From an uncultured delta proteobacterium (GTDB lineage Bacteria > Desulfobacterota > Binatia > Binatales > Binataceae): 64,000 nucleotides of DNA. Made by a program: the position numbers and the translations under genes. The notes under the pieces were generated by a model, which was not told the DNA's origin, did not search any database, and saw only the letters and a list, made by a program, of their open reading frames with translations. This document shows positions 1 through 64,000 of this stretch, piece after piece (within the stretch, counting starts at the first letter, position 1; each line of letters opens with the position of its first letter). Location of the stretch: positions 704,001 through 768,000 of the forward strand of contig CAVRVY010000004.1 of assembly GCA_963724765.1 (NCBI GenBank). Reading direction: 5' to 3'.

Positions 1-7
1 GGCATTG

Positions 8-1591
8 TCAGCCCGGCGCAGATTCTTTTATCTGCCGATCGAATCCTGGCAGAATGGCGTTGACGAATCCGTTCTGCACGAATTGCACTAATGCTTGCCA
101 GGTGCTGACATCCGGATTGTTGAGTTTTCCGGACATGTTGACCTTGGTTGCAACCTTTTGGGTGGATGAATTCTTGACTACCTTGGCGGCCGCGCCAATT
201 TCGAGCTCGTAGGCCTGATGAAGGACCGACTTATTCTTGTCCTTGGCAGGATCATAGACCTTCACATTAGTGAATAAGGGTTTCACGTACCCTGTCATCG
301 CTCCGCGCCGCACCGTTACTTGCGAGTAGACGGACAGTTGCCCTGCCTGGACGTCGAACCTGCCATAGGCGCGCAAGAGGTTATTTAACGAGGGTAGACT
401 AGCATCTCGGATCGCGAGATCAAGATCACAGTCGGAACCGGCCTTCTCGGGGCGAAAGTCGCCGCTCACGGTGGTCGCTCCACTATCCATGAACCGGCCG
501 CGCAAGCCAAAATGCGTTACGCCTTCGCTGAACTGGTTCGATAGGTTCGTTAGCTCAACGTACAAATTCGAGATGAACAGTGTGTAATGAGGGTCCTTGG
601 CCTGATTGACATAGATCGCCTGGCTATCAACAACCTCGAGCTTGTCGATCTTGACCACGAGTTCCGGCGCATTGCTGATTTCCTTGGTTCCCGCCTTCAC
701 CTCAGCCACACGGCGGGCTTCCGCGACGGCGGTCGGCGCCGTATGCGTATACCCGAATCGGCCGCCGACAATCCTGGCATCGTAAACTTCAACCCTTTTT
801 GCCTTCGTTCCGTACTCGACGAACCCATCACTGGCCAGCGTACCGCCCTCTATATTGAAATTGATCCGGCTGAGCTCAGGCTTGAACTGATTGAGCGGCA
901 CATTCTTCAAATGATAGCTCGCCGCAAGACTGGCTACCGGCTTCGTCAGGAAGTTGGCGTGTCCCTTGATGACCGCCTGTCCCGATTCGAACACAGTCGC
1001 TTCGGCTTGCACGGGCGATGGATACGCTGTGGCGGCCGACCTCGTATTTCGTATGTTACCCGCGGTAACGTAGAGATGTTCCAGTCGAAGCGGGCGGTTC
1101 GGATCGGTGTCCACATAGGTAACGTCCGCATCGTCAACCGTGAACTGGTTGATCTTGAATGGATAAATGCTTTCTATAGCGTCTTGCCAACCTTTCTTGC
1201 TGAATGGCACTTTGTCCGCACGCTCACTGCGCAACTGTATGAGATTGACGCGCAGCCTGGGATGGAACAGAAGCAGATCCGCCACGACATGTCCGGTGAG
1301 CAATTCGCTCCATTGTATTTCGATGATCAAGACTGGAAAGTGCCCCACCGGAGAACGTGCATACGCTTTCTGGATCAGCGTAACGTCGCTCAAAGTGAGT
1401 GCGCCATCGAGTAGCCGTAGATGAGCGCCGGCCACGCGGGTCTCGTAACCCTTCAGTCTCTCATTCATGTTTCGCTCAACCGAGGATCGTACGATCGGAT
1501 CGAGAATGGGCGGCGTCCCCAGAACAATTGCCACGCAAGCAATTAGTGCCACCAACAACGAAAGGGACAATCGTGTATTCCGGACGTTCAT
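8..1591 (-). CDS. DUF748/AsmA-like envelope protein
   Basis: N-terminal TM segment, beta-rich body, C-terminal 'GYVKPLF...W..L..FVQNGFVNAILPG' typical of DUF748 proteins. Confidence 0.75.
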   Translation of the reverse strand: MNVRNTRLSLSLLVALIACVAIVLGTPPILDPIVRSSVERNMNERLKGYETRVAGAHLRLLDGALTLSDVTLIQKAYARSPVGHFPVLIIEIQWSELLTGHVVADLLLFHPRLRVNLIQLRSERADKVPFSKKGWQDAIESIYPFKINQFTVDDADVTYVDTDPNRPLRLEHLYVTAGNIRNTRSAATAYPSPVQAEATVFESGQAVIKGHANFLTKPVASLAASYHLKNVPLNQFKPELSRINFNIEGGTLASDGFVEYGTKAKRVEVYDARIVGGRFGYTHTAPTAVAEARRVAEVKAGTKEISNAPELVVKIDKLEVVDSQAIYVNQAKDPHYTLFISNLYVELTNLSNQFSEGVTHFGLRGRFMDSGATTVSGDFRPEKAGSDCDLDLAIRDASLPSLNNLLRAYGRFDVQAGQLSVYSQVTVRRGAMTGYVKPLFTNVKVYDPAKDKNKSVLHQAYELEIGAAAKVVKNSSTQKVATKVNMSGKLNNPDVSTWQALVQFVQNGFVNAILPGFDRQIKESAPG

Positions 1592-1916
1592 ATGCGTTGC
1601 GATACTTCGCTTCGTTTCGCGTTAAAAATCGGGCCTCGCGCAACTTATCAGCAGACCTCTTCTTTTTGTTTGCCGGCCGAGCCCCTATCCTTCCTCCCAA
1701 CCGCCATGCACAGTAAGACACTGTCCCGGAATTTCCCCACGCTCATCCAACCGTTACCGGTTGCAGTGCTCGTTCAGCGCCGTCGCTCTAGAGGCTTTCG
1801 GAAAGCGCCTGACGCCCAGGAACGCGGCCAGATACCAGGCGCCTGCCGGGTAAAGAATCAGATGTTTAGACTTATCGAGTTACCAGTCTGCACCCACCAA
1901 CCCTTCTCATGTCACC

Positions 1917-2144
1917 TCACGGCGCGGGTGAGTAAGTGGTGGTCGATCGCTTCTGTATTACGCCAGTTGGTGTTGAAGTCGTTGTGGTTGTTGTAGTTTC
2001 GGATGAGGGAGGCGGTGTCTCAACCGGCGGCGCCACCGTACCATACTCGGTCGTCGTGGTGGTTTCTTTTGTGGCCGTCGGTCCACACCCCGCACACGCA
2101 AATGCCGCGGCCGATATGATTAGGAATAATCTTAGTTGTGACAT
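1917..2144 (-). CDS. Small Thr/Pro-rich lipoprotein
   Basis: Signal peptide with lipobox FACAG-C, poly-T tracts, GGAG-rich upstream sequence; two paralog-like ORFs in the window. Confidence 0.75.
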   Translation of the reverse strand: MSQLRLFLIISAAAFACAGCGPTATKETTTTTEYGTVAPPVETPPPSSETTTTTTTSTPTGVIQKRSTTTYSPAP

Positions 2145-2203
2145 CTCCGTCTTCTCCCAATAGAACCATCTAACGACAAGCTTTGCGCTTGCGCCGCGCT
2201 CGC

Positions 2204-2410
2204 TTACTTATTTTTACGTGAAGGAACCTTGGCTCCCGCCTTGCGCGCCTCGGACAACCCTATAGCTATTGCTTGTTTGCGGCTTTTCACCTTCTTACCT
2301 GACCGTCCGGACTTCAGTTTCCCCTCTTTCATTTCGTGAACCGCCCGCCCAACCTTGGAAGACGCTTTCTTGCTGTATTGTCGCGACCGAGTTCCTTTCT
2401 TTTTTGTCAT
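2204..2410 (-). CDS. DUF6496 family small basic protein
   Basis: Motif 'GKLKSGRSGKKVKSRKQAIAIGLSEARKAGAKVP'. Confidence 0.85.
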   Translation of the reverse strand: MTKKKGTRSRQYSKKASSKVGRAVHEMKEGKLKSGRSGKKVKSRKQAIAIGLSEARKAGAKVPSRKNK

Positions 2411-2771
2411 GTTATTTCACCCTAAGAGTTTGAGGATCAGGCCGGAGGGCCTTCCTATTGCGGGTAACAATCACACCGAGAAGTGACGGGTCCATTCGCC
2501 TTCTCGCAGACGAGATGGACAGCGGCGGATCCGACATCAAGCTGTGCGTGGTGCAAACTTCGTGCTGACAGCTTCGAATGCGCTCTGATGGGCTATCGCT
2601 TGAAGTTACAGAGCATAGTCGCGCTTATTGCGCTAGTGGACCGGGCAAGAATTACGTTGAAGAGTAGATTAGAATAGCTACTTAACCGCCCACGGAACGA
2701 GAATCCTTCGAAAGTCCAGTCCGGCCAAAGATCACACGACTACTAGCTTCGTAGCCTGATGAATTTGGGAT

Positions 2772-4166
2772 TCAGTCCTCTTTGAGATGATTATAGAGAG
2801 TCTTCAGAGATACGCCGAGAATCTCCGCGGTTTTTGCCTTGTTGCCACCGGTAGACTTAAGCGTCTGAACCAGAAGCTCGCGCTTAACCGCGTTCAGCGA
2901 CATGCCCACACGCACATCCAAGATGGGGTGCACCCCATTGCCAGGTTTGACCTCGCTTTGTATTCGAGGCGTAACCTCCCCGGCTATGCCAGGTTTGATC
3001 TCCTCTGGTAAATCTGCCAGCGAGATCATCGGACCACGTGTAACGATAATCGCCCGCTCGATTACATTGCGTAACTGGCGTACATTGCCTGGCCAATGTT
3101 GGGATCTAAGCAGCTCAAGACAGTCAGCTTCCATGCCGATAACAGATTTACCAGCGGACGGAGCAAGTTGCCGCAGGAAATGCTCGATTAGGCTCGGCAA
3201 GTCTTCGGAGCGCTCGCGTAGGGTCGGTAGTTGAATCGTAAAAACATTGAGTCTGTAGTAAAGGTCTTCTCGGAATTTCCCCTCGCGAAGCTGTATTTCC
3301 AGATTGCGATTGGTCGCGGCCAGCACGCGCACGTCGACAGGGATCTCGGTGCCGCCGCCCAAGCGGCGAATCTTCCGTTCTTCGAGGACTCGCAGGAGCT
3401 TCGCCTGCAATTCCGACTTCATCTCCCCGATCTCGTCCAGGAGAAGCGTTCCGCCGGTCGCGAGTTCGAAACAGCCTTCGCGGCGGCGATCAGCGCCGGT
3501 GAACGCTCCGCGTTCATGACCAAACAGCTCGCTCTCCATCAGGGTCTCGGGCAATGCGGCACAATTTATGGCGATGTAGGGACCACGCGACCGTGGCGAA
3601 AGATCATGAATAGTGCGAGCCACCAATTCCTTGCCGGTGCCGCTTTCGCCCACGATTACAACCGATGCAGTACTGGGCGCTACCTGCTCGACCAGCGCCA
3701 TTACGCGGCGCATCGCGAGAGACTGCCCGACCATCGGCCCCAGTTCGCCGGCTTCCATCAGGCGACGACGCAAAAGCTGGTTTTCCTTGCTTACGCTTAG
3801 ATGCGTCCGCAGGTTGTTGAGCAGTACCTCCAGATGATGAGGATCGACCGGCTTGCGCAGATAGTCGTAGGCTCCGAGTTTTATCGATTCGACCGCGTCC
3901 TCGATTTCGCCCTCGCCGGAGATCACGATGGTCGGAAGCTGCCAGCCGTTCGCACGGATTTCACCGAGCACCGCCAAGCCGTCTTTCTTTGGTAATCGGA
4001 GGTCGAGCAGGAGAATCTGCGGGTTGCAGCTTTCAATCAACTGCAGGGCGCGCTCGCCGTCTTCCGCGCTGTCAACGCGATATCCCCAGGACGAGATCAA
4101 CGTCGACCACGCTTCGCGCGCGTCCGCGTTGTCTTCGACGATAAGTACCCTCGTACCGGCTTTCAT
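2772..4166 (-). CDS. Sigma-54-dependent response regulator (NtrC/AtoC family EBP)
   Basis: REC domain, Walker A GESGTGKE, GAFTGA loop, LLLDEIGE, WPGNVRQL, C-terminal Fis HTH. Confidence 0.97.
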   Translation of the reverse strand: MKAGTRVLIVEDNADAREAWSTLISSWGYRVDSAEDGERALQLIESCNPQILLLDLRLPKKDGLAVLGEIRANGWQLPTIVISGEGEIEDAVESIKLGAYDYLRKPVDPHHLEVLLNNLRTHLSVSKENQLLRRRLMEAGELGPMVGQSLAMRRVMALVEQVAPSTASVVIVGESGTGKELVARTIHDLSPRSRGPYIAINCAALPETLMESELFGHERGAFTGADRRREGCFELATGGTLLLDEIGEMKSELQAKLLRVLEERKIRRLGGGTEIPVDVRVLAATNRNLEIQLREGKFREDLYYRLNVFTIQLPTLRERSEDLPSLIEHFLRQLAPSAGKSVIGMEADCLELLRSQHWPGNVRQLRNVIERAIIVTRGPMISLADLPEEIKPGIAGEVTPRIQSEVKPGNGVHPILDVRVGMSLNAVKRELLVQTLKSTGGNKAKTAEILGVSLKTLYNHLKED

Positions 4167-4362
4167 AGTGTTCGCTAGCGCAGTCGGTTCGCCCGCCGAA
4201 TAACGCGCCGTTGGCGGGTGGCGAGATACCTCTCCGCAATTCTGAACGTGCGATTCAGCGAGGGCTCAAATAATCCGGCCGCCCTCAACGCGCCTCAGCC
4301 ACACACGCCTTCGAGGTTTGTCTTGCGCATCTATTCTCTCCGTCACCGGGCCTTAAGACGTT

Positions 4363-4378
4363 AGCACCAACGATGCCA
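4363..4378 (-). promoter_or_regulatory. Putative sigma-54 promoter of the EBP gene
   Basis: Minus strand TGGCATCGTTGGTGCT = GG-N10-GC. Confidence 0.55.
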
Positions 4379-4520
4379 CACGCTCAGGCGGACAAGTGCT
4401 AATAAAAGTAGCATAAGATGCAGAAAACATCTATTAGCGTGTCACTGGATAGATATGCGGGCCGCGCGAAATTGTAAAATTTCCTTTTCCTCGCCGTAAA
4501 TCTGGCGTAATTTCGTTGGA

Positions 4521-6600
4521 TTACCGGGCAGGCCGCCTGACAGCCGACGTAACATAGTCGACCAGACGGCTCAGGTCTAATGGCTTGACCATACATGCAT
4601 CGAAGCCTTCCTGGAGCGCGCGCCGTGAATGGTGTGGATCGCTCAAACCGGTCAGTGCGATCGATAAAATCCTCCCAGCTTGCTTGGCCGGGTGCTGACT
4701 TAGCGATCGCATCAGCGCAAATCCATCCTGTCCCGGCATCGCGATGTCACTTATCAGCACGTCGGGAACCTGACGCGCGATTTCCGCCAGTCCCTCTTCG
4801 GTTGACTCCGCAGTAGTGGTATCCGCGCCAAGCCTTCGCAGAAGCTCCGCGAGCGCCTCGCGCGAATCACTATGATCTTCAACGACGAGAATCCTGATTC
4901 CCTCAAGCGTCCGCGACAGCGCATTCAGAGTGTGGGAGTCACGCTGCTGCTCGGGTCCGGTTCGCAGAGTCTGCAGCGGCAGCGTCACCGAGAAGGTGGC
5001 GCCTTTGTCGACCCCTTCACTTTCGACTCTGATGGACCCGCCGTGCAGTTCGACCAGCTTGCGCGCTATCGCAAGTCCGAGACCCAGTCCGTAATGTTCT
5101 CTGCTAGTGCTGCTGTCCGCCTGCCTGAACATATCGAACACGAAAGGCAGGAACTCAGCGCCGATGCCCTTTCCAGTGTCACTCACCGTCAAGGTGACGT
5201 CGCGCGCGCCGCGCTCGAGACTGAGGCGGACCCGGCCGCCCGCCGGCGTGAATTTAACGGCGTTGGACACGAGATTCGAAATCACCTGTTGAAGGCGTTC
5301 GGAATCTCCATTGATGCAAAGCGGCGGACCGCTCCATTGCCATTCGACCTGCAGGTTCTTGGCCTCAGCCGCCGGCCGTATCACATCCAACGCGCTGTCG
5401 ATGAGCGGCATCAGGTCGATCGTACGAAGCGTGAGGTGAACCTTGCCCCTGGCGATCCGTGACAGATCCAGGATCTCATCGATCAGCGAGACCTGCAGAT
5501 GAACGTTGCGCTCGATCGTTTCAAGCGCGCGCTTGGACCCGCAAGGATCGAGGTTGCCACTCTGCAGCAGGTTGACCCAGCCAACAATGGCGTTAAGCGG
5601 ATTGCGCAGCTCATGCGACACGGTGGCCAGGAACTCGTCCTTGATTCGATTTGCCGCTTCCGCCTGGAGCAGCGTCTGATTCTCGATCTCTATATCAGTG
5701 GCCGTGAGAATCCAGCCGGTTATCCCTTCGGCATCGTCACGTTGCGGGATACCGCGTCCGAGATGCCACCTGTAGAGGCCGTCGCGTCCGCGAATTCGAA
5801 ATTTGAGTTCGAACTCGCGATGATTGGCGATCGACTCATTCCATTGCTGCGCCAGATGTTCGCGATCAGTCGGATCGACGGTGTTGAGGAGCGCGTCGCG
5901 GGAAACAGCGCCTTGGGGGGCGACGCCTGTATAGGCCAGTGCGCTCTCGTTCCAGTAAACCGGGCGGCCCTGGTTGTCGGTCACCACCACGCACAGCGGT
6001 ATCGCGTCCGTCAGCTTGCGAAACCTGAGATCGCTCTTGCGCTCGAGTGACTCGCGCTCCTGCTGGCGCAAAGCCGAGGCCTGCTGCTTGATGGTCTGTT
6101 CCTTGAGGTAGAGATCGACGAACACGGCCACTTTGCAGCGCAGGATCTCGGGCTCGAAAGGCCTCACCAGAAAGTCGGCGGCACCCCTGGCGTACCCGTC
6201 CAATATCGAAGCCGAATCGGTATCGGCGGCAGTCAGAAAAATTACCGGCGTGGATTTGGCCCGCCATCTGCTCCGCATCAACTCCGCGGTCTTGAATCCG
6301 TCCAGGCCCGGCATGCGGACATCCATCAGAACGACGGCCATTTCCTCGTGGGCCAACAGCTCGATCGCCTGGTGGCCCGACGACGCCTTGACCAATCTAT
6401 GCCCCAGCGGCTCGAGGATCGCCTCGAGCGCGGCCAGGTTGGCCCGGTAATCGTCAACCAGGAGAATGCTTGCTCCCGCCGCCTGCATCGCCTCGCCATC
6501 CGCGCGCGACTTCTGAGTTCTCGACCGGCTCACCCCAGTAATCGACATCGCATCCGCTCCACCGTTAGCACTTGTATGCGTCGCTTTTCGAACGTCAAGG

Positions 6601-6611
<11 letters not shown>
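4521..6611 (-). CDS. Hybrid histidine kinase REC-PAS-HisKA-HATPase-REC with OsaB-like N-terminus
   Basis: LLVDDYRANLAALEAIL...KVAVFVDLY REC plus coiled coil; PAS/PAC; SHELRNPL H-box; GLGLGL G2 box; C-terminal REC. Start may lie further in. Confidence 0.93.
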
Positions 6612-11379
<4,768 letters not shown>

Positions 11380-11488
11380 GTAATCAACTCCTGTGATGAA
11401 ATGCCGTCGGCGTAATGGCGACTTTTACGATACGCGGCCGGTTGCTCGCGCAGCCGGCCGCGCAACCATCGATCCAGGCGCGAAGCCG

Positions 11489-11848
11489 CTACTGGAAGCG
11501 ATCGCCGGCGTATTCGTATGTCGGGCAGAGTCGGCCCGGACGAACTGTTGCTACTACCGAAAGAAATTGTTCGAAAGTTATTCCCAACTGACGAAATCCG
11601 CCCTGGCAGAAAACGACAGCGTAAAATTCGAGAATCTCGTCTCGTAACGCAGGCGGCAATTCCGAGCGGGCGGGCGCGAGCGGAAATGCACGAACACTCC
11701 CCTGGTGAGCGGCGCAATGAAATCTCCGACTTATCGCTGGCAATGCGTCCCTCGCATCGACAGATCCGCGGGACGCATGCGGCGAAACATTGGCGAAAGA
11801 CGTCGCGCTCAAAGCTTTTTGACCTCCGTTCAAAATGAGATTGCGCAA
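11489..11848 (-). CDS. Hypothetical protein upstream of the poly-HAMP kinase
   Basis: Lies between a sigma-54 promoter and the kinase; C-terminal half (LRDEILEFYAVVFCQGGFRQLGITFEQFLSVV) looks like an amphipathic helical domain; start uncertain. Confidence 0.4.
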   Translation of the reverse strand: MRNLILNGGQKALSATSFANVSPHASRGSVDARDALPAISRRFHCAAHQGSVRAFPLAPARSELPPALRDEILEFYAVVFCQGGFRQLGITFEQFLSVVATVRPGRLCPTYEYAGDRFQ

Positions 11849-11880
11849 GCCCTCAGTTGAAGGACCGCCGCCCAGAGGCG

Positions 11881-11922
11881 GCAGTCGACTGAAAGCAGCC
11901 GACTGAAAGCAGCCGGCTGAAC
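11881..11922. repeat. 3 x 14-bp tandem repeat
   Basis: gcagtcgactgaaa / gcagccgactgaaa / gcagccggctgaac. Confidence 0.85.
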
Positions 11923-11998
11923 GAAGGGAGGGAAGAATTTCATTCGAAAATAGTCCGCGGTGTCAGGCTTCTCCTTGGATTATTGGCAGCCAGCCTGC

Positions 11999-12014
11999 AG
12001 CAATAGCTGTGCCG
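11999..12014 (-). promoter_or_regulatory. Putative sigma-54 promoter of the kinase operon
   Basis: Minus strand CGGCACAGCTATTGCT, near-consensus GG-N10-GC. Confidence 0.7.
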
Positions 12015-12292
12015 AATTTTGTGCCATTAGCGATACATTGATTCTTGGTGCGCTTTACGGTGATTAATGTTGAGGATTAGCAGAATATTTTTTAATACAC
12101 AACGAATCAAGTTCGATTCGGTAAATTTTACATTACAATAAATTGTAGAAACTCGTTGTCGAATATTTCACTAACGGGAACTTTTGGACCAGCACGGCAC
12201 TGGTAGGTCCTCTCGTTCGCTCGAACGCGGCTGAATGGTGAGACGCTAGAGTAGGAACATTATACGAATACGAGCTCGGCGCCCTCGCCTGG

Positions 12293-12357
12293 ACGGCCGA
12301 CTCGCTTTCAGCGCAGAGTTCAGAAAAAAACCACTTTGCTTACCGCGAGTCGGCCGT
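12293..12357 (-). terminator. Long stem-loop 3' of the small lipoprotein gene
   Basis: 13-bp perfect inverted repeat acggccgactcgc/gcgagtcggccgt with inner pairing gcagagt/actttgc. Confidence 0.5.
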
Positions 12358-12382
12358 TCAACCGTCAGCTCGTCGATCTGGA

Positions 12383-12598
12383 TTACGGGTTATAGGTCGT
12401 GGTCGAATGCTGCCGCACGCTTCCATCGTCGGACTGCGTGGTGGTACTGGTCGTGCTGGTCTCACCAGGCGGCTCCGAGGGCACCACCTGAGCCGGCGCT
12501 TCGCTGGTGGTGGTTCTGTGATAACTGAAGCATCCGCTCGCCAGAATCATTGAAAGGCCAGCAATAGCCAGAATCGTCTTGTGCATAACGTGTTGCAT
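12383..12598 (-). CDS. Small Thr/Pro-rich lipoprotein
   Basis: Lipobox LASG-C, GGAGG RBS upstream, ends GSVRQHSTTTYNP. Confidence 0.8.
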   Translation of the reverse strand: MQHVMHKTILAIAGLSMILASGCFSYHRTTTSEAPAQVVPSEPPGETSTTSTTTQSDDGSVRQHSTTTYNP

Positions 12599-12688
12599 TA
12601 TTTACTGAGTAACCTCCTCCATGTAATTCCTTCCGCGACGGCTGAATGAAGGAACTTCGATTTCAGATCATCGCTTGGCTCATAGGAA

Positions 12689-12704
12689 TGCAGTAGTCGT
12701 GCCA
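12689..12704 (-). promoter_or_regulatory. Putative sigma-54 promoter
   Basis: Minus strand TGGCACGACTACTGCA, ~90 bp upstream of the ATG. Confidence 0.75.
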
Positions 12705-13121
12705 CGCCCGAATGACAGCAGCGCGCGAAAATCAACAGTTACCGTTCAGATTTGTTAGACGTCTTATTTTGTGAATCTCGCGCTTTAAACCTACTCGCAT
12801 GCTTATGTTATCGTTACAAACCTACCGATCACCGTTCTTCTCGTCCTCTTTTGATACCGTCGCGGAACAAATTTTTCACATGGGCCGCGTCCTGGAACTT
12901 GAGTAGCTCCGCATACGAGAATTTTCGCAGCCTGTTTCGAACAAGCGTCGAAGAAGCTCGAAATGGCGAACCAGCATATCGCCTTCGAGGCTCGAACATT
13001 CTATGCCGCCGTTAGCGGACCGGCTGCGCGGGGCAGGAGCAGCCTCCAGTGAACGACCGCTGCCGGCGGCGCTCTATGTTTGAATCGATGACGGTCTGGG
13101 AGAGATAGTCGCGCAGATGCC

Positions 13122-13544
13122 TCAATCGCGATGCTTGGAATCGGCTGGGGCGCTCGAAATCAGGCCGACGTGACGGCCGAACATCTGCCAAGCGCCATCG
13201 CGCCTGACCCATGCGTTCATATAACTGCAGAACAGCACCGTGGCGGCCGCAGGTCCTTCGAGTTGCGAGGTCTCGTTGCCAGTAGTGACAACAGTGTCGC
13301 CGTTTATCGTGCCTCGCAGAGTAAGCCGTATATAGGATCTCAAACGAAGCCGCCCATCGGCGATCACGCCGAGAAGTATTTTTTTGTCCGCGATCAGATT
13401 TGAGGTACTATTCACCAGTAAATCGTCAGACCATAGCGCGCTCAGGGCCGTAACGTCGGCGCGCAGCATCGCGTTTGCTTCTCTTTGTTCCAAATCCTTT
13501 ATTTCCTTCCAAATTTCCGGCTCAGACGATTCGACGTCAAACAT
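13122..13544 (-). CDS. NTF2-like / DUF4440 family protein
   Basis: AMLRADVTALSALWSDD...WVRRDGAWQM pattern. Confidence 0.75.
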   Translation of the reverse strand: MFDVESSEPEIWKEIKDLEQREANAMLRADVTALSALWSDDLLVNSTSNLIADKKILLGVIADGRLRLRSYIRLTLRGTINGDTVVTTGNETSQLEGPAAATVLFCSYMNAWVRRDGAWQMFGRHVGLISSAPADSKHRD

Positions 13545-13640
13545 GGGGCGGCCTCTTGATTATTCGAGTTCGGGACGAACCGTAAAGAGAATACCGTCCT
13601 GCCAAATTAATGGAGTTTAATGATCCACGCAGGCTAACCA

Positions 13641-14039
13641 TCAGGTTGTCGACAGCGAACCATCGGAGTCTGCGCGACGCGCCAGTAGACGATCCATGAC
13701 GCGCAGGAGACGCTTCAAGTCGATAGGTTTTGCGATTAGGGCATCGGCATCGATCTTTGCCGAGTCCGCAAGCGCAGTCATGACCACGATCGGCACGGTC
13801 GCAAAAATCGGAAGCTTGGCGATTTCGGCACGAAACTCCCATCCGTCCATACCCGGCATCATCAGGTCGAGGATAATCAGATTCGGTGGCGGATGAGTGT
13901 CTAGGTATTCAAGCGCCTCGCGCCCGTCAAGGGCAGTCGCGACTGCGTATCCCTCGTACTCCAGGATCTGCGCGAGCGCTGCAACGGCGTCGGCATTGTC
14001 GTCGACGACCAGGACGGTAGGACCGGCTTTCAAAGTCAT
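13641..14039 (-). CDS. Single-domain response regulator
   Basis: VLVVDD, LDLMMPGMDG, KP motifs. Confidence 0.93.
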   Translation of the reverse strand: MTLKAGPTVLVVDDNADAVAALAQILEYEGYAVATALDGREALEYLDTHPPPNLIILDLMMPGMDGWEFRAEIAKLPIFATVPIVVMTALADSAKIDADALIAKPIDLKRLLRVMDRLLARRADSDGSLSTT

Positions 14040-14236
14040 CTCACGAAACTAAGCGATTCAGGGTCATCCTGGGCGGCTCCGCGCCCGACGATAGCGCAGT
14101 AAACGGCGCCGGCAAAGCGCGAGTCAGTATTCGCCACGATGAAAAATCTATTCGAAATTCCGGCTTTGCGCCACGCCGCCAGGATGTTTCGCGAGAGCGG
14201 CGCTCCACTGTGGCCCTTACGACATCCCGGCCTGGA

Positions 14237-15212
14237 TCATACCTCGATCCGGCCGGCGGCGTTTCTCCGGTATTCCCTGGCCAGGTCTTTGAGCCATGAA
14301 GGGCGGGATTTCAAAGTTTGTAGAGTATCGATGAGGCGCTCCGGTTCTCCGAGGTCGCTCCACTGAACGTCGTCGACCATCTGCACTGCGAGGTTTGACG
14401 GCGCCTTGGAAAGTACCTGTTCGGAAAACCCGACCGTCTCCAGCTTTCCAAACATAGCATCAGAGGCTTGTTCTTGTCGCCAGATTGCACTCGACTCAGG
14501 CCGTCGTTAAAGCGGCGGACCAACTCTGGCGCATGCTCCGCGATCATCGCTTCAAGCACCGAGGCGCGGGCGACTACGACAGCACTGTTCCAGAGGCACC
14601 CGCCGGCAAGGAGAGTGCGGGCCAACTCCCAGCGGGGCTTTTCCCAAAATCGTTTGACCCGGAAGAGCTTGGGCGTCCACGACGACACCCGCGCCGCCGG
14701 CTCAATCCATCCGTACGACGTTTCGGCCTTATCCGGTCTAATGCCAAGCAGCACTGAGAGCGCCGGATGCTCGTCAACCGCATCGAATGCGCGCTCGACC
14801 TGCCGCATGAACCGGACGTCGTCGCTGACGTAATGGTCCGAAGGAAAAATGGCTATGGTAGTGTCGGGCCCGAGACTCTTGGCTCTAAGGATTCCATAAA
14901 GAATGGCCGGCGCAGTTCCGCGGTCGCATGGCTGCGCAACGATTTGCGAACGCCGCAGGTCTCCCAAAAGCGGCTCGTAGAAGCGACGATGGCTCTGCTT
15001 CACGACGATGAAGGAGCGCTCGACCGGTACCAGTTGGGCCACCCGGTTCCTCGTGTTTTCCAACCACGTTACGCCGTCCATCATCGGACAGAACTGCTTC
15101 GGCACATCGTCCTGACCGGTGATAACCGAGTAACGGAGCTTATACGAAGTCCCTCGCCGCCGGCAAGAATTACCGCAGCGCGAGCCGATGAGGTGGAAGT
15201 TGATGAGCGCAT
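14237..15212 (-). pseudogene. Sugar-phosphate nucleotidyltransferase (mannose-1-phosphate guanylyltransferase-like), two frameshifts
   Basis: Likely N-terminus MRSSTSTSSARAAVILAGGEGLR (ATG 15212, GGAGG RBS) shifts near 15127 into VITGQDDVPKQF..PSDHY..EKP..WNS, then near 14474 into ..WSDLGEPERL. Confidence 0.85.
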
Positions 15213-15235
15213 GTTGTTCGGGCCTCCTGTTTGGA

Positions 15236-15251
15236 AGCAACGAGGGTGCCA
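15236..15251 (-). promoter_or_regulatory. Putative sigma-54 promoter
   Basis: Minus strand TGGCACCCTCGTTGCT, very close to the RBS of the ATG at 15212. Confidence 0.6.
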
Positions 15252-15466
15252 CGGCCGCACTTTCGTTCAAAAGCTAAAAGTTTCTGAACCTCGAACTCAC
15301 GGATGGCATTTCGTGCAACGGTAAAAACGCAAATCGATGACTTTTTGTCACGTGGCGGGCAGTTTTTTCAAGTTCACTTGAACGCCAGGCGCGGCTGCGC
15401 TCGGAGCCAAATGAGACCGCTGACTTGTATTCTGGGGGGAGAGCGAGTCCAGATGAACTGGATTAA

Positions 15467-16609
15467 TTAGCTATTCTGACGCGATGAAAAGTGGACTAGA
15501 AAAGTGCTGCCCTCGTTCTTGCGTGTTTGCACGGACACCTTCGCGCCGTTGAGCTCCAGGTAACGCTTCGCCACCGCCAGGCCCAGCCCCGCTCCTTCGA
15601 TCGATCCACCCTTTCTCTGCTCTCGCGAGAAGGGCTCGAAGAGCCGAGAAACAAAACTCGTATCCATACCGATTCCCGTGTCACTCACCTCGAGCGCGAG
15701 CCTGCTTTCGGCGTCTCTGAACAATCGGACCCCGATCGTTCCGCGTTCGGTGAATTTGATCGCATTGCTCAGCAGGTTCGACAGCATGTGAGTGAAGCAG
15801 TAGTCGTCGAATTCCAAAGTGCTCCCCGGAGCCTCGCTGCTCCAATTCAGAGCGAGGCCTTTTTGCTCCGCCAGCAGGTTGTAATCGTCGATGACTCTCT
15901 CGATGAGCGCGGTAGGATCGATCAGGACACGCCTCGCCTCAAAGGCTCCGGCATCTATTCGTGAGAGATCGAGCATCTGGTCGATGATGGAGGTCAAATG
16001 CGAGCCCGCGCGCTTGATCCCCAGGAGCGCCCGACGGTCCTCCACCTTCAGCGCGTCGAGTTGCTTCTCCAGGACCATGGCCCACGTGAGCATGGCCTGA
16101 ACCGGGCCGCGCAGCTCGTGGTTCGCTTCGGCGACCAGCCGCAGCTTCGAGTGCGTGGCTTCCACAGCGGTCTCGTCGTTCTCGAGCCGCGGTTCAGTAA
16201 GGCGCGATTCGGTGATGTCGCGGATAACTTTTGAAAAGCCGATCAGGCTTCCGTTCTCATCCTTGACCGCGGTGGTAACCACGTCAGCCAGAAACATCGA
16301 ACCATCTTTACGCACGCGCCATCCATTATCACGAAAATGCCCGGTGGCGGCGGCTATTTTGAGCGCGCGAATGGGGACCCCGCGTTCCCGGTCAGCCTCG
16401 GTATAAAAGCACGAAAAATGGCGTCCGACGATCTCTGTGGCCTCGTAACCTTGGATCCGCCGCGCCCCCTCGTTCCAGGTAACGATGTGCCCGGCGGGAT
16501 CGAGCACGAATATTGCGTAATCCGCTAGAGCCTCGACTAGCAGGCGAAATTGCCGCTCATGCGAGACCAAGCCCGACGCGGCCATTTGATATCCGTGTCC
16601 GCTAGTCAT
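15467..16609 (-). CDS. PAS sensor histidine kinase
   Basis: PAS (DYAIFVLDPAG..WNEGA..RKDG), NHELRGP H-box, NLLSNAIKFT, GAGLGL. Confidence 0.93.
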   Translation of the reverse strand: MTSGHGYQMAASGLVSHERQFRLLVEALADYAIFVLDPAGHIVTWNEGARRIQGYEATEIVGRHFSCFYTEADRERGVPIRALKIAAATGHFRDNGWRVRKDGSMFLADVVTTAVKDENGSLIGFSKVIRDITESRLTEPRLENDETAVEATHSKLRLVAEANHELRGPVQAMLTWAMVLEKQLDALKVEDRRALLGIKRAGSHLTSIIDQMLDLSRIDAGAFEARRVLIDPTALIERVIDDYNLLAEQKGLALNWSSEAPGSTLEFDDYCFTHMLSNLLSNAIKFTERGTIGVRLFRDAESRLALEVSDTGIGMDTSFVSRLFEPFSREQRKGGSIEGAGLGLAVAKRYLELNGAKVSVQTRKNEGSTFLVHFSSRQNS

Positions 16610-16873
16610 AGGTTTTTTCAGCGTACGAAGGGATTCGTATGAGCGCTAAATTAAGATTAAGGATCGCGTGAGTCAATAAAAATTGGGGTCTTTTGTAATT
16701 TTTTATCAATCTGAAACAATTTCAAATAATAGACTTAAACAAGCTTTTAAGCAAGCTTTTATTAGCTTTACCATCATTCTGCTCTTCCTCAGGTAATTGC
16801 CGTTAAAAAAAAGGCCAAAGCCCCTCCTACGCGGTCGAAGCGGAAGTCATCATCACTTGGCCCATCGGCACGG

Positions 16874-19800
16874 ATGGCAGAGGCCGCGCCGAAATTTGCG
16901 CAATTTCCGATCGTCGGCATTGGCGCGTCGGCCGGCGGATTGGAGGCCTTCTCCCAACTTATCAGCATGCTGCCGGAGAATTGCGGGATCGCCGTAGTGT
17001 TCATCCAGCATCTGGACCCCACCCACGAGAGCATGCTTAGTGAAATTCTTTCCCGCAACACGCAAATTGCGGTGAGCGAGGCTACCGATCAGACCGCGGT
17101 TGAGCCCAATCATGTCTACGTCATTCCGGCCAATGCCGATCTTTCGATACGGCATGGCGAGCTGCAGGTAGGTGCTCGCAGGCCCGGACACACACCCATC
17201 GATTCCTTCCTTCGCGCGCTGGCCGAGGATCGCGCCGACCATGCGATTGGCGTTGTGTTGTCAGGAAACGGCTCAGATGGCGCCCTGGGAATTGCGGCGA
17301 TCAAGTCGGCCGGCGGCCTCACTTTCGCCGAGGATCCACGAGCGGCGAAGTTTGACGGCATGCCGCGGGCCGCGATCGCGCTGGGCGACGTCGATTTTGT
17401 GCTACCGCCTGCGGAGATTGGTCGAACGCTTGCGCTTATGGGCAGGGACCCGCTCGCGCTGCGGCACGCAGTGGAACAGGGAGAACTCCCGGATCGCGAC
17501 GGCCTATGGTCCGTACTAGAGGCGCTGAACCAGGCGACCGGAATCGATCTGTCCTATTACAAGCCGGCCAATCTCAACCGGCGCATTCGACGGCGCATGC
17601 TGCTGGGCCAAATTGCCGAGTTCAAGGATTACGCCAAGCTGCTGACAGACAACCCGGCCGAAGCCTTCGCGCTCAGCTAGGATATCATGATCGGCGTGAC
17701 CTCGTTTTTTCGCGATGGCGCTAACGTGGAGGGTCTCAGCGAATTTGTGTTTCCTCAGTTCCAGTTGTCGCCTGACGAGCCTATCAGGATCTGGGTACCA
17801 GGCTGCGCGACCGGAGAAGAAGCCTATTCGATCGCGATCTGTTTGAGCGAATTCCTGGAAAAACTCGGCCGTGACGATCCGTTTCAAATTTTCGCCACCG
17901 ACATAAACGATAACGCGGTCGAGCGAGCCCGCAGTGGAATTTACTCTTCCTCCATCGCAAGCGATGTATCGCCCGAACGCTTGCGGCGCTTCTTCATTCA
18001 GGTCTCGGGCGGTCACCAGGTTTCCAAGCAAATACGTGAGCACTGTATTTTCGCCGGGCATAATCTCGTAACCGACCCGCCGTTCTCCCGACTCGATCTG
18101 GTGTCCTGCCACAATGTGCTCATCTACCTGCGCCCGGAGATTCAAAGCCGGGTTCTCGCGACCTTCTATCAATCGCTCAAGCCGAACGGATTTCTTGCGC
18201 TCGCCCGCTCGGAGAGCGGGGGCGAACTGTTCTCGCAAATTGCCGAGCCCAAATACGGAATCTTTGCCAAGCGGCCGGAGGCTGTTCGCTTGGATAGCGG
18301 AGCCACTGTCGGAGGCCAGAGCTTTGCCCCAAGCCCGCCGCACCGTGGAGATCCTCCCGCCTCGCCGGCCCACGAGCGTTTGGAGAAGGAATTCGAGCGC
18401 GTCCTCCTCCAACGGTATTCACCGCCCGCAGTGCTGGTCGATGAAAACCTGGAGATTCAACAATTCCGCGGCAGCACCGGCGCCTTTCTTGAGCCTCCGG
18501 CCGGAAAGGCCACTCCCAACCTGATTAAAATGTCCAGGGAGGCTATCCGCACGGAATTGCAGACGTTGCTATATAGCTCCCGTCAACATAACAGACCCGC
18601 GCGTTGCGAAAACTTCGAATTCGACGACCACACCGGTCATCACAGGTCACTGACTATCGAGGCGCTCCCACTTAAGCTCTCGCACGGCGGGCGCCATTTC
18701 CTGGTCACGTTTGAGGAAACAACCGGCGTCCAAAGAGTGCGCGGCGGACGGCGCATTGAAAAAAAAGACGGCCGCAGGAGCGTTACCCGCGAGCATGAAT
18801 TGGCGACTGTGGGCAGTGAACTGGAGCGTGCGAAAGCTCAACTCCATTCCATAATCGAGGACCTTGAAGCCTCGAACCATCAGCTCAAAACCGCCAACGA
18901 GGAAGTCCTATCCACCAATGAGGAACTCCAGAGCATGAACGAGGAGCTCCAGACTTCCAAGGAGGAGTTGCAGTCCACCAATGAGGAACTGACCACGCTC
19001 AACGATGAACTGCAAAACCGCTACGCTGAACTCTCCCAGACTTCATCCGACCTCAACAATATATTGGGTAGCTTGAACGTGCCGATCCTGATCCTCTCGC
19101 GGGATCTGCGGATCAGGCGGTTTACTCCGACCGCGACCAGAGTACTCAATGTCATCGCGAGCGATATTGGGCGCCCAATCGGCGACATTACGTTGAATAT
19201 CCATTTGACCGGACTCGAATCGATGGTGGTCGATTCCATCGACAGCATCAGTGTCAGGGAATGCGAGGTTCAAGACCGCGAAGGGCACTGGTATGCAGTG
19301 CGAATCCGTCCCTACCGCACCCTGGATGACCGGATCGATGGCGCGGTCCTGGTAATGATCGATATTGATGATATCAAACGCAGCCTGGAACAGGCGCAGG
19401 CGGCGCGAGACTATGCCGAAGCCATTGTCGAGACGGTAGGCCAGCCGCTTCTGGTGCTTGACGCAGCCTTGACGGTGCGCACGGCCAACCACGCCTTCTG
19501 CGAGGTGTTTCAAACCACGACAGCCGAAATCGAAGGCCAGCGCATATCGCACGCGCAGGGCGGAGCATGGAACCTGCGGCCCTTGATGGAAACGCTCGCG
19601 AACGTGCGCAGCCAAGGGCAGCGCGTCGAAGATCTCGAGCTCGTTTGTCAATCGCCCCGCATGGGCGAACGGCAATTGCTGATCAGCGTTCGCCGCCTGG
19701 AGCAGGATCCATTGAGCGATCCGCTCATCCTGCTGGCGATCGAAGACGTCACGTTACGTCAGAGCGAAGCGCGGTTTCGATTGACCTTCGAACAGGCGGC

Positions 19801-21334
19801 GGTTGGCATGGCCTTGATCGACCCCGGCGGCCGCTGGCTCCGGCTCAACGAAAAACTCTGCGCGATTATTGGCTACTCGCGCGAAGAGCTGCTCAGCCGC
19901 ACGATCGACAACGTTATATATCCCGATGACCTCCCGTCGCATAGCCAGGAGATGGATAGACTACTGTCGGGCGAAAGCCGAGCCGCCCTGCGCGAAGAAC
20001 GCTACCTCCGCAAGGACGGTGCGATGGTCTGGGTCGAATCGGCGATCGTGTTGATGCGTGGGACGACGCGCGAAACTGGCTATTCTATTCTCGTGATGGT
20101 CGACATAACCGAGCGGAAGCGCGCTCAACAGAAGCTGGACGAACTGCTGGCCCTCGAACAGGCCGAGCGTCACGATGCCGAGCAGGCCAGGACCGAAGCC
20201 GAAGCAGCTAATCGCGCCAAAGATCATTTCCTGGCGATGGTATCTCATGAACTGAGATCGCCGCTCCAGGGTATCGTAGGGCGAGTGGAAATCATCCGGC
20301 GCGGAGTTGATTGCGAGCAATTGGAACAGGCCTTGTCCGCGATTGACCGTGGGGTGGAGAAGCAGGTCAGACTGGTCAAAGACCTGCTCGATATTTCGAG
20401 TATCGTCAGCGGCAGGGTCCAGATTGAGCATCGACTGGTGAGTCCCGTCCGGGTTGCGCAGCGCGCGGTCCAGGCCGCGACGCTGGCGGCTAAAGCGAAG
20501 CGGCTGGAGCTTAGCGCTGACTTACCCGACTGTGGCAATGTGCTCGGCGACGAAGATCGTCTGGAACAGGTTTTTAGCAATCTTTTGAGCAATGCGATCG
20601 AGTTCACACCAGAAGGCGGCACAATCAAGATGCAATGCGCATCCGCCGATGGCCATTTTGCGATCCGGATTCAGGATGATGGCGAGGGCATCGCGCCGGA
20701 GTTTATATCGAAAGTCTTTGACCGTTTCAGTCAGGCTGATCCTACCATCTCACGCCGCCACGGCGGCTTGGGGCTGGGACTCGCCATCGCCCGTACCTTG
20801 GTCGAACTGCACGGCGGGACAATCGAAGCGGCCAGTCCGGGGGTGGCCAAGGGCACGAGCATCACGGTAAAATTGCCGCTGGCGCCCGAACCCCTTAATG
20901 CGGTCGAAATGGATGGGAAGCCTGATTCGCCGAGCGAACCCGCGGACCTCCGCGAATTAGAGGTACTGCTCGTGGAGGACGACGCGGATTTGTTGGAAGC
21001 TCTGGCGGTCACCTTCCAGAGCGCGTCCGCCAGGGTGCGCATAGCGCGTTCGGCTGCGGAGGCGCTAGCCGTATTCGGCGAAAAGACTCCAGACGTGTTG
21101 ATAAGCGACATTGCGATGCCAGACCATGACGGACTTTACCTGGTTACTGAGATTCGCAAACTCCACGGCAAGGAAACTCCCGCCATCGCACTGACCGGGC
21201 TTGCCAGCGGCGTCGACCGACACGCCATCATGACCGCCGGCTTTGACGAATGCGTAAATAAGCCTACGTCGCCGCGGAAGCTTATCGAATTGGTAGCTTC
21301 ACTGGTGGGAAGACGCCGGCATCTGGCTGGATAA
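16874..21334 (+). pseudogene. CheB/CheR-PAS-histidine kinase-REC fusion interrupted by in-frame TAG (17678-17680)
   Basis: CheB motifs GASAGG/QHL/GSDG; the same frame continues after TAG into DIMIGVTSFFRD, GCATGEEAYS, a NEELQS coil, PAS domains, SHELRSPL and REC. Confidence 0.88.
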
Positions 21335-21508
21335 TCTCCTCCGCACTTTGCCGAAATCGGCAACAAATTCCATATTGGTCGATTTCTTTCCGGCCTTTTC
21401 CGAATCATATCTTAACCGCTCAATTGCCGCATGGGGTCCTGATTTGTAATTTTTCGCTCCTTCCAAGACCCACTTACGAATAGCTGGCGCCGCTGGCCAC
21501 TTTCAATC

Positions 21509-21524
21509 TGGCATGACAATTGAA
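21509..21524 (+). promoter_or_regulatory. Possible sigma-54 promoter (-12 GA variant)
   Basis: TGGCATGACAATTGAA upstream of ATG 21580. Confidence 0.4.
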
Positions 21525-21579
21525 GAGCTTGCTTCTTGTGATTGAGTCTACTGTCGACTACGCAAAGGAAACCAGACAC

Positions 21580-21927
21580 ATGAAAGTACACAAGATAGCT
21601 GCGGTCGCGGCAAGCGCGATACTGCTCGCGTTAGCTGGGTGCACCAAGCAAAACGTTTTAACCCATAAACTCGTAGCCACGGGCGGCGAGCATTCGGTAG
21701 CCCTCTATCCCGATGAAGCGACCTTCCTCAAGGTTTCGCATAAGGCACAACAAGGCGGAGTGAGCGGCATGGTGGGTAACGCGCAGGAGGACCTATCGGC
21801 AAAGAAGATCGAGGATCAGACTCCGGTCAACATCATCTCAAGTGATAGCAATGGTACCGAAGTCGAGATCGTTGAGGGTCCAATGAAAGGCACGGCGGGC
21901 TTCGTCGCGAGTCAGAACGTAAACTGA
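21580..21927 (+). CDS. Lipoprotein of unknown function
   Basis: AAGGA RBS; MKVHKIAAVAASAILLALAG-C lipobox. Confidence 0.75.
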   Translation: MKVHKIAAVAASAILLALAGCTKQNVLTHKLVATGGEHSVALYPDEATFLKVSHKAQQGGVSGMVGNAQEDLSAKKIEDQTPVNIISSDSNGTEVEIVEGPMKGTAGFVASQNVN

Positions 21928-22042
21928 TGCGGAACCGGCGGCATAGCGTCTGTGGTAATAAGCGACTTGTACTATTTGCATCGCTTGAAGTGTTATCAGC
22001 TTATCTGATCATCAGAAGGTGCGAGACAAGGCTACATTCTGC

Positions 22043-22058
22043 TGGCATGCCTGATGCG
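22043..22058 (+). promoter_or_regulatory. Putative sigma-54 promoter
   Basis: TGGCATGCCTGATGCG upstream of the DUF3309 gene. Confidence 0.65.
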
Positions 22059-22113
22059 ACGCCTTCTCACGACATCACATCAGCACATCACGCAATGATA
22101 GCGGGGATATACC

Positions 22114-22269
22114 ATGGCCAGAACTGTCTTAATCGTAATACTGATTCTCTTGCTACTCGGAGCACTGCCTGCTTGGCCTTATAGTGCAGGTTGGGGATAC
22201 TATCCCGCGGGAGGGTTAGGTGGGATCATCATACTTTTAATCATTCTCGCGCTGTTGGGTGTCATTTGA
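22114..22269 (+). CDS. DUF3309 family small membrane protein (51 aa, absent from the ORF track)
   Basis: Hand translation MARTVLIVILILLLLGALPAWPYSAGWGYYPAGGLGGIIILLIILALLGVI; GGGG RBS. Confidence 0.9.
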   Translation: MARTVLIVILILLLLGALPAWPYSAGWGYYPAGGLGGIIILLIILALLGVI

Positions 22270-22308
22270 GCGGTTCGACTGATGCGCGCGAAGTCGCTCA
22301 GACATGGC

Positions 22309-22324
22309 TGGCATACTGATTGCG
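22309..22324 (+). promoter_or_regulatory. Putative sigma-54 promoter
   Basis: TGGCATACTGATTGCG upstream of ATG 22373. Confidence 0.75.
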
Positions 22325-22372
22325 TCTTAATGATAATGATCACGAAGTTCATGATGAGGAGGAATATTTAAC

Positions 22373-22831
22373 ATGCGATGCTACAAACGCGCATCGGGTT
22401 TTATTGTCGGCGGCGCTCTCACAATCGCGCTTAGCGCGTTCGCTCCACTTGTTTATGCACAAGGCGCAGCAGGCGGCGGTGCTGGTGGCGGTGGTGCTGG
22501 TGCGGCTGGAGGGGCAATGGGTGGCGGCGGAGGTGCTGCCGGTGGCACGGGCAGCGGAACCATGGGGATGGGTGGAGGTGCAAACACCGGGACTGGCGCA
22601 ACTTCGCCCGGTAGCGGCGCTGTCCCGTCCACCGGCAACCCGGGTTCGGCCGCCGAGGGCTTTACAGGAAATGCCCCGACTACTTCAGCCCCAGGCGCTC
22701 CGACTGGTCCGGGCGCTGGCGGTTCCGGCATGGGCAGCATGAGAAGCAATCCGATCAACCCGTCCGGTCCGACGAATCCGAGCAATCCGGAATCCGGATC
22801 GTCGGCCGGTTCGAGCAGCAATAACCAATAG
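22373..22831 (+). CDS. Secreted Gly/Ala/Ser/Pro-rich low-complexity protein
   Basis: GAGGAGG RBS; signal peptide ending VYA-Q; disordered mature part. Confidence 0.75.
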   Translation: MRCYKRASGFIVGGALTIALSAFAPLVYAQGAAGGGAGGGGAGAAGGAMGGGGGAAGGTGSGTMGMGGGANTGTGATSPGSGAVPSTGNPGSAAEGFTGNAPTTSAPGAPTGPGAGGSGMGSMRSNPINPSGPTNPSNPESGSSAGSSSNNQ

Positions 22832-22879
22832 TTTGTTCGGTCAACCACTACAACGCAGGTAAGTCAGATTACTTTAGTA

Positions 22880-22965
22880 CGCCGGCGACATTTGCTGAGA
22901 CCCTCAACCATTGTCTATCCGACTCCCCCCCGGAGAGAGTGGCAGGTCAGGCATTGTCGCCGGCG
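22880..22965. other. Long-range inverted repeat / structured 3' element
   Basis: cgccggcgaca (22880-22890) and tgtcgccggcg (22955-22965), perfect 11 bp. Confidence 0.5.
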
Positions 22966-23027
22966 ATTTCTCGGCCACGAAGTGAACAGTCAGATATCTG
23001 TGGTCGCACTTTCATAAGGGAATAACA

Positions 23028-23216
23028 ATGCATAGCCAGAAATTGCTCGTTTTGCTCGCCGCGCTATTTTTATTCTCCGGTTGCTGTGACCTGCTGGGAA
23101 TCTGCACGTCGGCCTCCATCCACACATCGATTTCCGCTCCAGACCAGAATGCGCTACAGGACAACCCTCCAGTGGTTCAGATCGCGCGCCGATCACTACA
23201 GAACTACGCACGGTGA
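23028..23216 (+). CDS. Small lipoprotein
   Basis: AAGGGA RBS; lipobox LFSG-C followed by CDLLGIC. Confidence 0.6.
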   Translation: MHSQKLLVLLAALFLFSGCCDLLGICTSASIHTSISAPDQNALQDNPPVVQIARRSLQNYAR

Positions 23217-23283
23217 CATTTCAGTCTAGCCCTTGTGTCGGCGTATTAAGTCGACTGGGCACTTTGTGCTGGCAGGGGAATCT

Positions 23284-23772
23284 TTAGGGGTTTCCCGCTT
23301 CTTGGGGCTGATTTGACGTCGCTGGCGGCTTGGACACTTTGACTGGAGCCACGCCCTTGTGGGTGATGCCGATTTTTTCGGCGGCATGTTGAGAGAGATC
23401 GAGACTGCGGCCCGGAACGAAAGGGCCGCGGTCGTTGATTCGCACCTTTACTGCTTTTCCGTTTTCGGGGTTGGTAACCTTGACTACCGAGCCGATCGGG
23501 AGAGTCTTGGAAGCTGCGGTCAGTGCCTTCGGGTTGTAGGCTTCACCGCTGGTTGTCTTTTTGCCGGCCATACCCGGCCCATACCAGGATGCCTTAGCGA
23601 GATGGCTGACCGGAGTTGACGATGCGATCGGCCGGATCGGTTGTGCGACGATTGGCGCGGCCGGCGGTGCGGGTTCCGGGACGGATTGGGGAGCGCATGA
23701 TAGATAGATTGTCGAAGCTATTCCGACGACCATCGTGCTCAAGATTCGGGGCGCTAGGCTTCGGGTAAACAT
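23284..23772 (-). CDS. rlpA: RlpA family septal-ring lytic transglycosylase (DPBB)
   Basis: ASWYG..TTSGE..LTAASKTLP..VRINDRGPF..LDLS; start taken at MFTRSL. Confidence 0.88.
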   Translation of the reverse strand: MFTRSLAPRILSTMVVGIASTIYLSCAPQSVPEPAPPAAPIVAQPIRPIASSTPVSHLAKASWYGPGMAGKKTTSGEAYNPKALTAASKTLPIGSVVKVTNPENGKAVKVRINDRGPFVPGRSLDLSQHAAEKIGITHKGVAPVKVSKPPATSNQPQEAGNP

Positions 23773-23792
23773 CAATCTTGCGCGCTCCGCAA

Positions 23793-23987
23793 TTACCTTA
23801 GCGGCGGGATACGTATAGGGATGTGCCCTACCAGCCCGAACACCTGTAAAACCCAGATCAATACAACTACGAACACCACTACGTTTAAAAGACTCTTGAT
23901 TCCGCCTGCCATCGGGACATAGGTATTCAGCAGCCACATTATCAACCCGACCACAATCAGCACTAGGACTATGTCGATTAAAGTCAT
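23793..23987 (-). CDS. Thivi_2564-like small membrane protein
   Basis: LIVVGLIMWLLNTYVPMAGGIKSLLNVVV..WVLQVFGL two-TM pattern. Confidence 0.8.
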   Translation of the reverse strand: MTLIDIVLVLIVVGLIMWLLNTYVPMAGGIKSLLNVVVFVVVLIWVLQVFGLVGHIPIRIPPLR

Positions 23988-24048
23988 ACTGTTATTAAGC
24001 CTTTGGCTGGTAACTTGACTGCCAGGATTTCCGAGCCCAGGTTCAAGT

Positions 24049-24300
24049 CTATCCTGCTATATAGTCACCGTTGTCGTCGCGAGTCAGTTCGGACAATCGT
24101 CGCTCGATTGCATCGACGGCTTGCTTCAGCGCAGTGATCATTTGGCCACTTGACGGCCCACCCCACAGCGCATCACCTCGAGCGAATGAAATCTCATTCT
24201 TAAGCCGTATCCTCTCCCATTGGCAGTACATAAGCGGCATGCTGGCGATTTTCTCGATTTCAGGGATCGCCACTTGTTGCGTTGCATTTAGCTCCCTCAT
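24049..24300 (-). CDS. Hypothetical protein
   Basis: ORF from MRELNATQQ with GAGG upstream, directly after a sigma-54 motif. Confidence 0.5.
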   Translation of the reverse strand: MRELNATQQVAIPEIEKIASMPLMYCQWERIRLKNEISFARGDALWGGPSSGQMITALKQAVDAIERRLSELTRDDNGDYIAG

Positions 24301-24340
24301 GTTATTGCCTCGCAATTCCTTCATAAGGAGGAAAAGAACA

Positions 24341-24356
24341 AGCAAACCCCATGCCC
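24341..24356 (-). promoter_or_regulatory. Putative sigma-54 promoter
   Basis: Minus strand GGGCATGGGGTTTGCT. Confidence 0.6.
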
Positions 24357-24531
24357 CGAGAGCCAACCCGGAAAATGCGTATGCTAATAACGGAAAAACT
24401 GACGCTCTATGATATCGGACTAGGCCTGTCGGTATTTTTTGCAGAGAACCGCAGAATTCTGACATTGCCGGTTGCGCTTGTTCCGCGGGGCCCGTATTGC
24501 TCCGAAGTGGCCAGATCTAAAAAGAGAATCT

Positions 24532-26028
24532 TCACTGAACGGGTGTCGGAGTTGCTCTCGGTGTCCGAACGGGCTTCGGCGGCGGAGTCGGAGTTGTGCT
24601 CGGTGCTCGAACGGGGGTCGGCGGCGGAGTCGTGCTCGGTGCTGGAACGGGGCTGGGCGGTGTCGGAGTTGTGCTCGGTGTTAGCGGTGTTGGAGTTGGG
24701 CTCGAAGCGGACGGCGTTGGAGTTGGGCTCGGTGTTGACGGTGTTGGAGTTGGGCTCGGCGTTGGAGCGGGGGTCGGCCGGATCCAGGCGGCCCCCGCAG
24801 GTACCCAGATTAGAGTCGCTGTTTGTCCTGCACAGGATTGGGCCATTTCACCAGTGGCTTTGAACTTCCCGCTCGCCGGGTCGTAAAGCTCAGCGCTGGC
24901 AAGTGATTTTGAGGTTGGGGTCCATCCGCCTGCGATCAGCACCCTGCCATCGGGCAGCAGCGTCGCGGAGTGTCCAAAGCGACTGACGCTCATGTGCACT
25001 GTTGTCACAAACCGCTGAGTGACTGGATCGTATATCACCGCTGAATTGTCGTCGTGTCCGCCGGCGATCAGCACGCGGCCATTCTTGAGCAACGTGGCTG
25101 TGTGACCGGCGCGGCTCACCTTCATCTTTGGCCCGGCTCTAAATGCCCCGGTCTTCTGGTCGTATAGTTCTGTGGTGTCTAGCGCTGAGCTCCTCGCATA
25201 TGGACTGCCGCCGACAATGATGACGCGCCCGTCAGGCAGCAGGGTGGCCGTGTGGTAGATGCGGTTCTGACGCATCCTGCCAGTCGGAGTGAACTTGGCG
25301 GTGGCCGGATCATAAAGTTCGGCCGGGCGCGGTCCGCCGCCGCAGATTAGAACCTTGCCATTGCGCAGTAGCGTCGCGGTTTGTCCATAGCGGCTCTCGG
25401 CCATCTCGCCAGTCGCGGCGAAGGTATGTTTTTTTGGATCATACAGTTCCGCGACGCTGTCACCGCCTCCCACGACCAGCACTTTGCCGTTCCTTAGCAG
25501 GGTAGCCGTGGGTTCGTCTCGCGGCGTTATCATTCTGGCCGTCGTGCTGAAATGTCCGTCGCGGGAATTCAGGATCTCAGCCGAGGAAAGAATCCATGGC
25601 ATCGCCGGACCGGGAAACGACACCAGGGGCACGAGCACCGTGTCGACCCCGCCGACAATCAGTACCTTGCCATCGGGCAGGATCGCTGCGGCGTGGCGGT
25701 CCCGATGCGCCGTCATTGGCTTGGCGAGTACGAATTTGCCGGCGGTGGGATCGTAAATTTGCGCGGTGTCCAGAACCGCCGGGCTCTCGCCGGTCGGAGC
25801 GTTTACCGTTCCCGTGCCGCCCGCGATCAAGACCACCGGTCTGAGGGTTGGGGTCGGTTTAGGCGTAGGGGTGGCCGGCGTAGGCGACGGGGTGGGCCTT
25901 CGCGCATGCCGCGCATGCCTCTTATGACGTGCCGCGTTGGCGCCTGAGATCGGGATCGCGAGTAGCACTGCCGCCGCGGCGAGAGACACCAGCCAAAGCA
26001 TGAGATTCGACCTGGCCGTGGCAGTCAT
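24532..26028 (-). CDS. Secreted Kelch-repeat beta-propeller protein with Pro/Thr-rich tails
   Basis: Signal peptide; repeated R..HTATLL.DG.VLI.GG...AELYDP; (PT)n linker and C-terminal tail. Confidence 0.9.
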   Translation of the reverse strand: MTATARSNLMLWLVSLAAAAVLLAIPISGANAARHKRHARHARRPTPSPTPATPTPKPTPTLRPVVLIAGGTGTVNAPTGESPAVLDTAQIYDPTAGKFVLAKPMTAHRDRHAAAILPDGKVLIVGGVDTVLVPLVSFPGPAMPWILSSAEILNSRDGHFSTTARMITPRDEPTATLLRNGKVLVVGGGDSVAELYDPKKHTFAATGEMAESRYGQTATLLRNGKVLICGGGPRPAELYDPATAKFTPTGRMRQNRIYHTATLLPDGRVIIVGGSPYARSSALDTTELYDQKTGAFRAGPKMKVSRAGHTATLLKNGRVLIAGGHDDNSAVIYDPVTQRFVTTVHMSVSRFGHSATLLPDGRVLIAGGWTPTSKSLASAELYDPASGKFKATGEMAQSCAGQTATLIWVPAGAAWIRPTPAPTPSPTPTPSTPSPTPTPSASSPTPTPLTPSTTPTPPSPVPAPSTTPPPTPVRAPSTTPTPPPKPVRTPRATPTPVQ

Positions 26029-26067
26029 TTCTTTGCTCCGCGATGCGTCGTCGCACGCGGCCCATCG

Positions 26068-27429
26068 CTATTCTTCGGCCGATGCGCCATCCGTTTGCGG
26101 CTCTTGTCGAAAATTCTTCGCGCTGGCCCACGCCTCTTCCTTCGCCGCGACTTCCAGCGGGAGTCCGCGCGTCTCGTCAACGAAAGTTCCGAAAATGGCG
26201 GCGCTGGGGACGCCGATCAGCGCCAGGCAGCGGATCACATTGGTAAGGCCGCCGAGCGGCCCGATTAATGTTGCGATCATGACCTGCGCCAGCATCGAGA
26301 ATGCGGCGGCGGTGATCCCCTGCCATCCGATCATCGTGGTGCGCAGCCCGGCTGGGAACAATTCGGTCGCGGCCGAGTTCGCCCCGACGGTCAACACTCC
26401 GGAGGCGATTTTGAACCAGCAATAGGCGGCAAGGAGGAAGGTTAAAGGCCAGGTCACGCCGTTGGGCGGGCCCCAGTAGAAGGCAAATGCTCCGAACCAG
26501 GCGGCGCCGCCCACGTACGTCACCGTCGGCACGCGGCCGAACCGGTCTGAGGTCCATGCGCCTATCGGAAACCCGAGCATCCCGAGGACCATGCCGGCGA
26601 CGATCACGGAACTCGCCTTTTGCGGCGAAAGTCCGATTATCGAAACCGCATCAAAATAGAGCCAGCCGTTGACTGCGCTACCGGCAATCGTGTCGAGCGC
26701 GGCGCACACCAGCAACGCGATCGCGCGCCGCCGGTAGAGCGGATGAAAGATGTCGTAAAAGTGGCTGCCAGAAACGGACCTCGTCGACGCCAGCCGCGCC
26801 CATCGCGAATCGACCGGGAGCATCCGTGCCAGCGGGAACACCAGCCCGATTCCCACAATGCAAGGCGCCAGCAGCCATCGCCACGAATATTCCCACTGCA
26901 GCAGGAACGGAATCACGATATAGCCGAGCACACCGCCAATAGCACTGGCGCAGGCCGCAAACGCCTGTCCGCGCGCCCGCTGCTCGATGGGTAGCTCTTC
27001 GGCAAGCAGGACGATCGCGGACGAAACCGAACCGCCAAGCAAGGCGGAAATCAAAATCTCGAACAGGGCGAATGACCCCGGATGGGGCGCCATGGCGGCT
27101 CCTGCCGCACAAACCGGTGCCAGGACGAGACTGGAGAGAATTATTCGCCGCCTGCCGACCCGATCCGCGAGCCGGGCCAAAATGAGCGCGCCGAACGCCG
27201 AAAGCGACATCCAGGCGAATAGTTCCGCCAGTTTCGCCTGGTCCAGAGCGAAGCTTTTAGCAATCCACGGCGACGCCACGCCCACGACGGAAAGGCTATA
27301 ACCCTGATAGACCAGGAGGATGACGATCGCGGTAATGATCTTAACCGCGCCTGAGGAGCGCCGAGCGTCATGAACGCGCTCGGCATCGGCGCGAATATTT
27401 TGATCTCCAATCCCCGTCGACGCCATCAC
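26068..27429 (-). CDS. MFS transporter
   Basis: Multiple TM segments, motif A LADRVGRR and SDRFGR, E.FP..LR. Confidence 0.9.
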   Translation of the reverse strand: MMASTGIGDQNIRADAERVHDARRSSGAVKIITAIVILLVYQGYSLSVVGVASPWIAKSFALDQAKLAELFAWMSLSAFGALILARLADRVGRRRIILSSLVLAPVCAAGAAMAPHPGSFALFEILISALLGGSVSSAIVLLAEELPIEQRARGQAFAACASAIGGVLGYIVIPFLLQWEYSWRWLLAPCIVGIGLVFPLARMLPVDSRWARLASTRSVSGSHFYDIFHPLYRRRAIALLVCAALDTIAGSAVNGWLYFDAVSIIGLSPQKASSVIVAGMVLGMLGFPIGAWTSDRFGRVPTVTYVGGAAWFGAFAFYWGPPNGVTWPLTFLLAAYCWFKIASGVLTVGANSAATELFPAGLRTTMIGWQGITAAAFSMLAQVMIATLIGPLGGLTNVIRCLALIGVPSAAIFGTFVDETRGLPLEVAAKEEAWASAKNFRQEPQTDGASAEE

Positions 27430-27611
27430 AGCTCTCGCGAGCAGTCTCTCCGGTTACGCGAGAACCATGCCAGTTCCGCGACACCCAGCCGGGAGGCGGT
27501 TGTCGATGGTCGTTTCCGATATCGGTTAGGGCTCGACGTTCTCGTGCGTTCCGGGTGTTGGGAGAGCCAAACCGGAGCTAAGGTTTCGTCACATAACAAG
27601 ACAGAACCCAA

Positions 27612-27627
27612 AGGCATACCCATTGCT
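27612..27627 (+). promoter_or_regulatory. Putative sigma-54 promoter of the ABC-GT4-glucosidase operon
   Basis: AGGCATACCCATTGCT. Confidence 0.65.
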
Positions 27628-27686
27628 ATTTGAATGAACCGAATCCTGTTCCGAAAATTTTGCCCGAGGCCATACGGTTCAGCTCA

Positions 27687-29582
27687 ATGGATTCGAACGA
27701 AGTCAGCGGTTCTCGTTCGCCGCTTATCAGATTTTTGTCATTCGTCAGGCCGCACCTGGGGCTCGTAATCGGTGCGGCGCTGACCGGGATCGGTAAATTC
27801 ACCCTGCCGCTCGCCTTTCCGCTTGCCTTTAAATACATCATCGACGTTCTGATCGCATCGCAACCGAAGCTGGACGGAATCAATCTGATGATTGACCGCT
27901 GGTGCGCCGGGCTTGCTCACGTGGCACGGATGACGCCGACCGCGGAGCATAAACTGGCGGCGCTGAGTGCCGCGCTGTTGCTGCTCTACGCATTGCAGTC
28001 CATAGCAAGCTACTACCGCAACTACTGGGCGGGTATCGCCGGCAATCGCCTGATCTTCGAATTGCAGTGCAAGCTGTTCGCGCACCTGCAGCGGCTTCCG
28101 CACGCCTTCTTCGATCGCAATCCATCGGGAGCGATCGTTTCGCGAGTGCTGAACGACGTACAACAAGCGCATGAGCTGGTGAACTCGGCTCTCATCGACG
28201 TCTGGATGGACGCGATATCGTTGGGACTGGTGGTGGTGGTCCTGTTCGCGATGGATTGGCGGCTGGCGCTGGTGGCGCTGTGCATCGCGCCGGTCTGGGT
28301 GACCTTCATGCGGTACTTCTCACCCAGGATCAAGGCCGTAAGCCATCGGATGCAGGAGACGATCGAGAACATTTCCGGCGAAGTTCAGGAACGGGTAGCC
28401 GGGGCCACCACCATCAAATCGTTCGGGCGCGAGGAGCACGAGGTGCGCCGCTTCAGGGAACATAGCGGACGTCTGTGTGAGCGCACGATCGATAAGGTCA
28501 AGCTCGCGGCCCGGCAAGAGATGCTCATCCAGTTGCTGACGCGTTGTGCGCCGACGATCGTGGTGTGGATCGGCGCGCTGATGATCATGCGGGGCACGAT
28601 GACGCTCGGAACGATGGTGGCGTTTTTCACCTACCTCGGGTTTCTGTACCTGCCCCTGGAGCGCTTCGCGCAATTTTCGGTGGTGGTGTCATCTTCGCTG
28701 GCGGCGATAGAGCGCATATTTGAATTTCTCGATATCAAGCCCGAAATCACTAACCATCCACTGAGCCGTCCATTTGCGGTTCGCCGCGGCGGCGTGCAAT
28801 TCGATCGCGTAAGCTTCAACTACCCGACACGCAATGGAGCGGCCAGCCGCGGAACGCTTACGGACCTCAACCTTAGCGTGCAGGGAGGTTCCAAGGTGGC
28901 GCTGGTTGGACGTTCGGGCGCCGGCAAAACGACTTTGGCGAGCCTGATTCCACGCTTCTACGACGTTAGCGGCGGGCGCGTGCTGATCGACGGCAAGGAC
29001 GTGCGGCACTATACGCTGAAATCGCTGCGCGAGAGCGTGAGCCTCGTGGCGCAGGACGCTCTTCTGTTTAGCGCGAGCATCCGCGACAACCTGCTCTACG
29101 CGCGCCCGGAGGCGTCCGAGGAAATGCTCTGGCAGGCGCTTGAGCTGGCCAATATGCGCGAGTTCGTGGACGAATTGCCCGTCGGAATCGACACCGTGAT
29201 CGGTGAGCGCGGGGTAAAAATTTCTGGCGGACAACGCCAACGGCTCGCGCTCGCGCGCGCCTTCCTCAAGGACTCCAAGGTTGTAATCCTCGACGAGGCG
29301 ACCTCGGCGATCGACTCGGAATCAGAGAACTTGATTCACGAGGCGATGGAGCGTCTGATGGAAGGGCGAACTGTTTTTCTCATCGCGCATCGCCTGCGCA
29401 GCGCCATAGACGCTGACCTGATAGTTGTGCTCGACCACGGCAACATCGTCGAAACCGGCATCCACTCCGAGTTGCTTAACCGCGGCGGAACCTACGCCCG
29501 CCTGTTCAGGGAGCAGGTCCGCGGTCTTGCCCTGGAGCCGGCGCGTGCCAGTCACGACGTCCGGCCGCCGATGCAGGCATAG
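27687..29582 (+). CDS. ABC exporter, fused permease/ATPase (MsbA/Sav1866 type)
   Basis: TM domain; GRSGAGKT, ISGGQRQR, ILDEATS, IAHRL; start chosen at ATG 27687 (ORF track gives 27630). Confidence 0.93.
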   Translation: MDSNEVSGSRSPLIRFLSFVRPHLGLVIGAALTGIGKFTLPLAFPLAFKYIIDVLIASQPKLDGINLMIDRWCAGLAHVARMTPTAEHKLAALSAALLLLYALQSIASYYRNYWAGIAGNRLIFELQCKLFAHLQRLPHAFFDRNPSGAIVSRVLNDVQQAHELVNSALIDVWMDAISLGLVVVVLFAMDWRLALVALCIAPVWVTFMRYFSPRIKAVSHRMQETIENISGEVQERVAGATTIKSFGREEHEVRRFREHSGRLCERTIDKVKLAARQEMLIQLLTRCAPTIVVWIGALMIMRGTMTLGTMVAFFTYLGFLYLPLERFAQFSVVVSSSLAAIERIFEFLDIKPEITNHPLSRPFAVRRGGVQFDRVSFNYPTRNGAASRGTLTDLNLSVQGGSKVALVGRSGAGKTTLASLIPRFYDVSGGRVLIDGKDVRHYTLKSLRESVSLVAQDALLFSASIRDNLLYARPEASEEMLWQALELANMREFVDELPVGIDTVIGERGVKISGGQRQRLALARAFLKDSKVVILDEATSAIDSESENLIHEAMERLMEGRTVFLIAHRLRSAIDADLIVVLDHGNIVETGIHSELLNRGGTYARLFREQVRGLALEPARASHDVRPPMQA

Positions 29583-29666
29583 GCCATTCGGCCATACGCT
29601 CGAGAGGAATGGCGCATCAGAATTGGAGCGACACCATCCCGGTCATCGAACATCAGGAGTCTAGCG

Positions 29667-30842
29667 TTGGATCGAATTAATGAAGGCAAGAGCGGGCTCT
29701 CGCACGCCGGGGCTCCGCGACTGCGCATCGCGCAGGTGGCGCCTCTATACGAACGGATTCCGCCGAAGCTTTATGGTGGCACTGAACGGGTGGTGTCCTA
29801 CATAACTGAAGAACTGGTACGCCGCGGACATCAGATTACGCTCTTTGCCTCGGGTGACTCACAGACTGACGCACAACTCGCGCCCGGATGTCCGCAGTCC
29901 CTGAGGTTGGCGGGCAAACCTGAACTCGGCGCCTTCCTTCAGCTTCCGATGCTTAGTGATGTCTACGAGGAAGCCGCAAGCCGCTTCGACCTGATTCACT
30001 CTCATATCGATTACTGGAGCTTCCCGTTCGCCCGGCTGACCAATGTCCCGACGGTCGCGACGATGCACGGTCGGCTGGACATGGAGGAGTTGCACCCGGT
30101 CTATGCGCGATATCGCGGCGTTCCGCTGGTCTCGATCAGCGACGCGCAGCGGCAACCGCTGCCGCTTATGAACTGGGTCGATACCATTTACCACGGCCTC
30201 CCGCGCGACCTGCTGCGCTTCAGCCCCGGTCCGGGAAAGTATCTGGCGTTTCTAGGCAGAATCTCACCCGAGAAACGTCCCGACCTCGCAATCGACGTCG
30301 CCCGGCGGGCGGGTATTCCCTTCAAGCTTGCCGCCAAGGTCGACGTCGTCGACCGCGCTTACTTCGAGACCGTGATCAAGCCGCTTCTGTCACCACCCGA
30401 CGTCGAATACATCGGCGAGATCGGCGAATCCGAAAAGAGCGAATTTCTGGGTAATGCACTCGCCCTCATGTTTACTATCGATTGGCCTGAGCCGTTCGGG
30501 CTCGCCATGATCGAGGCCCTGGCATGTGGGACGCCGGTGATCGCGCGGCCCTGCGGCTCCATCCCCGAGGTTATCCGTTCGGGCGTCACCGGCTTTGTCG
30601 CGGGGAGCGTCGACGAGATGGTCGCCGCGGTGGCCAAAATCGGCACGCTCTCGCGGGAGGAATGCCGCCGGGAATTCGAGAATCGGTTCACCGCGGAAAT
30701 CATGGTTGATCGTTACGAGCAGGTTTATCGCCAGCTGATCGAAGGGGGTCAACGTAAGCAGGTTTTTGGAAAGCCGAAAGAGACTTACCATCAGGCCGGA
30801 ATAGCCAGCTCGATCGGTAAGGCTTCCGAATCCGGCTTGTGA
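29667..30842 (+). CDS. Glycosyltransferase family 4
   Basis: IAQVAP..PPKLYGGTERVV; WPEPFGLAMIEALACGTPV. Confidence 0.93.
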   Translation: MDRINEGKSGLSHAGAPRLRIAQVAPLYERIPPKLYGGTERVVSYITEELVRRGHQITLFASGDSQTDAQLAPGCPQSLRLAGKPELGAFLQLPMLSDVYEEAASRFDLIHSHIDYWSFPFARLTNVPTVATMHGRLDMEELHPVYARYRGVPLVSISDAQRQPLPLMNWVDTIYHGLPRDLLRFSPGPGKYLAFLGRISPEKRPDLAIDVARRAGIPFKLAAKVDVVDRAYFETVIKPLLSPPDVEYIGEIGESEKSEFLGNALALMFTIDWPEPFGLAMIEALACGTPVIARPCGSIPEVIRSGVTGFVAGSVDEMVAAVAKIGTLSREECRREFENRFTAEIMVDRYEQVYRQLIEGGQRKQVFGKPKETYHQAGIASSIGKASESGL

Positions 30843-33094
30843 AACGCCGAAGCGTTAACGCCGCTGGCGCGAACGGGCAGGACCGCGTCGCGGACGGCGA
30901 GCGTGGGGCGCGCAACGTAGTAAAAGTCGGTTCCGACTTTTACGTTCTCGCCTCCGCGCTCGCGTCACGCCGCGCCTCACGGGTACTGGCCAATGGCCAG
31001 AGCTTTGCGGTTTTCGACGTCGGCGGCGATATTCTCGACTACCCACTCGAAGCGCTGGGCTTTTTCTATCGCGACACGCGCTACCTGAGCCATTTCGAGC
31101 TCAGGATCCATGGGAGCACTCCGTATTTCCTGAATTCCTACTTGAGCGATGACAAGGCGCAACTTCGGGTCAACCTCACCAATCCGGATCTGAACGCGGA
31201 TGGCCGCGCGATCAAGTTGCCGCGCGATCAAATCCAAATGGAGCGGAGTTGGGTCTTGGCTGACGCGACCCTAGTCCATCGACTTCGGGTCCGCAACTAT
31301 GCCGAGACTCCGCTCCAGATCCCGCTCGAGTTTTTTCTTGGTGCGGATTTCGCCGACATTTTCGAGGTGCGCGGGATCGAGCGCAAACGTCACGGTAGCT
31401 ATCTGCGCCCCGAAGTCGGAAAAGGCAAGGTCAGGTTTTCTTACGCGGGGCTGGACGGCGTGAGGCGCTTCACCGAGGTTGCGTTCGACACGATGCCGCG
31501 GACGCTAAGCGGAGAACGGGCCCTCTTCCTGTTGAATCTCGCCCGGGACGAAACCGCCGGACTTGAGGTTCGCATCACGAGTGGCAGCGAACGCGAGGCG
31601 TCGCACATACGTTCCCCCAAGCCGGCCGGTTTCGACAGCGCACTGGCTGCGCGACGGTCGGAAATCGAGGAATCTCAGACCGGATGGGCCAGGCTTTCGG
31701 CGAGCAACACGCTCTTCGATTCGCTGCTGACTCGCTCGCAGGCGGACCTGACCTCGCTCATTTCGCATACTATCGACGGCACCTTCATAATGGCCGGGAT
31801 ACCATGGTTCGCGACACTCTTCGGGCGCGACAGCATTATAACCACGCTCGCCGTGTTGCCCTTCAATCCGGATGTCGCTGCGCTAACGCTCCGAATGCTG
31901 GCGGGAATGCAAGGATCGCAGATCAACAAGGCCCGCGAGGAGCAGCCAGGCAAGATCGTGCACGAGATCCGTGCTGGCGAGATGGCGGCTACCGGCGAAA
32001 TCCCCTTCGGCCGCTACTACGGCAGTATCGACTCGACGCCCTTGTTTCTGTGGCTTTATGGGCGCTGCGTCGCGACTACCGGAAACCTCGCGTTCGCCGA
32101 TGCGCTATGGCCGAGCGTCGAGCGCGCGCTCGAGTGGATCGAACGATGGGGCGATCGCGATGGCGACGGATACGTCGAGTACATGCGCAAGACGCCCCAC
32201 GGGCTCGCAAACCAGGGATGGAAAGATTCCTTCGACGCAATCTCGCACGCGAGCGGTGAATTGGCCACTGCGCCGATCGCACTTGCCGAAGTGCAGGGCT
32301 ACGTCTACGCCGCCTACGTCAGCGTCGCGGACGTGGCGGCACGCCTTGGACGCAGTGGCGTTGCGTCACGCCTTGCCGAGCGGGCGGCATCGTTAAGAAA
32401 AGCCTTCGTACGCGACTTCTGGCTGGAGCCGCAACGGACCGTCGCGCTCGCCCTGGATGCCGAGAAACAACCTTGCCGGGTAATGGCTTCGAACGCCGCG
32501 CATTGCCTTGCGGCCGGCCTGCTGGACGCGGATCAGGCCGCCGCTCTGTCACAGCGACTTCTCGGGGACGACATGTTTTCGGGCTGGGGCATGCGAACGC
32601 TCGGCGCCAACGAGCGCCGCTATAACCCGATGAGCTATCACAACGGATCGGTATGGCCGCACGACAACGCGATCGCGGCGGTGGGTCTCGCGCGGTATGA
32701 TAATCGCATTGGCGCGCTCAGGATCCTCGAGGGTCTGTTCGACGCAGCCGTGCAACTGGAGACCGCAAGCCTGCCGGAGCTTTTCTGCGGCTTCCCGCGC
32801 GAGCCTCGGCTTGGCCCGGTACCTTATCCTGTTGCCTGTTATCCGCAGGCATGGTCGGCCGCGAGCGTGTTCATGATCCTGCAAGCTGTACTGGGCCTCG
32901 AGGTGATGGGCTTCGAGCGGCGAGTTTTGATCGATTCGCCTACGATTCCGCCCTGGCTCGAATGGCTGAGGATCGAAGATCTGAAAGTGGGGGACTGTTC
33001 GATTTCCTTGTTTCTGCGACGCACAGAAAACGGCACCACCGAGACTGAGATTCTGGAAAGGACCGGCTCGGTTACTGTCGAGGTCAAGAGATAA
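30839..33094 (+). CDS. Amylo-alpha-1,6-glucosidase / glycogen debranching family protein
   Basis: AGIPWFATLFGRD, PGKIVHE, NQGWKDS, YHNGSVWPHD, LPELFCG, PQAWSA. Confidence 0.93.
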   Translation: MKRRSVNAAGANGQDRVADGERGARNVVKVGSDFYVLASALASRRASRVLANGQSFAVFDVGGDILDYPLEALGFFYRDTRYLSHFELRIHGSTPYFLNSYLSDDKAQLRVNLTNPDLNADGRAIKLPRDQIQMERSWVLADATLVHRLRVRNYAETPLQIPLEFFLGADFADIFEVRGIERKRHGSYLRPEVGKGKVRFSYAGLDGVRRFTEVAFDTMPRTLSGERALFLLNLARDETAGLEVRITSGSEREASHIRSPKPAGFDSALAARRSEIEESQTGWARLSASNTLFDSLLTRSQADLTSLISHTIDGTFIMAGIPWFATLFGRDSIITTLAVLPFNPDVAALTLRMLAGMQGSQINKAREEQPGKIVHEIRAGEMAATGEIPFGRYYGSIDSTPLFLWLYGRCVATTGNLAFADALWPSVERALEWIERWGDRDGDGYVEYMRKTPHGLANQGWKDSFDAISHASGELATAPIALAEVQGYVYAAYVSVADVAARLGRSGVASRLAERAASLRKAFVRDFWLEPQRTVALALDAEKQPCRVMASNAAHCLAAGLLDADQAAALSQRLLGDDMFSGWGMRTLGANERRYNPMSYHNGSVWPHDNAIAAVGLARYDNRIGALRILEGLFDAAVQLETASLPELFCGFPREPRLGPVPYPVACYPQAWSAASVFMILQAVLGLEVMGFERRVLIDSPTIPPWLEWLRIEDLKVGDCSISLFLRRTENGTTETEILERTGSVTVEVKR

Positions 33095-33106
33095 TCTTCA
33101 CACATC

Positions 33107-33132
33107 GGCCGCGGCAACCTTCTTTCGCGGCC
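33107..33132. terminator. Hairpin between convergent genes
   Basis: ggccgcg-N12-cgcggcc. Confidence 0.4.
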
Positions 33133-33139
33133 AAACCTG

Positions 33140-33787
33140 TTAGCCCGCAGCGTGGAGCATCTCGAGAATTATGTAAATCGGTGTAGAAGAGGATCGCGCT
33201 GCCATTGATACTGAACGCTCAAGGACTGGATAGGGATCAATTGGAACGCCCTCCCACCAGTGTTTTTGGGGTCCGAGCAGATAGATTGCGAAGTGTAGGT
33301 GAGGAGCAGCGGGGGAAACATCGCCGGTCGACCCAACGTATCCAATCACTTGACCTCGCGAAACGCGCATCCCCTCATGCAGCCCATCGGCATAGCGCTT
33401 CAAGTGAGCATAGTAATAACAGTACACGCTACCGGTGTCGAATTCGTAGATGGTGTTGCCGCCCGCTTTGCTTAAGAAGAGCTTCTCAATGGTACCGTCG
33501 ACGACTGCTCGTACCGGCGTGCCGGCGGGTTTCATGATGTCGATTGCCTGGTGACGGTGACCGTAGTGTGTTTCATCGAAGCTATCGCGTAGCTCGTAAG
33601 CCTTGACGCCCAGGATCGGCGGTGCGATGGCAGGTTCCCATGCTGCGCTCCCGGCTCTCTCGCCCGAAGCGTCGATCTGTTGCGCTTCCAACCCGATGGT
33701 CGCTTTGTGAAGCTTCTCGTTTGTTTGTTGTGTCAAGGCAGTTCTCGGACACACAAGCACTTGCAGGACAATGAATGCCAGCCCCAA
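33140..33787 (-). CDS. M23 family metallopeptidase
   Basis: HQAIDI (HxxxD), YAHL, HLHF; N-terminus uncertain. Confidence 0.88.
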   Translation of the reverse strand: MGLAFIVLQVLVCPRTALTQQTNEKLHKATIGLEAQQIDASGERAGSAAWEPAIAPPILGVKAYELRDSFDETHYGHRHQAIDIMKPAGTPVRAVVDGTIEKLFLSKAGGNTIYEFDTGSVYCYYYAHLKRYADGLHEGMRVSRGQVIGYVGSTGDVSPAAPHLHFAIYLLGPQKHWWEGVPIDPYPVLERSVSMAARSSSTPIYIILEMLHAAG

Positions 33788-33810
33788 TCGCGACCACTAT
33801 GAAACGAGCG

Positions 33811-33826
33811 AGCAATTGCTATACCG
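33811..33826 (-). promoter_or_regulatory. Putative sigma-54 promoter
   Basis: Minus strand CGGTATAGCAATTGCT. Confidence 0.55.
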
Positions 33827-34087
33827 GAAACCGATTACGATCTATAGTTGCGCACTAATCCGTACTTTCAGCGTGGTGGAAGACAATCGTGTACAGAGTC
33901 TCTGCACATTTCGTAAGTTTTTCTCCGCTCTATTAGTCGCCCTTTCCGGTCTATGATTAAATGCAGGTATTATTTGCACTGTCATAGACCTGGATGCGTG
34001 AGGTAACAATGTCACGCCGAGGACTCCAAGTGTGTCTGCCGCGACAACCATGACCGCTTATCGGACGCGGCCGGCACAGTCTTATCG

Positions 34088-35236
34088 ATGATGTCCAAAC
34101 TGCGATCACAATGGGGCGCGGCGCCGTGGCAAAGACCAGCCTCGTTCGCCGTGGATAGAATTGCGCCGCTTGCGGTGTCCTCATCGACTCCTGACGTCGC
34201 GATCGTTGGTGGCGGACTGACCGGCGCATCAACTGCTTATCATCTGACCAAAATGGGAATCCGCGCGATCCTCTTCGAGGCCGGCCTGGTGGGCGATGGC
34301 GCCAGCGGAAGAACCGGCGGCCTAGTCCTCGAAGGTACCGCCGTTGGCATCCTCGATCGCGTCGGCGCGTGCGTGCCGGGCCTGAAAGGGTTGGTCGATG
34401 ATGAGGAAATCGATTGCGACCTGGTTCTTGCCGGATGCTGGGAAATCGAACATAAAAAAGTCGCGCCGGCGCGGATGCTGCCGTGGTCGGACGACGGCCG
34501 CCCGGTGAGTATCGCGCGGACAGTCACTGGTGGGGTAGTGCAACCGGCGGCATTGACGATCGGGATTGCGCGAGCTGCGGCGCAGCGCGGAGCGATCATC
34601 CGTGAGCAGTCACCCGTTACGCGAATCGTTCCGGGCCCGGAGTTATCCCTGGAAATCGGCGACACGCGAATCAGGCCGGGGCATATCGTCGTCGCCACCA
34701 ATGCGTGGATAAATGCGACGCTGCCGGACACCGCGCCGTTGCATAGCTCGCTAACCTTCGCATGTGCTACCGAACCCCTGGATCCCGCGTCGCTAGCCGC
34801 GATTGGACTGGGCGACGGCCTGCCATTTTACACCAGCGACATGCCCTATCTGTGGGGCCGCACGCTTCGCGATGGGCGGGTCATTTTCGGGGCCGGACTT
34901 GTCTATGGCAAGCCTTCCGAGCTCGAAGCCACAGACATTCACAAGGGCAGCTCTGGAGCGCTCCTGGACCGATTGCGGGCGCGCGTGCGCCGACTGCATC
35001 CCGCGCTGCACGAGACGCGCTTCGAGGCAGCGTGGGCGGGGCCGATCGCTTTTGCGCAGGATGCGATCCCGCTCCTGGGGTCGCATCCGGCGAACCCACG
35101 CGTGCTGGTGTCCGGCGGATACGCGGGCCACGGTGTCGCACTCAGCGTGCGCGCAGGCGAACTCCTCGCTCTGGCGATCGGAGAGAGTGTCCCGCTCCCC
35201 GAGTGGGGTTCGCTGTCGCGTGCTGCCCTCGGCTAG
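34088..35236 (+). CDS. FAD-dependent oxidoreductase (DAO/PuuB-like)
   Basis: DVAIVGGGLTG, GASGRTGG, GYAGHGV. Confidence 0.88.
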   Translation: MMSKLRSQWGAAPWQRPASFAVDRIAPLAVSSSTPDVAIVGGGLTGASTAYHLTKMGIRAILFEAGLVGDGASGRTGGLVLEGTAVGILDRVGACVPGLKGLVDDEEIDCDLVLAGCWEIEHKKVAPARMLPWSDDGRPVSIARTVTGGVVQPAALTIGIARAAAQRGAIIREQSPVTRIVPGPELSLEIGDTRIRPGHIVVATNAWINATLPDTAPLHSSLTFACATEPLDPASLAAIGLGDGLPFYTSDMPYLWGRTLRDGRVIFGAGLVYGKPSELEATDIHKGSSGALLDRLRARVRRLHPALHETRFEAAWAGPIAFAQDAIPLLGSHPANPRVLVSGGYAGHGVALSVRAGELLALAIGESVPLPEWGSLSRAALG

Positions 35237-35244
35237 GTCACCAC

Positions 35245-35763
35245 TCAGGGTCGAGGAGGCCGGCTTCCTTCGTAATGCAGGCTCAGACCTTCGATGCCGG
35301 CAGCCACGTTCAAGCCGTTTTGACCCTGGACTGACACCGGCTGCAGTGCGATAGATTTATGAAAGCCGCCGAGCAAGACATTCGCGCCGCCACCTACTCC
35401 CAGGGCCACACTCGCCTGCGCACCGCCGTAGTCTCCCGCCAGCGCGCCAGTACCCAGATCAGTTGTCGGAGCGGCAACAGCCCACAGAATCACAGCTGAC
35501 TGCAAATAGCCAATGTCCGCGCCGAACTTGGAAATGGTACCGGTATAGTATTCGGTTCGATGTTTAGTCGATGTATATGTACAGTGAATGCTATGCGACG
35601 AGCCGATGATGAAACCCCATCCAGCGGCCTCATGACAGGTAAGATAGCCCGTTTTGACTGTCATCTTTCCGGCTGCATACGCGGGCATCGCCGATAGAAT
35701 CAAAAGTAATAGCGCGGGCACCGTGACCATAGTCAAATTCTTGTTTTTCACTGAGCACTCCAT
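35245..35763 (-). CDS. DUF992 family secreted protein
   Basis: GYLTC..GFIIGSS..C..Y.GTISKFGADIG..LQPVSVQGQNGLNVAAGI. Confidence 0.88.
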   Translation of the reverse strand: MECSVKNKNLTMVTVPALLLLILSAMPAYAAGKMTVKTGYLTCHEAAGWGFIIGSSHSIHCTYTSTKHRTEYYTGTISKFGADIGYLQSAVILWAVAAPTTDLGTGALAGDYGGAQASVALGVGGGANVLLGGFHKSIALQPVSVQGQNGLNVAAGIEGLSLHYEGSRPPRP

Positions 35764-35799
35764 TGCATAGTTCCGCTTTCGACAAGCCTTGTGTCGTAA

Positions 35800-36135
35800 C
35801 TACGGATTAGTGGTAGTCGTCGTTGTCGTAGACGACCCCGGCGCTCCGTTGTTCCAGGTAGTCGTACTCTGGTTCTGGACCTGACCATCGACAGATCTGG
35901 TCGTCCTTTTCTCCTCCACGGTTCCATTACCCCAGCTGGTTGAGGTAGTTGTTTGGCTCGCATCCGAGGCGGGCGCGACTACGACGGGAGCCGGAACTTG
36001 CACAACGGGAGGTGGTACTTGCACCACGGGGGCAGGCACCGTGTCCACCTCCTTGGTGCTGGAGAAACATCCGGCAAACATGCCGCCGATGGCGAGCGAT
36101 ATCACCAAGGAGCCAAAACGTGTATATAAACGCAT
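35800..36135 (-). CDS. Thr/Pro/Val-rich lipoprotein
   Basis: GAGGTG RBS; lipobox MFAG-C; PAPVV repeats; GQVQNQSTTTW; poly-T end. Confidence 0.8.
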   Translation of the reverse strand: MRLYTRFGSLVISLAIGGMFAGCFSSTKEVDTVPAPVVQVPPPVVQVPAPVVVAPASDASQTTTSTSWGNGTVEEKRTTRSVDGQVQNQSTTTWNNGAPGSSTTTTTTTNP

Positions 36136-36182
36136 AGCCTTCATCACCTCTTTCGAAGTTTTAACCAAGCGCGACAAGTTGC

Positions 36183-36198
36183 AGCAATCGTCGTGCCA
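36183..36198 (-). promoter_or_regulatory. Putative sigma-54 promoter
   Basis: Minus strand TGGCACGACGATTGCT, consensus match. Confidence 0.8.
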
Positions 36199-36278
36199 TA
36201 TTATTGTTCTCCCAATTCGCCTACGGCACAAATCTGTATTACCAATTCCAATAAAAGGTCGGTCCGCCAGTTTTGTGC

Positions 36279-36674
36279 CTATTCTCCCGGGCGCGCTGGG
36301 ATAGCGGCAAAATTCCCGGGATTTTCAGCCATGGCTGACTTAATGTCGGGGTGCGCCTGGAAGAATGCGTTGAGATCCGGATGACCCTTTAAGTAAAGCG
36401 GATCGTTTATCAGGGACGGCCGATACGCTAGCGTGTGTGCAATTCCAGCATGCGCGTCGGCAAAGTTTTCCCACGTCCGGAGGCGAGCGGTGTCAATGTC
36501 GCGACTGTCCGCGGGCTCGAATATGATCGTGGTATTGCCTCTTTGAACTGCGCCCAGGGGCTTCGCGCCTTGCGTTTGCGATTGAACGACTACCGTCCGG
36601 CTGTCTTGTCCAGCCACAGGCATCGTAAGAACCAGGCTGAATCCGATAGCAAACGCGAGTGCTGTCAAACGCAT
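36279..36674 (-). CDS. Secreted protein, HPDL...NPGNF motif
   Basis: GAGGAG RBS; signal peptide; paralog at 56584-57003. Confidence 0.75.
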   Translation of the reverse strand: MRLTALAFAIGFSLVLTMPVAGQDSRTVVVQSQTQGAKPLGAVQRGNTTIIFEPADSRDIDTARLRTWENFADAHAGIAHTLAYRPSLINDPLYLKGHPDLNAFFQAHPDIKSAMAENPGNFAAIPARPGE

Positions 36675-36767
36675 ATGTCTCTCCTCTGCAAAGTCACTTT
36701 CCATTACTCAAGTCTGCGCGACGGAAAACACACTTCCAATAGCCGCTGCCGATCAAGCGATTTGACG

Positions 36768-36783
36768 AGCAAGCAATATGCCA
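36768..36783 (-). promoter_or_regulatory. Putative sigma-54 promoter
   Basis: Minus strand TGGCATATTGCTTGCT. Confidence 0.8.
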
Positions 36784-37108
36784 ATCATTGAAGAAGAGTC
36801 GCGGGGATAGCAGATCGACGCGACTGCCCTCTATAGCTGCGAATTTAGCGACCTTACACCGAGAGCGAGACGGACGCATGCCTGTCACCGTCTTGCCGCG
36901 AGAAGGCTCTCTTTGGGAACTTTTCTAATGTTTTAGTGTTTAATGGAATAATCGGGGGGTGAGTTCTTCAAACTTCTTCCTGCTTTTGCACCGAGCCCGC
37001 CCCTCCAAGAGGAATCACCGAATAACTTCCGGCCGGGATCGAGAGTAACTTCCGGCCCGGATCGAAAAGTCTTGAGCAGCTCGCTGTACATTATTGCAAT
37101 TAGCCGCT

Positions 37109-38980
37109 TCACTGCCGTTTGCGCAGATACCAGGGCACATTGACGATCACGATTCGGTGCGCACCCTGCAGCAGTAAACGAGCCGCGAGAATTCGGGCGC
37201 GCTGGTTGTGAAGGAAGTATTGGTACCACTGTCGCTCGACGAGCTCTGGCAGCAGCACCGCGACCGTGCGACCCGGATTGCTCCGCTCGACCTTCAGGAC
37301 ATGATCGAGAATCGGCTGCACCACGAATCGAAAGGGCGACTTGAGCACCGTAAGTCGCGGGATCGGCTGTCGCGCCTCAGACGCCGGCTGTTCCACGCAC
37401 GATGGCCAAATCTGTTTGAGCGAGTCTGCACTGTCTTCGCTTTCGATATGTAGCACCTCGACCTCGCGCGACAGCGTAATCGCGAACCGCAGGGCGTTCT
37501 CTGCGATTGAATTCCACTCAAGAATCGGCACTATCACGAGCGGTTCCTGCAAACCCTTGAGCTGCAGGTCGCCGGGCCTGCTTTCTCTTTCGATTCTTCG
37601 ATAGTGACGCCGGACCGCGAGCATCAACGCCACCATCGACGGCACCAGCAGCACTACGATCCAGGCCCCGGCCATGAACTTGACGACGGCAACCACCACT
37701 ACCGTGACGGCGGTGGCGGATGCACCCAGCGCGTTTACTGCCATGCTGCCGAGCGCACCGCGCTCGTGGCTCTTGCGCCAGTGCGCGACCATCCCGCTCT
37801 GCGACAAGGTAAAAGCCAGAAATGCTCCGACCGCGAACAGCGGAATCAACCGGTCGGTGACCCCGTCGAACACGAGCAGCAAAATCCCGGAAAGGAGGGC
37901 GAGCAGCCAGATACCCTCCGAATAGACCAGCCGCCGGCCCTGGTTCGTGAACGAGTAGGGCAGATAGCCGTCCTCGGCGACCGCGCGGCAAAGTCTCGGA
38001 AAATCGGCAAACGAAGTATTCGCGGACAGACACAGCACCAGCAGAATCGAAACGATGCTGACCCAGTAAAAGATTCCCCGCCCGGCGACCGCCCCAATCA
38101 ATTCAGACAACACGCTCTGGTATTGCGGTGTTCCAGGGTCGGTCGCGCCGATGTGGTAGGCGCGCGCGAGGTATGCGATGCCGAGCAGCAGAATCATCAG
38201 GATCACAATGATCATTGTGAGGGAGCGGCGTGCGGCCTGTACCACCGGCTCGCGAAACGCCTGAACGCCGTTGCTCACCGCCTCGACGCCCGTCATCGCC
38301 GTACAGCCGCTCGCGAACGCGCGCAACAGTATCCACGCGCTTACGCCCTCGGCCGCCTTGGCGAGATGCGCCGGGGCGAGCACGGGCTGCGGATGCCCGC
38401 CCGAGGAAATCGTCGCGAACACGCCCCACACCACAGTCGCGCCGAGGCTCAGCGTGAAGATGCAGGTAGGCAGCATGAACAGCGCGCCGGCCTCGCCGAT
38501 TCCGCGCATATTGACGAAGGTCAACAGAATCAGAATGCCAAGGCATAGCGGAAGCGTGTAAGGCTGAAGACCTGGGACGGCCGAAATCAGCGCGCCGACC
38601 CCGGCGGAAATTCCGACCGCGACATTCAGCACATAGTCTGTCATCAGGGCCGCGGCGGCCAGCAAACCGGCATTCGCGCCAAGATTTTCGCGTGCGACCG
38701 TATAGGAGCCGCCGCCTTTCGGATATGCCGCGATGGTCTGACGGTAACTGATGTAGACGACGCCGAGCAAAATGACGATCGCCGCAGTGATCGGAAAGAT
38801 GAACGTCAATCCCGCCGAGCCAAGCGGCAGCAGTACGGTCAGTGCCGCCTCGGGACCATATGCGGCGGAACTGAGTGCATCGAGTCCGAAGGTCGGCACG
38901 CCGGCGGCCGAACCGATGCGTTGCGCGCCCGCTTCCCTGGAGGCGAGCGGGCGGCCAAGAATCGTATTGATCAGTGACAT
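37109..38980 (-). CDS. APC-family transporter, KimA/YdaO-like (probable K+ uptake)
   Basis: DALSSAAYG, SYRQTIAAYP.GGGSY, DYVL, TGVEAVSNGV, cytoplasmic C-domain SPFR..LHNQ. Confidence 0.85.
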   Translation of the reverse strand: MSLINTILGRPLASREAGAQRIGSAAGVPTFGLDALSSAAYGPEAALTVLLPLGSAGLTFIFPITAAIVILLGVVYISYRQTIAAYPKGGGSYTVARENLGANAGLLAAAALMTDYVLNVAVGISAGVGALISAVPGLQPYTLPLCLGILILLTFVNMRGIGEAGALFMLPTCIFTLSLGATVVWGVFATISSGGHPQPVLAPAHLAKAAEGVSAWILLRAFASGCTAMTGVEAVSNGVQAFREPVVQAARRSLTMIIVILMILLLGIAYLARAYHIGATDPGTPQYQSVLSELIGAVAGRGIFYWVSIVSILLVLCLSANTSFADFPRLCRAVAEDGYLPYSFTNQGRRLVYSEGIWLLALLSGILLLVFDGVTDRLIPLFAVGAFLAFTLSQSGMVAHWRKSHERGALGSMAVNALGASATAVTVVVVAVVKFMAGAWIVVLLVPSMVALMLAVRRHYRRIERESRPGDLQLKGLQEPLVIVPILEWNSIAENALRFAITLSREVEVLHIESEDSADSLKQIWPSCVEQPASEARQPIPRLTVLKSPFRFVVQPILDHVLKVERSNPGRTVAVLLPELVERQWYQYFLHNQRARILAARLLLQGAHRIVIVNVPWYLRKRQ

Positions 38981-39314
38981 TTTGCAGTCGTGGGTTTCGC
39001 GGGGTGATGCTCGATTTATTTTATACTAACCGAACCTTTCTACAACGCAGCTGCGTTCAGAATTATGAGTCCACCAGGAGGACACACGTGCGTGGCTCTA
39101 CGAGAATCTAAGCGACCCTGCTGGCCCCGCAATTGCTGTACTAAGGTGCCTGATACATGGCCGCGTAACAATTACATCAGGCGGAATGACAAAATGAACT
39201 GATGATCGAATTCGCGGGAATTTAAAACAAGTTGGCGGTGCGTTTAATTCCACCATTGCTCGACTGCTGCAAATCGCAGCGCCTAAACAACCGGCGTCGC
39301 ATGCACAATAAAGG

Positions 39315-39330
39315 CGGCGCAATACTTGAA
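39315..39330 (+). promoter_or_regulatory. Possible sigma-54 promoter (-12 GA variant)
   Basis: CGGCGCAATACTTGAA upstream of the cls-like gene. Confidence 0.35.
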
Positions 39331-39359
39331 AGTGGCACTAGATCCACCCGGACCGGAAT

Positions 39360-40789
39360 ATGAGTCGTCACCGGCGCTTAAAGCCCGCTGCGCCTGTGCA
39401 TATGACCGGGATAACAAAGGTGGTGCGCGCCTTGATCGTACTAGTTGGCCTGGTAGCGCCATTCGGCTGCGGCACGATCCCGAACGCGCAAGCGCTGCTC
39501 ATTTCGAAGGTTCTTTACCTCGAGAATCCCGAATTCACGGGACCCCGCGGTCCACTGACCCAGGAACAGGGACATCGGATCATTCAGCGCCTTGAGGAAC
39601 GCCAGAAGACGCAGAGCGATATTCTGCAACGCCATCTCGCCTTCGAACAGGCACTCAGCGATATTCCGCTCGTAATCGGCAACAAGGTAACCCTCCTGGA
39701 AAACAGCGCCGCGACATATCGCGCGATGCTGGCGGCGATTCGCGATGCCCATGACAGCATCAATATCGACATGTACACATTTTCCGACGGCCCGGTCGGA
39801 CAAATGTTCGCCGACGCGCTAATCGAGCGGCAGCGCCATGGGGTTCAGGTGAATCTCATGTACGACAGTCTCGGCTCATTCCTAACGTCGGACGCCTTCT
39901 TCGACCGCCTGCGGCACAATGGAGTCGCAGTGCTGCAGTATCGTCCGGTGAACCCATTTGAGGCGGGGCTACATTGGTCGTTTAGCCATCGGAACCATCG
40001 CAAGATGCTCATCGTTGACGGTCGCATAGCCTTCACCGGAGGCATCAATATCTCCGAGGTTTACGCCAGCGGTCTGGGCAACCGGGAGAAAAGCGCGCCA
40101 CTGGAATATTGGCGCGACACCGAGTCGAGCTCGGGGGCCCGGTGGTGGCGGAATTTCAGCGGCTATTCATCAGCGAATGGTACTATCAGAAAGGTCCCCC
40201 GCTCAGTCAACGCAACTACTTTCCACAGTTGAACGCGCAGGGGGACCAGATTGTGCGAATGATCGCCAGCGTGCCGGAACGATTCAGCTTGATTTATGTA
40301 AGTTTAATTTCAGCGATAGTTAATTCCGAAACGAATATATATATCACTGACGCCTATTTCGCACCGGATCGACAAATGCTGCACGCGCTCGAGAACGCCG
40401 CGCGACGCGGTGTTGACGTGCGGCTGATGCTTCCGAGCCAAAGCGACGTTCCAATGATCGTATCGGCCGAGCGTTCCGATTATCAGGCATTGCTCAACGC
40501 TGGCATCAAGATCTACGAATGGCGGGGTGAGATGTTACATGCGAAGACTGCGACAATCGATGGCGTGTGGTCAACGGTCGGCACATCGAATCTCGATTGG
40601 TGGAGTATTGCGCGCGATAACGAGGTGAACGCGATCATCCTCAGCCATTCATTCGGCGACGAAATGAATCGGATGTTCAGAAGTGATATGGAGAACTCCA
40701 GGCAAATCGACCCCGCTCAGTGGAAACGTCGAGGACTGTGCGAGCGCCTTGATGAAACGGCCGCGCGGATGATCGAACCGTTGCTGTGA
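39360..40789 (+). pseudogene. cls: Cardiolipin synthase / phospholipase D family, frameshift near 40124
   Basis: First HKD (NHRKMLIVDG) in ORF 39360-40232, second HKD (LHAKTATIDG) in ORF 40109-40789; join at WRDT/VELGGP. Confidence 0.88.
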
Positions 40790-40887
40790 TTGGCCAACGG
40801 CCAGGAAAAGAACGGACCGCATTAACGCCTCCACGTCAGGTTCGTCCAACTTATCGAGCATCACTTAGAGCGCGAGTTGTGCGACTC

Positions 40888-42750
40888 TCAAGCGCCGTCG
40901 GTGTGTCTGCGCACCGTGACAAGAGTTTCCAAAATCGTGGAAAGCTCCACCGGATCCACCGGCTTGATCGCGTGGGTGTCAAAGCCGGCCATCAAAATTT
41001 GAACCTTATCCTCGACACGGCCGTAAGCGGTCAGCGCAACCAGGGGCAAGCGGCCATCCCTGCCTGTATGCTTCTCCCATTTGCGTAGTTCCCGAGCCAG
41101 AAAGTAACCATCCCGCACCGGCATCCCTATATCCGAAATGACAGCGTCGGGATGCAACGTCTCCAGCATCGCCAGCGCCGCTTGCGCCGAAGTCGCCGCG
41201 GCCACGCTTGCTCCTAACGAGCCGAGAAGATTCTTCAATGCATCGCAGGCGCCAGGATCGTCATCGACAACGAGAATAGAGAGCCCGTCAAGTCGCGGCG
41301 CGCTGGCCGGGTTCGCTGTCTGAGTCACGGTCGGATGACGACGGGGCGGCGAGGAAGGGATAGGACTGACGGGTAGCGGAAGTCTCACCGTAAATGTGCT
41401 CCCCTTGTCGGACCCCTCGCTGTGCGCCGTAACCGTGCCTCCGTGTAGGCTCGTGATCTCCTTGACTATCGACAAGCCAAGACCGACTCCGTGTTTGCTT
41501 TGACCTGAGCCATCCGCCTGCCAAAAGCGATCGAATACGGAACTCAGGACGGCGGGTTCGATACCCTGTCCCGTGTCGGCCACGATGATTTCGACATGCG
41601 AGTTTATCCGCTCCACGCGGACCTGAATTTTGCCGCCCTTTGGAGTGAACTTGACGGCATTGGAGACCAGGTTCCAGATCACCTGCTGAAGGCGCCCGGG
41701 ATCGCCGGCGATGGAGTCGACGCGCGGATCAATAATCTCTTGCAGCGTGAGGGATTTGGCCTCAGCCGCGACCCGGATGCTTTCGACTCCTGCTCTCACC
41801 ACTTCGGCGAGATCGACCGTCTGAACGTCGAGGCGCATCCGTCCGCTTTCTATCCGGGAAATGTCGAGCAGGTCTTCGATCAATCGAGCTTGAGCTCTGA
41901 CCGCCCGCTCGATGGCGGTCATTCCTCGGCGCGCGTTTTCGCCGAGCGCGGGGTCCCGAAGTAAGGCTGCGGACCAGAGCATTATCGAATTTAGCGGGGT
42001 CCTCAATTCGTGAGATACAGTCCCGATGAAATTGTCCTTGGCTCGACTCGCCTTCTCTGCCTTGTCGCTCGCCTCTTCTGCTTCGCGCCTCGCGCTTTCT
42101 GCGGTATTCAACGCCTGACTAAGCTGCTCGGTCGCCAGTTGAATCTCACGCCAACCCCAATAGCTCAAAAAGACCATCACGACAGCGGTCAGAAGAGGGA
42201 TCAGCCCAAAAACCACGTCGTACTCGGCCTTTTGGTGTGCGACTCTTCGGCTACGAAGCTGACGCTCAACGGCGATGAAATTTTCGAGCGATTTGAGTAC
42301 TGCCTCGGCTCGGATTTGTGTCTCCGCAAGGGCCTCTTTAGTGAATTGCCCGCCGGCTCTTTGAATTATCAGGGAATCTATCGCCTTGGTCCATGTTCCC
42401 TTCAGATCGTAGATCTCACGGACGCGCTGCTCCTGGGCTGGGTTGTCGGCGACCAAAGCCGCAACTGTGGTGATATTTTTTCCAAGCGCGTCGCGAGCGT
42501 CGCTAAGCTCAGTCAGGGATGCCTTATCGGACGTCAACAGGTACCCGCGAAGGGCTGCCTGCATTTCGCGCAATTCAAGTTCGGCGTCCTTGATGCGCAG
42601 GATTACCTGATCGCTATGTTCTATCCAGCCAGTAATCGAGGCTTGGTTCTGGAAACGCGAAAGCACGATAGCTGCCAGTGCGGACAGCGCGATGATGAAC
42701 GGGACAAAATAGCTGACGGCAAGATTCCGTTTAAACGCGCGATAGGGCAA
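40888..42750 (-). CDS. CHASE3 membrane hybrid histidine kinase
   Basis: TM-CHASE3 (RGYLLT..NPAQ)-TM, SHELRTPL, HATPase, REC. Confidence 0.92.
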   Translation of the reverse strand: MPYRAFKRNLAVSYFVPFIIALSALAAIVLSRFQNQASITGWIEHSDQVILRIKDAELELREMQAALRGYLLTSDKASLTELSDARDALGKNITTVAALVADNPAQEQRVREIYDLKGTWTKAIDSLIIQRAGGQFTKEALAETQIRAEAVLKSLENFIAVERQLRSRRVAHQKAEYDVVFGLIPLLTAVVMVFLSYWGWREIQLATEQLSQALNTAESARREAEEASDKAEKASRAKDNFIGTVSHELRTPLNSIMLWSAALLRDPALGENARRGMTAIERAVRAQARLIEDLLDISRIESGRMRLDVQTVDLAEVVRAGVESIRVAAEAKSLTLQEIIDPRVDSIAGDPGRLQQVIWNLVSNAVKFTPKGGKIQVRVERINSHVEIIVADTGQGIEPAVLSSVFDRFWQADGSGQSKHGVGLGLSIVKEITSLHGGTVTAHSEGSDKGSTFTVRLPLPVSPIPSSPPRRHPTVTQTANPASAPRLDGLSILVVDDDPGACDALKNLLGSLGASVAAATSAQAALAMLETLHPDAVISDIGMPVRDGYFLARELRKWEKHTGRDGRLPLVALTAYGRVEDKVQILMAGFDTHAIKPVDPVELSTILETLVTVRRHTDGA

Positions 42751-43033
42751 TTGACGATCCTTGCGATGCAGTCTTCTTTCCGGCGTGAAACCTGTCCGCG
42801 CAATAACGCCGCAGGCAACCCCTGGACGGTTACCTCCGCCGGCCCCTGCGCGTAGCAGCTACCACAACATAAAATCGAGAGTCGCACCACATTTACTCGG
42901 TGCAACCGCGTGGATGCTCTCTTATGACGCGCAGTTCAGGTCGAGCGCGAAAATTTTAGCTCAGACGAACGGGTAACGGACAATCGCGATTCGGGCGCCG
43001 CGAACGGCAGGCCGATCTGCGCATTCGAGAGTC

Positions 43034-43660
43034 TCAATGAGCGGGCGACGAGCCGCACGGCAGTTGATGGACCGCCGCGTATCGGTAGGTGCGGCCATTC
43101 CAATCGAAGGTCCCAGTGTTCTGTCCGAAATTCTGGTTGAGAGCGTCGACCTCCGCATGCTCCGTCGGATTGCGAACCTCGGTCGGCGCGTAGGCAAGGT
43201 AAGTGATCGACCTCGGAACCAGCTCGTTTTGAAGGGGCGGCTGGAAGTTCATCGTGGTGAAGTTGCCCGCCAGCCTCCAGCCATTGTTCTCCGACTGGCT
43301 CACAATGGCGGTCACATGCGGGTCGGACTGCGGGCCTATCGGCGTCATTGGCCGATACAGAGTGGTGCCCAGTTTGTCGGTTCGAAGCTCAATCAGCGGC
43401 GGCAGCTGACGACCTCCCGTGTCGCAAATTTCATCGTCCTGCGCAGTTGCTCCTTTGGATTTCGTGGCGGAGGCGACACCCGAGCCAGCCGCTCGTACCA
43501 ACTGCACCGCCACCGGCGCCAGCGCGAACGCGGCCATAAAGCATCCGCCAGTGCCCGTTCCCAACGCGGCCAACCCGCAAAACAGGGCGACCTTCGTAAC
43601 CAGCGATCTGCCATGGAAACCGCAATGGCCGCCACGGAACGTCTGGCGAGATGGATTCAA
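43034..43660 (-). CDS. Hypothetical exported protein / possible lipoprotein
   Basis: Hydrophobic N-region ending GG-C; sigma-54 motif upstream. Confidence 0.55.
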   Translation of the reverse strand: MNPSRQTFRGGHCGFHGRSLVTKVALFCGLAALGTGTGGCFMAAFALAPVAVQLVRAAGSGVASATKSKGATAQDDEICDTGGRQLPPLIELRTDKLGTTLYRPMTPIGPQSDPHVTAIVSQSENNGWRLAGNFTTMNFQPPLQNELVPRSITYLAYAPTEVRNPTEHAEVDALNQNFGQNTGTFDWNGRTYRYAAVHQLPCGSSPAH

Positions 43661-43731
43661 ATGGATGTCGTCCGTTTCGCTGTGTCAAATCCGACGACAG
43701 CTTGGCAAACTGTCGAGCCAGTTGTTCGCAG

Positions 43732-43747
43732 AGCAAGGAGCGTACCA
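43732..43747 (-). promoter_or_regulatory. Putative sigma-54 promoter
   Basis: Minus strand TGGTACGCTCCTTGCT. Confidence 0.7.
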
Positions 43748-44036
43748 CATTACGGAAGACCCCCAATCGCGAGGTCGCTGCCTGTGACGAACCGCTATAC
43801 TTGACGAAATTTCCAAGATCCGAGCCGTATCTCAACGCCCGGATAATCCGTTCTCGAAACTTGAAGTAAGTTTTCCAAATCTGTTCGCGCCGACGGGTAT
43901 AAATGACCGGGCGTTTTTCTTAGCCACGGGGCGTTCAGAATCTCCACTTTGGCTGGCGCTCCGCGCTTTGGCGCCTTACCAAGCTGGACTTGGGCAATTC
44001 GCGAACCTGACCACCCGCGCCATCACCTTTCTCTTT

Positions 44037-45722
44037 TTATGATCGCGGCCCGCCGAGCCCGCCACCGCCAGTTGGCGGCGGGCCCGTAAGAGCCGCACTC
44101 ACGATCGTCTGAGCCTCCTCCACAATGCGACTCAGATGCTCCGCGCTCCGAAAGCTTTCCGCATAAATCTTGTAGATTTCCTCCGTCCCGGACGGACGCG
44201 CCGCAAACCATCCGCTTTCCGCAATCACCTTCATGCCGCCAATGGATGCACCGTTGCCCGGCGCGCGGGTGAGGATGGCGTGGATTTTTTCGCCAGCCAG
44301 GTCTGCGGACCGCACCTGCTGCGGCGAAAGTCTCCCCAGCATTTCCTTCTGCGCTGCGGTGGCCGGCGCTTCAACCCGATCGTAAAACGGCTCACCAAAC
44401 TCGCGCGTCAGTTCGCGATAGATCTCTCCGGGATCGCGGTTCATCCGCGCCGTGATCTCCGCCGCCAGCAAAGCCGGGACGATTCCATCCTTGTCCGTCG
44501 TCCAGACGCTGCCATCAACACGGATGAAAGAAGCCCCCGCGCTCTCCTCGCCGCCAAAGCCAAGCGAACCATCGCCCAGGCCATCCACAAACCACTTGAA
44601 GCCGACAGGTACCTCGTAGAGCTTGCGGCCAAGCTTCGCAGTGACCCTATCGATCATCGCGCTGCTTACCACCGTCTTACCAACTGCCGCCGACTTGCCC
44701 CACTTCGGCCGGTGTTGGAAGAGGTAGAAGATGGCGACAGAAAGGTAATGATTGGGCGCCAACAAACCCGCGCTCCGCGTGACTATTCCGTGGCGGTCAT
44801 GATCCGTATCGCAAGCGAAGGCAATCTCGAAGCGATCTTTAAGGCCGATCAGCCGCCGCATGGCGTAGGGCGACGAAGGGTCCATGCGAATCTGACCGTC
44901 CCAATCAAGCGTCATGAAACGGAAGGTAGGATCGACGGTATCGCTGACGACTGTCAGGTTCAGCCCGTAACGTTCGGCGATGGGTTTCCAGTAATGAACT
45001 CCGGCGCCGCCAAGCGGATCAACCCCGAGGCTGATCTTCGAGCCACGAATCGCTTCCATGTCGATTACGTTGCCGAGATCGCTGACATAGCTATTGAGGT
45101 AATCGTGCCGGTGCGTGGTCGAGGCGTGAAGCGCCCTTTCATAGGGGACTCGCTTCACGCTTTTAAGTCCGGCTTCGAGCAACTCGTTCGCTTTTGCCTC
45201 GATCCAGCCGGTGATACCGGTCTCGGCCGGACCACCGTTCGGCGGGTTGTACTTGAAGCCGCCGTCATGCGGTGGATTGTGCGAGGGTGTGATTACGATG
45301 CCATCGGCGAGCCCGGTCTTGCGCCCGCGATTGTATGTGAGAATCGCGTGTGAGATGGCCGGGGTCGGGGTATATTCATCGCACTGCGCGAGCATCACTT
45401 CCACCCCGTTGGCGGCTAGCACTTCCAGCGCGCTGGCGAGCGCGGGCACGGAGAGCGCGTGCGTGTCCATACCCAGAAACAGTGGGCCGTCGATTTGTTG
45501 CTGCCGGCGATAGAAACAGATCGCCTGGCTGATGGCCAGGATATGCCGTTCGTTGAAAGCCCTTTGGAGTGAAGAACCACGATGGCCGGAGGTGCCGAAG
45601 GCCACACGCTCCGCGGGCACCGAGGGGTCGGGCAGTTCCGCATAGTAAGCCGTGATTAGCCTCGACACGTTAACCAGCAGGGATTGGTCGGGCGGGGTTC
45701 CTGCAAGAGGACTGACTTTCAT
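44037..45722 (-). CDS. pgm: Phosphoglucomutase
   Basis: [34 protein letters not shown]. Confidence 0.97.
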
Positions 45723-45775
45723 GGTGTTCTGTCCAATCTCCGCAATCGTTCTTTAAACTAAGTTACTCACACGTC

Positions 45776-46623
45776 TTACTTCACGCCCTTTTTCCGAGCC
45801 TTCACCGTCTGGTGATATTTCCTGCGGATGTCGGCAAGGTTCACGGTCGGCTCTGGAAGCTCGACGGCGAATTTGTCCATCGTCTCGACGATAATCTGCG
45901 AGATGGCGAGATCGCGGAACCATTTGTGATCGAAAGGAATCACGAACCACGGCGCATCCTCGGTGCTGCATTTGCCGAGCACGTCGTCGTAGGCCGCGTC
46001 GTAGCTGGCCCAGTATTCTCTCTCCGAATAATCCGCCTCGCTGATTTTCCAGCGCCGCGCGGAATCGTCGAGCCGCTGCTTGAAGCGCCGCAGTTGCTCT
46101 TGCTTGCTGATATGCAGGTAGAATTTCAAAATGTGCGTGCCGCTCGCGGCCAGGCGCCGCTCGAAATCGTTGATCTGTTCGTAGCGCTTCGACCAGACTT
46201 TTTTCGCAACCAGATCTGAACGCGCACCACGAGCACATCCTCGTAGTGTGAGCGATTGAAAATCACCACCTCGCCGCGCCTGGGAGTCTGGTTTTCGATT
46301 CGCCACAAAAAGTCGTGCGCGAGTTCCTCCGCTGACGGCTGCTTGAAGCCGACCACGCGGCAGCCTTGCGGATTCATCGAGCCGATGCCCTGCCGGACGA
46401 CGCCGTCCTTGCCACCGGCGTCGGGAGCCTGAAGACAAATCAGCAGCGAGCTCTTCTGTTCGGCATAGAGCCGAAACTGCGACTCACCCATCCGCTGTCG
46501 GTACTTTTCGATCTTCCGAAGAGCGGATTTTTTGGTTTCGTGCGGGTCTACAAACTGCGAATCGAAGTCTTTGAGACCGACGTGGATTCCAGGCGCGACG
46601 CGAAGTTGCTTGCGGTAGTTCAT
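45776..46623 (-). pseudogene. ppk2: Polyphosphate kinase 2 (class III-like), frameshift near 46215
   Basis: DAGGKDG and FNRSHYEDVLVVRV in one frame; INDFE..KFYLHISK..APWFVIP..KWFR in the next. Confidence 0.88.
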
Positions 46624-46653
46624 GCGCTCTGGACTGGCCGGAATCTTTCCCGA

Positions 46654-49600
46654 TCACTTTATCAGCATTTCCGGAAACACTTGCCGCTCTTCACTCCGCG
46701 AGCGAACGGCCACCCGAACATAATGCGTAGCGCCATCATCCATCAACAACAGCCGCCCTCCAGCTCCCGGTAGCGCGATGCCGTCGAGCGTTATCTCGGA
46801 TACACCGCGGTTGACGCGGTCCGGGTTGTCCACGACGATTTTATAGGTCGCGCTGTGGTATCGGAAAACCACCTCGAAGCCCGGCCACGCTCTGGGTATG
46901 CATGGATCGATGAACAGGGTCGCGCCGCGCAGACGGAATCCCAGAATCTCCTCGAGCCCGGCGCGGTACATCCATCCCGCCGAACCGGTGTACCAAGTCC
47001 ATCCTCCCCGACCGACATGCTGCGGATTGGAGTATATGTCGGCGCTCATGACGTATGGTTCAACCTTATAGCGCTGGATGCCGGCGCGGGTGCTCGAGTG
47101 ATTGACGGGGTTCAGCATCGAGAAAAGCTCACAAGCTTCGTCTCCATCGCCCAGCATGGTCAGGGCGATCACTGACCACACCGCACCATGTGTGTATTGT
47201 CCGCCATTCTCGCGCACACCGGGTGGATACCCTCTGATATATCCGGGATCGGGCGCATCCCTACTGAACGGAGGAGTAAAGAGCAACGCCAGTTTTTCAT
47301 TGCGGCGGATGAGGTATTTAGCCGCCGCTGCCATCGCAGCCGCCGCTCGAGCTGGATCCGCAGCTTTAGAAATTATCCCCCACGACTGCGCGATCGAATC
47401 GATCCGGCACTCGGCCTCCGCACTCGAGCCAAGCGGCGTTCCGTCATCGAAGTAACCACGCCGATACCATCCACCGTCCCATCCGTGGCGCTCCAGGGAT
47501 TCGCGCAGAGACGACGCGTGCTTTCGCCATGTGGCGGCGCGGACTTCCTCTCCACGATCCACCGCGAGCGCCGAGAACGCGACCAGGGCGGCGTACAGGA
47601 ACCATCCCAACCAGATGCTTTCGCCCCTGCCGAGTTCGCCCACCCGGTTCATGCCATCGTTCCAGTCTCCGGTGCCAAACAGCGGCAAGCCGTGCTCGCC
47701 GACCGCAAGACTCGCGTCGAGGGCTCGGGCGCAATGCTCGAACAGTGTAGCGCGCTCCTCCGAGTCCATGGGTTGGAAAAAGGATTCATTTTCGCCCGGA
47801 TGCAGGATCGGACCGTCCAGGAATGGAATCGGCGCGTCGAGAATCCCGCGATCGCCGGTCACGTCCACGTAATGCGCCGCAACGTAGGGCAGCCAAACGC
47901 GATCATCGGAGATCCGTGTGCGAACTCCCCGGCCCAAGGCCGGAAGCCACCAATGCTGAACGTCGCCCTCCACGAACTGGCGCGCCGCGGCGCGCAGCAG
48001 ATGCTCCCGCACCAGCGCGGGTTTCGCGACAGTCAGCGCCATCACGTCCTGAAGCTGATCGCGAAAGCCATAGGCGCCGCTCGCCTGATAAAATGCCGAT
48101 CGCGCCCAAAGCCGGCAAGCGAGCGTCTGATAAAGCAGCCAACGGTTCAGCAGCAGATCCATCGAACGATCCGGTGTTTTCACCTGAACCGTGCCGAGGA
48201 TCTCGTCCCAATGGTCGGTTACGGCGCGCAGCACGGAATCCAGGTCAGCGGTGCGATAGCGGCCGATCAATGAAAGCGCTTCCGCTCTGGTATCCGCTTG
48301 GCCCAGGAAGAATACGACCTCGGCGGCCGAGCCCGGCTTGAGTTCGACGCGGGTTTGAAGAGCGCCGCAAGGATCCAGACCCGCGCCAACTCGATTTGAA
48401 AGCGGCTTACCATCGGCGAGCGCGGCCGGCTGTCCGAGAGTTCCGTTGCGTCCGAGAAATTTCGTCCGGTCGCCCGTCCAGCTCAACTGGCACCCCGCGA
48501 GATCCGCGAATGCGACGCGCTGACCGAAGTCGTTGCTCCATGGATTGCGCGCGAGCAGCGCTTTGGTCGGCGAATCCACTTCTGTGACAATGAAGGAGGC
48601 GCTAGCGCCGCGCAAAGTCCCGAGTACCCACTCCACGTAAGCCGTGATCGAGAGGCGCCGCGGTCGTCCAGAGAGATTTCGGATTTTCAGGCGCGAAATC
48701 TTGATCGGATCTTCCAGCGGCACGAACTGTTCGAGCTCGAGCGCGATGCCGTGCGCGTTATGTTCGAAGCGGCTGTAGCCCTGGCCGTGGCGGGCGACGT
48801 ATGCCGACTTCTCGCGAATCGGCAGGGCGGTCGGACCCCACAGTTCGCCGCTATCCTCGTCGCGAACGTAGATCACCTCTCCGGGCCGGTCACTGACCGG
48901 ATCGTTCGACCACTGCGTGAGCTGGTTTTCGTGACTATTGATAGACCAGGTGTAGCCCGACCCGGCCGCCGAGACCTGGAATCCAAAAGATGGATTGGCG
49001 ATCACATTGATCCACGGCGCCGGCGTCGACTGCTTTTCGCCGAGAACCGTTACATATTCGTGTCCATCGGCGGCGAAGCCACCGATGCCATTGAAGAACT
49101 CGAGCGCCAATCGCCGCGCGGAAGGTTGCGGCAACTCATCCGCTCTCGCGGGAGAATGCCTGGGGCCCGGCCCCGCGATGAGTCTGGAGGCCTCCAGGCG
49201 TCCGAACTGTTCGGATAAGCTTCCTCGGCGGCTGACCAGCACCACCCGAGCGGCGTACTGTAAAAGGTTGCGCGTCTCGACGGAAAGCAGGTTAGCGGAG
49301 AGAACGAAAATCGCGCCTTTTGGACCCTCTCCCGTGGAAGGGCTTCGTGACTGGTTCGATCGAACCATCGTCTCAAGTGCGCCGTGCAGATCCTGAACAT
49401 AAGACGAAGGACTTTCATTAACAATCACGAGGTCCACGGCGAGATGTTTCATCTGCAAATACTCGTGAGCGCGCACGAGTTGCCTGACGATCTCAATGTC
49501 CTCGGCTTCATCGGTTCTCATCAGAACTATCGGAAGGTCGCCGGAAATCCCGAGCGCCCAGAGTTTTGACTGCGGGCTGTCGCTACGCTTGAGCATATCG

Positions 49601-52600
49601 GACGACGGCCGAAGCGTGGGATCGGAGTAGAGAATGTGGCTGGCGAGGCGCTGGAACAGATGGGCCTCCTCCGGACGAACGCCCAGGTGCAACAGCTGCG
49701 CCTGGGCCTGGGTCCAGGCGAGCGTAACCGCACGGTCGAAAGCGGAGGAATCGAGATGCTTGTCGGCGAGGTCGAGCGCCTCGGTTCGCGACGATGCCGC
49801 CAAGGTCCAGAACGCCACGCGCGCGGTCGCACCCGGTGCGATTCGCATCCGCACCCGCAGACTGAATATCGGATCGAGTACGTCGCCCACAGTATTTGAG
49901 AGCGGTCCGCGATCCACGAGGCAGGCGGGCTCGCGAATTCCGCGTCCCTGCCCAAGGAAGCGCGCCCGGTCGGTTTCGAACTGCAGAGTGCCGGCATTGT
50001 CACCTTCCACGACCGCAAGATGCGCTGCCCAGACCTGGGGCTCACCGGGCGATCGCGGCCGGCGGGTGGCGAGCAGGGCGCCGGCGTCGGGAATGAATTC
50101 GGTTCGAACAAAAAGCTTGGAGAAGGCGGGATGCGCGGCGTCAGCGGCGCAAGAGTCCAACACCACTTCGGCATAGGATGTGACTTCGATCTCGCGCGCG
50201 CGAATGCCGTGATTCGCGATGGAGACACGGCGAACTTCCGCGTCGGCCTCGGGAGAAACCGCCACTTCGAGCTTGGTCGTGACCGAGCCGTCGCGCCTGG
50301 TTATCTCGGCGCGGTCTTCGGAAAACGCGACCCCGTAGCGATCCGGCTCGGCTCCGCTGGGCTGGTATCCCGCCGACCACACCTGGCCGCTGTGCACGTC
50401 ACGCAGGAACACGTAGCTGCCCCACGAGTCGCAGGTGACATCTTCGCGCCATCGCGTGATCGCGAGGTCTCGCCAACGGCTGTACCCGGAGCCGGCCGCG
50501 GTCAGCATCACGGCATATCTGCCGTTGGAGAGCAGATGCGTGCACGGTACCGGATTATGCGGGGAATGGAACCGGCGCATGCGCGGCACCGCTAACTCTC
50601 GAACGTTGCCTGCCGCCTTCACTTCGTCAGCGCGCGGGAACGCGACAGCGATTTCGCGGGGGACGCGCTCCTGCAGCAGAAGCTCGGTGGCCTGAATGAT
50701 CGGCTCGGCGTGAAAGCGGGCGCGCATCGCGCCTTGGCAGAGCGTATCGGCGATCGCCACCAGGGTCATACCCTGATGATGCGCCAAGAAGGCGCGCACG
50801 ATCGCGACCTTCTCGCCCTCGGGAATCCGCGCCGGCGTATAGTCCAGCGCTTCATAGTATCCATAGCGGCCGCGCCCGCCGGCTGCGGCGAGACGTGAGA
50901 AGTTTCGCACCGCCGCCTCAGCGTCAATCATAGCCGCCAGGCCGGTCGCGTATGGAGCAATGACGACATTCTCGCCAAGGCCGCGCTTGAGCCCCAGGCC
51001 GGGAACGCCGAAGTTCGAGTACTGATACGTGAAATTCAAGTCGCGCGCGTTGAATGCCGATTCCGAGATGCCCCACGGCACATCCAGCTCCGCTCCGTAT
51101 TCGATCTGCCGGCGCACGACCGCTCGCGCGGTATGCCCGAGCAAGCTGTCGGCGGGCTCGCGCACCACGAGCAGCGGCATCACGTATTCGAACATCGATC
51201 CGGACCACGAGATCAGCGCTGAACCGCCGCCGATCACCGTCACATCGCGGCCGAGCCGAAACCAATGCTTCACCGGCAGGTCGCCCTTGGCGATCGCGAC
51301 GAAGCTCGCGAGCCGCGCCTCCGACGCGAGCAGGTCGTAGCAGTTCGGATCCAGACTGTTCTGGTCGACACAGTATCCGATGGAAAGCAGTTGTCGCGTG
51401 GCATTGTACAGAAATCCAAAATCCATCGCCGCGAACATTTCTCCGGCGACTTCGATTACTGCCTGCAGAGCTTGCTCCGATGATTCAGCCGGAGAGGCCA
51501 GACCGCCGATATCGCGCTGATGGCTTCGAATGGTCGAGCTGATTGATTCAGCCCAGGCTAGTAGCTCACCGACGGCGGTGTCGCCGAGTTCCGTCGCCAT
51601 CCTTCGCGCCATATCGACGACGGTTTCGGCGTGAGGTGCGAGTTTCGCCAGAGTTGCCTGAGCCGTCTCCCGAGTTATCGCGCATCGTTCCGCAGGCGGG
51701 GGAAACGATGCGGCCAGAGAATCGAGCGCTCGTTGGAGTTCTCGTCGGGCGAGTTCCTGTCCAGGCGCGGTGCGGCCTCGCGGTTGATCGAGCGCACGGG
51801 CCGCTTCGCGGGCAAGTTGGAGCGCGTCGTCAATTCCCGCCAACAGCACCGGAGCGGCGATCGGAGAGGCCAGCATTTCGCGGCACGCGCTTCGCACCGC
51901 GATCAGGTGTCCCGCGAGATTTCCGCTATCCACTGAAGAAACGTATTTTGGCTCCAGCGGATGCAGGTCGCGAGTGTCGTACCAGTTATAGAAGTGGCCG
52001 CGAAATCGCTCGAGCCCATTCATCGTGGATAACGTAGCTTCCAGCCGGTGCACCGCGTCCGCCGTGCCAATCCATCCGAAATCGCGCGCCGCGATCACCG
52101 AGAGCAGGTACAGTCCGAGATTCGTCGGTGACGTGCGATGCGCGGTCACCGGCTGGGGGTCTTCCTGAAAATTGTCGGGCGCAAGCATATGGTCTTCCGC
52201 CGTAACGAAGGTCTCGAAGAAGCGCCACGTGCGCCGCCCTACAAGTCGAAGTGCTCGCGCGCCCGTTTCCGACAGCGGATTGGGACCCTCGGCCGAGGGC
52301 GGAAGACTCGCCCATCGCGCGACGGCAGGCGACAGTAGCCATAAGACAATAAACGGCGCCGCGACGGGCCATACGCGCGGTCCCGCGAATTCGACAACGC
52401 CATCCGCCAAAACGGCGAGCAGGATGCCGCCGGCCATCTGCCGGTAAAAGCCGGGAAGATCAAGCCGCTCGCTGAGGCTTGACTGCGCAGCAGTAACCCA
52501 TTCGAGCATATGGCAGTGCGTAACCAGCAGTCGAAATAGCGTCCGGATGATCGCATCGGTCATTAGCCACGCCTGATGCGCGAGGAAGGTGATGCGGAAA

Positions 52601-55296
52601 GCGATCAGCGACAAGGCAAGCTTGAGGTCGGCGCCGACGGCGCGCCAATGGCTCCGCGCCGAGATGCCGGGGCGGCGTGGCAGGATACCGGCGAAGATCG
52701 GCAGCAGCGCGGGCACGCCAATGGTCAACACAATGAACGCGCTCCAGAGCACGGCGAGGCGCGGAATCAGCGCCCATCCGGCTACCAGGGCAAGAAACGC
52801 GGCGGGCGCCGAAGTCGTTCGGCGCAGGTTATCGATCATTTTCCAACGGCCGCTCAGCGGAATTGTAATTTGCCGCGAGTCGCCTGTGGACCGTCGCCTG
52901 CGACCGAGTATCCAGGGGAGTAGCTGCCAGTCGCCGCGCGCCCACCGATATTCACGGGCCGCGGCGACATCGTAGCGTGATGGAAACTCCTCGACGACTT
53001 CGATGTCGGAGGCCAAGCCGGCGCGCGCGAAAATCCCTTCGAAAAGGTCGTGACTGAGGAGCGTGTTGTCGGGCACGCGCCCGGCGAGCGCGGCCTCAAA
53101 CGCATCTACATCGTAAATTCCCTTGCCGCTGTAAGAGCCTTCATCCAAAAGATCCTGGTACACGTCGGCGCCCGCGAAGGCATACGGATCGATGCCGCTC
53201 GGGCCTGAGAAGACGCGCTGAAAGATCGATCGCTCGTGATCAGCCGGCAAAGAAGGCGTCACGCGAGGCTGCAGCACCGCGTGTCCCTCGACCACGCGCA
53301 GGCTCTGCGGATCGATCGAGGGGCGATTGAGCGGATGAGCCATCTTGCCGACCAGGCGCCGGGCGGCCCCTCGCGGCAGGCGGGTGTCAGCGTCCAGCGT
53401 GATTACGTAGCGCACGCCCGAGGGCACGGCCGGCAAGCGGCCGCCGAGCGCCACGAAGCTCGTATCGGTCGCACCGCGCAGCAACCGGTTCAGCTCGTGC
53501 AGCTTTCCTCGTTTGCGCTCCCAGCCCATCCATTTGCCTTCTCGCTCATTCCACAGGCGCCTGCGATGAAGCAGGAGAAACCGGTCTCCATCCGGCGCCG
53601 GTCCATGGAGGTGATTCAAACGCGCTATCGCCTGAGTTGCGGCCGCCAGAAGCCGATCGTCACCCTCGCGCTTTTCAGTCGCCGCGTCGGTCCAATCCGA
53701 GAGCAAGGCGAAACGGATGTCGCCGTCCGAGCTCGCCAAATGACGAACTTCCAATCGTTCGATCTGCTCGTCCAAATCCGCGCGCGTCGTAAGGAAGGTG
53801 GGCACGACCACCATCGTCCGCATATCAGCGGGAATCCCGTCGTGTAACTCCAGGGCTGGCAACGGACGCGCCGGGACGCAGCTCGTATACAGGTGATTCG
53901 CAACCGCGACCGCGAGTTCGGTGACCGGCACGAGCGCGAGTAAGACGAGAAGGCTCAGGGTGAAGGCGCCGACATCCGGACCGGCGAGCATCAGTACCAG
54001 CAAGGCAATCGGAAGTGAGCTGGCTATGGCGATAGTCGCAAGATAGCCGATCATTCCCGCGGACAACTCAGCGCGAACGAGCCGATCTTTGATGCCCGGG
54101 CGGAAGCCGATCTGCTTCTCGATGCGAGTGCGGCCTTTGCCGATGAGATAATAACCTGGATCCTGTTCGCGCTGCGCTGCGGCTGCATCGAGGGGCCGGG
54201 TTTCGGACCTGGCGTGCTGGGCCGCAGCGATTGCCAGGCGGGTGATCTCGAGCTCGGAGGTATGCGAGCCGCGCGCGAGCTTCTCGATCGCGTGCCGATA
54301 GCGATCGCGCGTTGGAAAGTCCATTTCCGCGAAACTGCTGTTGGCACGAAGCGTTTCATCAACCAGGCTGATGCTCTCGAATAACTGCTGCCAATCCAGG
54401 GCGGAGATCAGGCGCATGCTGGTGATCACGTTACGGACCGTGACGTTTCGAGCGCCTTGTTCGGAATGCTCCTCTTGCACAATCTGGTCCGCGCTGGTGT
54501 TTTGGGCCGCGAGGCGCTCATCAAGCCACTGAAGCGCCGGCGTTCCGACCGGGTCCTGTTCGCGCAAGCGCTGAACCAACTGTACGGCGAAGGCGGTCGT
54601 CAGCCGGTTCTGACCCAACCGTTGCAATGACGCGTCGACGGTCTCGGCTCGCTTGCTCTCGTTTCTCAGGATCCGATCGGCCAGAGCATCGGCGTCCCTT
54701 CGAGCGATTCCGCTCCTGACGATTTGCTCGGCACAGCGCCGCAGATTTTCAACCAGAACAATTCTGAGCGTGATCGGAACCGCCCACAGTTCGCCGATGG
54801 TCAAAGGCTGCACGCCCTGATACGCGCGAACAAAGCGGCATAGCATCTCCGGGTCGAAGCGGCTGTCGGTATGCGCGATAAACGCCCACGCGAGACCGAA
54901 TACGCGCGGATAACCTTCGAGCGGTCCATCCGCGATTTTCGGCAATTGCCGATAGTAGCCACGAGGAAGATCGGCGCGGATGTTGCGTATCTGCTCTTCG
55001 ACCGCGTGAAAATTGTCGACCAGCCAGTCGGCGGCGGGGGTGATCGCCCGTTCGTCGCGAATAGCCGTGCCGATCGCGCGATACGCCGCCAGCAGAACGC
55101 GGCCATTGTCATCGAGCCGCTTGGTTAAGCGCTCTTCAGTGGCCGGCTTTTCGATGACGCGTTGAGCGACGGCCAGGCTCTTGGCATGTTGTTCCAGACG
55201 CTCGACGCTGAAGAGTTCAGCGCATATAGGATGCTCCGCATCGGCGGCGAAAAGTGGCGGCGCCTTCCTGAAGACGCGAAAGATTGAATTCTTCAA
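46654..55296 (-). CDS. cgs: Cyclic beta-1,2-glucan synthase (GT84 plus GH94 phosphorylase; Cgs/NdvB/ChvB)
   Basis: 2880 aa; GWERKRGKL, TLDADT, RWARGDWQ, SWSGSMFEY, GAYGFRDQLQD, GDWNDGMN, RENGGQYTH. Confidence 0.95.
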   Translation of the reverse strand: MKNSIFRVFRKAPPLFAADAEHPICAELFSVERLEQHAKSLAVAQRVIEKPATEERLTKRLDDNGRVLLAAYRAIGTAIRDERAITPAADWLVDNFHAVEEQIRNIRADLPRGYYRQLPKIADGPLEGYPRVFGLAWAFIAHTDSRFDPEMLCRFVRAYQGVQPLTIGELWAVPITLRIVLVENLRRCAEQIVRSGIARRDADALADRILRNESKRAETVDASLQRLGQNRLTTAFAVQLVQRLREQDPVGTPALQWLDERLAAQNTSADQIVQEEHSEQGARNVTVRNVITSMRLISALDWQQLFESISLVDETLRANSSFAEMDFPTRDRYRHAIEKLARGSHTSELEITRLAIAAAQHARSETRPLDAAAAQREQDPGYYLIGKGRTRIEKQIGFRPGIKDRLVRAELSAGMIGYLATIAIASSLPIALLVLMLAGPDVGAFTLSLLVLLALVPVTELAVAVANHLYTSCVPARPLPALELHDGIPADMRTMVVVPTFLTTRADLDEQIERLEVRHLASSDGDIRFALLSDWTDAATEKREGDDRLLAAATQAIARLNHLHGPAPDGDRFLLLHRRRLWNEREGKWMGWERKRGKLHELNRLLRGATDTSFVALGGRLPAVPSGVRYVITLDADTRLPRGAARRLVGKMAHPLNRPSIDPQSLRVVEGHAVLQPRVTPSLPADHERSIFQRVFSGPSGIDPYAFAGADVYQDLLDEGSYSGKGIYDVDAFEAALAGRVPDNTLLSHDLFEGIFARAGLASDIEVVEEFPSRYDVAAAREYRWARGDWQLLPWILGRRRRSTGDSRQITIPLSGRWKMIDNLRRTTSAPAAFLALVAGWALIPRLAVLWSAFIVLTIGVPALLPIFAGILPRRPGISARSHWRAVGADLKLALSLIAFRITFLAHQAWLMTDAIIRTLFRLLVTHCHMLEWVTAAQSSLSERLDLPGFYRQMAGGILLAVLADGVVEFAGPRVWPVAAPFIVLWLLSPAVARWASLPPSAEGPNPLSETGARALRLVGRRTWRFFETFVTAEDHMLAPDNFQEDPQPVTAHRTSPTNLGLYLLSVIAARDFGWIGTADAVHRLEATLSTMNGLERFRGHFYNWYDTRDLHPLEPKYVSSVDSGNLAGHLIAVRSACREMLASPIAAPVLLAGIDDALQLAREAARALDQPRGRTAPGQELARRELQRALDSLAASFPPPAERCAITRETAQATLAKLAPHAETVVDMARRMATELGDTAVGELLAWAESISSTIRSHQRDIGGLASPAESSEQALQAVIEVAGEMFAAMDFGFLYNATRQLLSIGYCVDQNSLDPNCYDLLASEARLASFVAIAKGDLPVKHWFRLGRDVTVIGGGSALISWSGSMFEYVMPLLVVREPADSLLGHTARAVVRRQIEYGAELDVPWGISESAFNARDLNFTYQYSNFGVPGLGLKRGLGENVVIAPYATGLAAMIDAEAAVRNFSRLAAAGGRGRYGYYEALDYTPARIPEGEKVAIVRAFLAHHQGMTLVAIADTLCQGAMRARFHAEPIIQATELLLQERVPREIAVAFPRADEVKAAGNVRELAVPRMRRFHSPHNPVPCTHLLSNGRYAVMLTAAGSGYSRWRDLAITRWREDVTCDSWGSYVFLRDVHSGQVWSAGYQPSGAEPDRYGVAFSEDRAEITRRDGSVTTKLEVAVSPEADAEVRRVSIANHGIRAREIEVTSYAEVVLDSCAADAAHPAFSKLFVRTEFIPDAGALLATRRPRSPGEPQVWAAHLAVVEGDNAGTLQFETDRARFLGQGRGIREPACLVDRGPLSNTVGDVLDPIFSLRVRMRIAPGATARVAFWTLAASSRTEALDLADKHLDSSAFDRAVTLAWTQAQAQLLHLGVRPEEAHLFQRLASHILYSDPTLRPSSDMLKRSDSPQSKLWALGISGDLPIVLMRTDEAEDIEIVRQLVRAHEYLQMKHLAVDLVIVNESPSSYVQDLHGALETMVRSNQSRSPSTGEGPKGAIFVLSANLLSVETRNLLQYAARVVLVSRRGSLSEQFGRLEASRLIAGPGPRHSPARADELPQPSARRLALEFFNGIGGFAADGHEYVTVLGEKQSTPAPWINVIANPSFGFQVSAAGSGYTWSINSHENQLTQWSNDPVSDRPGEVIYVRDEDSGELWGPTALPIREKSAYVARHGQGYSRFEHNAHGIALELEQFVPLEDPIKISRLKIRNLSGRPRRLSITAYVEWVLGTLRGASASFIVTEVDSPTKALLARNPWSNDFGQRVAFADLAGCQLSWTGDRTKFLGRNGTLGQPAALADGKPLSNRVGAGLDPCGALQTRVELKPGSAAEVVFFLGQADTRAEALSLIGRYRTADLDSVLRAVTDHWDEILGTVQVKTPDRSMDLLLNRWLLYQTLACRLWARSAFYQASGAYGFRDQLQDVMALTVAKPALVREHLLRAAARQFVEGDVQHWWLPALGRGVRTRISDDRVWLPYVAAHYVDVTGDRGILDAPIPFLDGPILHPGENESFFQPMDSEERATLFEHCARALDASLAVGEHGLPLFGTGDWNDGMNRVGELGRGESIWLGWFLYAALVAFSALAVDRGEEVRAATWRKHASSLRESLERHGWDGGWYRRGYFDDGTPLGSSAEAECRIDSIAQSWGIISKAADPARAAAAMAAAAKYLIRRNEKLALLFTPPFSRDAPDPGYIRGYPPGVRENGGQYTHGAVWSVIALTMLGDGDEACELFSMLNPVNHSSTRAGIQRYKVEPYVMSADIYSNPQHVGRGGWTWYTGSAGWMYRAGLEEILGFRLRGATLFIDPCIPRAWPGFEVVFRYHSATYKIVVDNPDRVNRGVSEITLDGIALPGAGGRLLLMDDGATHYVRVAVRSRSEERQVFPEMLIK

Positions 55297-55410
55297 TTGA
55301 GCACGTCGGCTCGAACGATGCGGCTAAGGAGGCGCCGCTTGCGATCGAATGTAAGATTTTCCCGGACATCGCGGGCTCATCCGTGGTTGTGAATTACTGT
55401 AACCTGGGAC

Positions 55411-55920
55411 TTACGCTCCTTTTCCTTGCGGATCCAAATTTGGCGCTTTTCTATGGTTGTCCCAGTCCCCGTCGTTCCCATCGCTGGCGCTGGTCGAGCC
55501 GAGGGTGGAGAGCTGATCTTCCGTCTGCGAGTGGCGTCGCCGAGTCTTGGCGTCGCGCTCCTGATCCTCCTGGCAGTCCCAGCAACGCCGTGTGAAGGGC
55601 ATTGCACTGAGGCGGTCTTCCGCGATCTCGAGTCCGCAGATACCGCATAAGCCATAGCTCCCTTCACCGATTCGCCTGAGTATATCATCTATCTGTTCGA
55701 TTTTGGTTCGCTTGCGCGCCGAGAGTATGGTGCTCAATTCGCGGCCGGCCTCCTCGGATGCGAGGTCGCAGCTATCCAGGCAATCATCTCTATTGCCCTC
55801 CCGCTCAGTCCGAAGCGCCGACTCGTTTTCATCAATCAGCTTGATTTTCATGTTCGTCAGGCGTTCGCACGTTTGCGCGAGAAATTGCTTCCGCCTGGCC
55901 GCTACTACCTTCTTGATCAT
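55411..55920 (-). CDS. DksA/TraR C4 zinc-finger protein
   Basis: DSCDLA (DxxDxA) tip; YGLCGICG..RL..MPFTRRCWDCQ. Confidence 0.88.
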   Translation of the reverse strand: MIKKVVAARRKQFLAQTCERLTNMKIKLIDENESALRTEREGNRDDCLDSCDLASEEAGRELSTILSARKRTKIEQIDDILRRIGEGSYGLCGICGLEIAEDRLSAMPFTRRCWDCQEDQERDAKTRRRHSQTEDQLSTLGSTSASDGNDGDWDNHRKAPNLDPQGKGA

Positions 55921-56518
55921 GGGAGTTCCTCAAACTTTGGTCGTTGCGCAGGATAATTCGTTCTCTTGCGCACAATTCTAACAGACCGCTGCCGAGAGGA
56001 GAGTCCTGGTTCGACGCGCTATGTTCTCCATGTAACGAAGTCCAACCACATCGCGATGGCCTCCGAAGCTCACATCCAGGTAACCTGAAAATCCGATAGC
56101 TTGCATCGGGGGCGACCAAGCGGAGTACCCCTCTTCTCCAACATTGAGTTTAACGTGGCTGTGACGATCTTCCGCTTGCTGAGCGGTGTTCACCGCGCGA
56201 CAACCGCGAGCAGGCGGCTATCCGAGACTCCCCCTCCTTGGATGTCCGTCGTTTTTTTCGCGAACTCGAACGCTCGTCTTCGCCCAGTTGTTACCCTAAC
56301 GTCGAGAAGGCCACGCTGATCAGGATTGGTTAGAGGCGGAGCGTGAGATTCGCAAGGGTGAGTCTCATTAGTGATAGCGCGCAATCCATGGGCTCCTCCG
56401 GTTTGGTGCTCCATGTATCCAAATCGCCTCGCGGCAGATGGCTTCGGAGCGAACCCCGGAATAGCGTGGAAATGCGACGGAAGAGACGGCGTGTCGAGTT
56501 TCTCGCGATGCTCAATAT

Positions 56519-56550
56519 ATAGTCAGTCGTCGAAAGATGATAGTCAGTCG
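56519..56550 (+). promoter_or_regulatory. 11-bp direct repeat pair, candidate regulator site
   Basis: atagtcagtcg at 56519 and 56540 (21-bp period) upstream of ATG 56584. Confidence 0.4.
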
Positions 56551-56583
56551 AACGAATGTCTCGGAAATGAGGAAGGATAGTCG

Positions 56584-57003
56584 ATGAAAACAATTCTCAG
56601 TGTTCTGGCGGGAGTAATTCTCTCTGGTGCAATTGCGCTTTCCGCTTTCGCCCAAAACGCGAATGACACAGTAGGAATGCGCCAATGGACCAAATCTGAC
56701 GGTACGCAGGTAACGCTGGAAGCGAAACGCGGCAGCGCCAATGTTGACGTCGGCGAATTGCGGGCGTTCCAGAATGCGAAGGGCGCCGATCCGTCGATCG
56801 CCCCACAACTGGCGAAGAATCCGAAACTGATCGCCAGCTCCAGCTACGTCAGACAGCATCCGGAGCTTCGGCACTTCCTGGTACAGTATCCGAACGCGCG
56901 CGAAGACATTCAGCGAAATCCGGGAAACTTCTTGGTGCCCGTGAAAGGATCGACCTGGAACGCATCGGTAGTTGGAAAGACGTCTTCCCCGCAGTCCGAC
57001 TGA
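56584..57003 (+). CDS. Secreted protein, HPEL...NPGNF motif
   Basis: GGAAGGA RBS; signal peptide AFA-Q; paralog of 36279-36674. Confidence 0.8.
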   Translation: MKTILSVLAGVILSGAIALSAFAQNANDTVGMRQWTKSDGTQVTLEAKRGSANVDVGELRAFQNAKGADPSIAPQLAKNPKLIASSSYVRQHPELRHFLVQYPNAREDIQRNPGNFLVPVKGSTWNASVVGKTSSPQSD

Positions 57004-57021
57004 TATCATTAAGTGGCAAGC

Positions 57022-57051
57022 CGCGATCGAGGACTCCGATCCTCGGTCGCG
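57022..57051. terminator. Stem-loop between convergent genes
   Basis: cgcgatcgagga-N6-tcctcggtcgcg. Confidence 0.5.
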
Positions 57052-57094
57052 TTGGAGCCACAGCCGCGGAATTGAGCGCCTGCCTAGAAGGTCC

Positions 57095-57330
57095 GACGTA
57101 GCCTCTATCGGCTCGTGAGTCCGGTATGGGGCGATCTGTTGATGGGCTTCGCTTCCAGTCGCGGTAGTTACGCTGTTGGAATGCAGTTCCTGTCGCAGAT
57201 GCTCCAGGGGATCCGTTTCGATCGAATAGATCTGGATTTCGTAGAAGTCGATCGCGTGGGCTCGCTGCGCCGGTGCGATCAACAGCAGGAGCGCGGCCGC
57301 GAGCAGCGCCGCTTTTCGAAACGATATCAT
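57095..57330 (-). pseudogene. Probable truncated exported protein gene
   Basis: Good signal peptide (..AQRAHA) and IDFYEIQIY..ELHSN; the rest of ORF 56512-57330 runs through a hairpin and antisense over another gene. Confidence 0.45.
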
Positions 57331-57447
57331 GGACCAGGTTTGTGTTATCGTATTTCTGCTTCATTCCGTTATGGAACAAGGAAAGAGCTCGGTGCCGGCG
57401 AAGGCATCGCTTAGAACCAAACGCCGCCGCGCGACGAGGATCCAACC

Positions 57448-58113
57448 GTGAGCCCTGACGAATTCGAACGGCCGCATATCGCGCAAGCCTCCACCGCAAA
57501 GCCTTTGCCGCAGACGCCTTTTCCGCCGCAACCACCCAACGCGCCGGAGGCGGCCGCCACCTGGGCGAGCCGGCTCGAAGCGCTGTTCGTGCGCCGCCTG
57601 CTGGTGGTCGGGGTGCTCGGCTTGATGGTGATGATCGGGCTTTTTCTGTCGAACTATTCGAGCGACCGGGCGCGTTACTACTGGTGCGCGATGTTTCCGA
57701 TCTTCGGTATCGCGTGCCTCGCGCACGAACTGACGTCGGGGCGGGCCTACGAGATCCCGCTCTGGCGAATTCTCGTGCGCCAAGGGCTTCATTGGATCGG
57801 GCCGATAGTCGCGGTGAAGATCCTGTTTATGCAGCACGCACGGGGCCAGATGGCGACCGATGCGGTCGCCTTGACGATCATCCTTCTGCTCGCGGTCACC
57901 TGTTTTCTCGCGGGAGTTCACTTCGACCGCAGCTTTTATTGGGTCAGCGCCTTTCTCGCGCTGGCGGCGGTGATTGGGACCGAGATCGAAACCTATCTAT
58001 GGTTCGTAGTGGTGCTGCTTCTGATCGTGGTCGCGATCGCGGTGCTGTCGGCGGTCCTGCTGCGCCGCGGTTCCAAGGCCGCTGCGGCGCCGGGCCACAT
58101 TTCGACTTCCTGA
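57448..58113 (+). CDS. Hypothetical multi-pass membrane protein
   Basis: About 6 hydrophobic segments; GAGGA RBS before GTG. Confidence 0.75.
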   Translation: MSPDEFERPHIAQASTAKPLPQTPFPPQPPNAPEAAATWASRLEALFVRRLLVVGVLGLMVMIGLFLSNYSSDRARYYWCAMFPIFGIACLAHELTSGRAYEIPLWRILVRQGLHWIGPIVAVKILFMQHARGQMATDAVALTIILLLAVTCFLAGVHFDRSFYWVSAFLALAAVIGTEIETYLWFVVVLLLIVVAIAVLSAVLLRRGSKAAAAPGHISTS

Positions 58114-58129
58114 AAGACCGCATAAAAAC

Positions 58130-58174
58130 GCAGGCGGCGAAGCGCGCCCCAAAGGACCGCGCCTCGCCGCCTGC
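58130..58174 (-). terminator. Rho-independent terminator
   Basis: 17-bp near-perfect stem gcaggcggcgaagcgcg/cgcgcctcgccgcctgc followed by a T-tract on the minus strand. Confidence 0.7.
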
Positions 58175-58232
58175 TGTCTGACAGAGTCGCCGCGCGCACC
58201 GCGTTGCGCGGCGCCGCGCGGGCCTCGCGTCC

Positions 58233-59543
58233 TTACGCCGTCGCCGCCAGGGCCTCCGCATGCGCCACCGGCTCGGGCTTGCCCGAGGCCCCAAGCGGCG
58301 TTGATCCGGGCTTGCGCTCGAACGGATCTTTCAAGCCGAGCTTGTTCGCGTGCTCGCGCAGCGGCGGAATTACCTCCTGCGCGATCAACCTCATGCTTGT
58401 GCGCCGCGCCTCGGTCGATATCGGGCCGTCGTTCTGCCAGAACGCGAAGATGCCCGGCCGCAACACATCGAGGATATGCTTGAGCTTGGGGATTACCGAC
58501 TTCGGAGTGCCGACGATGATCTGGTTATTCTTCTGCGCACTCTCGTAGCCGGCGTAAACCGCCTTGCGCAGCGCCGCGACGTCGACCTCGCCATCCATCG
58601 ACTGGAAGAGCGCGGGGCCGTTGGGATTATTCGGGTCGCTGAACTGGCGCGCCATCCGCCGCGTCGCTTCCTTGGAATTGTATCCCGGCGGGAACATCCA
58701 CTCGCCGCGCGCGAAATGCGAGAGTCCGCCGCCATAGAGATCCATCTTGCCCAACTCCTGCGCCTTCTCCTCGGTCTCCGCAACAAAGACCTTCTGCAGG
58801 TAGCCGAAATTCTCGGTGCCGGCCTGGTAGCCTTCCTTCGCCGCCGCCTGCGTGTACAGGTTCCACATCTCGACCGTCGGCTCGAGATAGGTCGCAAGCG
58901 CGAGGTACGGATACTTGTGCTTGGCGCACCACAGCAGGGTCTCGGGGCTGACCAGTCCGGGGATCCAGATCGGCGGATGCGGCTTCTGGATCGGCAACAC
59001 CCACGGATTCACGAAACGATAGTGGAAATGCTTGCCCTCCCAGCGAAACGGACCGGGACGCGTCCAGGCTGCGATTACCAGGTCATGCGCCTCGTTGAAG
59101 TATTCGCGGTTGTAGGCCGGGTTGGCATTGTTGGCGAGCTGCTCGCTGCCCGCGCCGCGCACCCATCCCGGCACCAGCCGCCCGCCGGAGATCATGTCGA
59201 TCATCGCCAGCTCCTCGGCCAGGCGCAGCGGGTTGGCCACTACCGGCAGCGGATTGCCGAGCAGCACGATGCGGACCTTCTTGGTGATGCGCGCGAGGAT
59301 CGAGGCCTCCATATCCATCACGGCGCCCATGCAGAAGGGCGTGCCATGATGCTCGTTGAGCATCACGCCGTCGAAGCCGAGTTCCTCGGCTATCACTTTG
59401 TCGTCGAGATACTCGTTGAGCAGCTTCGCGCCCTTGACCGGATCGAAAAAGCGATTGGGCACCCCGAAGAAGCTCTGGATTTTCAGAACTTCGTCTTCGG
59501 GAACGTCAAGGTATGGCCGTTCAGTGAAATACATTATGTGCAT
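58233..59543 (-). CDS. LLM-class flavin-dependent oxidoreductase
   Basis: GFDGVMLNEHH, PLRLAEELAMIDMISGGRL, P.QKPHPPIW. Confidence 0.93.
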   Translation of the reverse strand: MHIMYFTERPYLDVPEDEVLKIQSFFGVPNRFFDPVKGAKLLNEYLDDKVIAEELGFDGVMLNEHHGTPFCMGAVMDMEASILARITKKVRIVLLGNPLPVVANPLRLAEELAMIDMISGGRLVPGWVRGAGSEQLANNANPAYNREYFNEAHDLVIAAWTRPGPFRWEGKHFHYRFVNPWVLPIQKPHPPIWIPGLVSPETLLWCAKHKYPYLALATYLEPTVEMWNLYTQAAAKEGYQAGTENFGYLQKVFVAETEEKAQELGKMDLYGGGLSHFARGEWMFPPGYNSKEATRRMARQFSDPNNPNGPALFQSMDGEVDVAALRKAVYAGYESAQKNNQIIVGTPKSVIPKLKHILDVLRPGIFAFWQNDGPISTEARRTSMRLIAQEVIPPLREHANKLGLKDPFERKPGSTPLGASGKPEPVAHAEALAATA

Positions 59544-59679
59544 ATCAAGCCCTCCGTTTCCGTATTATGAGCTCTCTGCCGCGTCGTGCATTTCCTGACT
59601 GCATTTCCTCGTTTCAATAGCGCTCACGCCGGATCGCAAAGGCGCTCGCGCGAAAGTTCGCGCGGCCGGCCGCGCCGCG

Positions 59680-60978
59680 CTACGCCCTCAACCCCTCCAT
59701 CGAGCCCACGTATTGGGGCTTGCCCGTCGGGCCCAGCGGCACCGATCCGGGCTGGCGCTCGAATGGACCAGCTAGACCCAACTCCTTGCCGATCTCGCGC
59801 AGTCGCGGGATGACTTCGGTGCCGAGAAGCTTCAAACAGGTCATCCGATCCGCGGCCGGCGCCGGGCCGTCGAGCCAAAACGAGAAAATTCCCGGCCGCA
59901 GCACCGACAGCACTTTCCTGAGCTTCGGGATCACCGTCCTGGGCGTCCCAGCGATCATCTGCAAGCCCTCTTTCGATCCGTCGTAGGCCGCGTGGATCGT
60001 CTTGCGGAGCGCGTCGAGGTCTTCGGTGTGATCCTGCGAAACGAACGAGACTCCGGGCGTGTTGGGGTTGCCGTACAGCCTAGACAGACGCCGGGTCGCA
60101 GCCCTGGAATTGTATCCTGGCGGGAACATCCATTCGGGCCGCGCAAAGTGCGAGAAGCCGCCGCCATAAAGGAAATGGCGGCCCATTTCGTCAGCCTTCT
60201 CCTCGGTCTCGTGCACGAAGACGGGCTGCAAGTAGCCGAAATTTTCCGACCCTGCCTGGTAGCCCATCTCGGCCGCGCAGTCGATGTACATCTTCCACAT
60301 CTCGAGCGTCGGCTCGAGCATCGTGGCTAGCGCCACGTAGGGATAGCGATGCTCGGCGCACCATCGCACCGTCTCAGGACTGATGAGACCCGGGATCCAG
60401 ATTGGCGGATGCGGTTTTTGCAGCGGCAAGACCCATGGGTTCACGAAGCGGAAGTTGAAATGCTTGCCTTCCCATCGAAACGGACCGGGCCTGGTCCAGG
60501 CCGCGATCACGAAATCATGCGCCTCTTCAAAGTATTCGCGGTTGTAGGCTGGGTTGGCGTTGTTGGCGAGCTGCTCGCTGCCCGCGCCACGGACCCATCC
60601 GGCCACCAGCCGCCCGCCGGAGATGAGGTCGATCATCGCCAGCTCCTCGGCCAGGCGCATGGGGTTGGCGATCACCGGCAGCGGATTGCCGAGCAGCACT
60701 ATCTTGACCTTGCTGGTGCACCTGGCGAGGATTGCCGCCTCGACATCCATCACCGCGCCCATGCAGAAGGGGGTGCCGTGATGCTCGTTGAGCATCACGC
60801 CGTCGAAGGTGCCGAGCTCGTCGGTATAGATCTTCTCGTCGAGGTACTGGTTGAGAAGCTGGGCGCCCTTTTGCGGATCGAAAAACCTGTTCGGCACGCC
60901 GAAGAAGCTGCGCCGCTTTAGCACCTCGTCCTCGGGCACGTAATGATATGCCCGCTCGGTGAACCACATTATGTGCAT
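59680..60978 (-). CDS. LLM-class flavin-dependent oxidoreductase (tandem paralog)
   Basis: Same motifs; long identical stretches with 58233-59543. Confidence 0.93.
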   Translation of the reverse strand: MHIMWFTERAYHYVPEDEVLKRRSFFGVPNRFFDPQKGAQLLNQYLDEKIYTDELGTFDGVMLNEHHGTPFCMGAVMDVEAAILARCTSKVKIVLLGNPLPVIANPMRLAEELAMIDLISGGRLVAGWVRGAGSEQLANNANPAYNREYFEEAHDFVIAAWTRPGPFRWEGKHFNFRFVNPWVLPLQKPHPPIWIPGLISPETVRWCAEHRYPYVALATMLEPTLEMWKMYIDCAAEMGYQAGSENFGYLQPVFVHETEEKADEMGRHFLYGGGFSHFARPEWMFPPGYNSRAATRRLSRLYGNPNTPGVSFVSQDHTEDLDALRKTIHAAYDGSKEGLQMIAGTPRTVIPKLRKVLSVLRPGIFSFWLDGPAPAADRMTCLKLLGTEVIPRLREIGKELGLAGPFERQPGSVPLGPTGKPQYVGSMEGLRA

Positions 60979-60996
60979 TCGGATTTCTCCGGGAGC

Positions 60997-61785
60997 TCAG
61001 CCCAAAAACGCGCGCACCTGCTTTAAAAATTCGGCCGGCTGTTCCACCCCGGGATAGTGTCCGCAATTGTCGATCGTCACGACTTTCGCGCCCTTGATCG
61101 AGCGCTGATAAACTTCGGCCGCGCTGAGCGGCACGACCGGATCCTGCTTGCCCCACAAGAGCATGGTTGGCAGCCCGTCGATTCCCTCGAGCAGATGCGG
61201 CAGGCTGGGATTGAACATGTACGGCGCCCACGCCAGCCGCGCAGTCTCGGCACGCGCCTCTTCCCACGCCTCGTATTGCTCGGGTGTCTGCTCGCCACCG
61301 AACAGTTTGGTGAAATCCGGCTGCTGCGGGTCAGCCGCGCCGCGCGTCAAGTAGACGCGCGCGGTCACCGTGAACATGTCCATGATCTCGCCCTGGGGCG
61401 GGCGTACACCCGTCGGGGCAACCAGGATCATTTTACTGAACTGGGCCGGGTTGGCGGCGGCCATCTCGGCCGCGACCCATCCGCCGAGCGAGTGCCCGAG
61501 CACGTCGACCGGCCCCAGCTTCTGTTCGCGCACGTAACGCTGATAGAAGCCGGCCAGGTCGCGGATGCTCACGATCCAGTCCGCTATCGCAGTCTTGCCG
61601 AAGCCCGGATGAATCGGCGTAATCAGCGTGCGGTCCTTGGCCAGGGCCGAATTCCACGGCGTCCATCCCGGCCATCCCAACTCGCCGTGCAGGAGCAGCA
61701 GCGGCTTGCCCTTGCCGCCCTTCACGACGACCAGTTCCGTGTCGCCGACGCGGACCTTCTCTTCAGACCATTCCTTGTCTGCCAT
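60997..61785 (-). CDS. Alpha/beta fold hydrolase
   Basis: LLHG, GHSLGG nucleophile elbow, WGKQD, GH; start MADKEW after GGAG. Confidence 0.92.
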   Translation of the reverse strand: MADKEWSEEKVRVGDTELVVVKGGKGKPLLLLHGELGWPGWTPWNSALAKDRTLITPIHPGFGKTAIADWIVSIRDLAGFYQRYVREQKLGPVDVLGHSLGGWVAAEMAAANPAQFSKMILVAPTGVRPPQGEIMDMFTVTARVYLTRGAADPQQPDFTKLFGGEQTPEQYEAWEEARAETARLAWAPYMFNPSLPHLLEGIDGLPTMLLWGKQDPVVPLSAAEVYQRSIKGAKVVTIDNCGHYPGVEQPAEFLKQVRAFLG

Positions 61786-62115
61786 TGAGACTTTCTCCGA
61801 GTTTGTATTAATGGCGGCCTTCGAGCCCGTCGATGCCCCCCGACCAGTCCGCCCGCAAGACTTGATCAAATTCAGCTTTAGTACAGTGCGACACTATTTG
61901 CTACCAGAACTCCTGACCATTTCATTCATCGAAGCCAAAACGGCCTCCGGCCGTCCACACAGGCGCCGCCCGGCGGAGGGACCAGCCTATCAGAAGGTGG
62001 CCTACAACGAGGTATGAGCAAAAGCTATAATCACCGGGCGCGTGGACGTAGCGGATGACGGGGCGCAGGATGAGGCGGAGGACGAGGCCTATGACGAGGC
62101 GGATGATGGCCTGAC

Positions 62116-62763
62116 GTGGACGACCTGGCACAAGCTCGCGAGCGGATGGTGGTCGAACAACTCGAGCGCCGTGGCATCCGCGATTCCCGCGTGCTCGCCG
62201 CAATGCGCATGGTCGAGCGCGACCGCTTCATCCCGGCCGAATATGCCGCGCAAGCCTACAACGACGAGCCGCTGCCAATCGGCGGTGAACAAACGATCTC
62301 GCAACCCTACATGGTCGCCCTGATGTGCGAGGTGGCGCGGCTGACCGGCGTCGAGCGCGTGCTCGAGATCGGCACCGGCTCGGGCTACGCCGCGGCGGTC
62401 CTCGCACGCCTGGCCGCCACCGTTTATTCGGTCGAATGCCTGCCGGCACTTTACGAGCGGGCGCGTGCGCGGCTTGAAGCGATCGAGGCCACCAATGTGC
62501 TTGTGAGCTGCCGCGACGGATCGGAGGGATGGCCCGAGCAAGCGCCGTTCGACGTCATCGTCGTGACCGCCGCGATGCCCGGCATCGCGCGTCCGTTGCT
62601 CGACCAACTCAAGCCCGGCGGACGGCTGGTCGCACCGATCGGCGAAGATGAACTGCAAACCCTGGTACGAATCAGCCGGCGCGACGACGCCTGGTGCGAG
62701 GAATATTTCGGCGAATGCCGGTTCGTCAAGATGACCGGCCGCTACGGATTCAAGGCGCAATGA
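62116..62763 (+). CDS. pcm: Protein-L-isoaspartate O-methyltransferase
   Basis: QTISQPYMV, VLEIGTGSGY, APFDVIVVTAA, QLKPGGRLVAP. Confidence 0.96.
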   Translation: MDDLAQARERMVVEQLERRGIRDSRVLAAMRMVERDRFIPAEYAAQAYNDEPLPIGGEQTISQPYMVALMCEVARLTGVERVLEIGTGSGYAAAVLARLAATVYSVECLPALYERARARLEAIEATNVLVSCRDGSEGWPEQAPFDVIVVTAAMPGIARPLLDQLKPGGRLVAPIGEDELQTLVRISRRDDAWCEEYFGECRFVKMTGRYGFKAQ

Positions 62764-62817
62764 TTCGCTGACCGCGCTGTTAACGATGGCGCGAGGCGGC
62801 AGGGCGCGGATGCGGCG

Positions 62818-63642
62818 GTGGAGAGGGGTGGAGTGACGGTAGCGGACACCAGCGAGAGCAAGGTCAGTACGAGGGTGCGCGCGTCTGCGGCGACGATCGT
62901 GACAGCCGCATCGCTCGCGATCGCCGCCCTCGCAGCGATGATTGCCTGCTCAGGATGCTCGGCGTCGGGGCCGCGAACGCGGTTCGCGTCTTACAGCGGG
63001 GCCTCGCGACCGGTCGAGCACGTCGTGCGCCCCGGCGAAACCGTCTATCACATCGCGCACGCCTATGGCATCAGCGTTCAGCGCCTGCTGGAGGCCAACC
63101 ATCTGAGCGACTCGCGCGATCTCCGCGTGGGCCAGAGCCTGCTGATTCCCGGCGCCTACACTTACGCCTCGCTGGGCGGCGCCGAGAATGCTTCAGGGTC
63201 GATATGGAACGTGCCGCGGGCCTCGCGCCAGTTCGCGTGGCCGCTATGGTCCGGGACGGTGACCTCGGGCTTCGGAATGCGCCACGGCACGATGCATGAC
63301 GGCGTCGACATCGCGGCGCCGGTTGGAACGGCGGTGCACGCCGCTGACTCCGGCGTGGTGGTCTTCGTGGGAAGGCTTAACGGCTACGGGAACACGGTCA
63401 TCGTCCGCCACTCGGATAATTTCGTGACGGTCTACGGTCATAACTCGCGCATCCTGGTAAGCGAGGGCTCCGCCGTCGCGCGCGGCCAGAACATCGCGGA
63501 GGTCGGCACCAGCGGACGGACCACTGGCCCCAATCTCCATTTCGAAGTGCGCTACGACAACCACGCCTACAATCCGCTGAGCTACCTGCCGCCGCCGGGG
63601 CCCTCCCCCATCGAAAGCTTTGCCCGCAACGGCTCCTCCTAG
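62818..63642 (+). CDS. nlpD: LysM plus M23 lipoprotein (NlpD-like)
   Basis: Lipobox-like CSGC, LysM (HVVRPGETVYHIA), HDGVDI, HFEVR; follows pcm. Confidence 0.85.
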   Translation: MERGGVTVADTSESKVSTRVRASAATIVTAASLAIAALAAMIACSGCSASGPRTRFASYSGASRPVEHVVRPGETVYHIAHAYGISVQRLLEANHLSDSRDLRVGQSLLIPGAYTYASLGGAENASGSIWNVPRASRQFAWPLWSGTVTSGFGMRHGTMHDGVDIAAPVGTAVHAADSGVVVFVGRLNGYGNTVIVRHSDNFVTVYGHNSRILVSEGSAVARGQNIAEVGTSGRTTGPNLHFEVRYDNHAYNPLSYLPPPGPSPIESFARNGSS

Positions 63643-63688
63643 TATCGTTAGCCGGATCGCCGAGCAGATGGGCCGGCCACAAACACCA

Positions 63689-64000
63689 ATGATGGAACTG
63701 AACGAACTTCGACGGCTCGTACGTGACATCCCGGACTTTCCCAAGCCAGGGATCCTGTTTCGCGACATAACTCCGCTTATCAGCCACGCGCGCGCCTTCG
63801 CCGCGATGGTCGATTTGATGGCGGCGCCATTTCTGGGCAAGGTCGACATGGTGCTCGGCATCGAATCGCGCGGCTTCATCGTCGGCGCGCCGGTGGCCTA
63901 CCGCCTCGGCGTGGGGCTGGCGATCGCACGCAAGCCGGGCAAATTGCCTTTCCACACGATTGGCGAAACCTACGATCTCGAGTACGGCAACGCCGGGCTC
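63689..64000 (+). CDS. apt: Adenine phosphoribosyltransferase (partial, runs off the window)
   Basis: Hand translation MMELNELRRLVRDIPDFPKPGILFRDITPL..GIESRGF..RKPGKLP..YDLEYG. Confidence 0.95.
   Translation, partial: MMELNELRRLVRDIPDFPKPGILFRDITPLISHARAFAAMVDLMAAPFLGKVDMVLGIESRGFIVGAPVAYRLGVGLAIARKPGKLPFHTIGETYDLEYGNAGL

Follow-up and report, generated by a model that had tools for sequence, protein, structure and literature searches.

The question raised by this locus is whether three short, threonine-rich open reading frames of an uncultured soil bacterium, a delta proteobacterium of the Binataceae, are genes at all and, if so, what their products would do in the cell envelope. They lie within a contiguous stretch of 64,000 nucleotides, hereafter the window, whose coordinates are used throughout; all window features positioned below are on the minus strand. 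Specifically, paralogue A occupies positions 1917-2144 (75 aa), paralogue B positions 12383-12598 (71 aa) and paralogue C positions 35800-36135 (111 aa, counted from its ATG at 36135). An extended form of C, with a TTG start reaching 36231, was discarded, the orthologues beginning instead at the MR... position. The sequence-only reading that had singled out these ORFs described them correctly: they map where it placed them, the strings that it quoted (GVIQKRSTTTYS, GSVRQHSTTTYN and GQVQNQSTTTWN) can be read in them, Pro is the last residue of each protein, and the shared plan of a lipobox, a Pro-rich spacer, a Thr tract and a G-x-[VI]-x3-STTT-[YW] strand is seen in A, B and C.

The Three ORFs as a Gene Family

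Since the ORFs are short and of low complexity, and no library gives them a name, they could be read as chance frames in GC-rich DNA carrying ACC/ACG-rich repeats. A six-frame translation of the whole 5.4-Mb genome yielded three matches to the strict pattern G.[VI]...STTT[YW][SN], all in these ORFs, where about 0.0025 would be expected from residue frequencies, but as a test this count is circular, because the pattern was derived from the same three ORFs. Independent tests of gene reality were provided by genus-wide orthologous groups, by dN/dS and by synonymous codon use at Thr columns. Among orthologues, dN/dS was 0.095 for A (7 orthologues), 0.167 for B and 0.138 for C, and more than one synonymous codon occurred at 18/18 (A), 7/8 (B) and 14/15 (C) of the invariant Thr columns. 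Frame, start region, lipobox and stop are all kept in 24 aligned sequences. We reject the chance-frame reading on the basis of dN/dS ratios of 0.1-0.17 at dS values of 0.7-1.1, of this alignment, and of the roughly 100 metagenomic clusters that match the family. In conclusion, A, B and C almost certainly represent a real gene family, as judged from these sequence comparisons.

No match to A, B or C was obtained in Pfam, NCBIfam or the PDB, and no paper on the family was found in the literature, in agreement with the earlier remark that no named family could be recognised. Within the genus, 11 of 16 genomes carry the family, each with 2-5 copies, and the copies fall into three orthologous groups; outside the taxonomic family it is rare (2 of 401 genomes in a phylum sample). 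Metagenomic searches gave 106 matches in a 90%-identity collection and 99 representative clusters at E<=1e-3, with a lipobox-like pattern in 92 of the 99 representatives and TTT[x][YWF] in 61. Among 40 diverse members the Cys is invariant and the preceding Gly nearly so (at least 90% conserved), and conservation is position-specific for G, V, Y/W, the TTT count and the C-terminal end. The search of related genomes and metagenomic collections that had been suggested as a check shows a motif conserved in homologues, not mere composition. By sequence, A, B and C are paralogues of one unnamed, lineage-restricted mini-lipoprotein family. Forms with at least three repeats also exist (representatives P0087, P0094, P0125, P0137 and P0151), and B is the commonest form of the family.

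Protein Anatomy and Predicted Fold

In the general plan of these proteins, an SPII-type signal ending in G/A-C is followed, after the Cys, by a conserved stub (FSYH[KR] or FSSTKE), some 15-40 residues of spacer rich in Pro, Val and Ala, and a C-terminal module of 6-8 Thr and x-D-[DN]-G-x-V-[EQ]-[RK]-x-[ST]-TTT-[YW], the protein ending a few residues later. In A, the signal peptide contains two Cys (FACAGC) and an N-terminal stretch reads TKETTTTTEYG, while a Pro-rich spacer and a Thr tract lead to the end GVIQKRSTTTYSPAP; B has the lipobox ASGC, FSYHR, a Pro-rich spacer, TSTTSTTTQ, the turn SDDG and then SVRQHSTTTYNP; C combines the lipobox FAGC and FSSTKEV with a long spacer of the form (P-x-P-V-V-Q-V)n, its Thr-rich meander of four strands has W at two of the strand ends, and the chain closes with ...TTTTTTTNP. 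The mature chains consist of about 30-40% Thr and have Pro-rich flanks.

A lipobox was defined by a basic n-region, a hydrophobic h-region and [LVI][ASTVI][GAS]-C within about 15-35 residues of the start. It is canonical in B and C and atypical in A, in which the Cys at -3 is unusual. SPII cleavage of all three is predicted from the lipobox pattern together with a predicted N-terminal helix, and on this sequence pattern A, B and C are very probably lipoproteins.

The AlphaFold2 model of B contains a helix at residues 2-23 and strands at 47-55 and 61-69 (pLDDT about 72-76), while that of C contains strands at 60-68, 73-82, 85-95 and 102-109 (pLDDT 70-78). In the modelled hairpin the Thr tract forms one strand, G-x-V...STTTY forms the other, and the D/N-G turn lies between them; spacer and stub are predicted to be disordered. 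In A and B the module is thus predicted to form a Thr-ladder hairpin of two strands, and in C a meander of four, as had been proposed in terms of Thr-rich beta-hairpins around a Gly turn, and we consider this fold reasonably probable. Thr makes up almost the whole of strand 1, and S/T-T-T-T closes strand 2, so that T-x-T-x-T ranks would line each face on adjacent predicted strands; the edges are predicted to be open and both faces polar. Foldseek found no structural relative in the PDB at E<=1e-3. The AlphaFold2 confidence is only moderate, and an isolated 18-residue hairpin may be unstable.

Sigma-54-Type Promoters and Conserved Neighbours

Sigma-54-type promoters were defined as a -24 GG and a -12 GC 10 nt apart (TGGCAC-N5-TTGCW), on the coding strand and upstream of a gene. 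In the window, the pattern TGGCAYN6TGCW is matched five times against 0.49 expected, a count reached by 0 of 100 shuffles, and all five matches lie on the coding strand upstream of genes. The site of B, TGGCACGACTACTGCA (12689-12704), is about 90 nt before the start codon, and a relaxed GG-N10-GC regex found a site at the same place in 6/8 B-centred loci; one of the remaining loci was read at wrong coordinates and the other, L038, has TGGCATAAAGCTTGAT. The site of C, TGGCACGACGATTGCT (36183-36198), is a full match to TGGCACG-N4-TTGCW, and the same promoter type occurs in loci L004 and L017, with a variant in L002. These results confirm the two near-consensus sigma-54 promoters reported earlier, those of B and C, which are kept in orthologues, and add a third, imperfect one that appears to serve A together with a DUF6496 gene.

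This third site belongs to a conserved block. An interval of 60 bp separates A from an upstream gene of the same strand that codes for a small basic DUF6496 protein without signal peptide (2204-2410; PF20106, E 1.6e-21); this gene directly precedes A in 7/8 A-type loci and is probably co-transcribed with it. The imperfect sigma-54-like site CAGCACGAAGTTTGCA (2552-2567) was found by regex at a distance of 157 nt from the DUF6496 start, on its upstream side; in five orthologous loci, read by eye, its place is taken by CGGCACGGGATTTTCAT. In no genome is the GG-N10-GC match complete, GG being changed to AG in the window and GC to TC in the five orthologues. Directly upstream of DUF6496-A lies a gene for an NtrC-type sigma-54 activator (2772-4166) with a receiver (PF00072), an AAA+ sigma-54 interaction domain (PF00158, 4.8e-71) and a Fis-type HTH (PF02954), itself preceded by the sigma-54-type site TGGCATCGTTGGTGCT (4363-4378). 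The activator-DUF6496-A block is present in all four B-centred loci that reach that far. Between the activator and B lie two hybrid histidine kinase genes (4521-11379; Pfam), one coding for PAS-HisKA-HATPase with receivers and the other for a 1592-aa kinase with a HAMP array and GAF. The two kinases are not kept at this position in relatives (L031 has other genes, including one for an AAA_22 ATPase), and the neighbours of B vary between genomes.

C is part of a conserved trio of secreted proteins. Directly downstream lies the gene of a secreted DUF992 protein (35245-35763; PF06186, E 1.7e-48), and upstream that of a secreted 141-aa protein with no Pfam match (36279-36704), preceded by the sigma-54-type site TGGCATATTGCTTGCT (36768-36783). 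Each of the two is found beside C in 5/6 C-type loci, the 141-aa gene by tblastn.

The genome carries rpoN (one PF04552 match, 4.3e-60) and about 28 strong PF00158 matches, of which the one adjoining A is described above; because of this number of activators, B and C are not necessarily driven by the adjacent one. No sigma-70-like site was detected upstream of A, B or C, and no upstream activator-binding 8-mer is shared among six promoter regions. All together, the promoter sequences make sigma-54 control of the family genes likely.

A Fourth Paralogue and the BON Domain

At least one more member of the family, a fourth and more divergent paralogue, lies outside the window (G000:C1:136707-136925), directly upstream of a BON gene (PF04972, E 7.7e-16). 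This adjacency is seen in 4/4 genomes with that paralogue; the genome of the window contains only about 7 BON genes. In addition, two of the 99 representatives (P0144 and P0154) are C-terminal BON fusions, one of these clusters comprising 14 members from several sources. No BON gene adjoins A, B or C, and no Pfam BON match was found in these three proteins even at E<=1.

Discussion

The data presented above are consistent with A, B and C being envelope-stress lipoproteins under sigma-54 control, each presenting on a stiff tether a polar beta-sheet with exposed edges, a reading to which we assign a probability of about 0.4. According to this model, a signal passed through sigma-54 activators would lead the cell to make the lipoproteins, whose lipid anchor and stiff Pro-rich tether would place a small, very polar, open-edged beta-sheet in the periplasm; the sheet could then bind a partner by strand addition or with its hydroxyl-rich faces. 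The adjacent BON-domain protein would be the likely partner of the fourth paralogue, and the two would together correspond to a BON lipoprotein made in two pieces. The pathway may be one of envelope or water stress, such as osmotic stress or drying. The envelope-stress role by itself has close to an even chance, while the role of strand-adding adaptor is a doubtful part of the model. The window also contains a GH94 cyclic-glucan-synthase-like giant gene, a phosphoglucomutase, an ABC exporter and glycosyltransferase/debranching genes; such genes typify the metabolism of periplasmic glucans and osmolytes. To call the window "osmotic" on this basis is to argue by association across tens of kilobases.

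Other functions have to be weighed against this model. Thr/Pro clusters in bacterial lipoproteins can be O-glycosylated, and the Thr-rich mature chains with their Pro-rich flanks might form a mucin-like coat, a hydrated and protease-resistant sugar brush in which the hairpin is incidental. Seven ORFs of the genome exceed the cut-off of a PMT/GT39-type family, but this model is not specific, as it also matches E. coli and other control genomes; moreover, no glycosyltransferase is among the conserved neighbours of the family, and position-specific conservation in the 40 members together with low dN/dS fits a folded or binding element better than a freely evolving glycan carrier. We regard this coat as rather unlikely. 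In a further reading, the hairpins of many copies of A, B and C, jointly or singly, would join by their edges or their faces in a self-assembling beta-sheet lattice, amyloid-like or of a single layer, and thereby stiffen or seal the envelope. Such a sheet would suit the predicted open edges and polar faces, the existence of multi-repeat forms, which indicates that the unit can be concatenated, and the several co-regulated paralogues per genome. It is nevertheless unlikely: Thr-rich strands, with charged residues (R, K, E and H) in the second of them, also characterise soluble sheets, and chaperone or nucleator genes of known amyloid systems were not seen nearby.

The sigma-54 promoters bear on a different proposal, that A and B feed envelope information into the kinase/activator pathway instead of being its output. 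In enterobacteria QseG, RcsF and NlpE feed such information into signalling pathways, and the sigma-54-dependent qseE-qseG-qseF operon contains a lipoprotein gene; here A and B bracket signalling genes on one strand, and the activator-DUF6496-A block is conserved. However, their own sigma-54 promoters mark the genes as outputs, the intervening kinases are not kept in relatives, C and the fourth paralogue are far from any such system, and no likeness to the QseG, RcsF or NlpE families was found in Pfam or NCBIfam, all of which renders a sensor role improbable. Insect antifreeze and bacterial ice-nucleation proteins use T-x-T ranks, and comparable ranks on adjacent predicted strands, together with the BON/OsmY link to water stress, could suggest flat Thr hydroxyl/methyl arrays that order water or ice and shield the envelope on freezing or drying. 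Yet the sheet is very small (2-4 strands) and its predicted rigidity only moderate, homology to any ice-binding family and a fold match are both lacking, and a periplasmic protein would not meet bulk ice; we consider this surface extremely unlikely. A bolder version of our preferred model is very unlikely to hold in full. It depicts a new kind of envelope element, a lipid-anchored, single-layer, 2-4-strand "threonine ladder" on a rigid proline tether. During water stress signalled through sigma-54, the hydroxyl/methyl arrays of this ladder would impose order on water, ice or glycan where the membrane faces the periplasm, and the ladder would dock BON proteins in trans by strand addition. If this holds, no smaller membrane-tethered module for structuring ice or water, or for beta-augmentation, would be known.

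Annotation mostly overlooks the small proteins that uncultured bacteria of soil and peat encode, and this family is an unusually clear case, with a defined motif, a predicted minimal fold, 3-4 co-occurring paralogues, sigma-54 promoters, a conserved activator alongside and a BON link. Should the hairpin be a tethered strand-adding or water-ordering module, it would be a new building block in bacterial envelope stress biology and would offer a very small peptide, accessible by synthesis, on which to test how Thr-ladder beta-sheets behave. Even as a glycosylated brush the family would be worth naming, and it would serve as a marker of a sigma-54 stress regulon in Binataceae.

Among known systems, OsmB, the entericidins EcnA/B and LptM/YifL are small stress-induced enterobacterial lipoproteins, which the family resembles in length (50-110 aa), predicted SPII signal, short low-complexity mature chain and putative membership of a stress regulon. 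The body of LptM is likewise Pro-rich and disordered, and OsmB is Gly-rich, not Thr-rich; none of them is related in sequence to the family or has the T6-8-DG-xVxxxSTTTY module. The LptM model (NF047847) scored 10.7 bits (E 0.44) with A, over residues 1-21 of the signal peptide only and against a cut-off of 27.7, and was rejected as a candidate; it did not match B or C. The A locus recalls ZraSR-ZraP and QseE-QseG-QseF, where the gene of an NtrC-type activator lies beside that of a small exported protein and the promoters are of the sigma-54 type. Here, in contrast, there are several dispersed paralogues, each with its own putative sigma-54 promoter, the cognate kinase is not conserved, and ZraP and QseG show no homology to A, B or C in Pfam or NCBIfam. 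The actinobacterial O-glycosylated lipoproteins of the 19-kDa LpqH type share Thr-rich and Pro-rich stretches near a terminus, whereas the present family belongs to a diderm "delta-proteobacterial" (Binataceae) lineage and has its Thr tracts at the C-terminus, inside a conserved predicted hairpin. Structural analogies can be drawn with the single-layer sheet of Borrelia OspA and with antifreeze T-x-T faces, in the polar, solvent-exposed antiparallel strands, the D/N-G turns, the ranks of Thr and the lipid anchor, but the sheet predicted here is much smaller, has no sequence relation to them and no Foldseek match in the PDB.

Finally, the BON envelope proteins, namely the lipoprotein DolP/YraP and periplasmic OsmY, would share the envelope location and the association with stress. 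DolP is reported to have a lipid anchor and a flexible linker (PMC7806268, PMC8081527), comparable to those predicted for the family. A, B and C are one third to one half the size of these proteins, and their sole predicted fold is the Thr-rich hairpin, without a BON domain. In addition, A, B and C are apparently driven from sigma-54 promoters, whereas DolP and OsmY use sigma-E and RpoS.

Genes A, B and C are real genes under selection

The ORF listing places the three small Thr-rich lipoprotein genes on the minus strand at 1917-2144 (A, 75 aa), 12383-12598 (B, 71 aa) and 35800-36135 (C, 111 aa), each with a basic/hydrophobic leader running to a Cys, a Pro-rich stretch and a Thr tract, which confirms the ORFs and the layout described in the sequence-only reading. 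Their C-terminal endings are GVIQKRSTTTYSPAP, GSVRQHSTTTYNP and GQVQNQSTTTWNNG...TTTTTTTNP, respectively. The start of C, an ATG at 36135 located 11 nt past a GAGG, matches the MR... starts of the orthologues.

When all six frames of the 5.4-Mb genome were translated, the strict motif proposed by that reading was found three times, in A, B and C only, against about 0.0025 matches expected from residue frequencies; this count is circular, because the motif was derived from A, B and C themselves, and the weight of the case therefore rests on the homologues. Specifically, the median dN/dS was 0.095 in group A (7 orthologues), 0.167 in group B (8 orthologues) and 0.138 in group C (7 orthologues), and the invariant Thr columns were written with more than one codon in 18/18, 7/8 and 14/15 cases, respectively. 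Low dN/dS combined with synonymous Thr codon change at a median dS of 0.7-1.1 indicates that selection acts on the protein rather than on a DNA repeat. Together with the conserved columns among 40 aligned members, these data rule out a composition-only artefact, and with it the pure compositional bias that the sequence-only reading had itself considered: the motif is conserved, and A, B and C are real genes under selection.

In C, the spacer is a tandem 7-residue repeat (P-x-P-V-V-Q-V, window 35980-36060) whose copy number varies among the orthologous loci L005, L006 and L017, with the flanking stub and beta-module remaining constant. This is the behaviour typically expected of a spacer.

A narrow family without a name

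Following a suggestion of the sequence-only reading, an HMM built from A, B and C was searched against 41 related genomes and found matches in 15 of them at E<=0.01. Within the genus, 11 of 16 further genomes hold two to five copies, and three other genera gave weak matches (E 2e-4 to 4e-3). The copies in related genomes sort into three orthologous groups, corresponding to A, B and C. A 24-sequence profile matched 106 proteins in a 90%-identity collection, nearly all named 'hypothetical'; the automatic names borne by a few of them disagree with one another, and one protein has the label Candidatus Binataceae. Among 1.84 billion representatives, the same profile retrieved 99 clusters at E<=1e-3 (21 at <=1e-10), with a median length of 84 aa. 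A lipobox-like pattern is present in 92 of these 99 representatives, TTT[x][Y/W/F] in 61 and both in 56; several of those without both patterns are visibly truncated or frameshifted.

The B type is the commonest form (40 aligned members). Its consensus consists of a leader ending in G-C, followed by F-S-Y-H-[KR]-x-V-x-E-T, a Pro/Val/Ala spacer, a run of six to eight Thr and x-D-[DN]-G-x-V-[EQ]-[RK]-x-[ST]-T-T-T-Y-x-N-P, which is the end of the protein. Multi-repeat members are also found among the metagenomic representatives (P0087, P0094, P0125, P0137, P0151 and P0214).

The family is narrow in range. Of 401 genomes sampled evenly across the phylum, two match at E<=1e-4, namely the window's genome and one from its family, and the related contigs go under the titles 'uncultured delta proteobacterium' or 'Candidatus Binataceae bacterium'. 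The sequence-only reading recognised no named family, and the searches agree with it. Neither Pfam nor NCBIfam gave a match to A, B or C over a cut-off; LptM membership was rejected on a model score under the NCBIfam cut-off, and Pfam 'New_glue' and cytomegalovirus matches, likewise under their cut-offs, were discarded as low-complexity noise. A sequence profile search of the PDB returned a single match (E 0.61), confined to the signal peptide. In the ESM Atlas, the clusters nearest to B are unnamed 'hypothetical' ones whose commonest taxon is Candidatus Binatota, one Verrucomicrobiota cluster (score 0.90) being a lead only, and the named clusters gave no usable match to mature C. The literature search yielded no paper on this family, none on threonine-rich lipoproteins with sigma-54 and none on DUF6496, and the main text of PMC8262859, the paper on Binatota genomes, contains none of the terms lipoprotein, threonine, sigma and BON.

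Sigma-54-type promoters and a conserved activator

The pattern TGGCAYN6TGCW occurs five times in the 64-kb window versus 0.49 expected, a count reached by 0 of 100 shuffles. All five sites lie on the minus strand, upstream of minus-strand genes: those of B (TGGCACGACTACTGCA, 12689-12704) and C (TGGCACGACGATTGCT, 36183-36198), and those preceding the genes for an NtrC-type activator (4363-4378), an NTP-transferase (15236-15251) and a 141-aa secreted protein (36768-36783). As the whole genome holds 57 matches, the window is about 7-fold enriched. Genome-wide, similar sigma-54-type sites precede putative paralogous small stress-type ORFs.

The sites before B and C, which bear out the near-consensus sigma-54 promoters assigned to two of the genes by the sequence-only reading, recur in relatives. 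The B site reads TGGCACAAGAGGTGCA or similar and was picked up by a relaxed GG-N10-GC pattern in 6 of 8 B-centred loci; of the two misses, one stems from wrong coordinates in the search, and the other, the most distant locus, shows TTGAT instead of TTGC. For C, a pattern search picked up the site in 3 of 7 loci, with a further variant recognised by eye in one; in L005 and L006 the C-type gene follows close behind the upstream gene.

In 7 of 8 A-type loci, A comes directly after the DUF6496 gene (2204-2410, minus strand, in the window). Some 150 nt ahead of DUF6496 lies a conserved element that reads CGGCACGGGATTTTCAT in five orthologues; the window has CAGCACGAAGTTTGCA. This element is sigma-54-like, each form being without one of the two invariant dinucleotides. 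The NtrC-type activator gene (2772-4166, minus strand) is immediately upstream of DUF6496-A, and the activator-DUF6496-A block is found in all four B-centred loci long enough to reach it. The kinases located between B and the activator in the window are not conserved there, and L031, a relative's locus, has an AAA_22 ATPase. The genome encodes rpoN and about 28 enhancer-binding activators. No 8-mer was common to at least three of six promoter-upstream regions in a search for an activator-binding motif, and scans for sigma-70 promoters and terminators around A, B and C gave nothing over the shuffled expectation. A search of sequencing runs for the stretch listed ten, all seemingly of DNA and each containing less than half of its words, and no RNA run.

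Genes for exported proteins around C and a fourth paralogue beside BON genes

The C locus is an exported trio, in the order 141-aa unknown protein (36279-36704, minus strand), C and DUF992 (35245-35763, minus strand). All three genes occur together in 4 of 6 C-type loci, and each neighbour, counted by itself, in 5 of 6. At a greater distance, the window encodes a 2880-aa GH94/glucoamylase-type protein resembling cyclic beta-1,2-glucan synthases (46654-55296, minus strand), a phosphoglucomutase (44037-45722, minus strand), an ABC exporter (27630-29582, plus strand) and a GT4 glycosyltransferase with a debranching-enzyme-like hydrolase (29667-33094, plus strand), in addition to M23/LysM and DPBB wall enzymes. 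The GH94 gene and the nearby carbohydrate and export genes could form a periplasmic glucan or osmolyte module. Taken together, all these window genes give the region an envelope/osmoadaptation flavour, by association at a distance only. In L037, another relative's locus, ABC/GT4/MFS/Kelch genes stand right beside a B-type gene.

Two other genes of the window may be interrupted or split. A CheB-CheR-PAS-histidine kinase-receiver fusion (16874-21334, plus strand) is broken by an in-frame TAG (17678-17680) that falls between the N-terminal and the catalytic domain of CheR, with a same-frame ATG 6 nt on; a nonsense mutation or a sequencing error may be the cause, or the gene may be truly split. 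Two overlapping plus-strand ORFs (39360-40232 and 40109-40789), with a PLD-like domain in each, could belong to one two-domain gene of the phospholipase D/cardiolipin-synthase type, either frameshifted or truly split.

When the B-type profile was run against the complete genome, it also matched a fourth paralogue outside the window (G000:C1:136707-136925), which is more divergent, ends in PDTSATVERQHTTTYTNSSP and is without the Gly turn. It belongs to an envelope cluster (L040, G000:C1:135790-138400) in which it is preceded by genes for a collagen-repeat/OmpA-domain protein and a Thr/Ser-rich secreted protein, and directly followed by a periplasmic BON-domain gene (E 7.7e-16) and then a second BON gene. 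The adjacency to BON holds in 4 of 4 genomes with this paralogue, and only about seven genes in the genome carry BON. The Thr/Ser-rich protein has a C-terminal motif related to that of the family. In one relative (locus L048), the BON gene next to the fourth paralogue has behind it a gene for a further lipoprotein, Ser/Thr/Pro-rich, 148 aa long and of no known family (2220-2666, plus strand).

In addition, 2 of the 99 representatives (P0144 and P0154) have the lipoprotein module fused to a C-terminal BON domain that lies no more than about 5 residues from the TTTTY strand; one of these clusters has 14 members from several sources, and the other is named OsmY by its source. A search for longer fused members gave two proteins only, an over-extended start and a multi-repeat form, and BON is the sole fusion partner seen. 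PMC7806268, PMC8081527 and PMC11747388 describe the BON domain as a module for membrane/phospholipid binding in the osmotic/envelope-stress proteins OsmY and DolP.

Predicted structure

AlphaFold2 models were obtained for B with 40 aligned members and for C with 16 aligned sequences. In the B model, a leader helix (residues 2-23) is followed by a low-confidence stretch (24-46) and by strands 47-55, the Thr tract, and 61-69 (V-R-Q-H-S-T-T-T-Y), predicted to pair as a hairpin around S-D-D-G with pLDDT of about 72-76; the hairpin around a Gly turn envisaged by the sequence-only reading is thus modelled at moderate confidence. C is predicted to form a four-strand antiparallel meander (strands 60-68, 73-82, 85-95 and 102-109, pLDDT 70-78) with turns at G-N-G, D-G and N-N-G-x-P. 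In the models the sheet is polar on both sides, and on one of them V and Y/W mark the ends. When the C model was compared with the PDB by Foldseek, nothing matched at E<=1e-3, and the highest-ranking entries were generic beta-meanders.

Proposed mechanism and comparison with known systems

At the sequence level, we could establish a lipoprotein-type leader, a conserved C-terminal module, sigma-54-type promoters, an adjacent conserved activator, and both fusion and adjacency to BON; the hairpin of B and the meander of C are model predictions. Our overall reading, to which we assign a probability of about 0.4, is that these are sigma-54-controlled envelope-stress lipoproteins presenting a tethered, polar, open-edged sheet to a partner. 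A, B and C would be outputs of a sigma-54-signalled envelope stress response, probably to water or osmotic stress; the lipid anchor and a stiff tether would hold the small sheet in the periplasm, where it may bind its partner either by adding a strand or by way of its hydroxyl faces. In the case of the fourth paralogue, this partner would be the adjacent BON protein, and the two would together amount to a BON lipoprotein in two pieces.

Other roles can be envisaged for the same proteins. They might form a glycosylated brush, which we regard as rather unlikely. A self-assembling sheet is improbable in our estimate; a co-fold of mature B (residues 24-71) in four copies, run without controls, scored 0.00, a value that speaks neither for nor against self-assembly. 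That the proteins act as accessories of a sensor seems quite improbable, and to a face that orders water or ice we give very little credence.

The preferred reading, that of a stress-induced sheet offered to a partner, comes from an uncultured organism in which the anatomy and the context are clean and testable, and no finding contradicts ordinary envelope biology. Nearest in working are the small stress-regulon lipoproteins and the world of BON proteins. A, B and C differ from the latter by the absence of the BON domain, they fail the cut-offs of LptM and the other models, and the C model found no match among solved folds. The family is new and lineage-restricted, and stands outside every small-stress-lipoprotein and BON group compared; its unusual point, we infer, is a minimal functional module.

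Follow-up and report, generated by a model that had tools for sequence, protein, structure and literature searches.

A Binataceae-specific clade of NtrC-type activators probably runs a dispersed sigma-54 regulon that takes in a good share of the general-stress genes, judging from sequence. The promoters, their conservation, the palindrome shared by most of them and an intact activator are established. The link between activator and enhancer is drawn from adjacency and autoregulation only, and both binding and activation are predicted. Within the window (the whole 64-kb stretch of DNA that was analysed), the activator gene lies next to two hybrid kinases with intact His/Asp motifs, the presence of which varies among relatives; the window encodes four hybrid kinases in all, and a further kinase at 15467-16609:

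2204..2410, minus strand: small DUF6496 protein encoded downstream of the activator gene, own site absent (1.4 bits)
2772..4166, minus strand: NtrC-type enhancer-binding protein, 464 aa (receiver, AAA+ domain with GAFTGA, Fis helix; Pfam and alignment)
4521..6611, minus strand: hybrid kinase REC-PAS-HisKA-HATPase-REC (domain calls)
6601..11379, minus strand: soluble poly-HAMP hybrid kinase, AskA-like (HAMP array, GAF, HisKA, HATPase, REC; Pfam, PDB 9TRK at E 1e-110)
13641..14039, minus strand: single-domain response regulator (Pfam), followed by a DUF4440 gene, 13122-13544

The key residues of the activator are intact, i.e., D55, S83 and K105 of the receiver, the GAFTGA motif and the Fis-type helix. 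The protein scored below every NCBIfam equivalog cut-off shown (NtrC, AtoC, ZraR, NtrX, FlbD, LuxO and the PEP-CTERM regulator), its best values being 442 for AtoC (cut-off 714) and 411 for NtrC (cut-off 559). Among the ~26 sigma-54 activators encoded in the genome, one at C3:1592681, at the head of a second island, is a paralog of 87% identity whose recognition helix is the same, and a further paralog (62-63% identity) has a similar helix and a kinase beside it. The original prediction of a locally encoded regulon is not supported as it stands, given these paralogs and the enhancer-bearing promoters found at C4:1.116 Mb and in the second island. In another genus, activators related to this one are located among DUF4142, DUF4440, CsbD and DUF1328 genes with site and enhancer. 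More distant relatives (80 loci, mostly of 37-57% identity) had no stress-island context, the three closest records excepted, so the system is not extended past the activator family by that route; a quick activator tree does not settle the relation among the clades.

All 14 sigma-54 motifs listed in the original prediction are present in the sequence, at most 1 nt from the positions given there, and its gene labels proved correct in a Pfam check, with the nucleotidyltransferase, cls and ppk2 genes being frameshifted in this assembly. The bare GG-N10-GC pattern is uninformative (447+519 matches in the 64-kb window); sites were scored with a matrix whose training set consisted of non-coding sites lying outside the window and its 20-kb flanks. 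The gene calls came from a simple script, which makes both the coding mask and the starts of short ORFs approximate. Nine motifs reached 14.0-20.4 bits (GG positions 4377-, 12013-, 15250-, 22044+, 22310+, 24355-, 27613+, 36197- and 36782-), three (12703-, 33825- and 43746-) scored 7.2-9.4 bits, and 21510+ scored 3.5 bits. These 13 are credible, and the last one, 39316+, is not (-7.9 bits). Two strong sites had escaped notice, 27471- (13.5 bits, MFS gene) and 39123+ (13.4 bits, cls), and the 41 kb thus hold 15 credible sites alongside the activator and the kinases. The motifs had been placed mostly 25-90 bp before genes; GG and start codon are 38-108 nt apart in 12 of the 14 cases, the separation being 211 nt at the activator gene and 634 nt at the poly-HAMP kinase gene. 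The promoter features are as follows:

4364..4377, minus strand: sigma-54 site (15.1 bits) before the activator gene (at least 8 bits in 9/13 orthologs of at least 79% identity)
4472..4486, minus strand: enhancer candidate (14.8 bits) for the activator's promoter, in overlap with the end of the kinase region lying upstream
11856..11989, minus strand: probable sigma-54-driven non-coding hairpin RNA with a C-rich loop, the window copy without the long closing stem
12000..12013, minus strand: sigma-54 site before the RNA element, 18.4 bits (matrix scan)
12081..12133, minus strand: two candidate enhancers (12119-12133, 15.1 bits; 12081-12095, 11.0 bits)
12690..12703, minus strand: weak conserved sigma-54 site, target a 71-aa lipoprotein-like gene, 12383-12598
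15237..15250, minus strand: sigma-54 site before the frameshifted nucleotidyltransferase gene (start 15212), with an enhancer candidate at 15357-15371
21510..21523, plus strand: GG-N10-GA variant site, target gene 21580-21927, enhancer candidate 21444-21458
22044..22057, plus strand: sigma-54 site of DUF3309 (22114-22269), enhancer candidate 21967-21981
22310..22323, plus strand: sigma-54 site of secreted protein 22373-22831, enhancer not found (1.3 bits)
24342..24355, minus strand: sigma-54 site of gene 24049-24300 (6/6 orthologs), enhancer candidate 24430-24444
27458..27471, minus strand: sigma-54 site of the MFS gene (at least 8 bits in 4/7 orthologs), without the shared enhancer
27613..27626, plus strand: sigma-54 site before a run of ABC transporter, GT4 and glycoside hydrolase genes, 27687-33094 (at least 12 bits in 7/7 orthologs), without the shared enhancer
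33812..33825, minus strand: weak conserved sigma-54 site before the M23 peptidase gene, with two enhancer candidates (33965-33979, 33911-33925)
36184..36197, minus strand: sigma-54 site of lipoprotein-like gene 35800-36135, 20.4 bits (1/1 ortholog)
36769..36782, minus strand: sigma-54 site of gene 36279-36674, 19.4 bits (ortholog not found in the regions fetched)
39123..39136, plus strand: conserved sigma-54 site of cls, superseding the one noted at 39315, without the shared enhancer
43733..43746, minus strand: weak conserved sigma-54 site before gene 43034-43660, with an enhancer candidate at 43864-43878

The expected excess of sites over the background was found, with 11 non-coding sites of at least 12 bits in 2772-43747 versus a mean of 1.74 per tile in 129 non-overlapping 41-kb genome tiles, and versus a mean of 2.24 (maximum 7) in 100 local shuffles of the region. 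Equally dense regions occur at C4:645-686 kb (13 sites) and C3:1590-1631 kb (12 sites). Conservation upstream of orthologs was likewise confirmed: sites of at least 12 bits precede the ABC transporter (7/7), gene 24049 (6/6), cls (4/4) and CsbD (9/10), compared with 0/52 orthologs of control genes. The weak sites recur in orthologs, degenerate in the same way and at comparable spacing (12703 in 7/7, 21510 in 7/9, 33825 in 5/6 and 43746 in 4/5 orthologs). The GG-N10-GA variant at 39316 was rejected as the cls site, as it is not conserved, while the 39123 site is kept in all of the scored cls orthologs. The 27613 site, previously assigned to a GT4/glucosidase operon, is indeed conserved; the first gene downstream of it encodes the ABC transporter, with GT4 and glucosidase behind. 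The genome also carries the anticipated rpoN, in a single intact copy (TIGR02395, 439.7 bits, cut-off 277).

A palindrome near TGWA-A(W3)T-TWCA, mostly placed 65-155 nt upstream of the GG, is common to 10 of the 13 promoter families (leave-one-family-out, permutation p 0.007-0.026). The motif is short and A/T-rich, two of the families under test had supplied its seed, and column permutation breaks A-tracts too; the first matrix built for it was marginal (p 0.07 after composition control). With a matrix derived from relatives, scores of at least 8 bits were obtained at 11/17 promoters of the window and 7/12 of the second island, versus 1/22 in the USP-type set and 27/183 other promoters. The held-out second island differs from the other promoters at p 0.005 (raw) and 0.013 (shuffle-corrected), the final matrix being a refinement of an earlier one with window sequences in it. 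The strongest matches outside the window include a divergent DUF1328 / BON pair, and enhancer-positive targets lie 350 kb away. The enhancer is absent from the ABC/GT4/glucosidase, MFS and cls promoters, which may use another of the genome's activators. De novo searches in this genome alone, by dyad enumeration and palindromic EM on 31 stress-type promoters, did not recover it above shuffles (28-38 vs 27-31).

These observations bear on the alternative that the promoters are real and answer to several activators, sigma-54 being widely used in this genome; the region would be an island of co-acquired genes with no single master switch, and the "enhancer" would be partly a conserved A-tract or bending element. 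The 229 non-coding sites of at least 12 bits in the whole genome, the number of activators, the three families without the motif, its occurrence at other promoters, many of them before unrelated genes, the spread of the offsets (-52 to -194) and the unsuccessful de novo recovery are all in line with it. On the other hand, G and C are nearly invariant at symmetric positions of the enhancer matrix, the USP-type set has a different palindrome (recovered de novo at 100 vs 29) and not this one, and RNA loci in other gene contexts retain a clean copy at about -100. We regard the several-activator explanation as unlikely, and prefer a single activator clade.

As to the stress character of the regulon, no canonical general-stress sigma system was found above its cut-off: RpoS and SigBFG had no match in 41 genomes (the RpoS model being proteobacterial, and a second RpoD-like sigma being left unassigned), and PhyR had none in this genome. 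Sigma-54 sites are present at CsbD (promoter at C4:703055), DUF3309, DUF1328, BON, ferritin-like, YdaD-like SDR, DUF6496 and AI-2E genes. Of 33 stress and signalling genes picked by hand, just 10 have a strong site (at least 12 bits within 420 nt), and KatE, PfpI, otsA, treY, Ku, DUF4142 and both short CsbD genes remain under 9 bits; Ku was rejected as a target family, 1/29 orthologs having at least 10 bits. The label "osmotic", based solely on kinase homology and gene content, is not supported as written.

The site-less hallmark genes could point to a cell-envelope or developmental programme rather than to general or osmotic stress, with the core stress response in the hands of an ECF factor, the second RpoD-like sigma or a regulator of the Crp family. 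The window targets are for the most part secreted or envelope proteins without a characterised role, they include lipoproteins, the M23 peptidase, an RlpA-like protein, cls, EPS export and an ExeA-like ATPase, the genome encodes two RpoD-like and eight ECF sigma factors, and, in the part of PMC7643160 available, the closest studied poly-HAMP kinases function in Myxococcus development. That the stress-type families named above do carry sites speaks against such a programme, as does a scan of 21 site-less genes, in which EcfG-, SigB-, Crp- and FNR-like patterns were unenriched (3 matches, the background being 4-10% per pattern). We judge this explanation improbable and retain the stress regulon.

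The site at 11999 had been taken for the promoter of the kinase operon. It does not appear to be one, given its distance from the kinase and the conserved non-coding hairpin that follows it and persists in relatives without the poly-HAMP kinase; most likely it drives this RNA, which is degenerate here. The RNA model gave weak scores on the window copy (17.2 and 12.1 bits). In three genomes to which this model was the only lead, the sigma-54 sites score 17-19 bits, and enhancers of 13-17 bits are placed at -99 to -102. Rfam yielded no match in the window at the gathering score and none in six homologous loci at E<=1. A simple scan detected no terminator downstream of the RNA, and transcription may read through into the kinase operon. 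An ortholog of the poly-HAMP kinase occurs in just 3 of 10 genus relatives having the close activator. The proposed positive feedback on signalling genes is supported for the activator gene, with its conserved site and enhancer (both close activator genes carry the pair), and is not supported as written for the kinase operon. A strictly local regulon, driven by the 2772-4166 activator alone and including the kinase operon, would fit the clustering of activator, kinases and sites in 41 kb and the activator's own promoter, but is hardly credible in view of the same-helix paralog at the second island, the distant targets, the splitting or rearrangement of the island in most relatives and the assignment of the 12013 site to the RNA.

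In the single-clade model, stress would lead hybrid kinases (here the poly-HAMP kinase and its REC-PAS partner) to phosphorylate D55, probably via a phosphotransfer protein standing between them and the activator (five HPt matches were found, none in the window). The activator would then oligomerise on the palindrome and open sigma-54 promoters of CsbD, DUF3309, DUF1328, BON, ferritin-like and small envelope proteins and of the C-rich hairpin RNA, as well as that of its own gene, which would provide positive feedback. The ABC/GT4/hydrolase, MFS and cls promoters, together with KatE, otsA, treY and Ku, would be under different or indirect control.

In the textbook view, a dedicated alternative sigma factor is in charge of the general stress response. 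A more far-reaching idea, possible yet rather doubtful, is that of a fourth wiring, in which a lineage-specific sigma-54 master switch replaces RpoS, SigB or EcfG, with inputs from a fungal-type poly-HAMP osmosensor and a stressosome-linked kinase module, self-amplification, and a C-rich hairpin sRNA blocking ribosome-binding sites. If the sigma-54 version were true, the response would be kept tightly shut down until triggered by an ATP-consuming activator, which would be a different survival logic in soil. As the activator, enhancer, promoters, candidate kinases and sRNA are all named, the model is testable in a heterologous host without culturing. The literature searched, main texts with few subscription papers among them, gave no description of such a regulon in Binatota, nor of a CsbD/DUF1328/BON regulon under sigma-54.

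The RpoS, SigB and EcfG/PhyR regulons include CsbD, DUF1328, BON, ferritin-like, YdaD-like SDR and DUF3309 target families and place the regulator under positive feedback. The system presented here resembles them in its overlapping target families and in the RsbR-S-T module of the second island, and differs in its -24/-12 promoters, in the requirement for an ATP-driven activator and in several hallmark genes without a site. BfmR of Acinetobacter baumannii, which is not known to be a sigma-54 activator, offers another parallel. It is a response regulator over general-stress/desiccation genes such as katE, according to the accessible text of PMC13232832. For the Desulfovibrio vulgaris DVU3305 sigma-54 regulome, the portion of PMC4641369 at hand describes two operons only and no CsbD-type dispersed regulon.

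Soluble poly-HAMP hybrid kinases followed by a second kinase or regulator are shared with AskA/AskB/AskC of Myxococcus xanthus (E 1e-110 to AskA crystal fragments), OsaA/OsaB of Streptomyces coelicolor and the fungal group III kinases, the latter two being linked to osmotic stress; the excerpts available for these systems describe no sigma-54 activator output, and the kinase is optional here. The model also offers a candidate transcriptional output for bacterial poly-HAMP kinases, the roles of which are largely uncharacterised according to the available part of PMC13446029. Pxr with PxrR/Nla19 is similar in that an sRNA with a predicted sigma-54 promoter and enhancer lies beside an NtrC-like regulator gene; going by the sections of PMC5684412 available, Pxr forms three stem-loops and lies downstream of pxrR, whereas here one long C-rich-loop hairpin lies upstream of the activator operon.

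The closest studied systems, likened by type, are NmpR and Nla28 of M. xanthus, which, as far as the available parts of PMC11841059 and PMC9765219 go, share the activator architecture (receiver, AAA+, helix), input from multiple kinases, enhancers that are palindromic or in tandem, and binding to the promoter of their own operon. The NmpR site is GCGCA-N5-TGCGC and its regulon concerns oxygen utilisation, and the Nla28 half-site is CT(C/G)CG(C/G)AG, Nla28 being a proposed member of a starvation-induced general stress response. The Binataceae system differs from both in its A/T-rich palindrome and in its CsbD/DUF3309/DUF1328/BON-type targets.

The original prediction had proposed fourteen sigma-54 motifs at 2772-43747 as a local stress regulon, and all of them were found where it had placed them (plain coordinates are window positions; C3 and C4 are contigs, and the window is C4:704001-768000). 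Since the bare GG-N10-GC pattern has 966 matches there, a matrix was trained for scoring on 157 non-coding sites, with the window and flanks left out. Nine of the motifs scored 14-20 bits, three 7-9 bits, and the remaining two, 21510 and 39316, 3.5 and -7.9 bits, respectively; two strong sites overlooked before, 27471 (-) and 39123 (+), were added by the scan. An excess over background was found, with 11 sites of at least 12 bits in the region vs. a mean of 1.74 over 129 genome tiles and 2.24 (maximum 7) in 100 local shuffles. Equal density was observed in two other regions: C3:1590-1631 kb (the second island; KatE, PfpI, YdaD-like SDR, DUF4142, LigD pieces, ferritin-like protein, RsbR-S-T) and C4:645-686 kb (the USP-type set; Hsp20, CBS, hemerythrin and similar genes). 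The former includes an RsbR-RsbS-RsbT-phosphatase module (C3:1604-1611 kb; L093, L094) with two histidine kinases behind it, in a genome without SigB.

The activator and DUF3309 regions were taken from ten genus relatives, and the DNA upstream of each ortholog was scored; these genomes are kin, hence the counts are not independent. Sites of at least 12 bits precede the orthologs of the ABC gene (7/7), gene 24049 (6/6), cls (4/4), the nucleotidyltransferase gene (2/2) and CsbD, located 945 nt left of the window (9/10), vs. 0/52 orthologs of control genes without a claimed site (5/52 at 8 bits or more), so the predicted conservation holds for these promoters. At 8 bits or more, sites were present for DUF3309 (6/8), MFS (4/7) and the activator homologs (10/20 overall, 9/13 at 79% identity or above), the misses of the last including three with a kinase gene immediately upstream and a paralog with its site at -351. 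The same weak variant recurs at similar distance for 12703 (7/7 orthologs), 21510 (7/9), 33825 (5/6) and 43746 (4/5), and because of this recurrence the -12 GA variant at 21510 is taken as real. The variant at 39316, previously assigned with reserve to cls, is not conserved in the orthologs, and it was rejected; the conserved 39123 is the predicted cls promoter. The CheB/CheR-PAS hybrid kinase gene 16874-21334 (+), in two ORFs, lacks a sigma-54 site in the window copy; in relatives, 11-bit sites were found (3/3). The nucleotidyltransferase (15212/14311-15270), cls (39360-40232/40109-40789) and ppk2 (45776-46623) genes are frameshift-split, the first two being single frames in most relatives checked; these frameshifts could be assembly errors.

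The genome (5.4 Mb, 4 contigs, 97% complete, 5.2% contaminated) encodes the RpoN that the proposal needs, in a single copy. Its sigma-54 activators number about 26, counting 25 full-length Pfam matches with scores over 170 bits and some partial matches. Proteins sharing 90% clusters with RpoN and the poly-HAMP kinase are labelled Candidatus Binataceae. The 11 sigma-70-family matches comprise two RpoD-like, one sigma-32-like and eight ECF proteins; none reached an RpoS or SigB/F/G cut-off, and the best PhyR score was 58 bits vs. a cut-off of 240. Neither SigBFG (E<=1e-45) nor RpoS (E<=1e-95) was found in this genome or in any of 40 relatives (41 genomes in all), in a search in which B. subtilis and E. 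coli, the positive controls, gave the expected matches. A 15-bit sigma-54-like site lies at C3:837727 (-), 261 nt before one rpoD gene. The Crp-family regulator gene at C4:638201 (+), with a 17-bit sigma-54 site and with DUF3309-like and four-BON genes after it, is possibly part of a cascade.

The NtrC-type activator (2772-4166, minus strand) has E11-D12, D55, S83, K105, GAFTGA and a Fis helix, and reached none of the named equivalog cut-offs shown. Its paralog at C3:1592681 (87% identity, identical recognition helix) heads the second island behind a predicted sigma-54 site and enhancer, i.e., a candidate palindrome shared upstream of the GG; a third, C4:1391505 (62-63% identity, similar helix), is without a sigma-54 site. 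No other activator in the genome scan had the same helix. The subfamily (E<=1e-135) occurs in 19/25 family genomes vs. 0/175 other genomes of the class, with only 8 candidates scored per genome. The close form is present in 10/16 genus relatives, and long CsbD occurs in exactly these 10, a co-occurrence weakened by the usual linkage of the two genes. Related activators also occur in another genus, in the neighbourhood of DUF4142, DUF4440, CsbD and DUF1328 genes with site and enhancer. The proposed positive feedback on the activator gene stands, as judged from its candidate site and enhancer.

De novo motif search in this genome alone gave nothing above shuffles for the stress set and a strong 17-bp palindrome for the USP-type set. 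In aligned orthologous promoters, a G-W-A-N5-T-W-C footprint was conserved in register in 10/13 promoter families and absent from the MFS, ABC and cls families (leave-one-family-out; p 0.007-0.026, permuted matrices); this test is lenient, because the seed came from two tested families and the permuted null also breaks A-tracts. With the final matrix, built from relatives' sites but derived by refining a matrix that contained window sequences, candidate enhancers of at least 8 bits were found in 11/17 window and flank promoters, 7/12 of the second island, 1/22 of the USP-type set and 27/183 others. For the second island vs. others, the raw p was 0.005, or 0.013 when corrected by per-sequence shuffling (0.004 and 0.07, respectively, with an earlier matrix). 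Among the best outside matches was the divergent pair C4:1115940/1116135, which would drive DUF1328 plus a holin-like gene in one direction and, in the other, a BON protein plus EPS-export genes; further matches lie upstream of unrelated genes (HTH_17, GNAT, metallo-hydrolase, O-antigen ligase). A conserved MFS/ABC intergenic block, 27500-27520 (identical 13-mer in 4/4 aligned genomes), resembles the stretch before 24355 and is a candidate site of a different regulator. The separate set at C4:645000-686000 (L097, L098; also C4:931-941 kb), with Hsp20, CBS, hemerythrin and DUF2267, carries a distinct 17-bp palindrome, and an activator without a receiver is encoded at C4:660309.

The 12013 site had been read as a kinase-operon promoter giving feedback. 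It lies 634 nt from the kinase gene and is followed by a non-coding element:

Window 11856-11989, minus strand: candidate sigma-54-driven hairpin RNA with C-rich loop (intact homologs L291-L297)

In relatives, a single long hairpin is predicted, with an outer stem of 14 bp, an inner stem and a C-rich loop; z was -3.9 to -6.6 in 7/7 folded, and 10/24 base pairs had changes on both sides, almost all from one sequence. In the window copy, the long stem has been lost (z -2.2). The element matches no Rfam family and occurs in two genera of the family. A covariance model matched in 13/101 family genomes, seven at E<1e-9; the six weak matches had no sigma-54 site. Three strong matches were new (G236, G262 and G271, of the same genus as the training genome G018) and lie in other gene contexts; at each of them a sigma-54 site of 17-19 bits is accompanied by an enhancer of 13-17 bits at -99 to -102. 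In genus relatives the hairpin and an ExeA-like ATPase gene are divergently oriented; the copy of that gene in this genome, C4:1474289, has a 21-bit site and an enhancer of 11. Since the element is also retained without the kinase, feedback on the kinase operon would be possible only by read-through. Just 3' of gene 12383-12598 lies a GC-rich inverted repeat (12291-12362; arms of 12 bp, loop of 39 nt), and at C3:1116906 (+) a sigma-54 site precedes a structured element with three C-runs, without the shared-type enhancer.

The 1592-aa poly-HAMP kinase (6601-11379, minus strand) matches AskA crystal fragments at E 1e-110. Its ortholog was found in 3/10 relatives having the close activator, and there is no HPt match in the window; therefore, the kinase input is variable and its link to the activator putative. 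M. xanthus has a second hybrid kinase gene, askC, after askB, reported as required for glycerol sensitivity (PMC7643160), and links to osmotic stress are described for OsaA/B of S. coelicolor and for the group III kinases of fungi (PMC9739842, PMC13446029). The "osmotic" label would derive solely from this likeness. A second poly-HAMP kinase, C4:1499657-1506055 (L254), is in several pieces beside an IS, with a REC-GAF hybrid kinase next; in relatives it is intact (about 2136 aa).

Among hand-picked stress and signalling genes, 10/33 have a site of at least 12 bits within 420 nt, vs. a background of 3.2% among 2141 operon heads; some of the sites were known when the genes were picked. KatE, PfpI, otsA, treY, Ku, DUF4142, ndvB, pgm and short CsbD have none within that distance; for some of these, transcription may start at an operon promoter further upstream. 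Most of the window targets belong to no Pfam family. The 2880-aa GH94/glucoamylase protein (46654-55296, minus strand; pgm and ppk2 downstream), which we take to be cyclic glucan synthase-like, has an enhancer-like score of 11 and no sigma-54 site.

The original prediction is largely upheld as an observation and in part as an interpretation; on balance we favour a sigma-54 regulon with dispersed targets, controlled by a clade of Binataceae activators and covering part of the general-stress set. The rival reading, a cell-envelope programme, agrees with the view of sigma-54 as controller of the cell exterior in PMC3162934. Literature searches, covering article texts, returned no description of such a regulon, and "general stress", "Binat" and "CsbD" are absent from the main text of a sigma-54 regulon survey (PMC12316311). 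In D. vulgaris, the DVU3305 regulon, which carries the label general stress, comprises two operons. The mechanism proposed here is classical NtrC-type, as in NmpR and Nla28 of M. xanthus; its distinguishing features are the target set and the lack of the usual stress sigmas.
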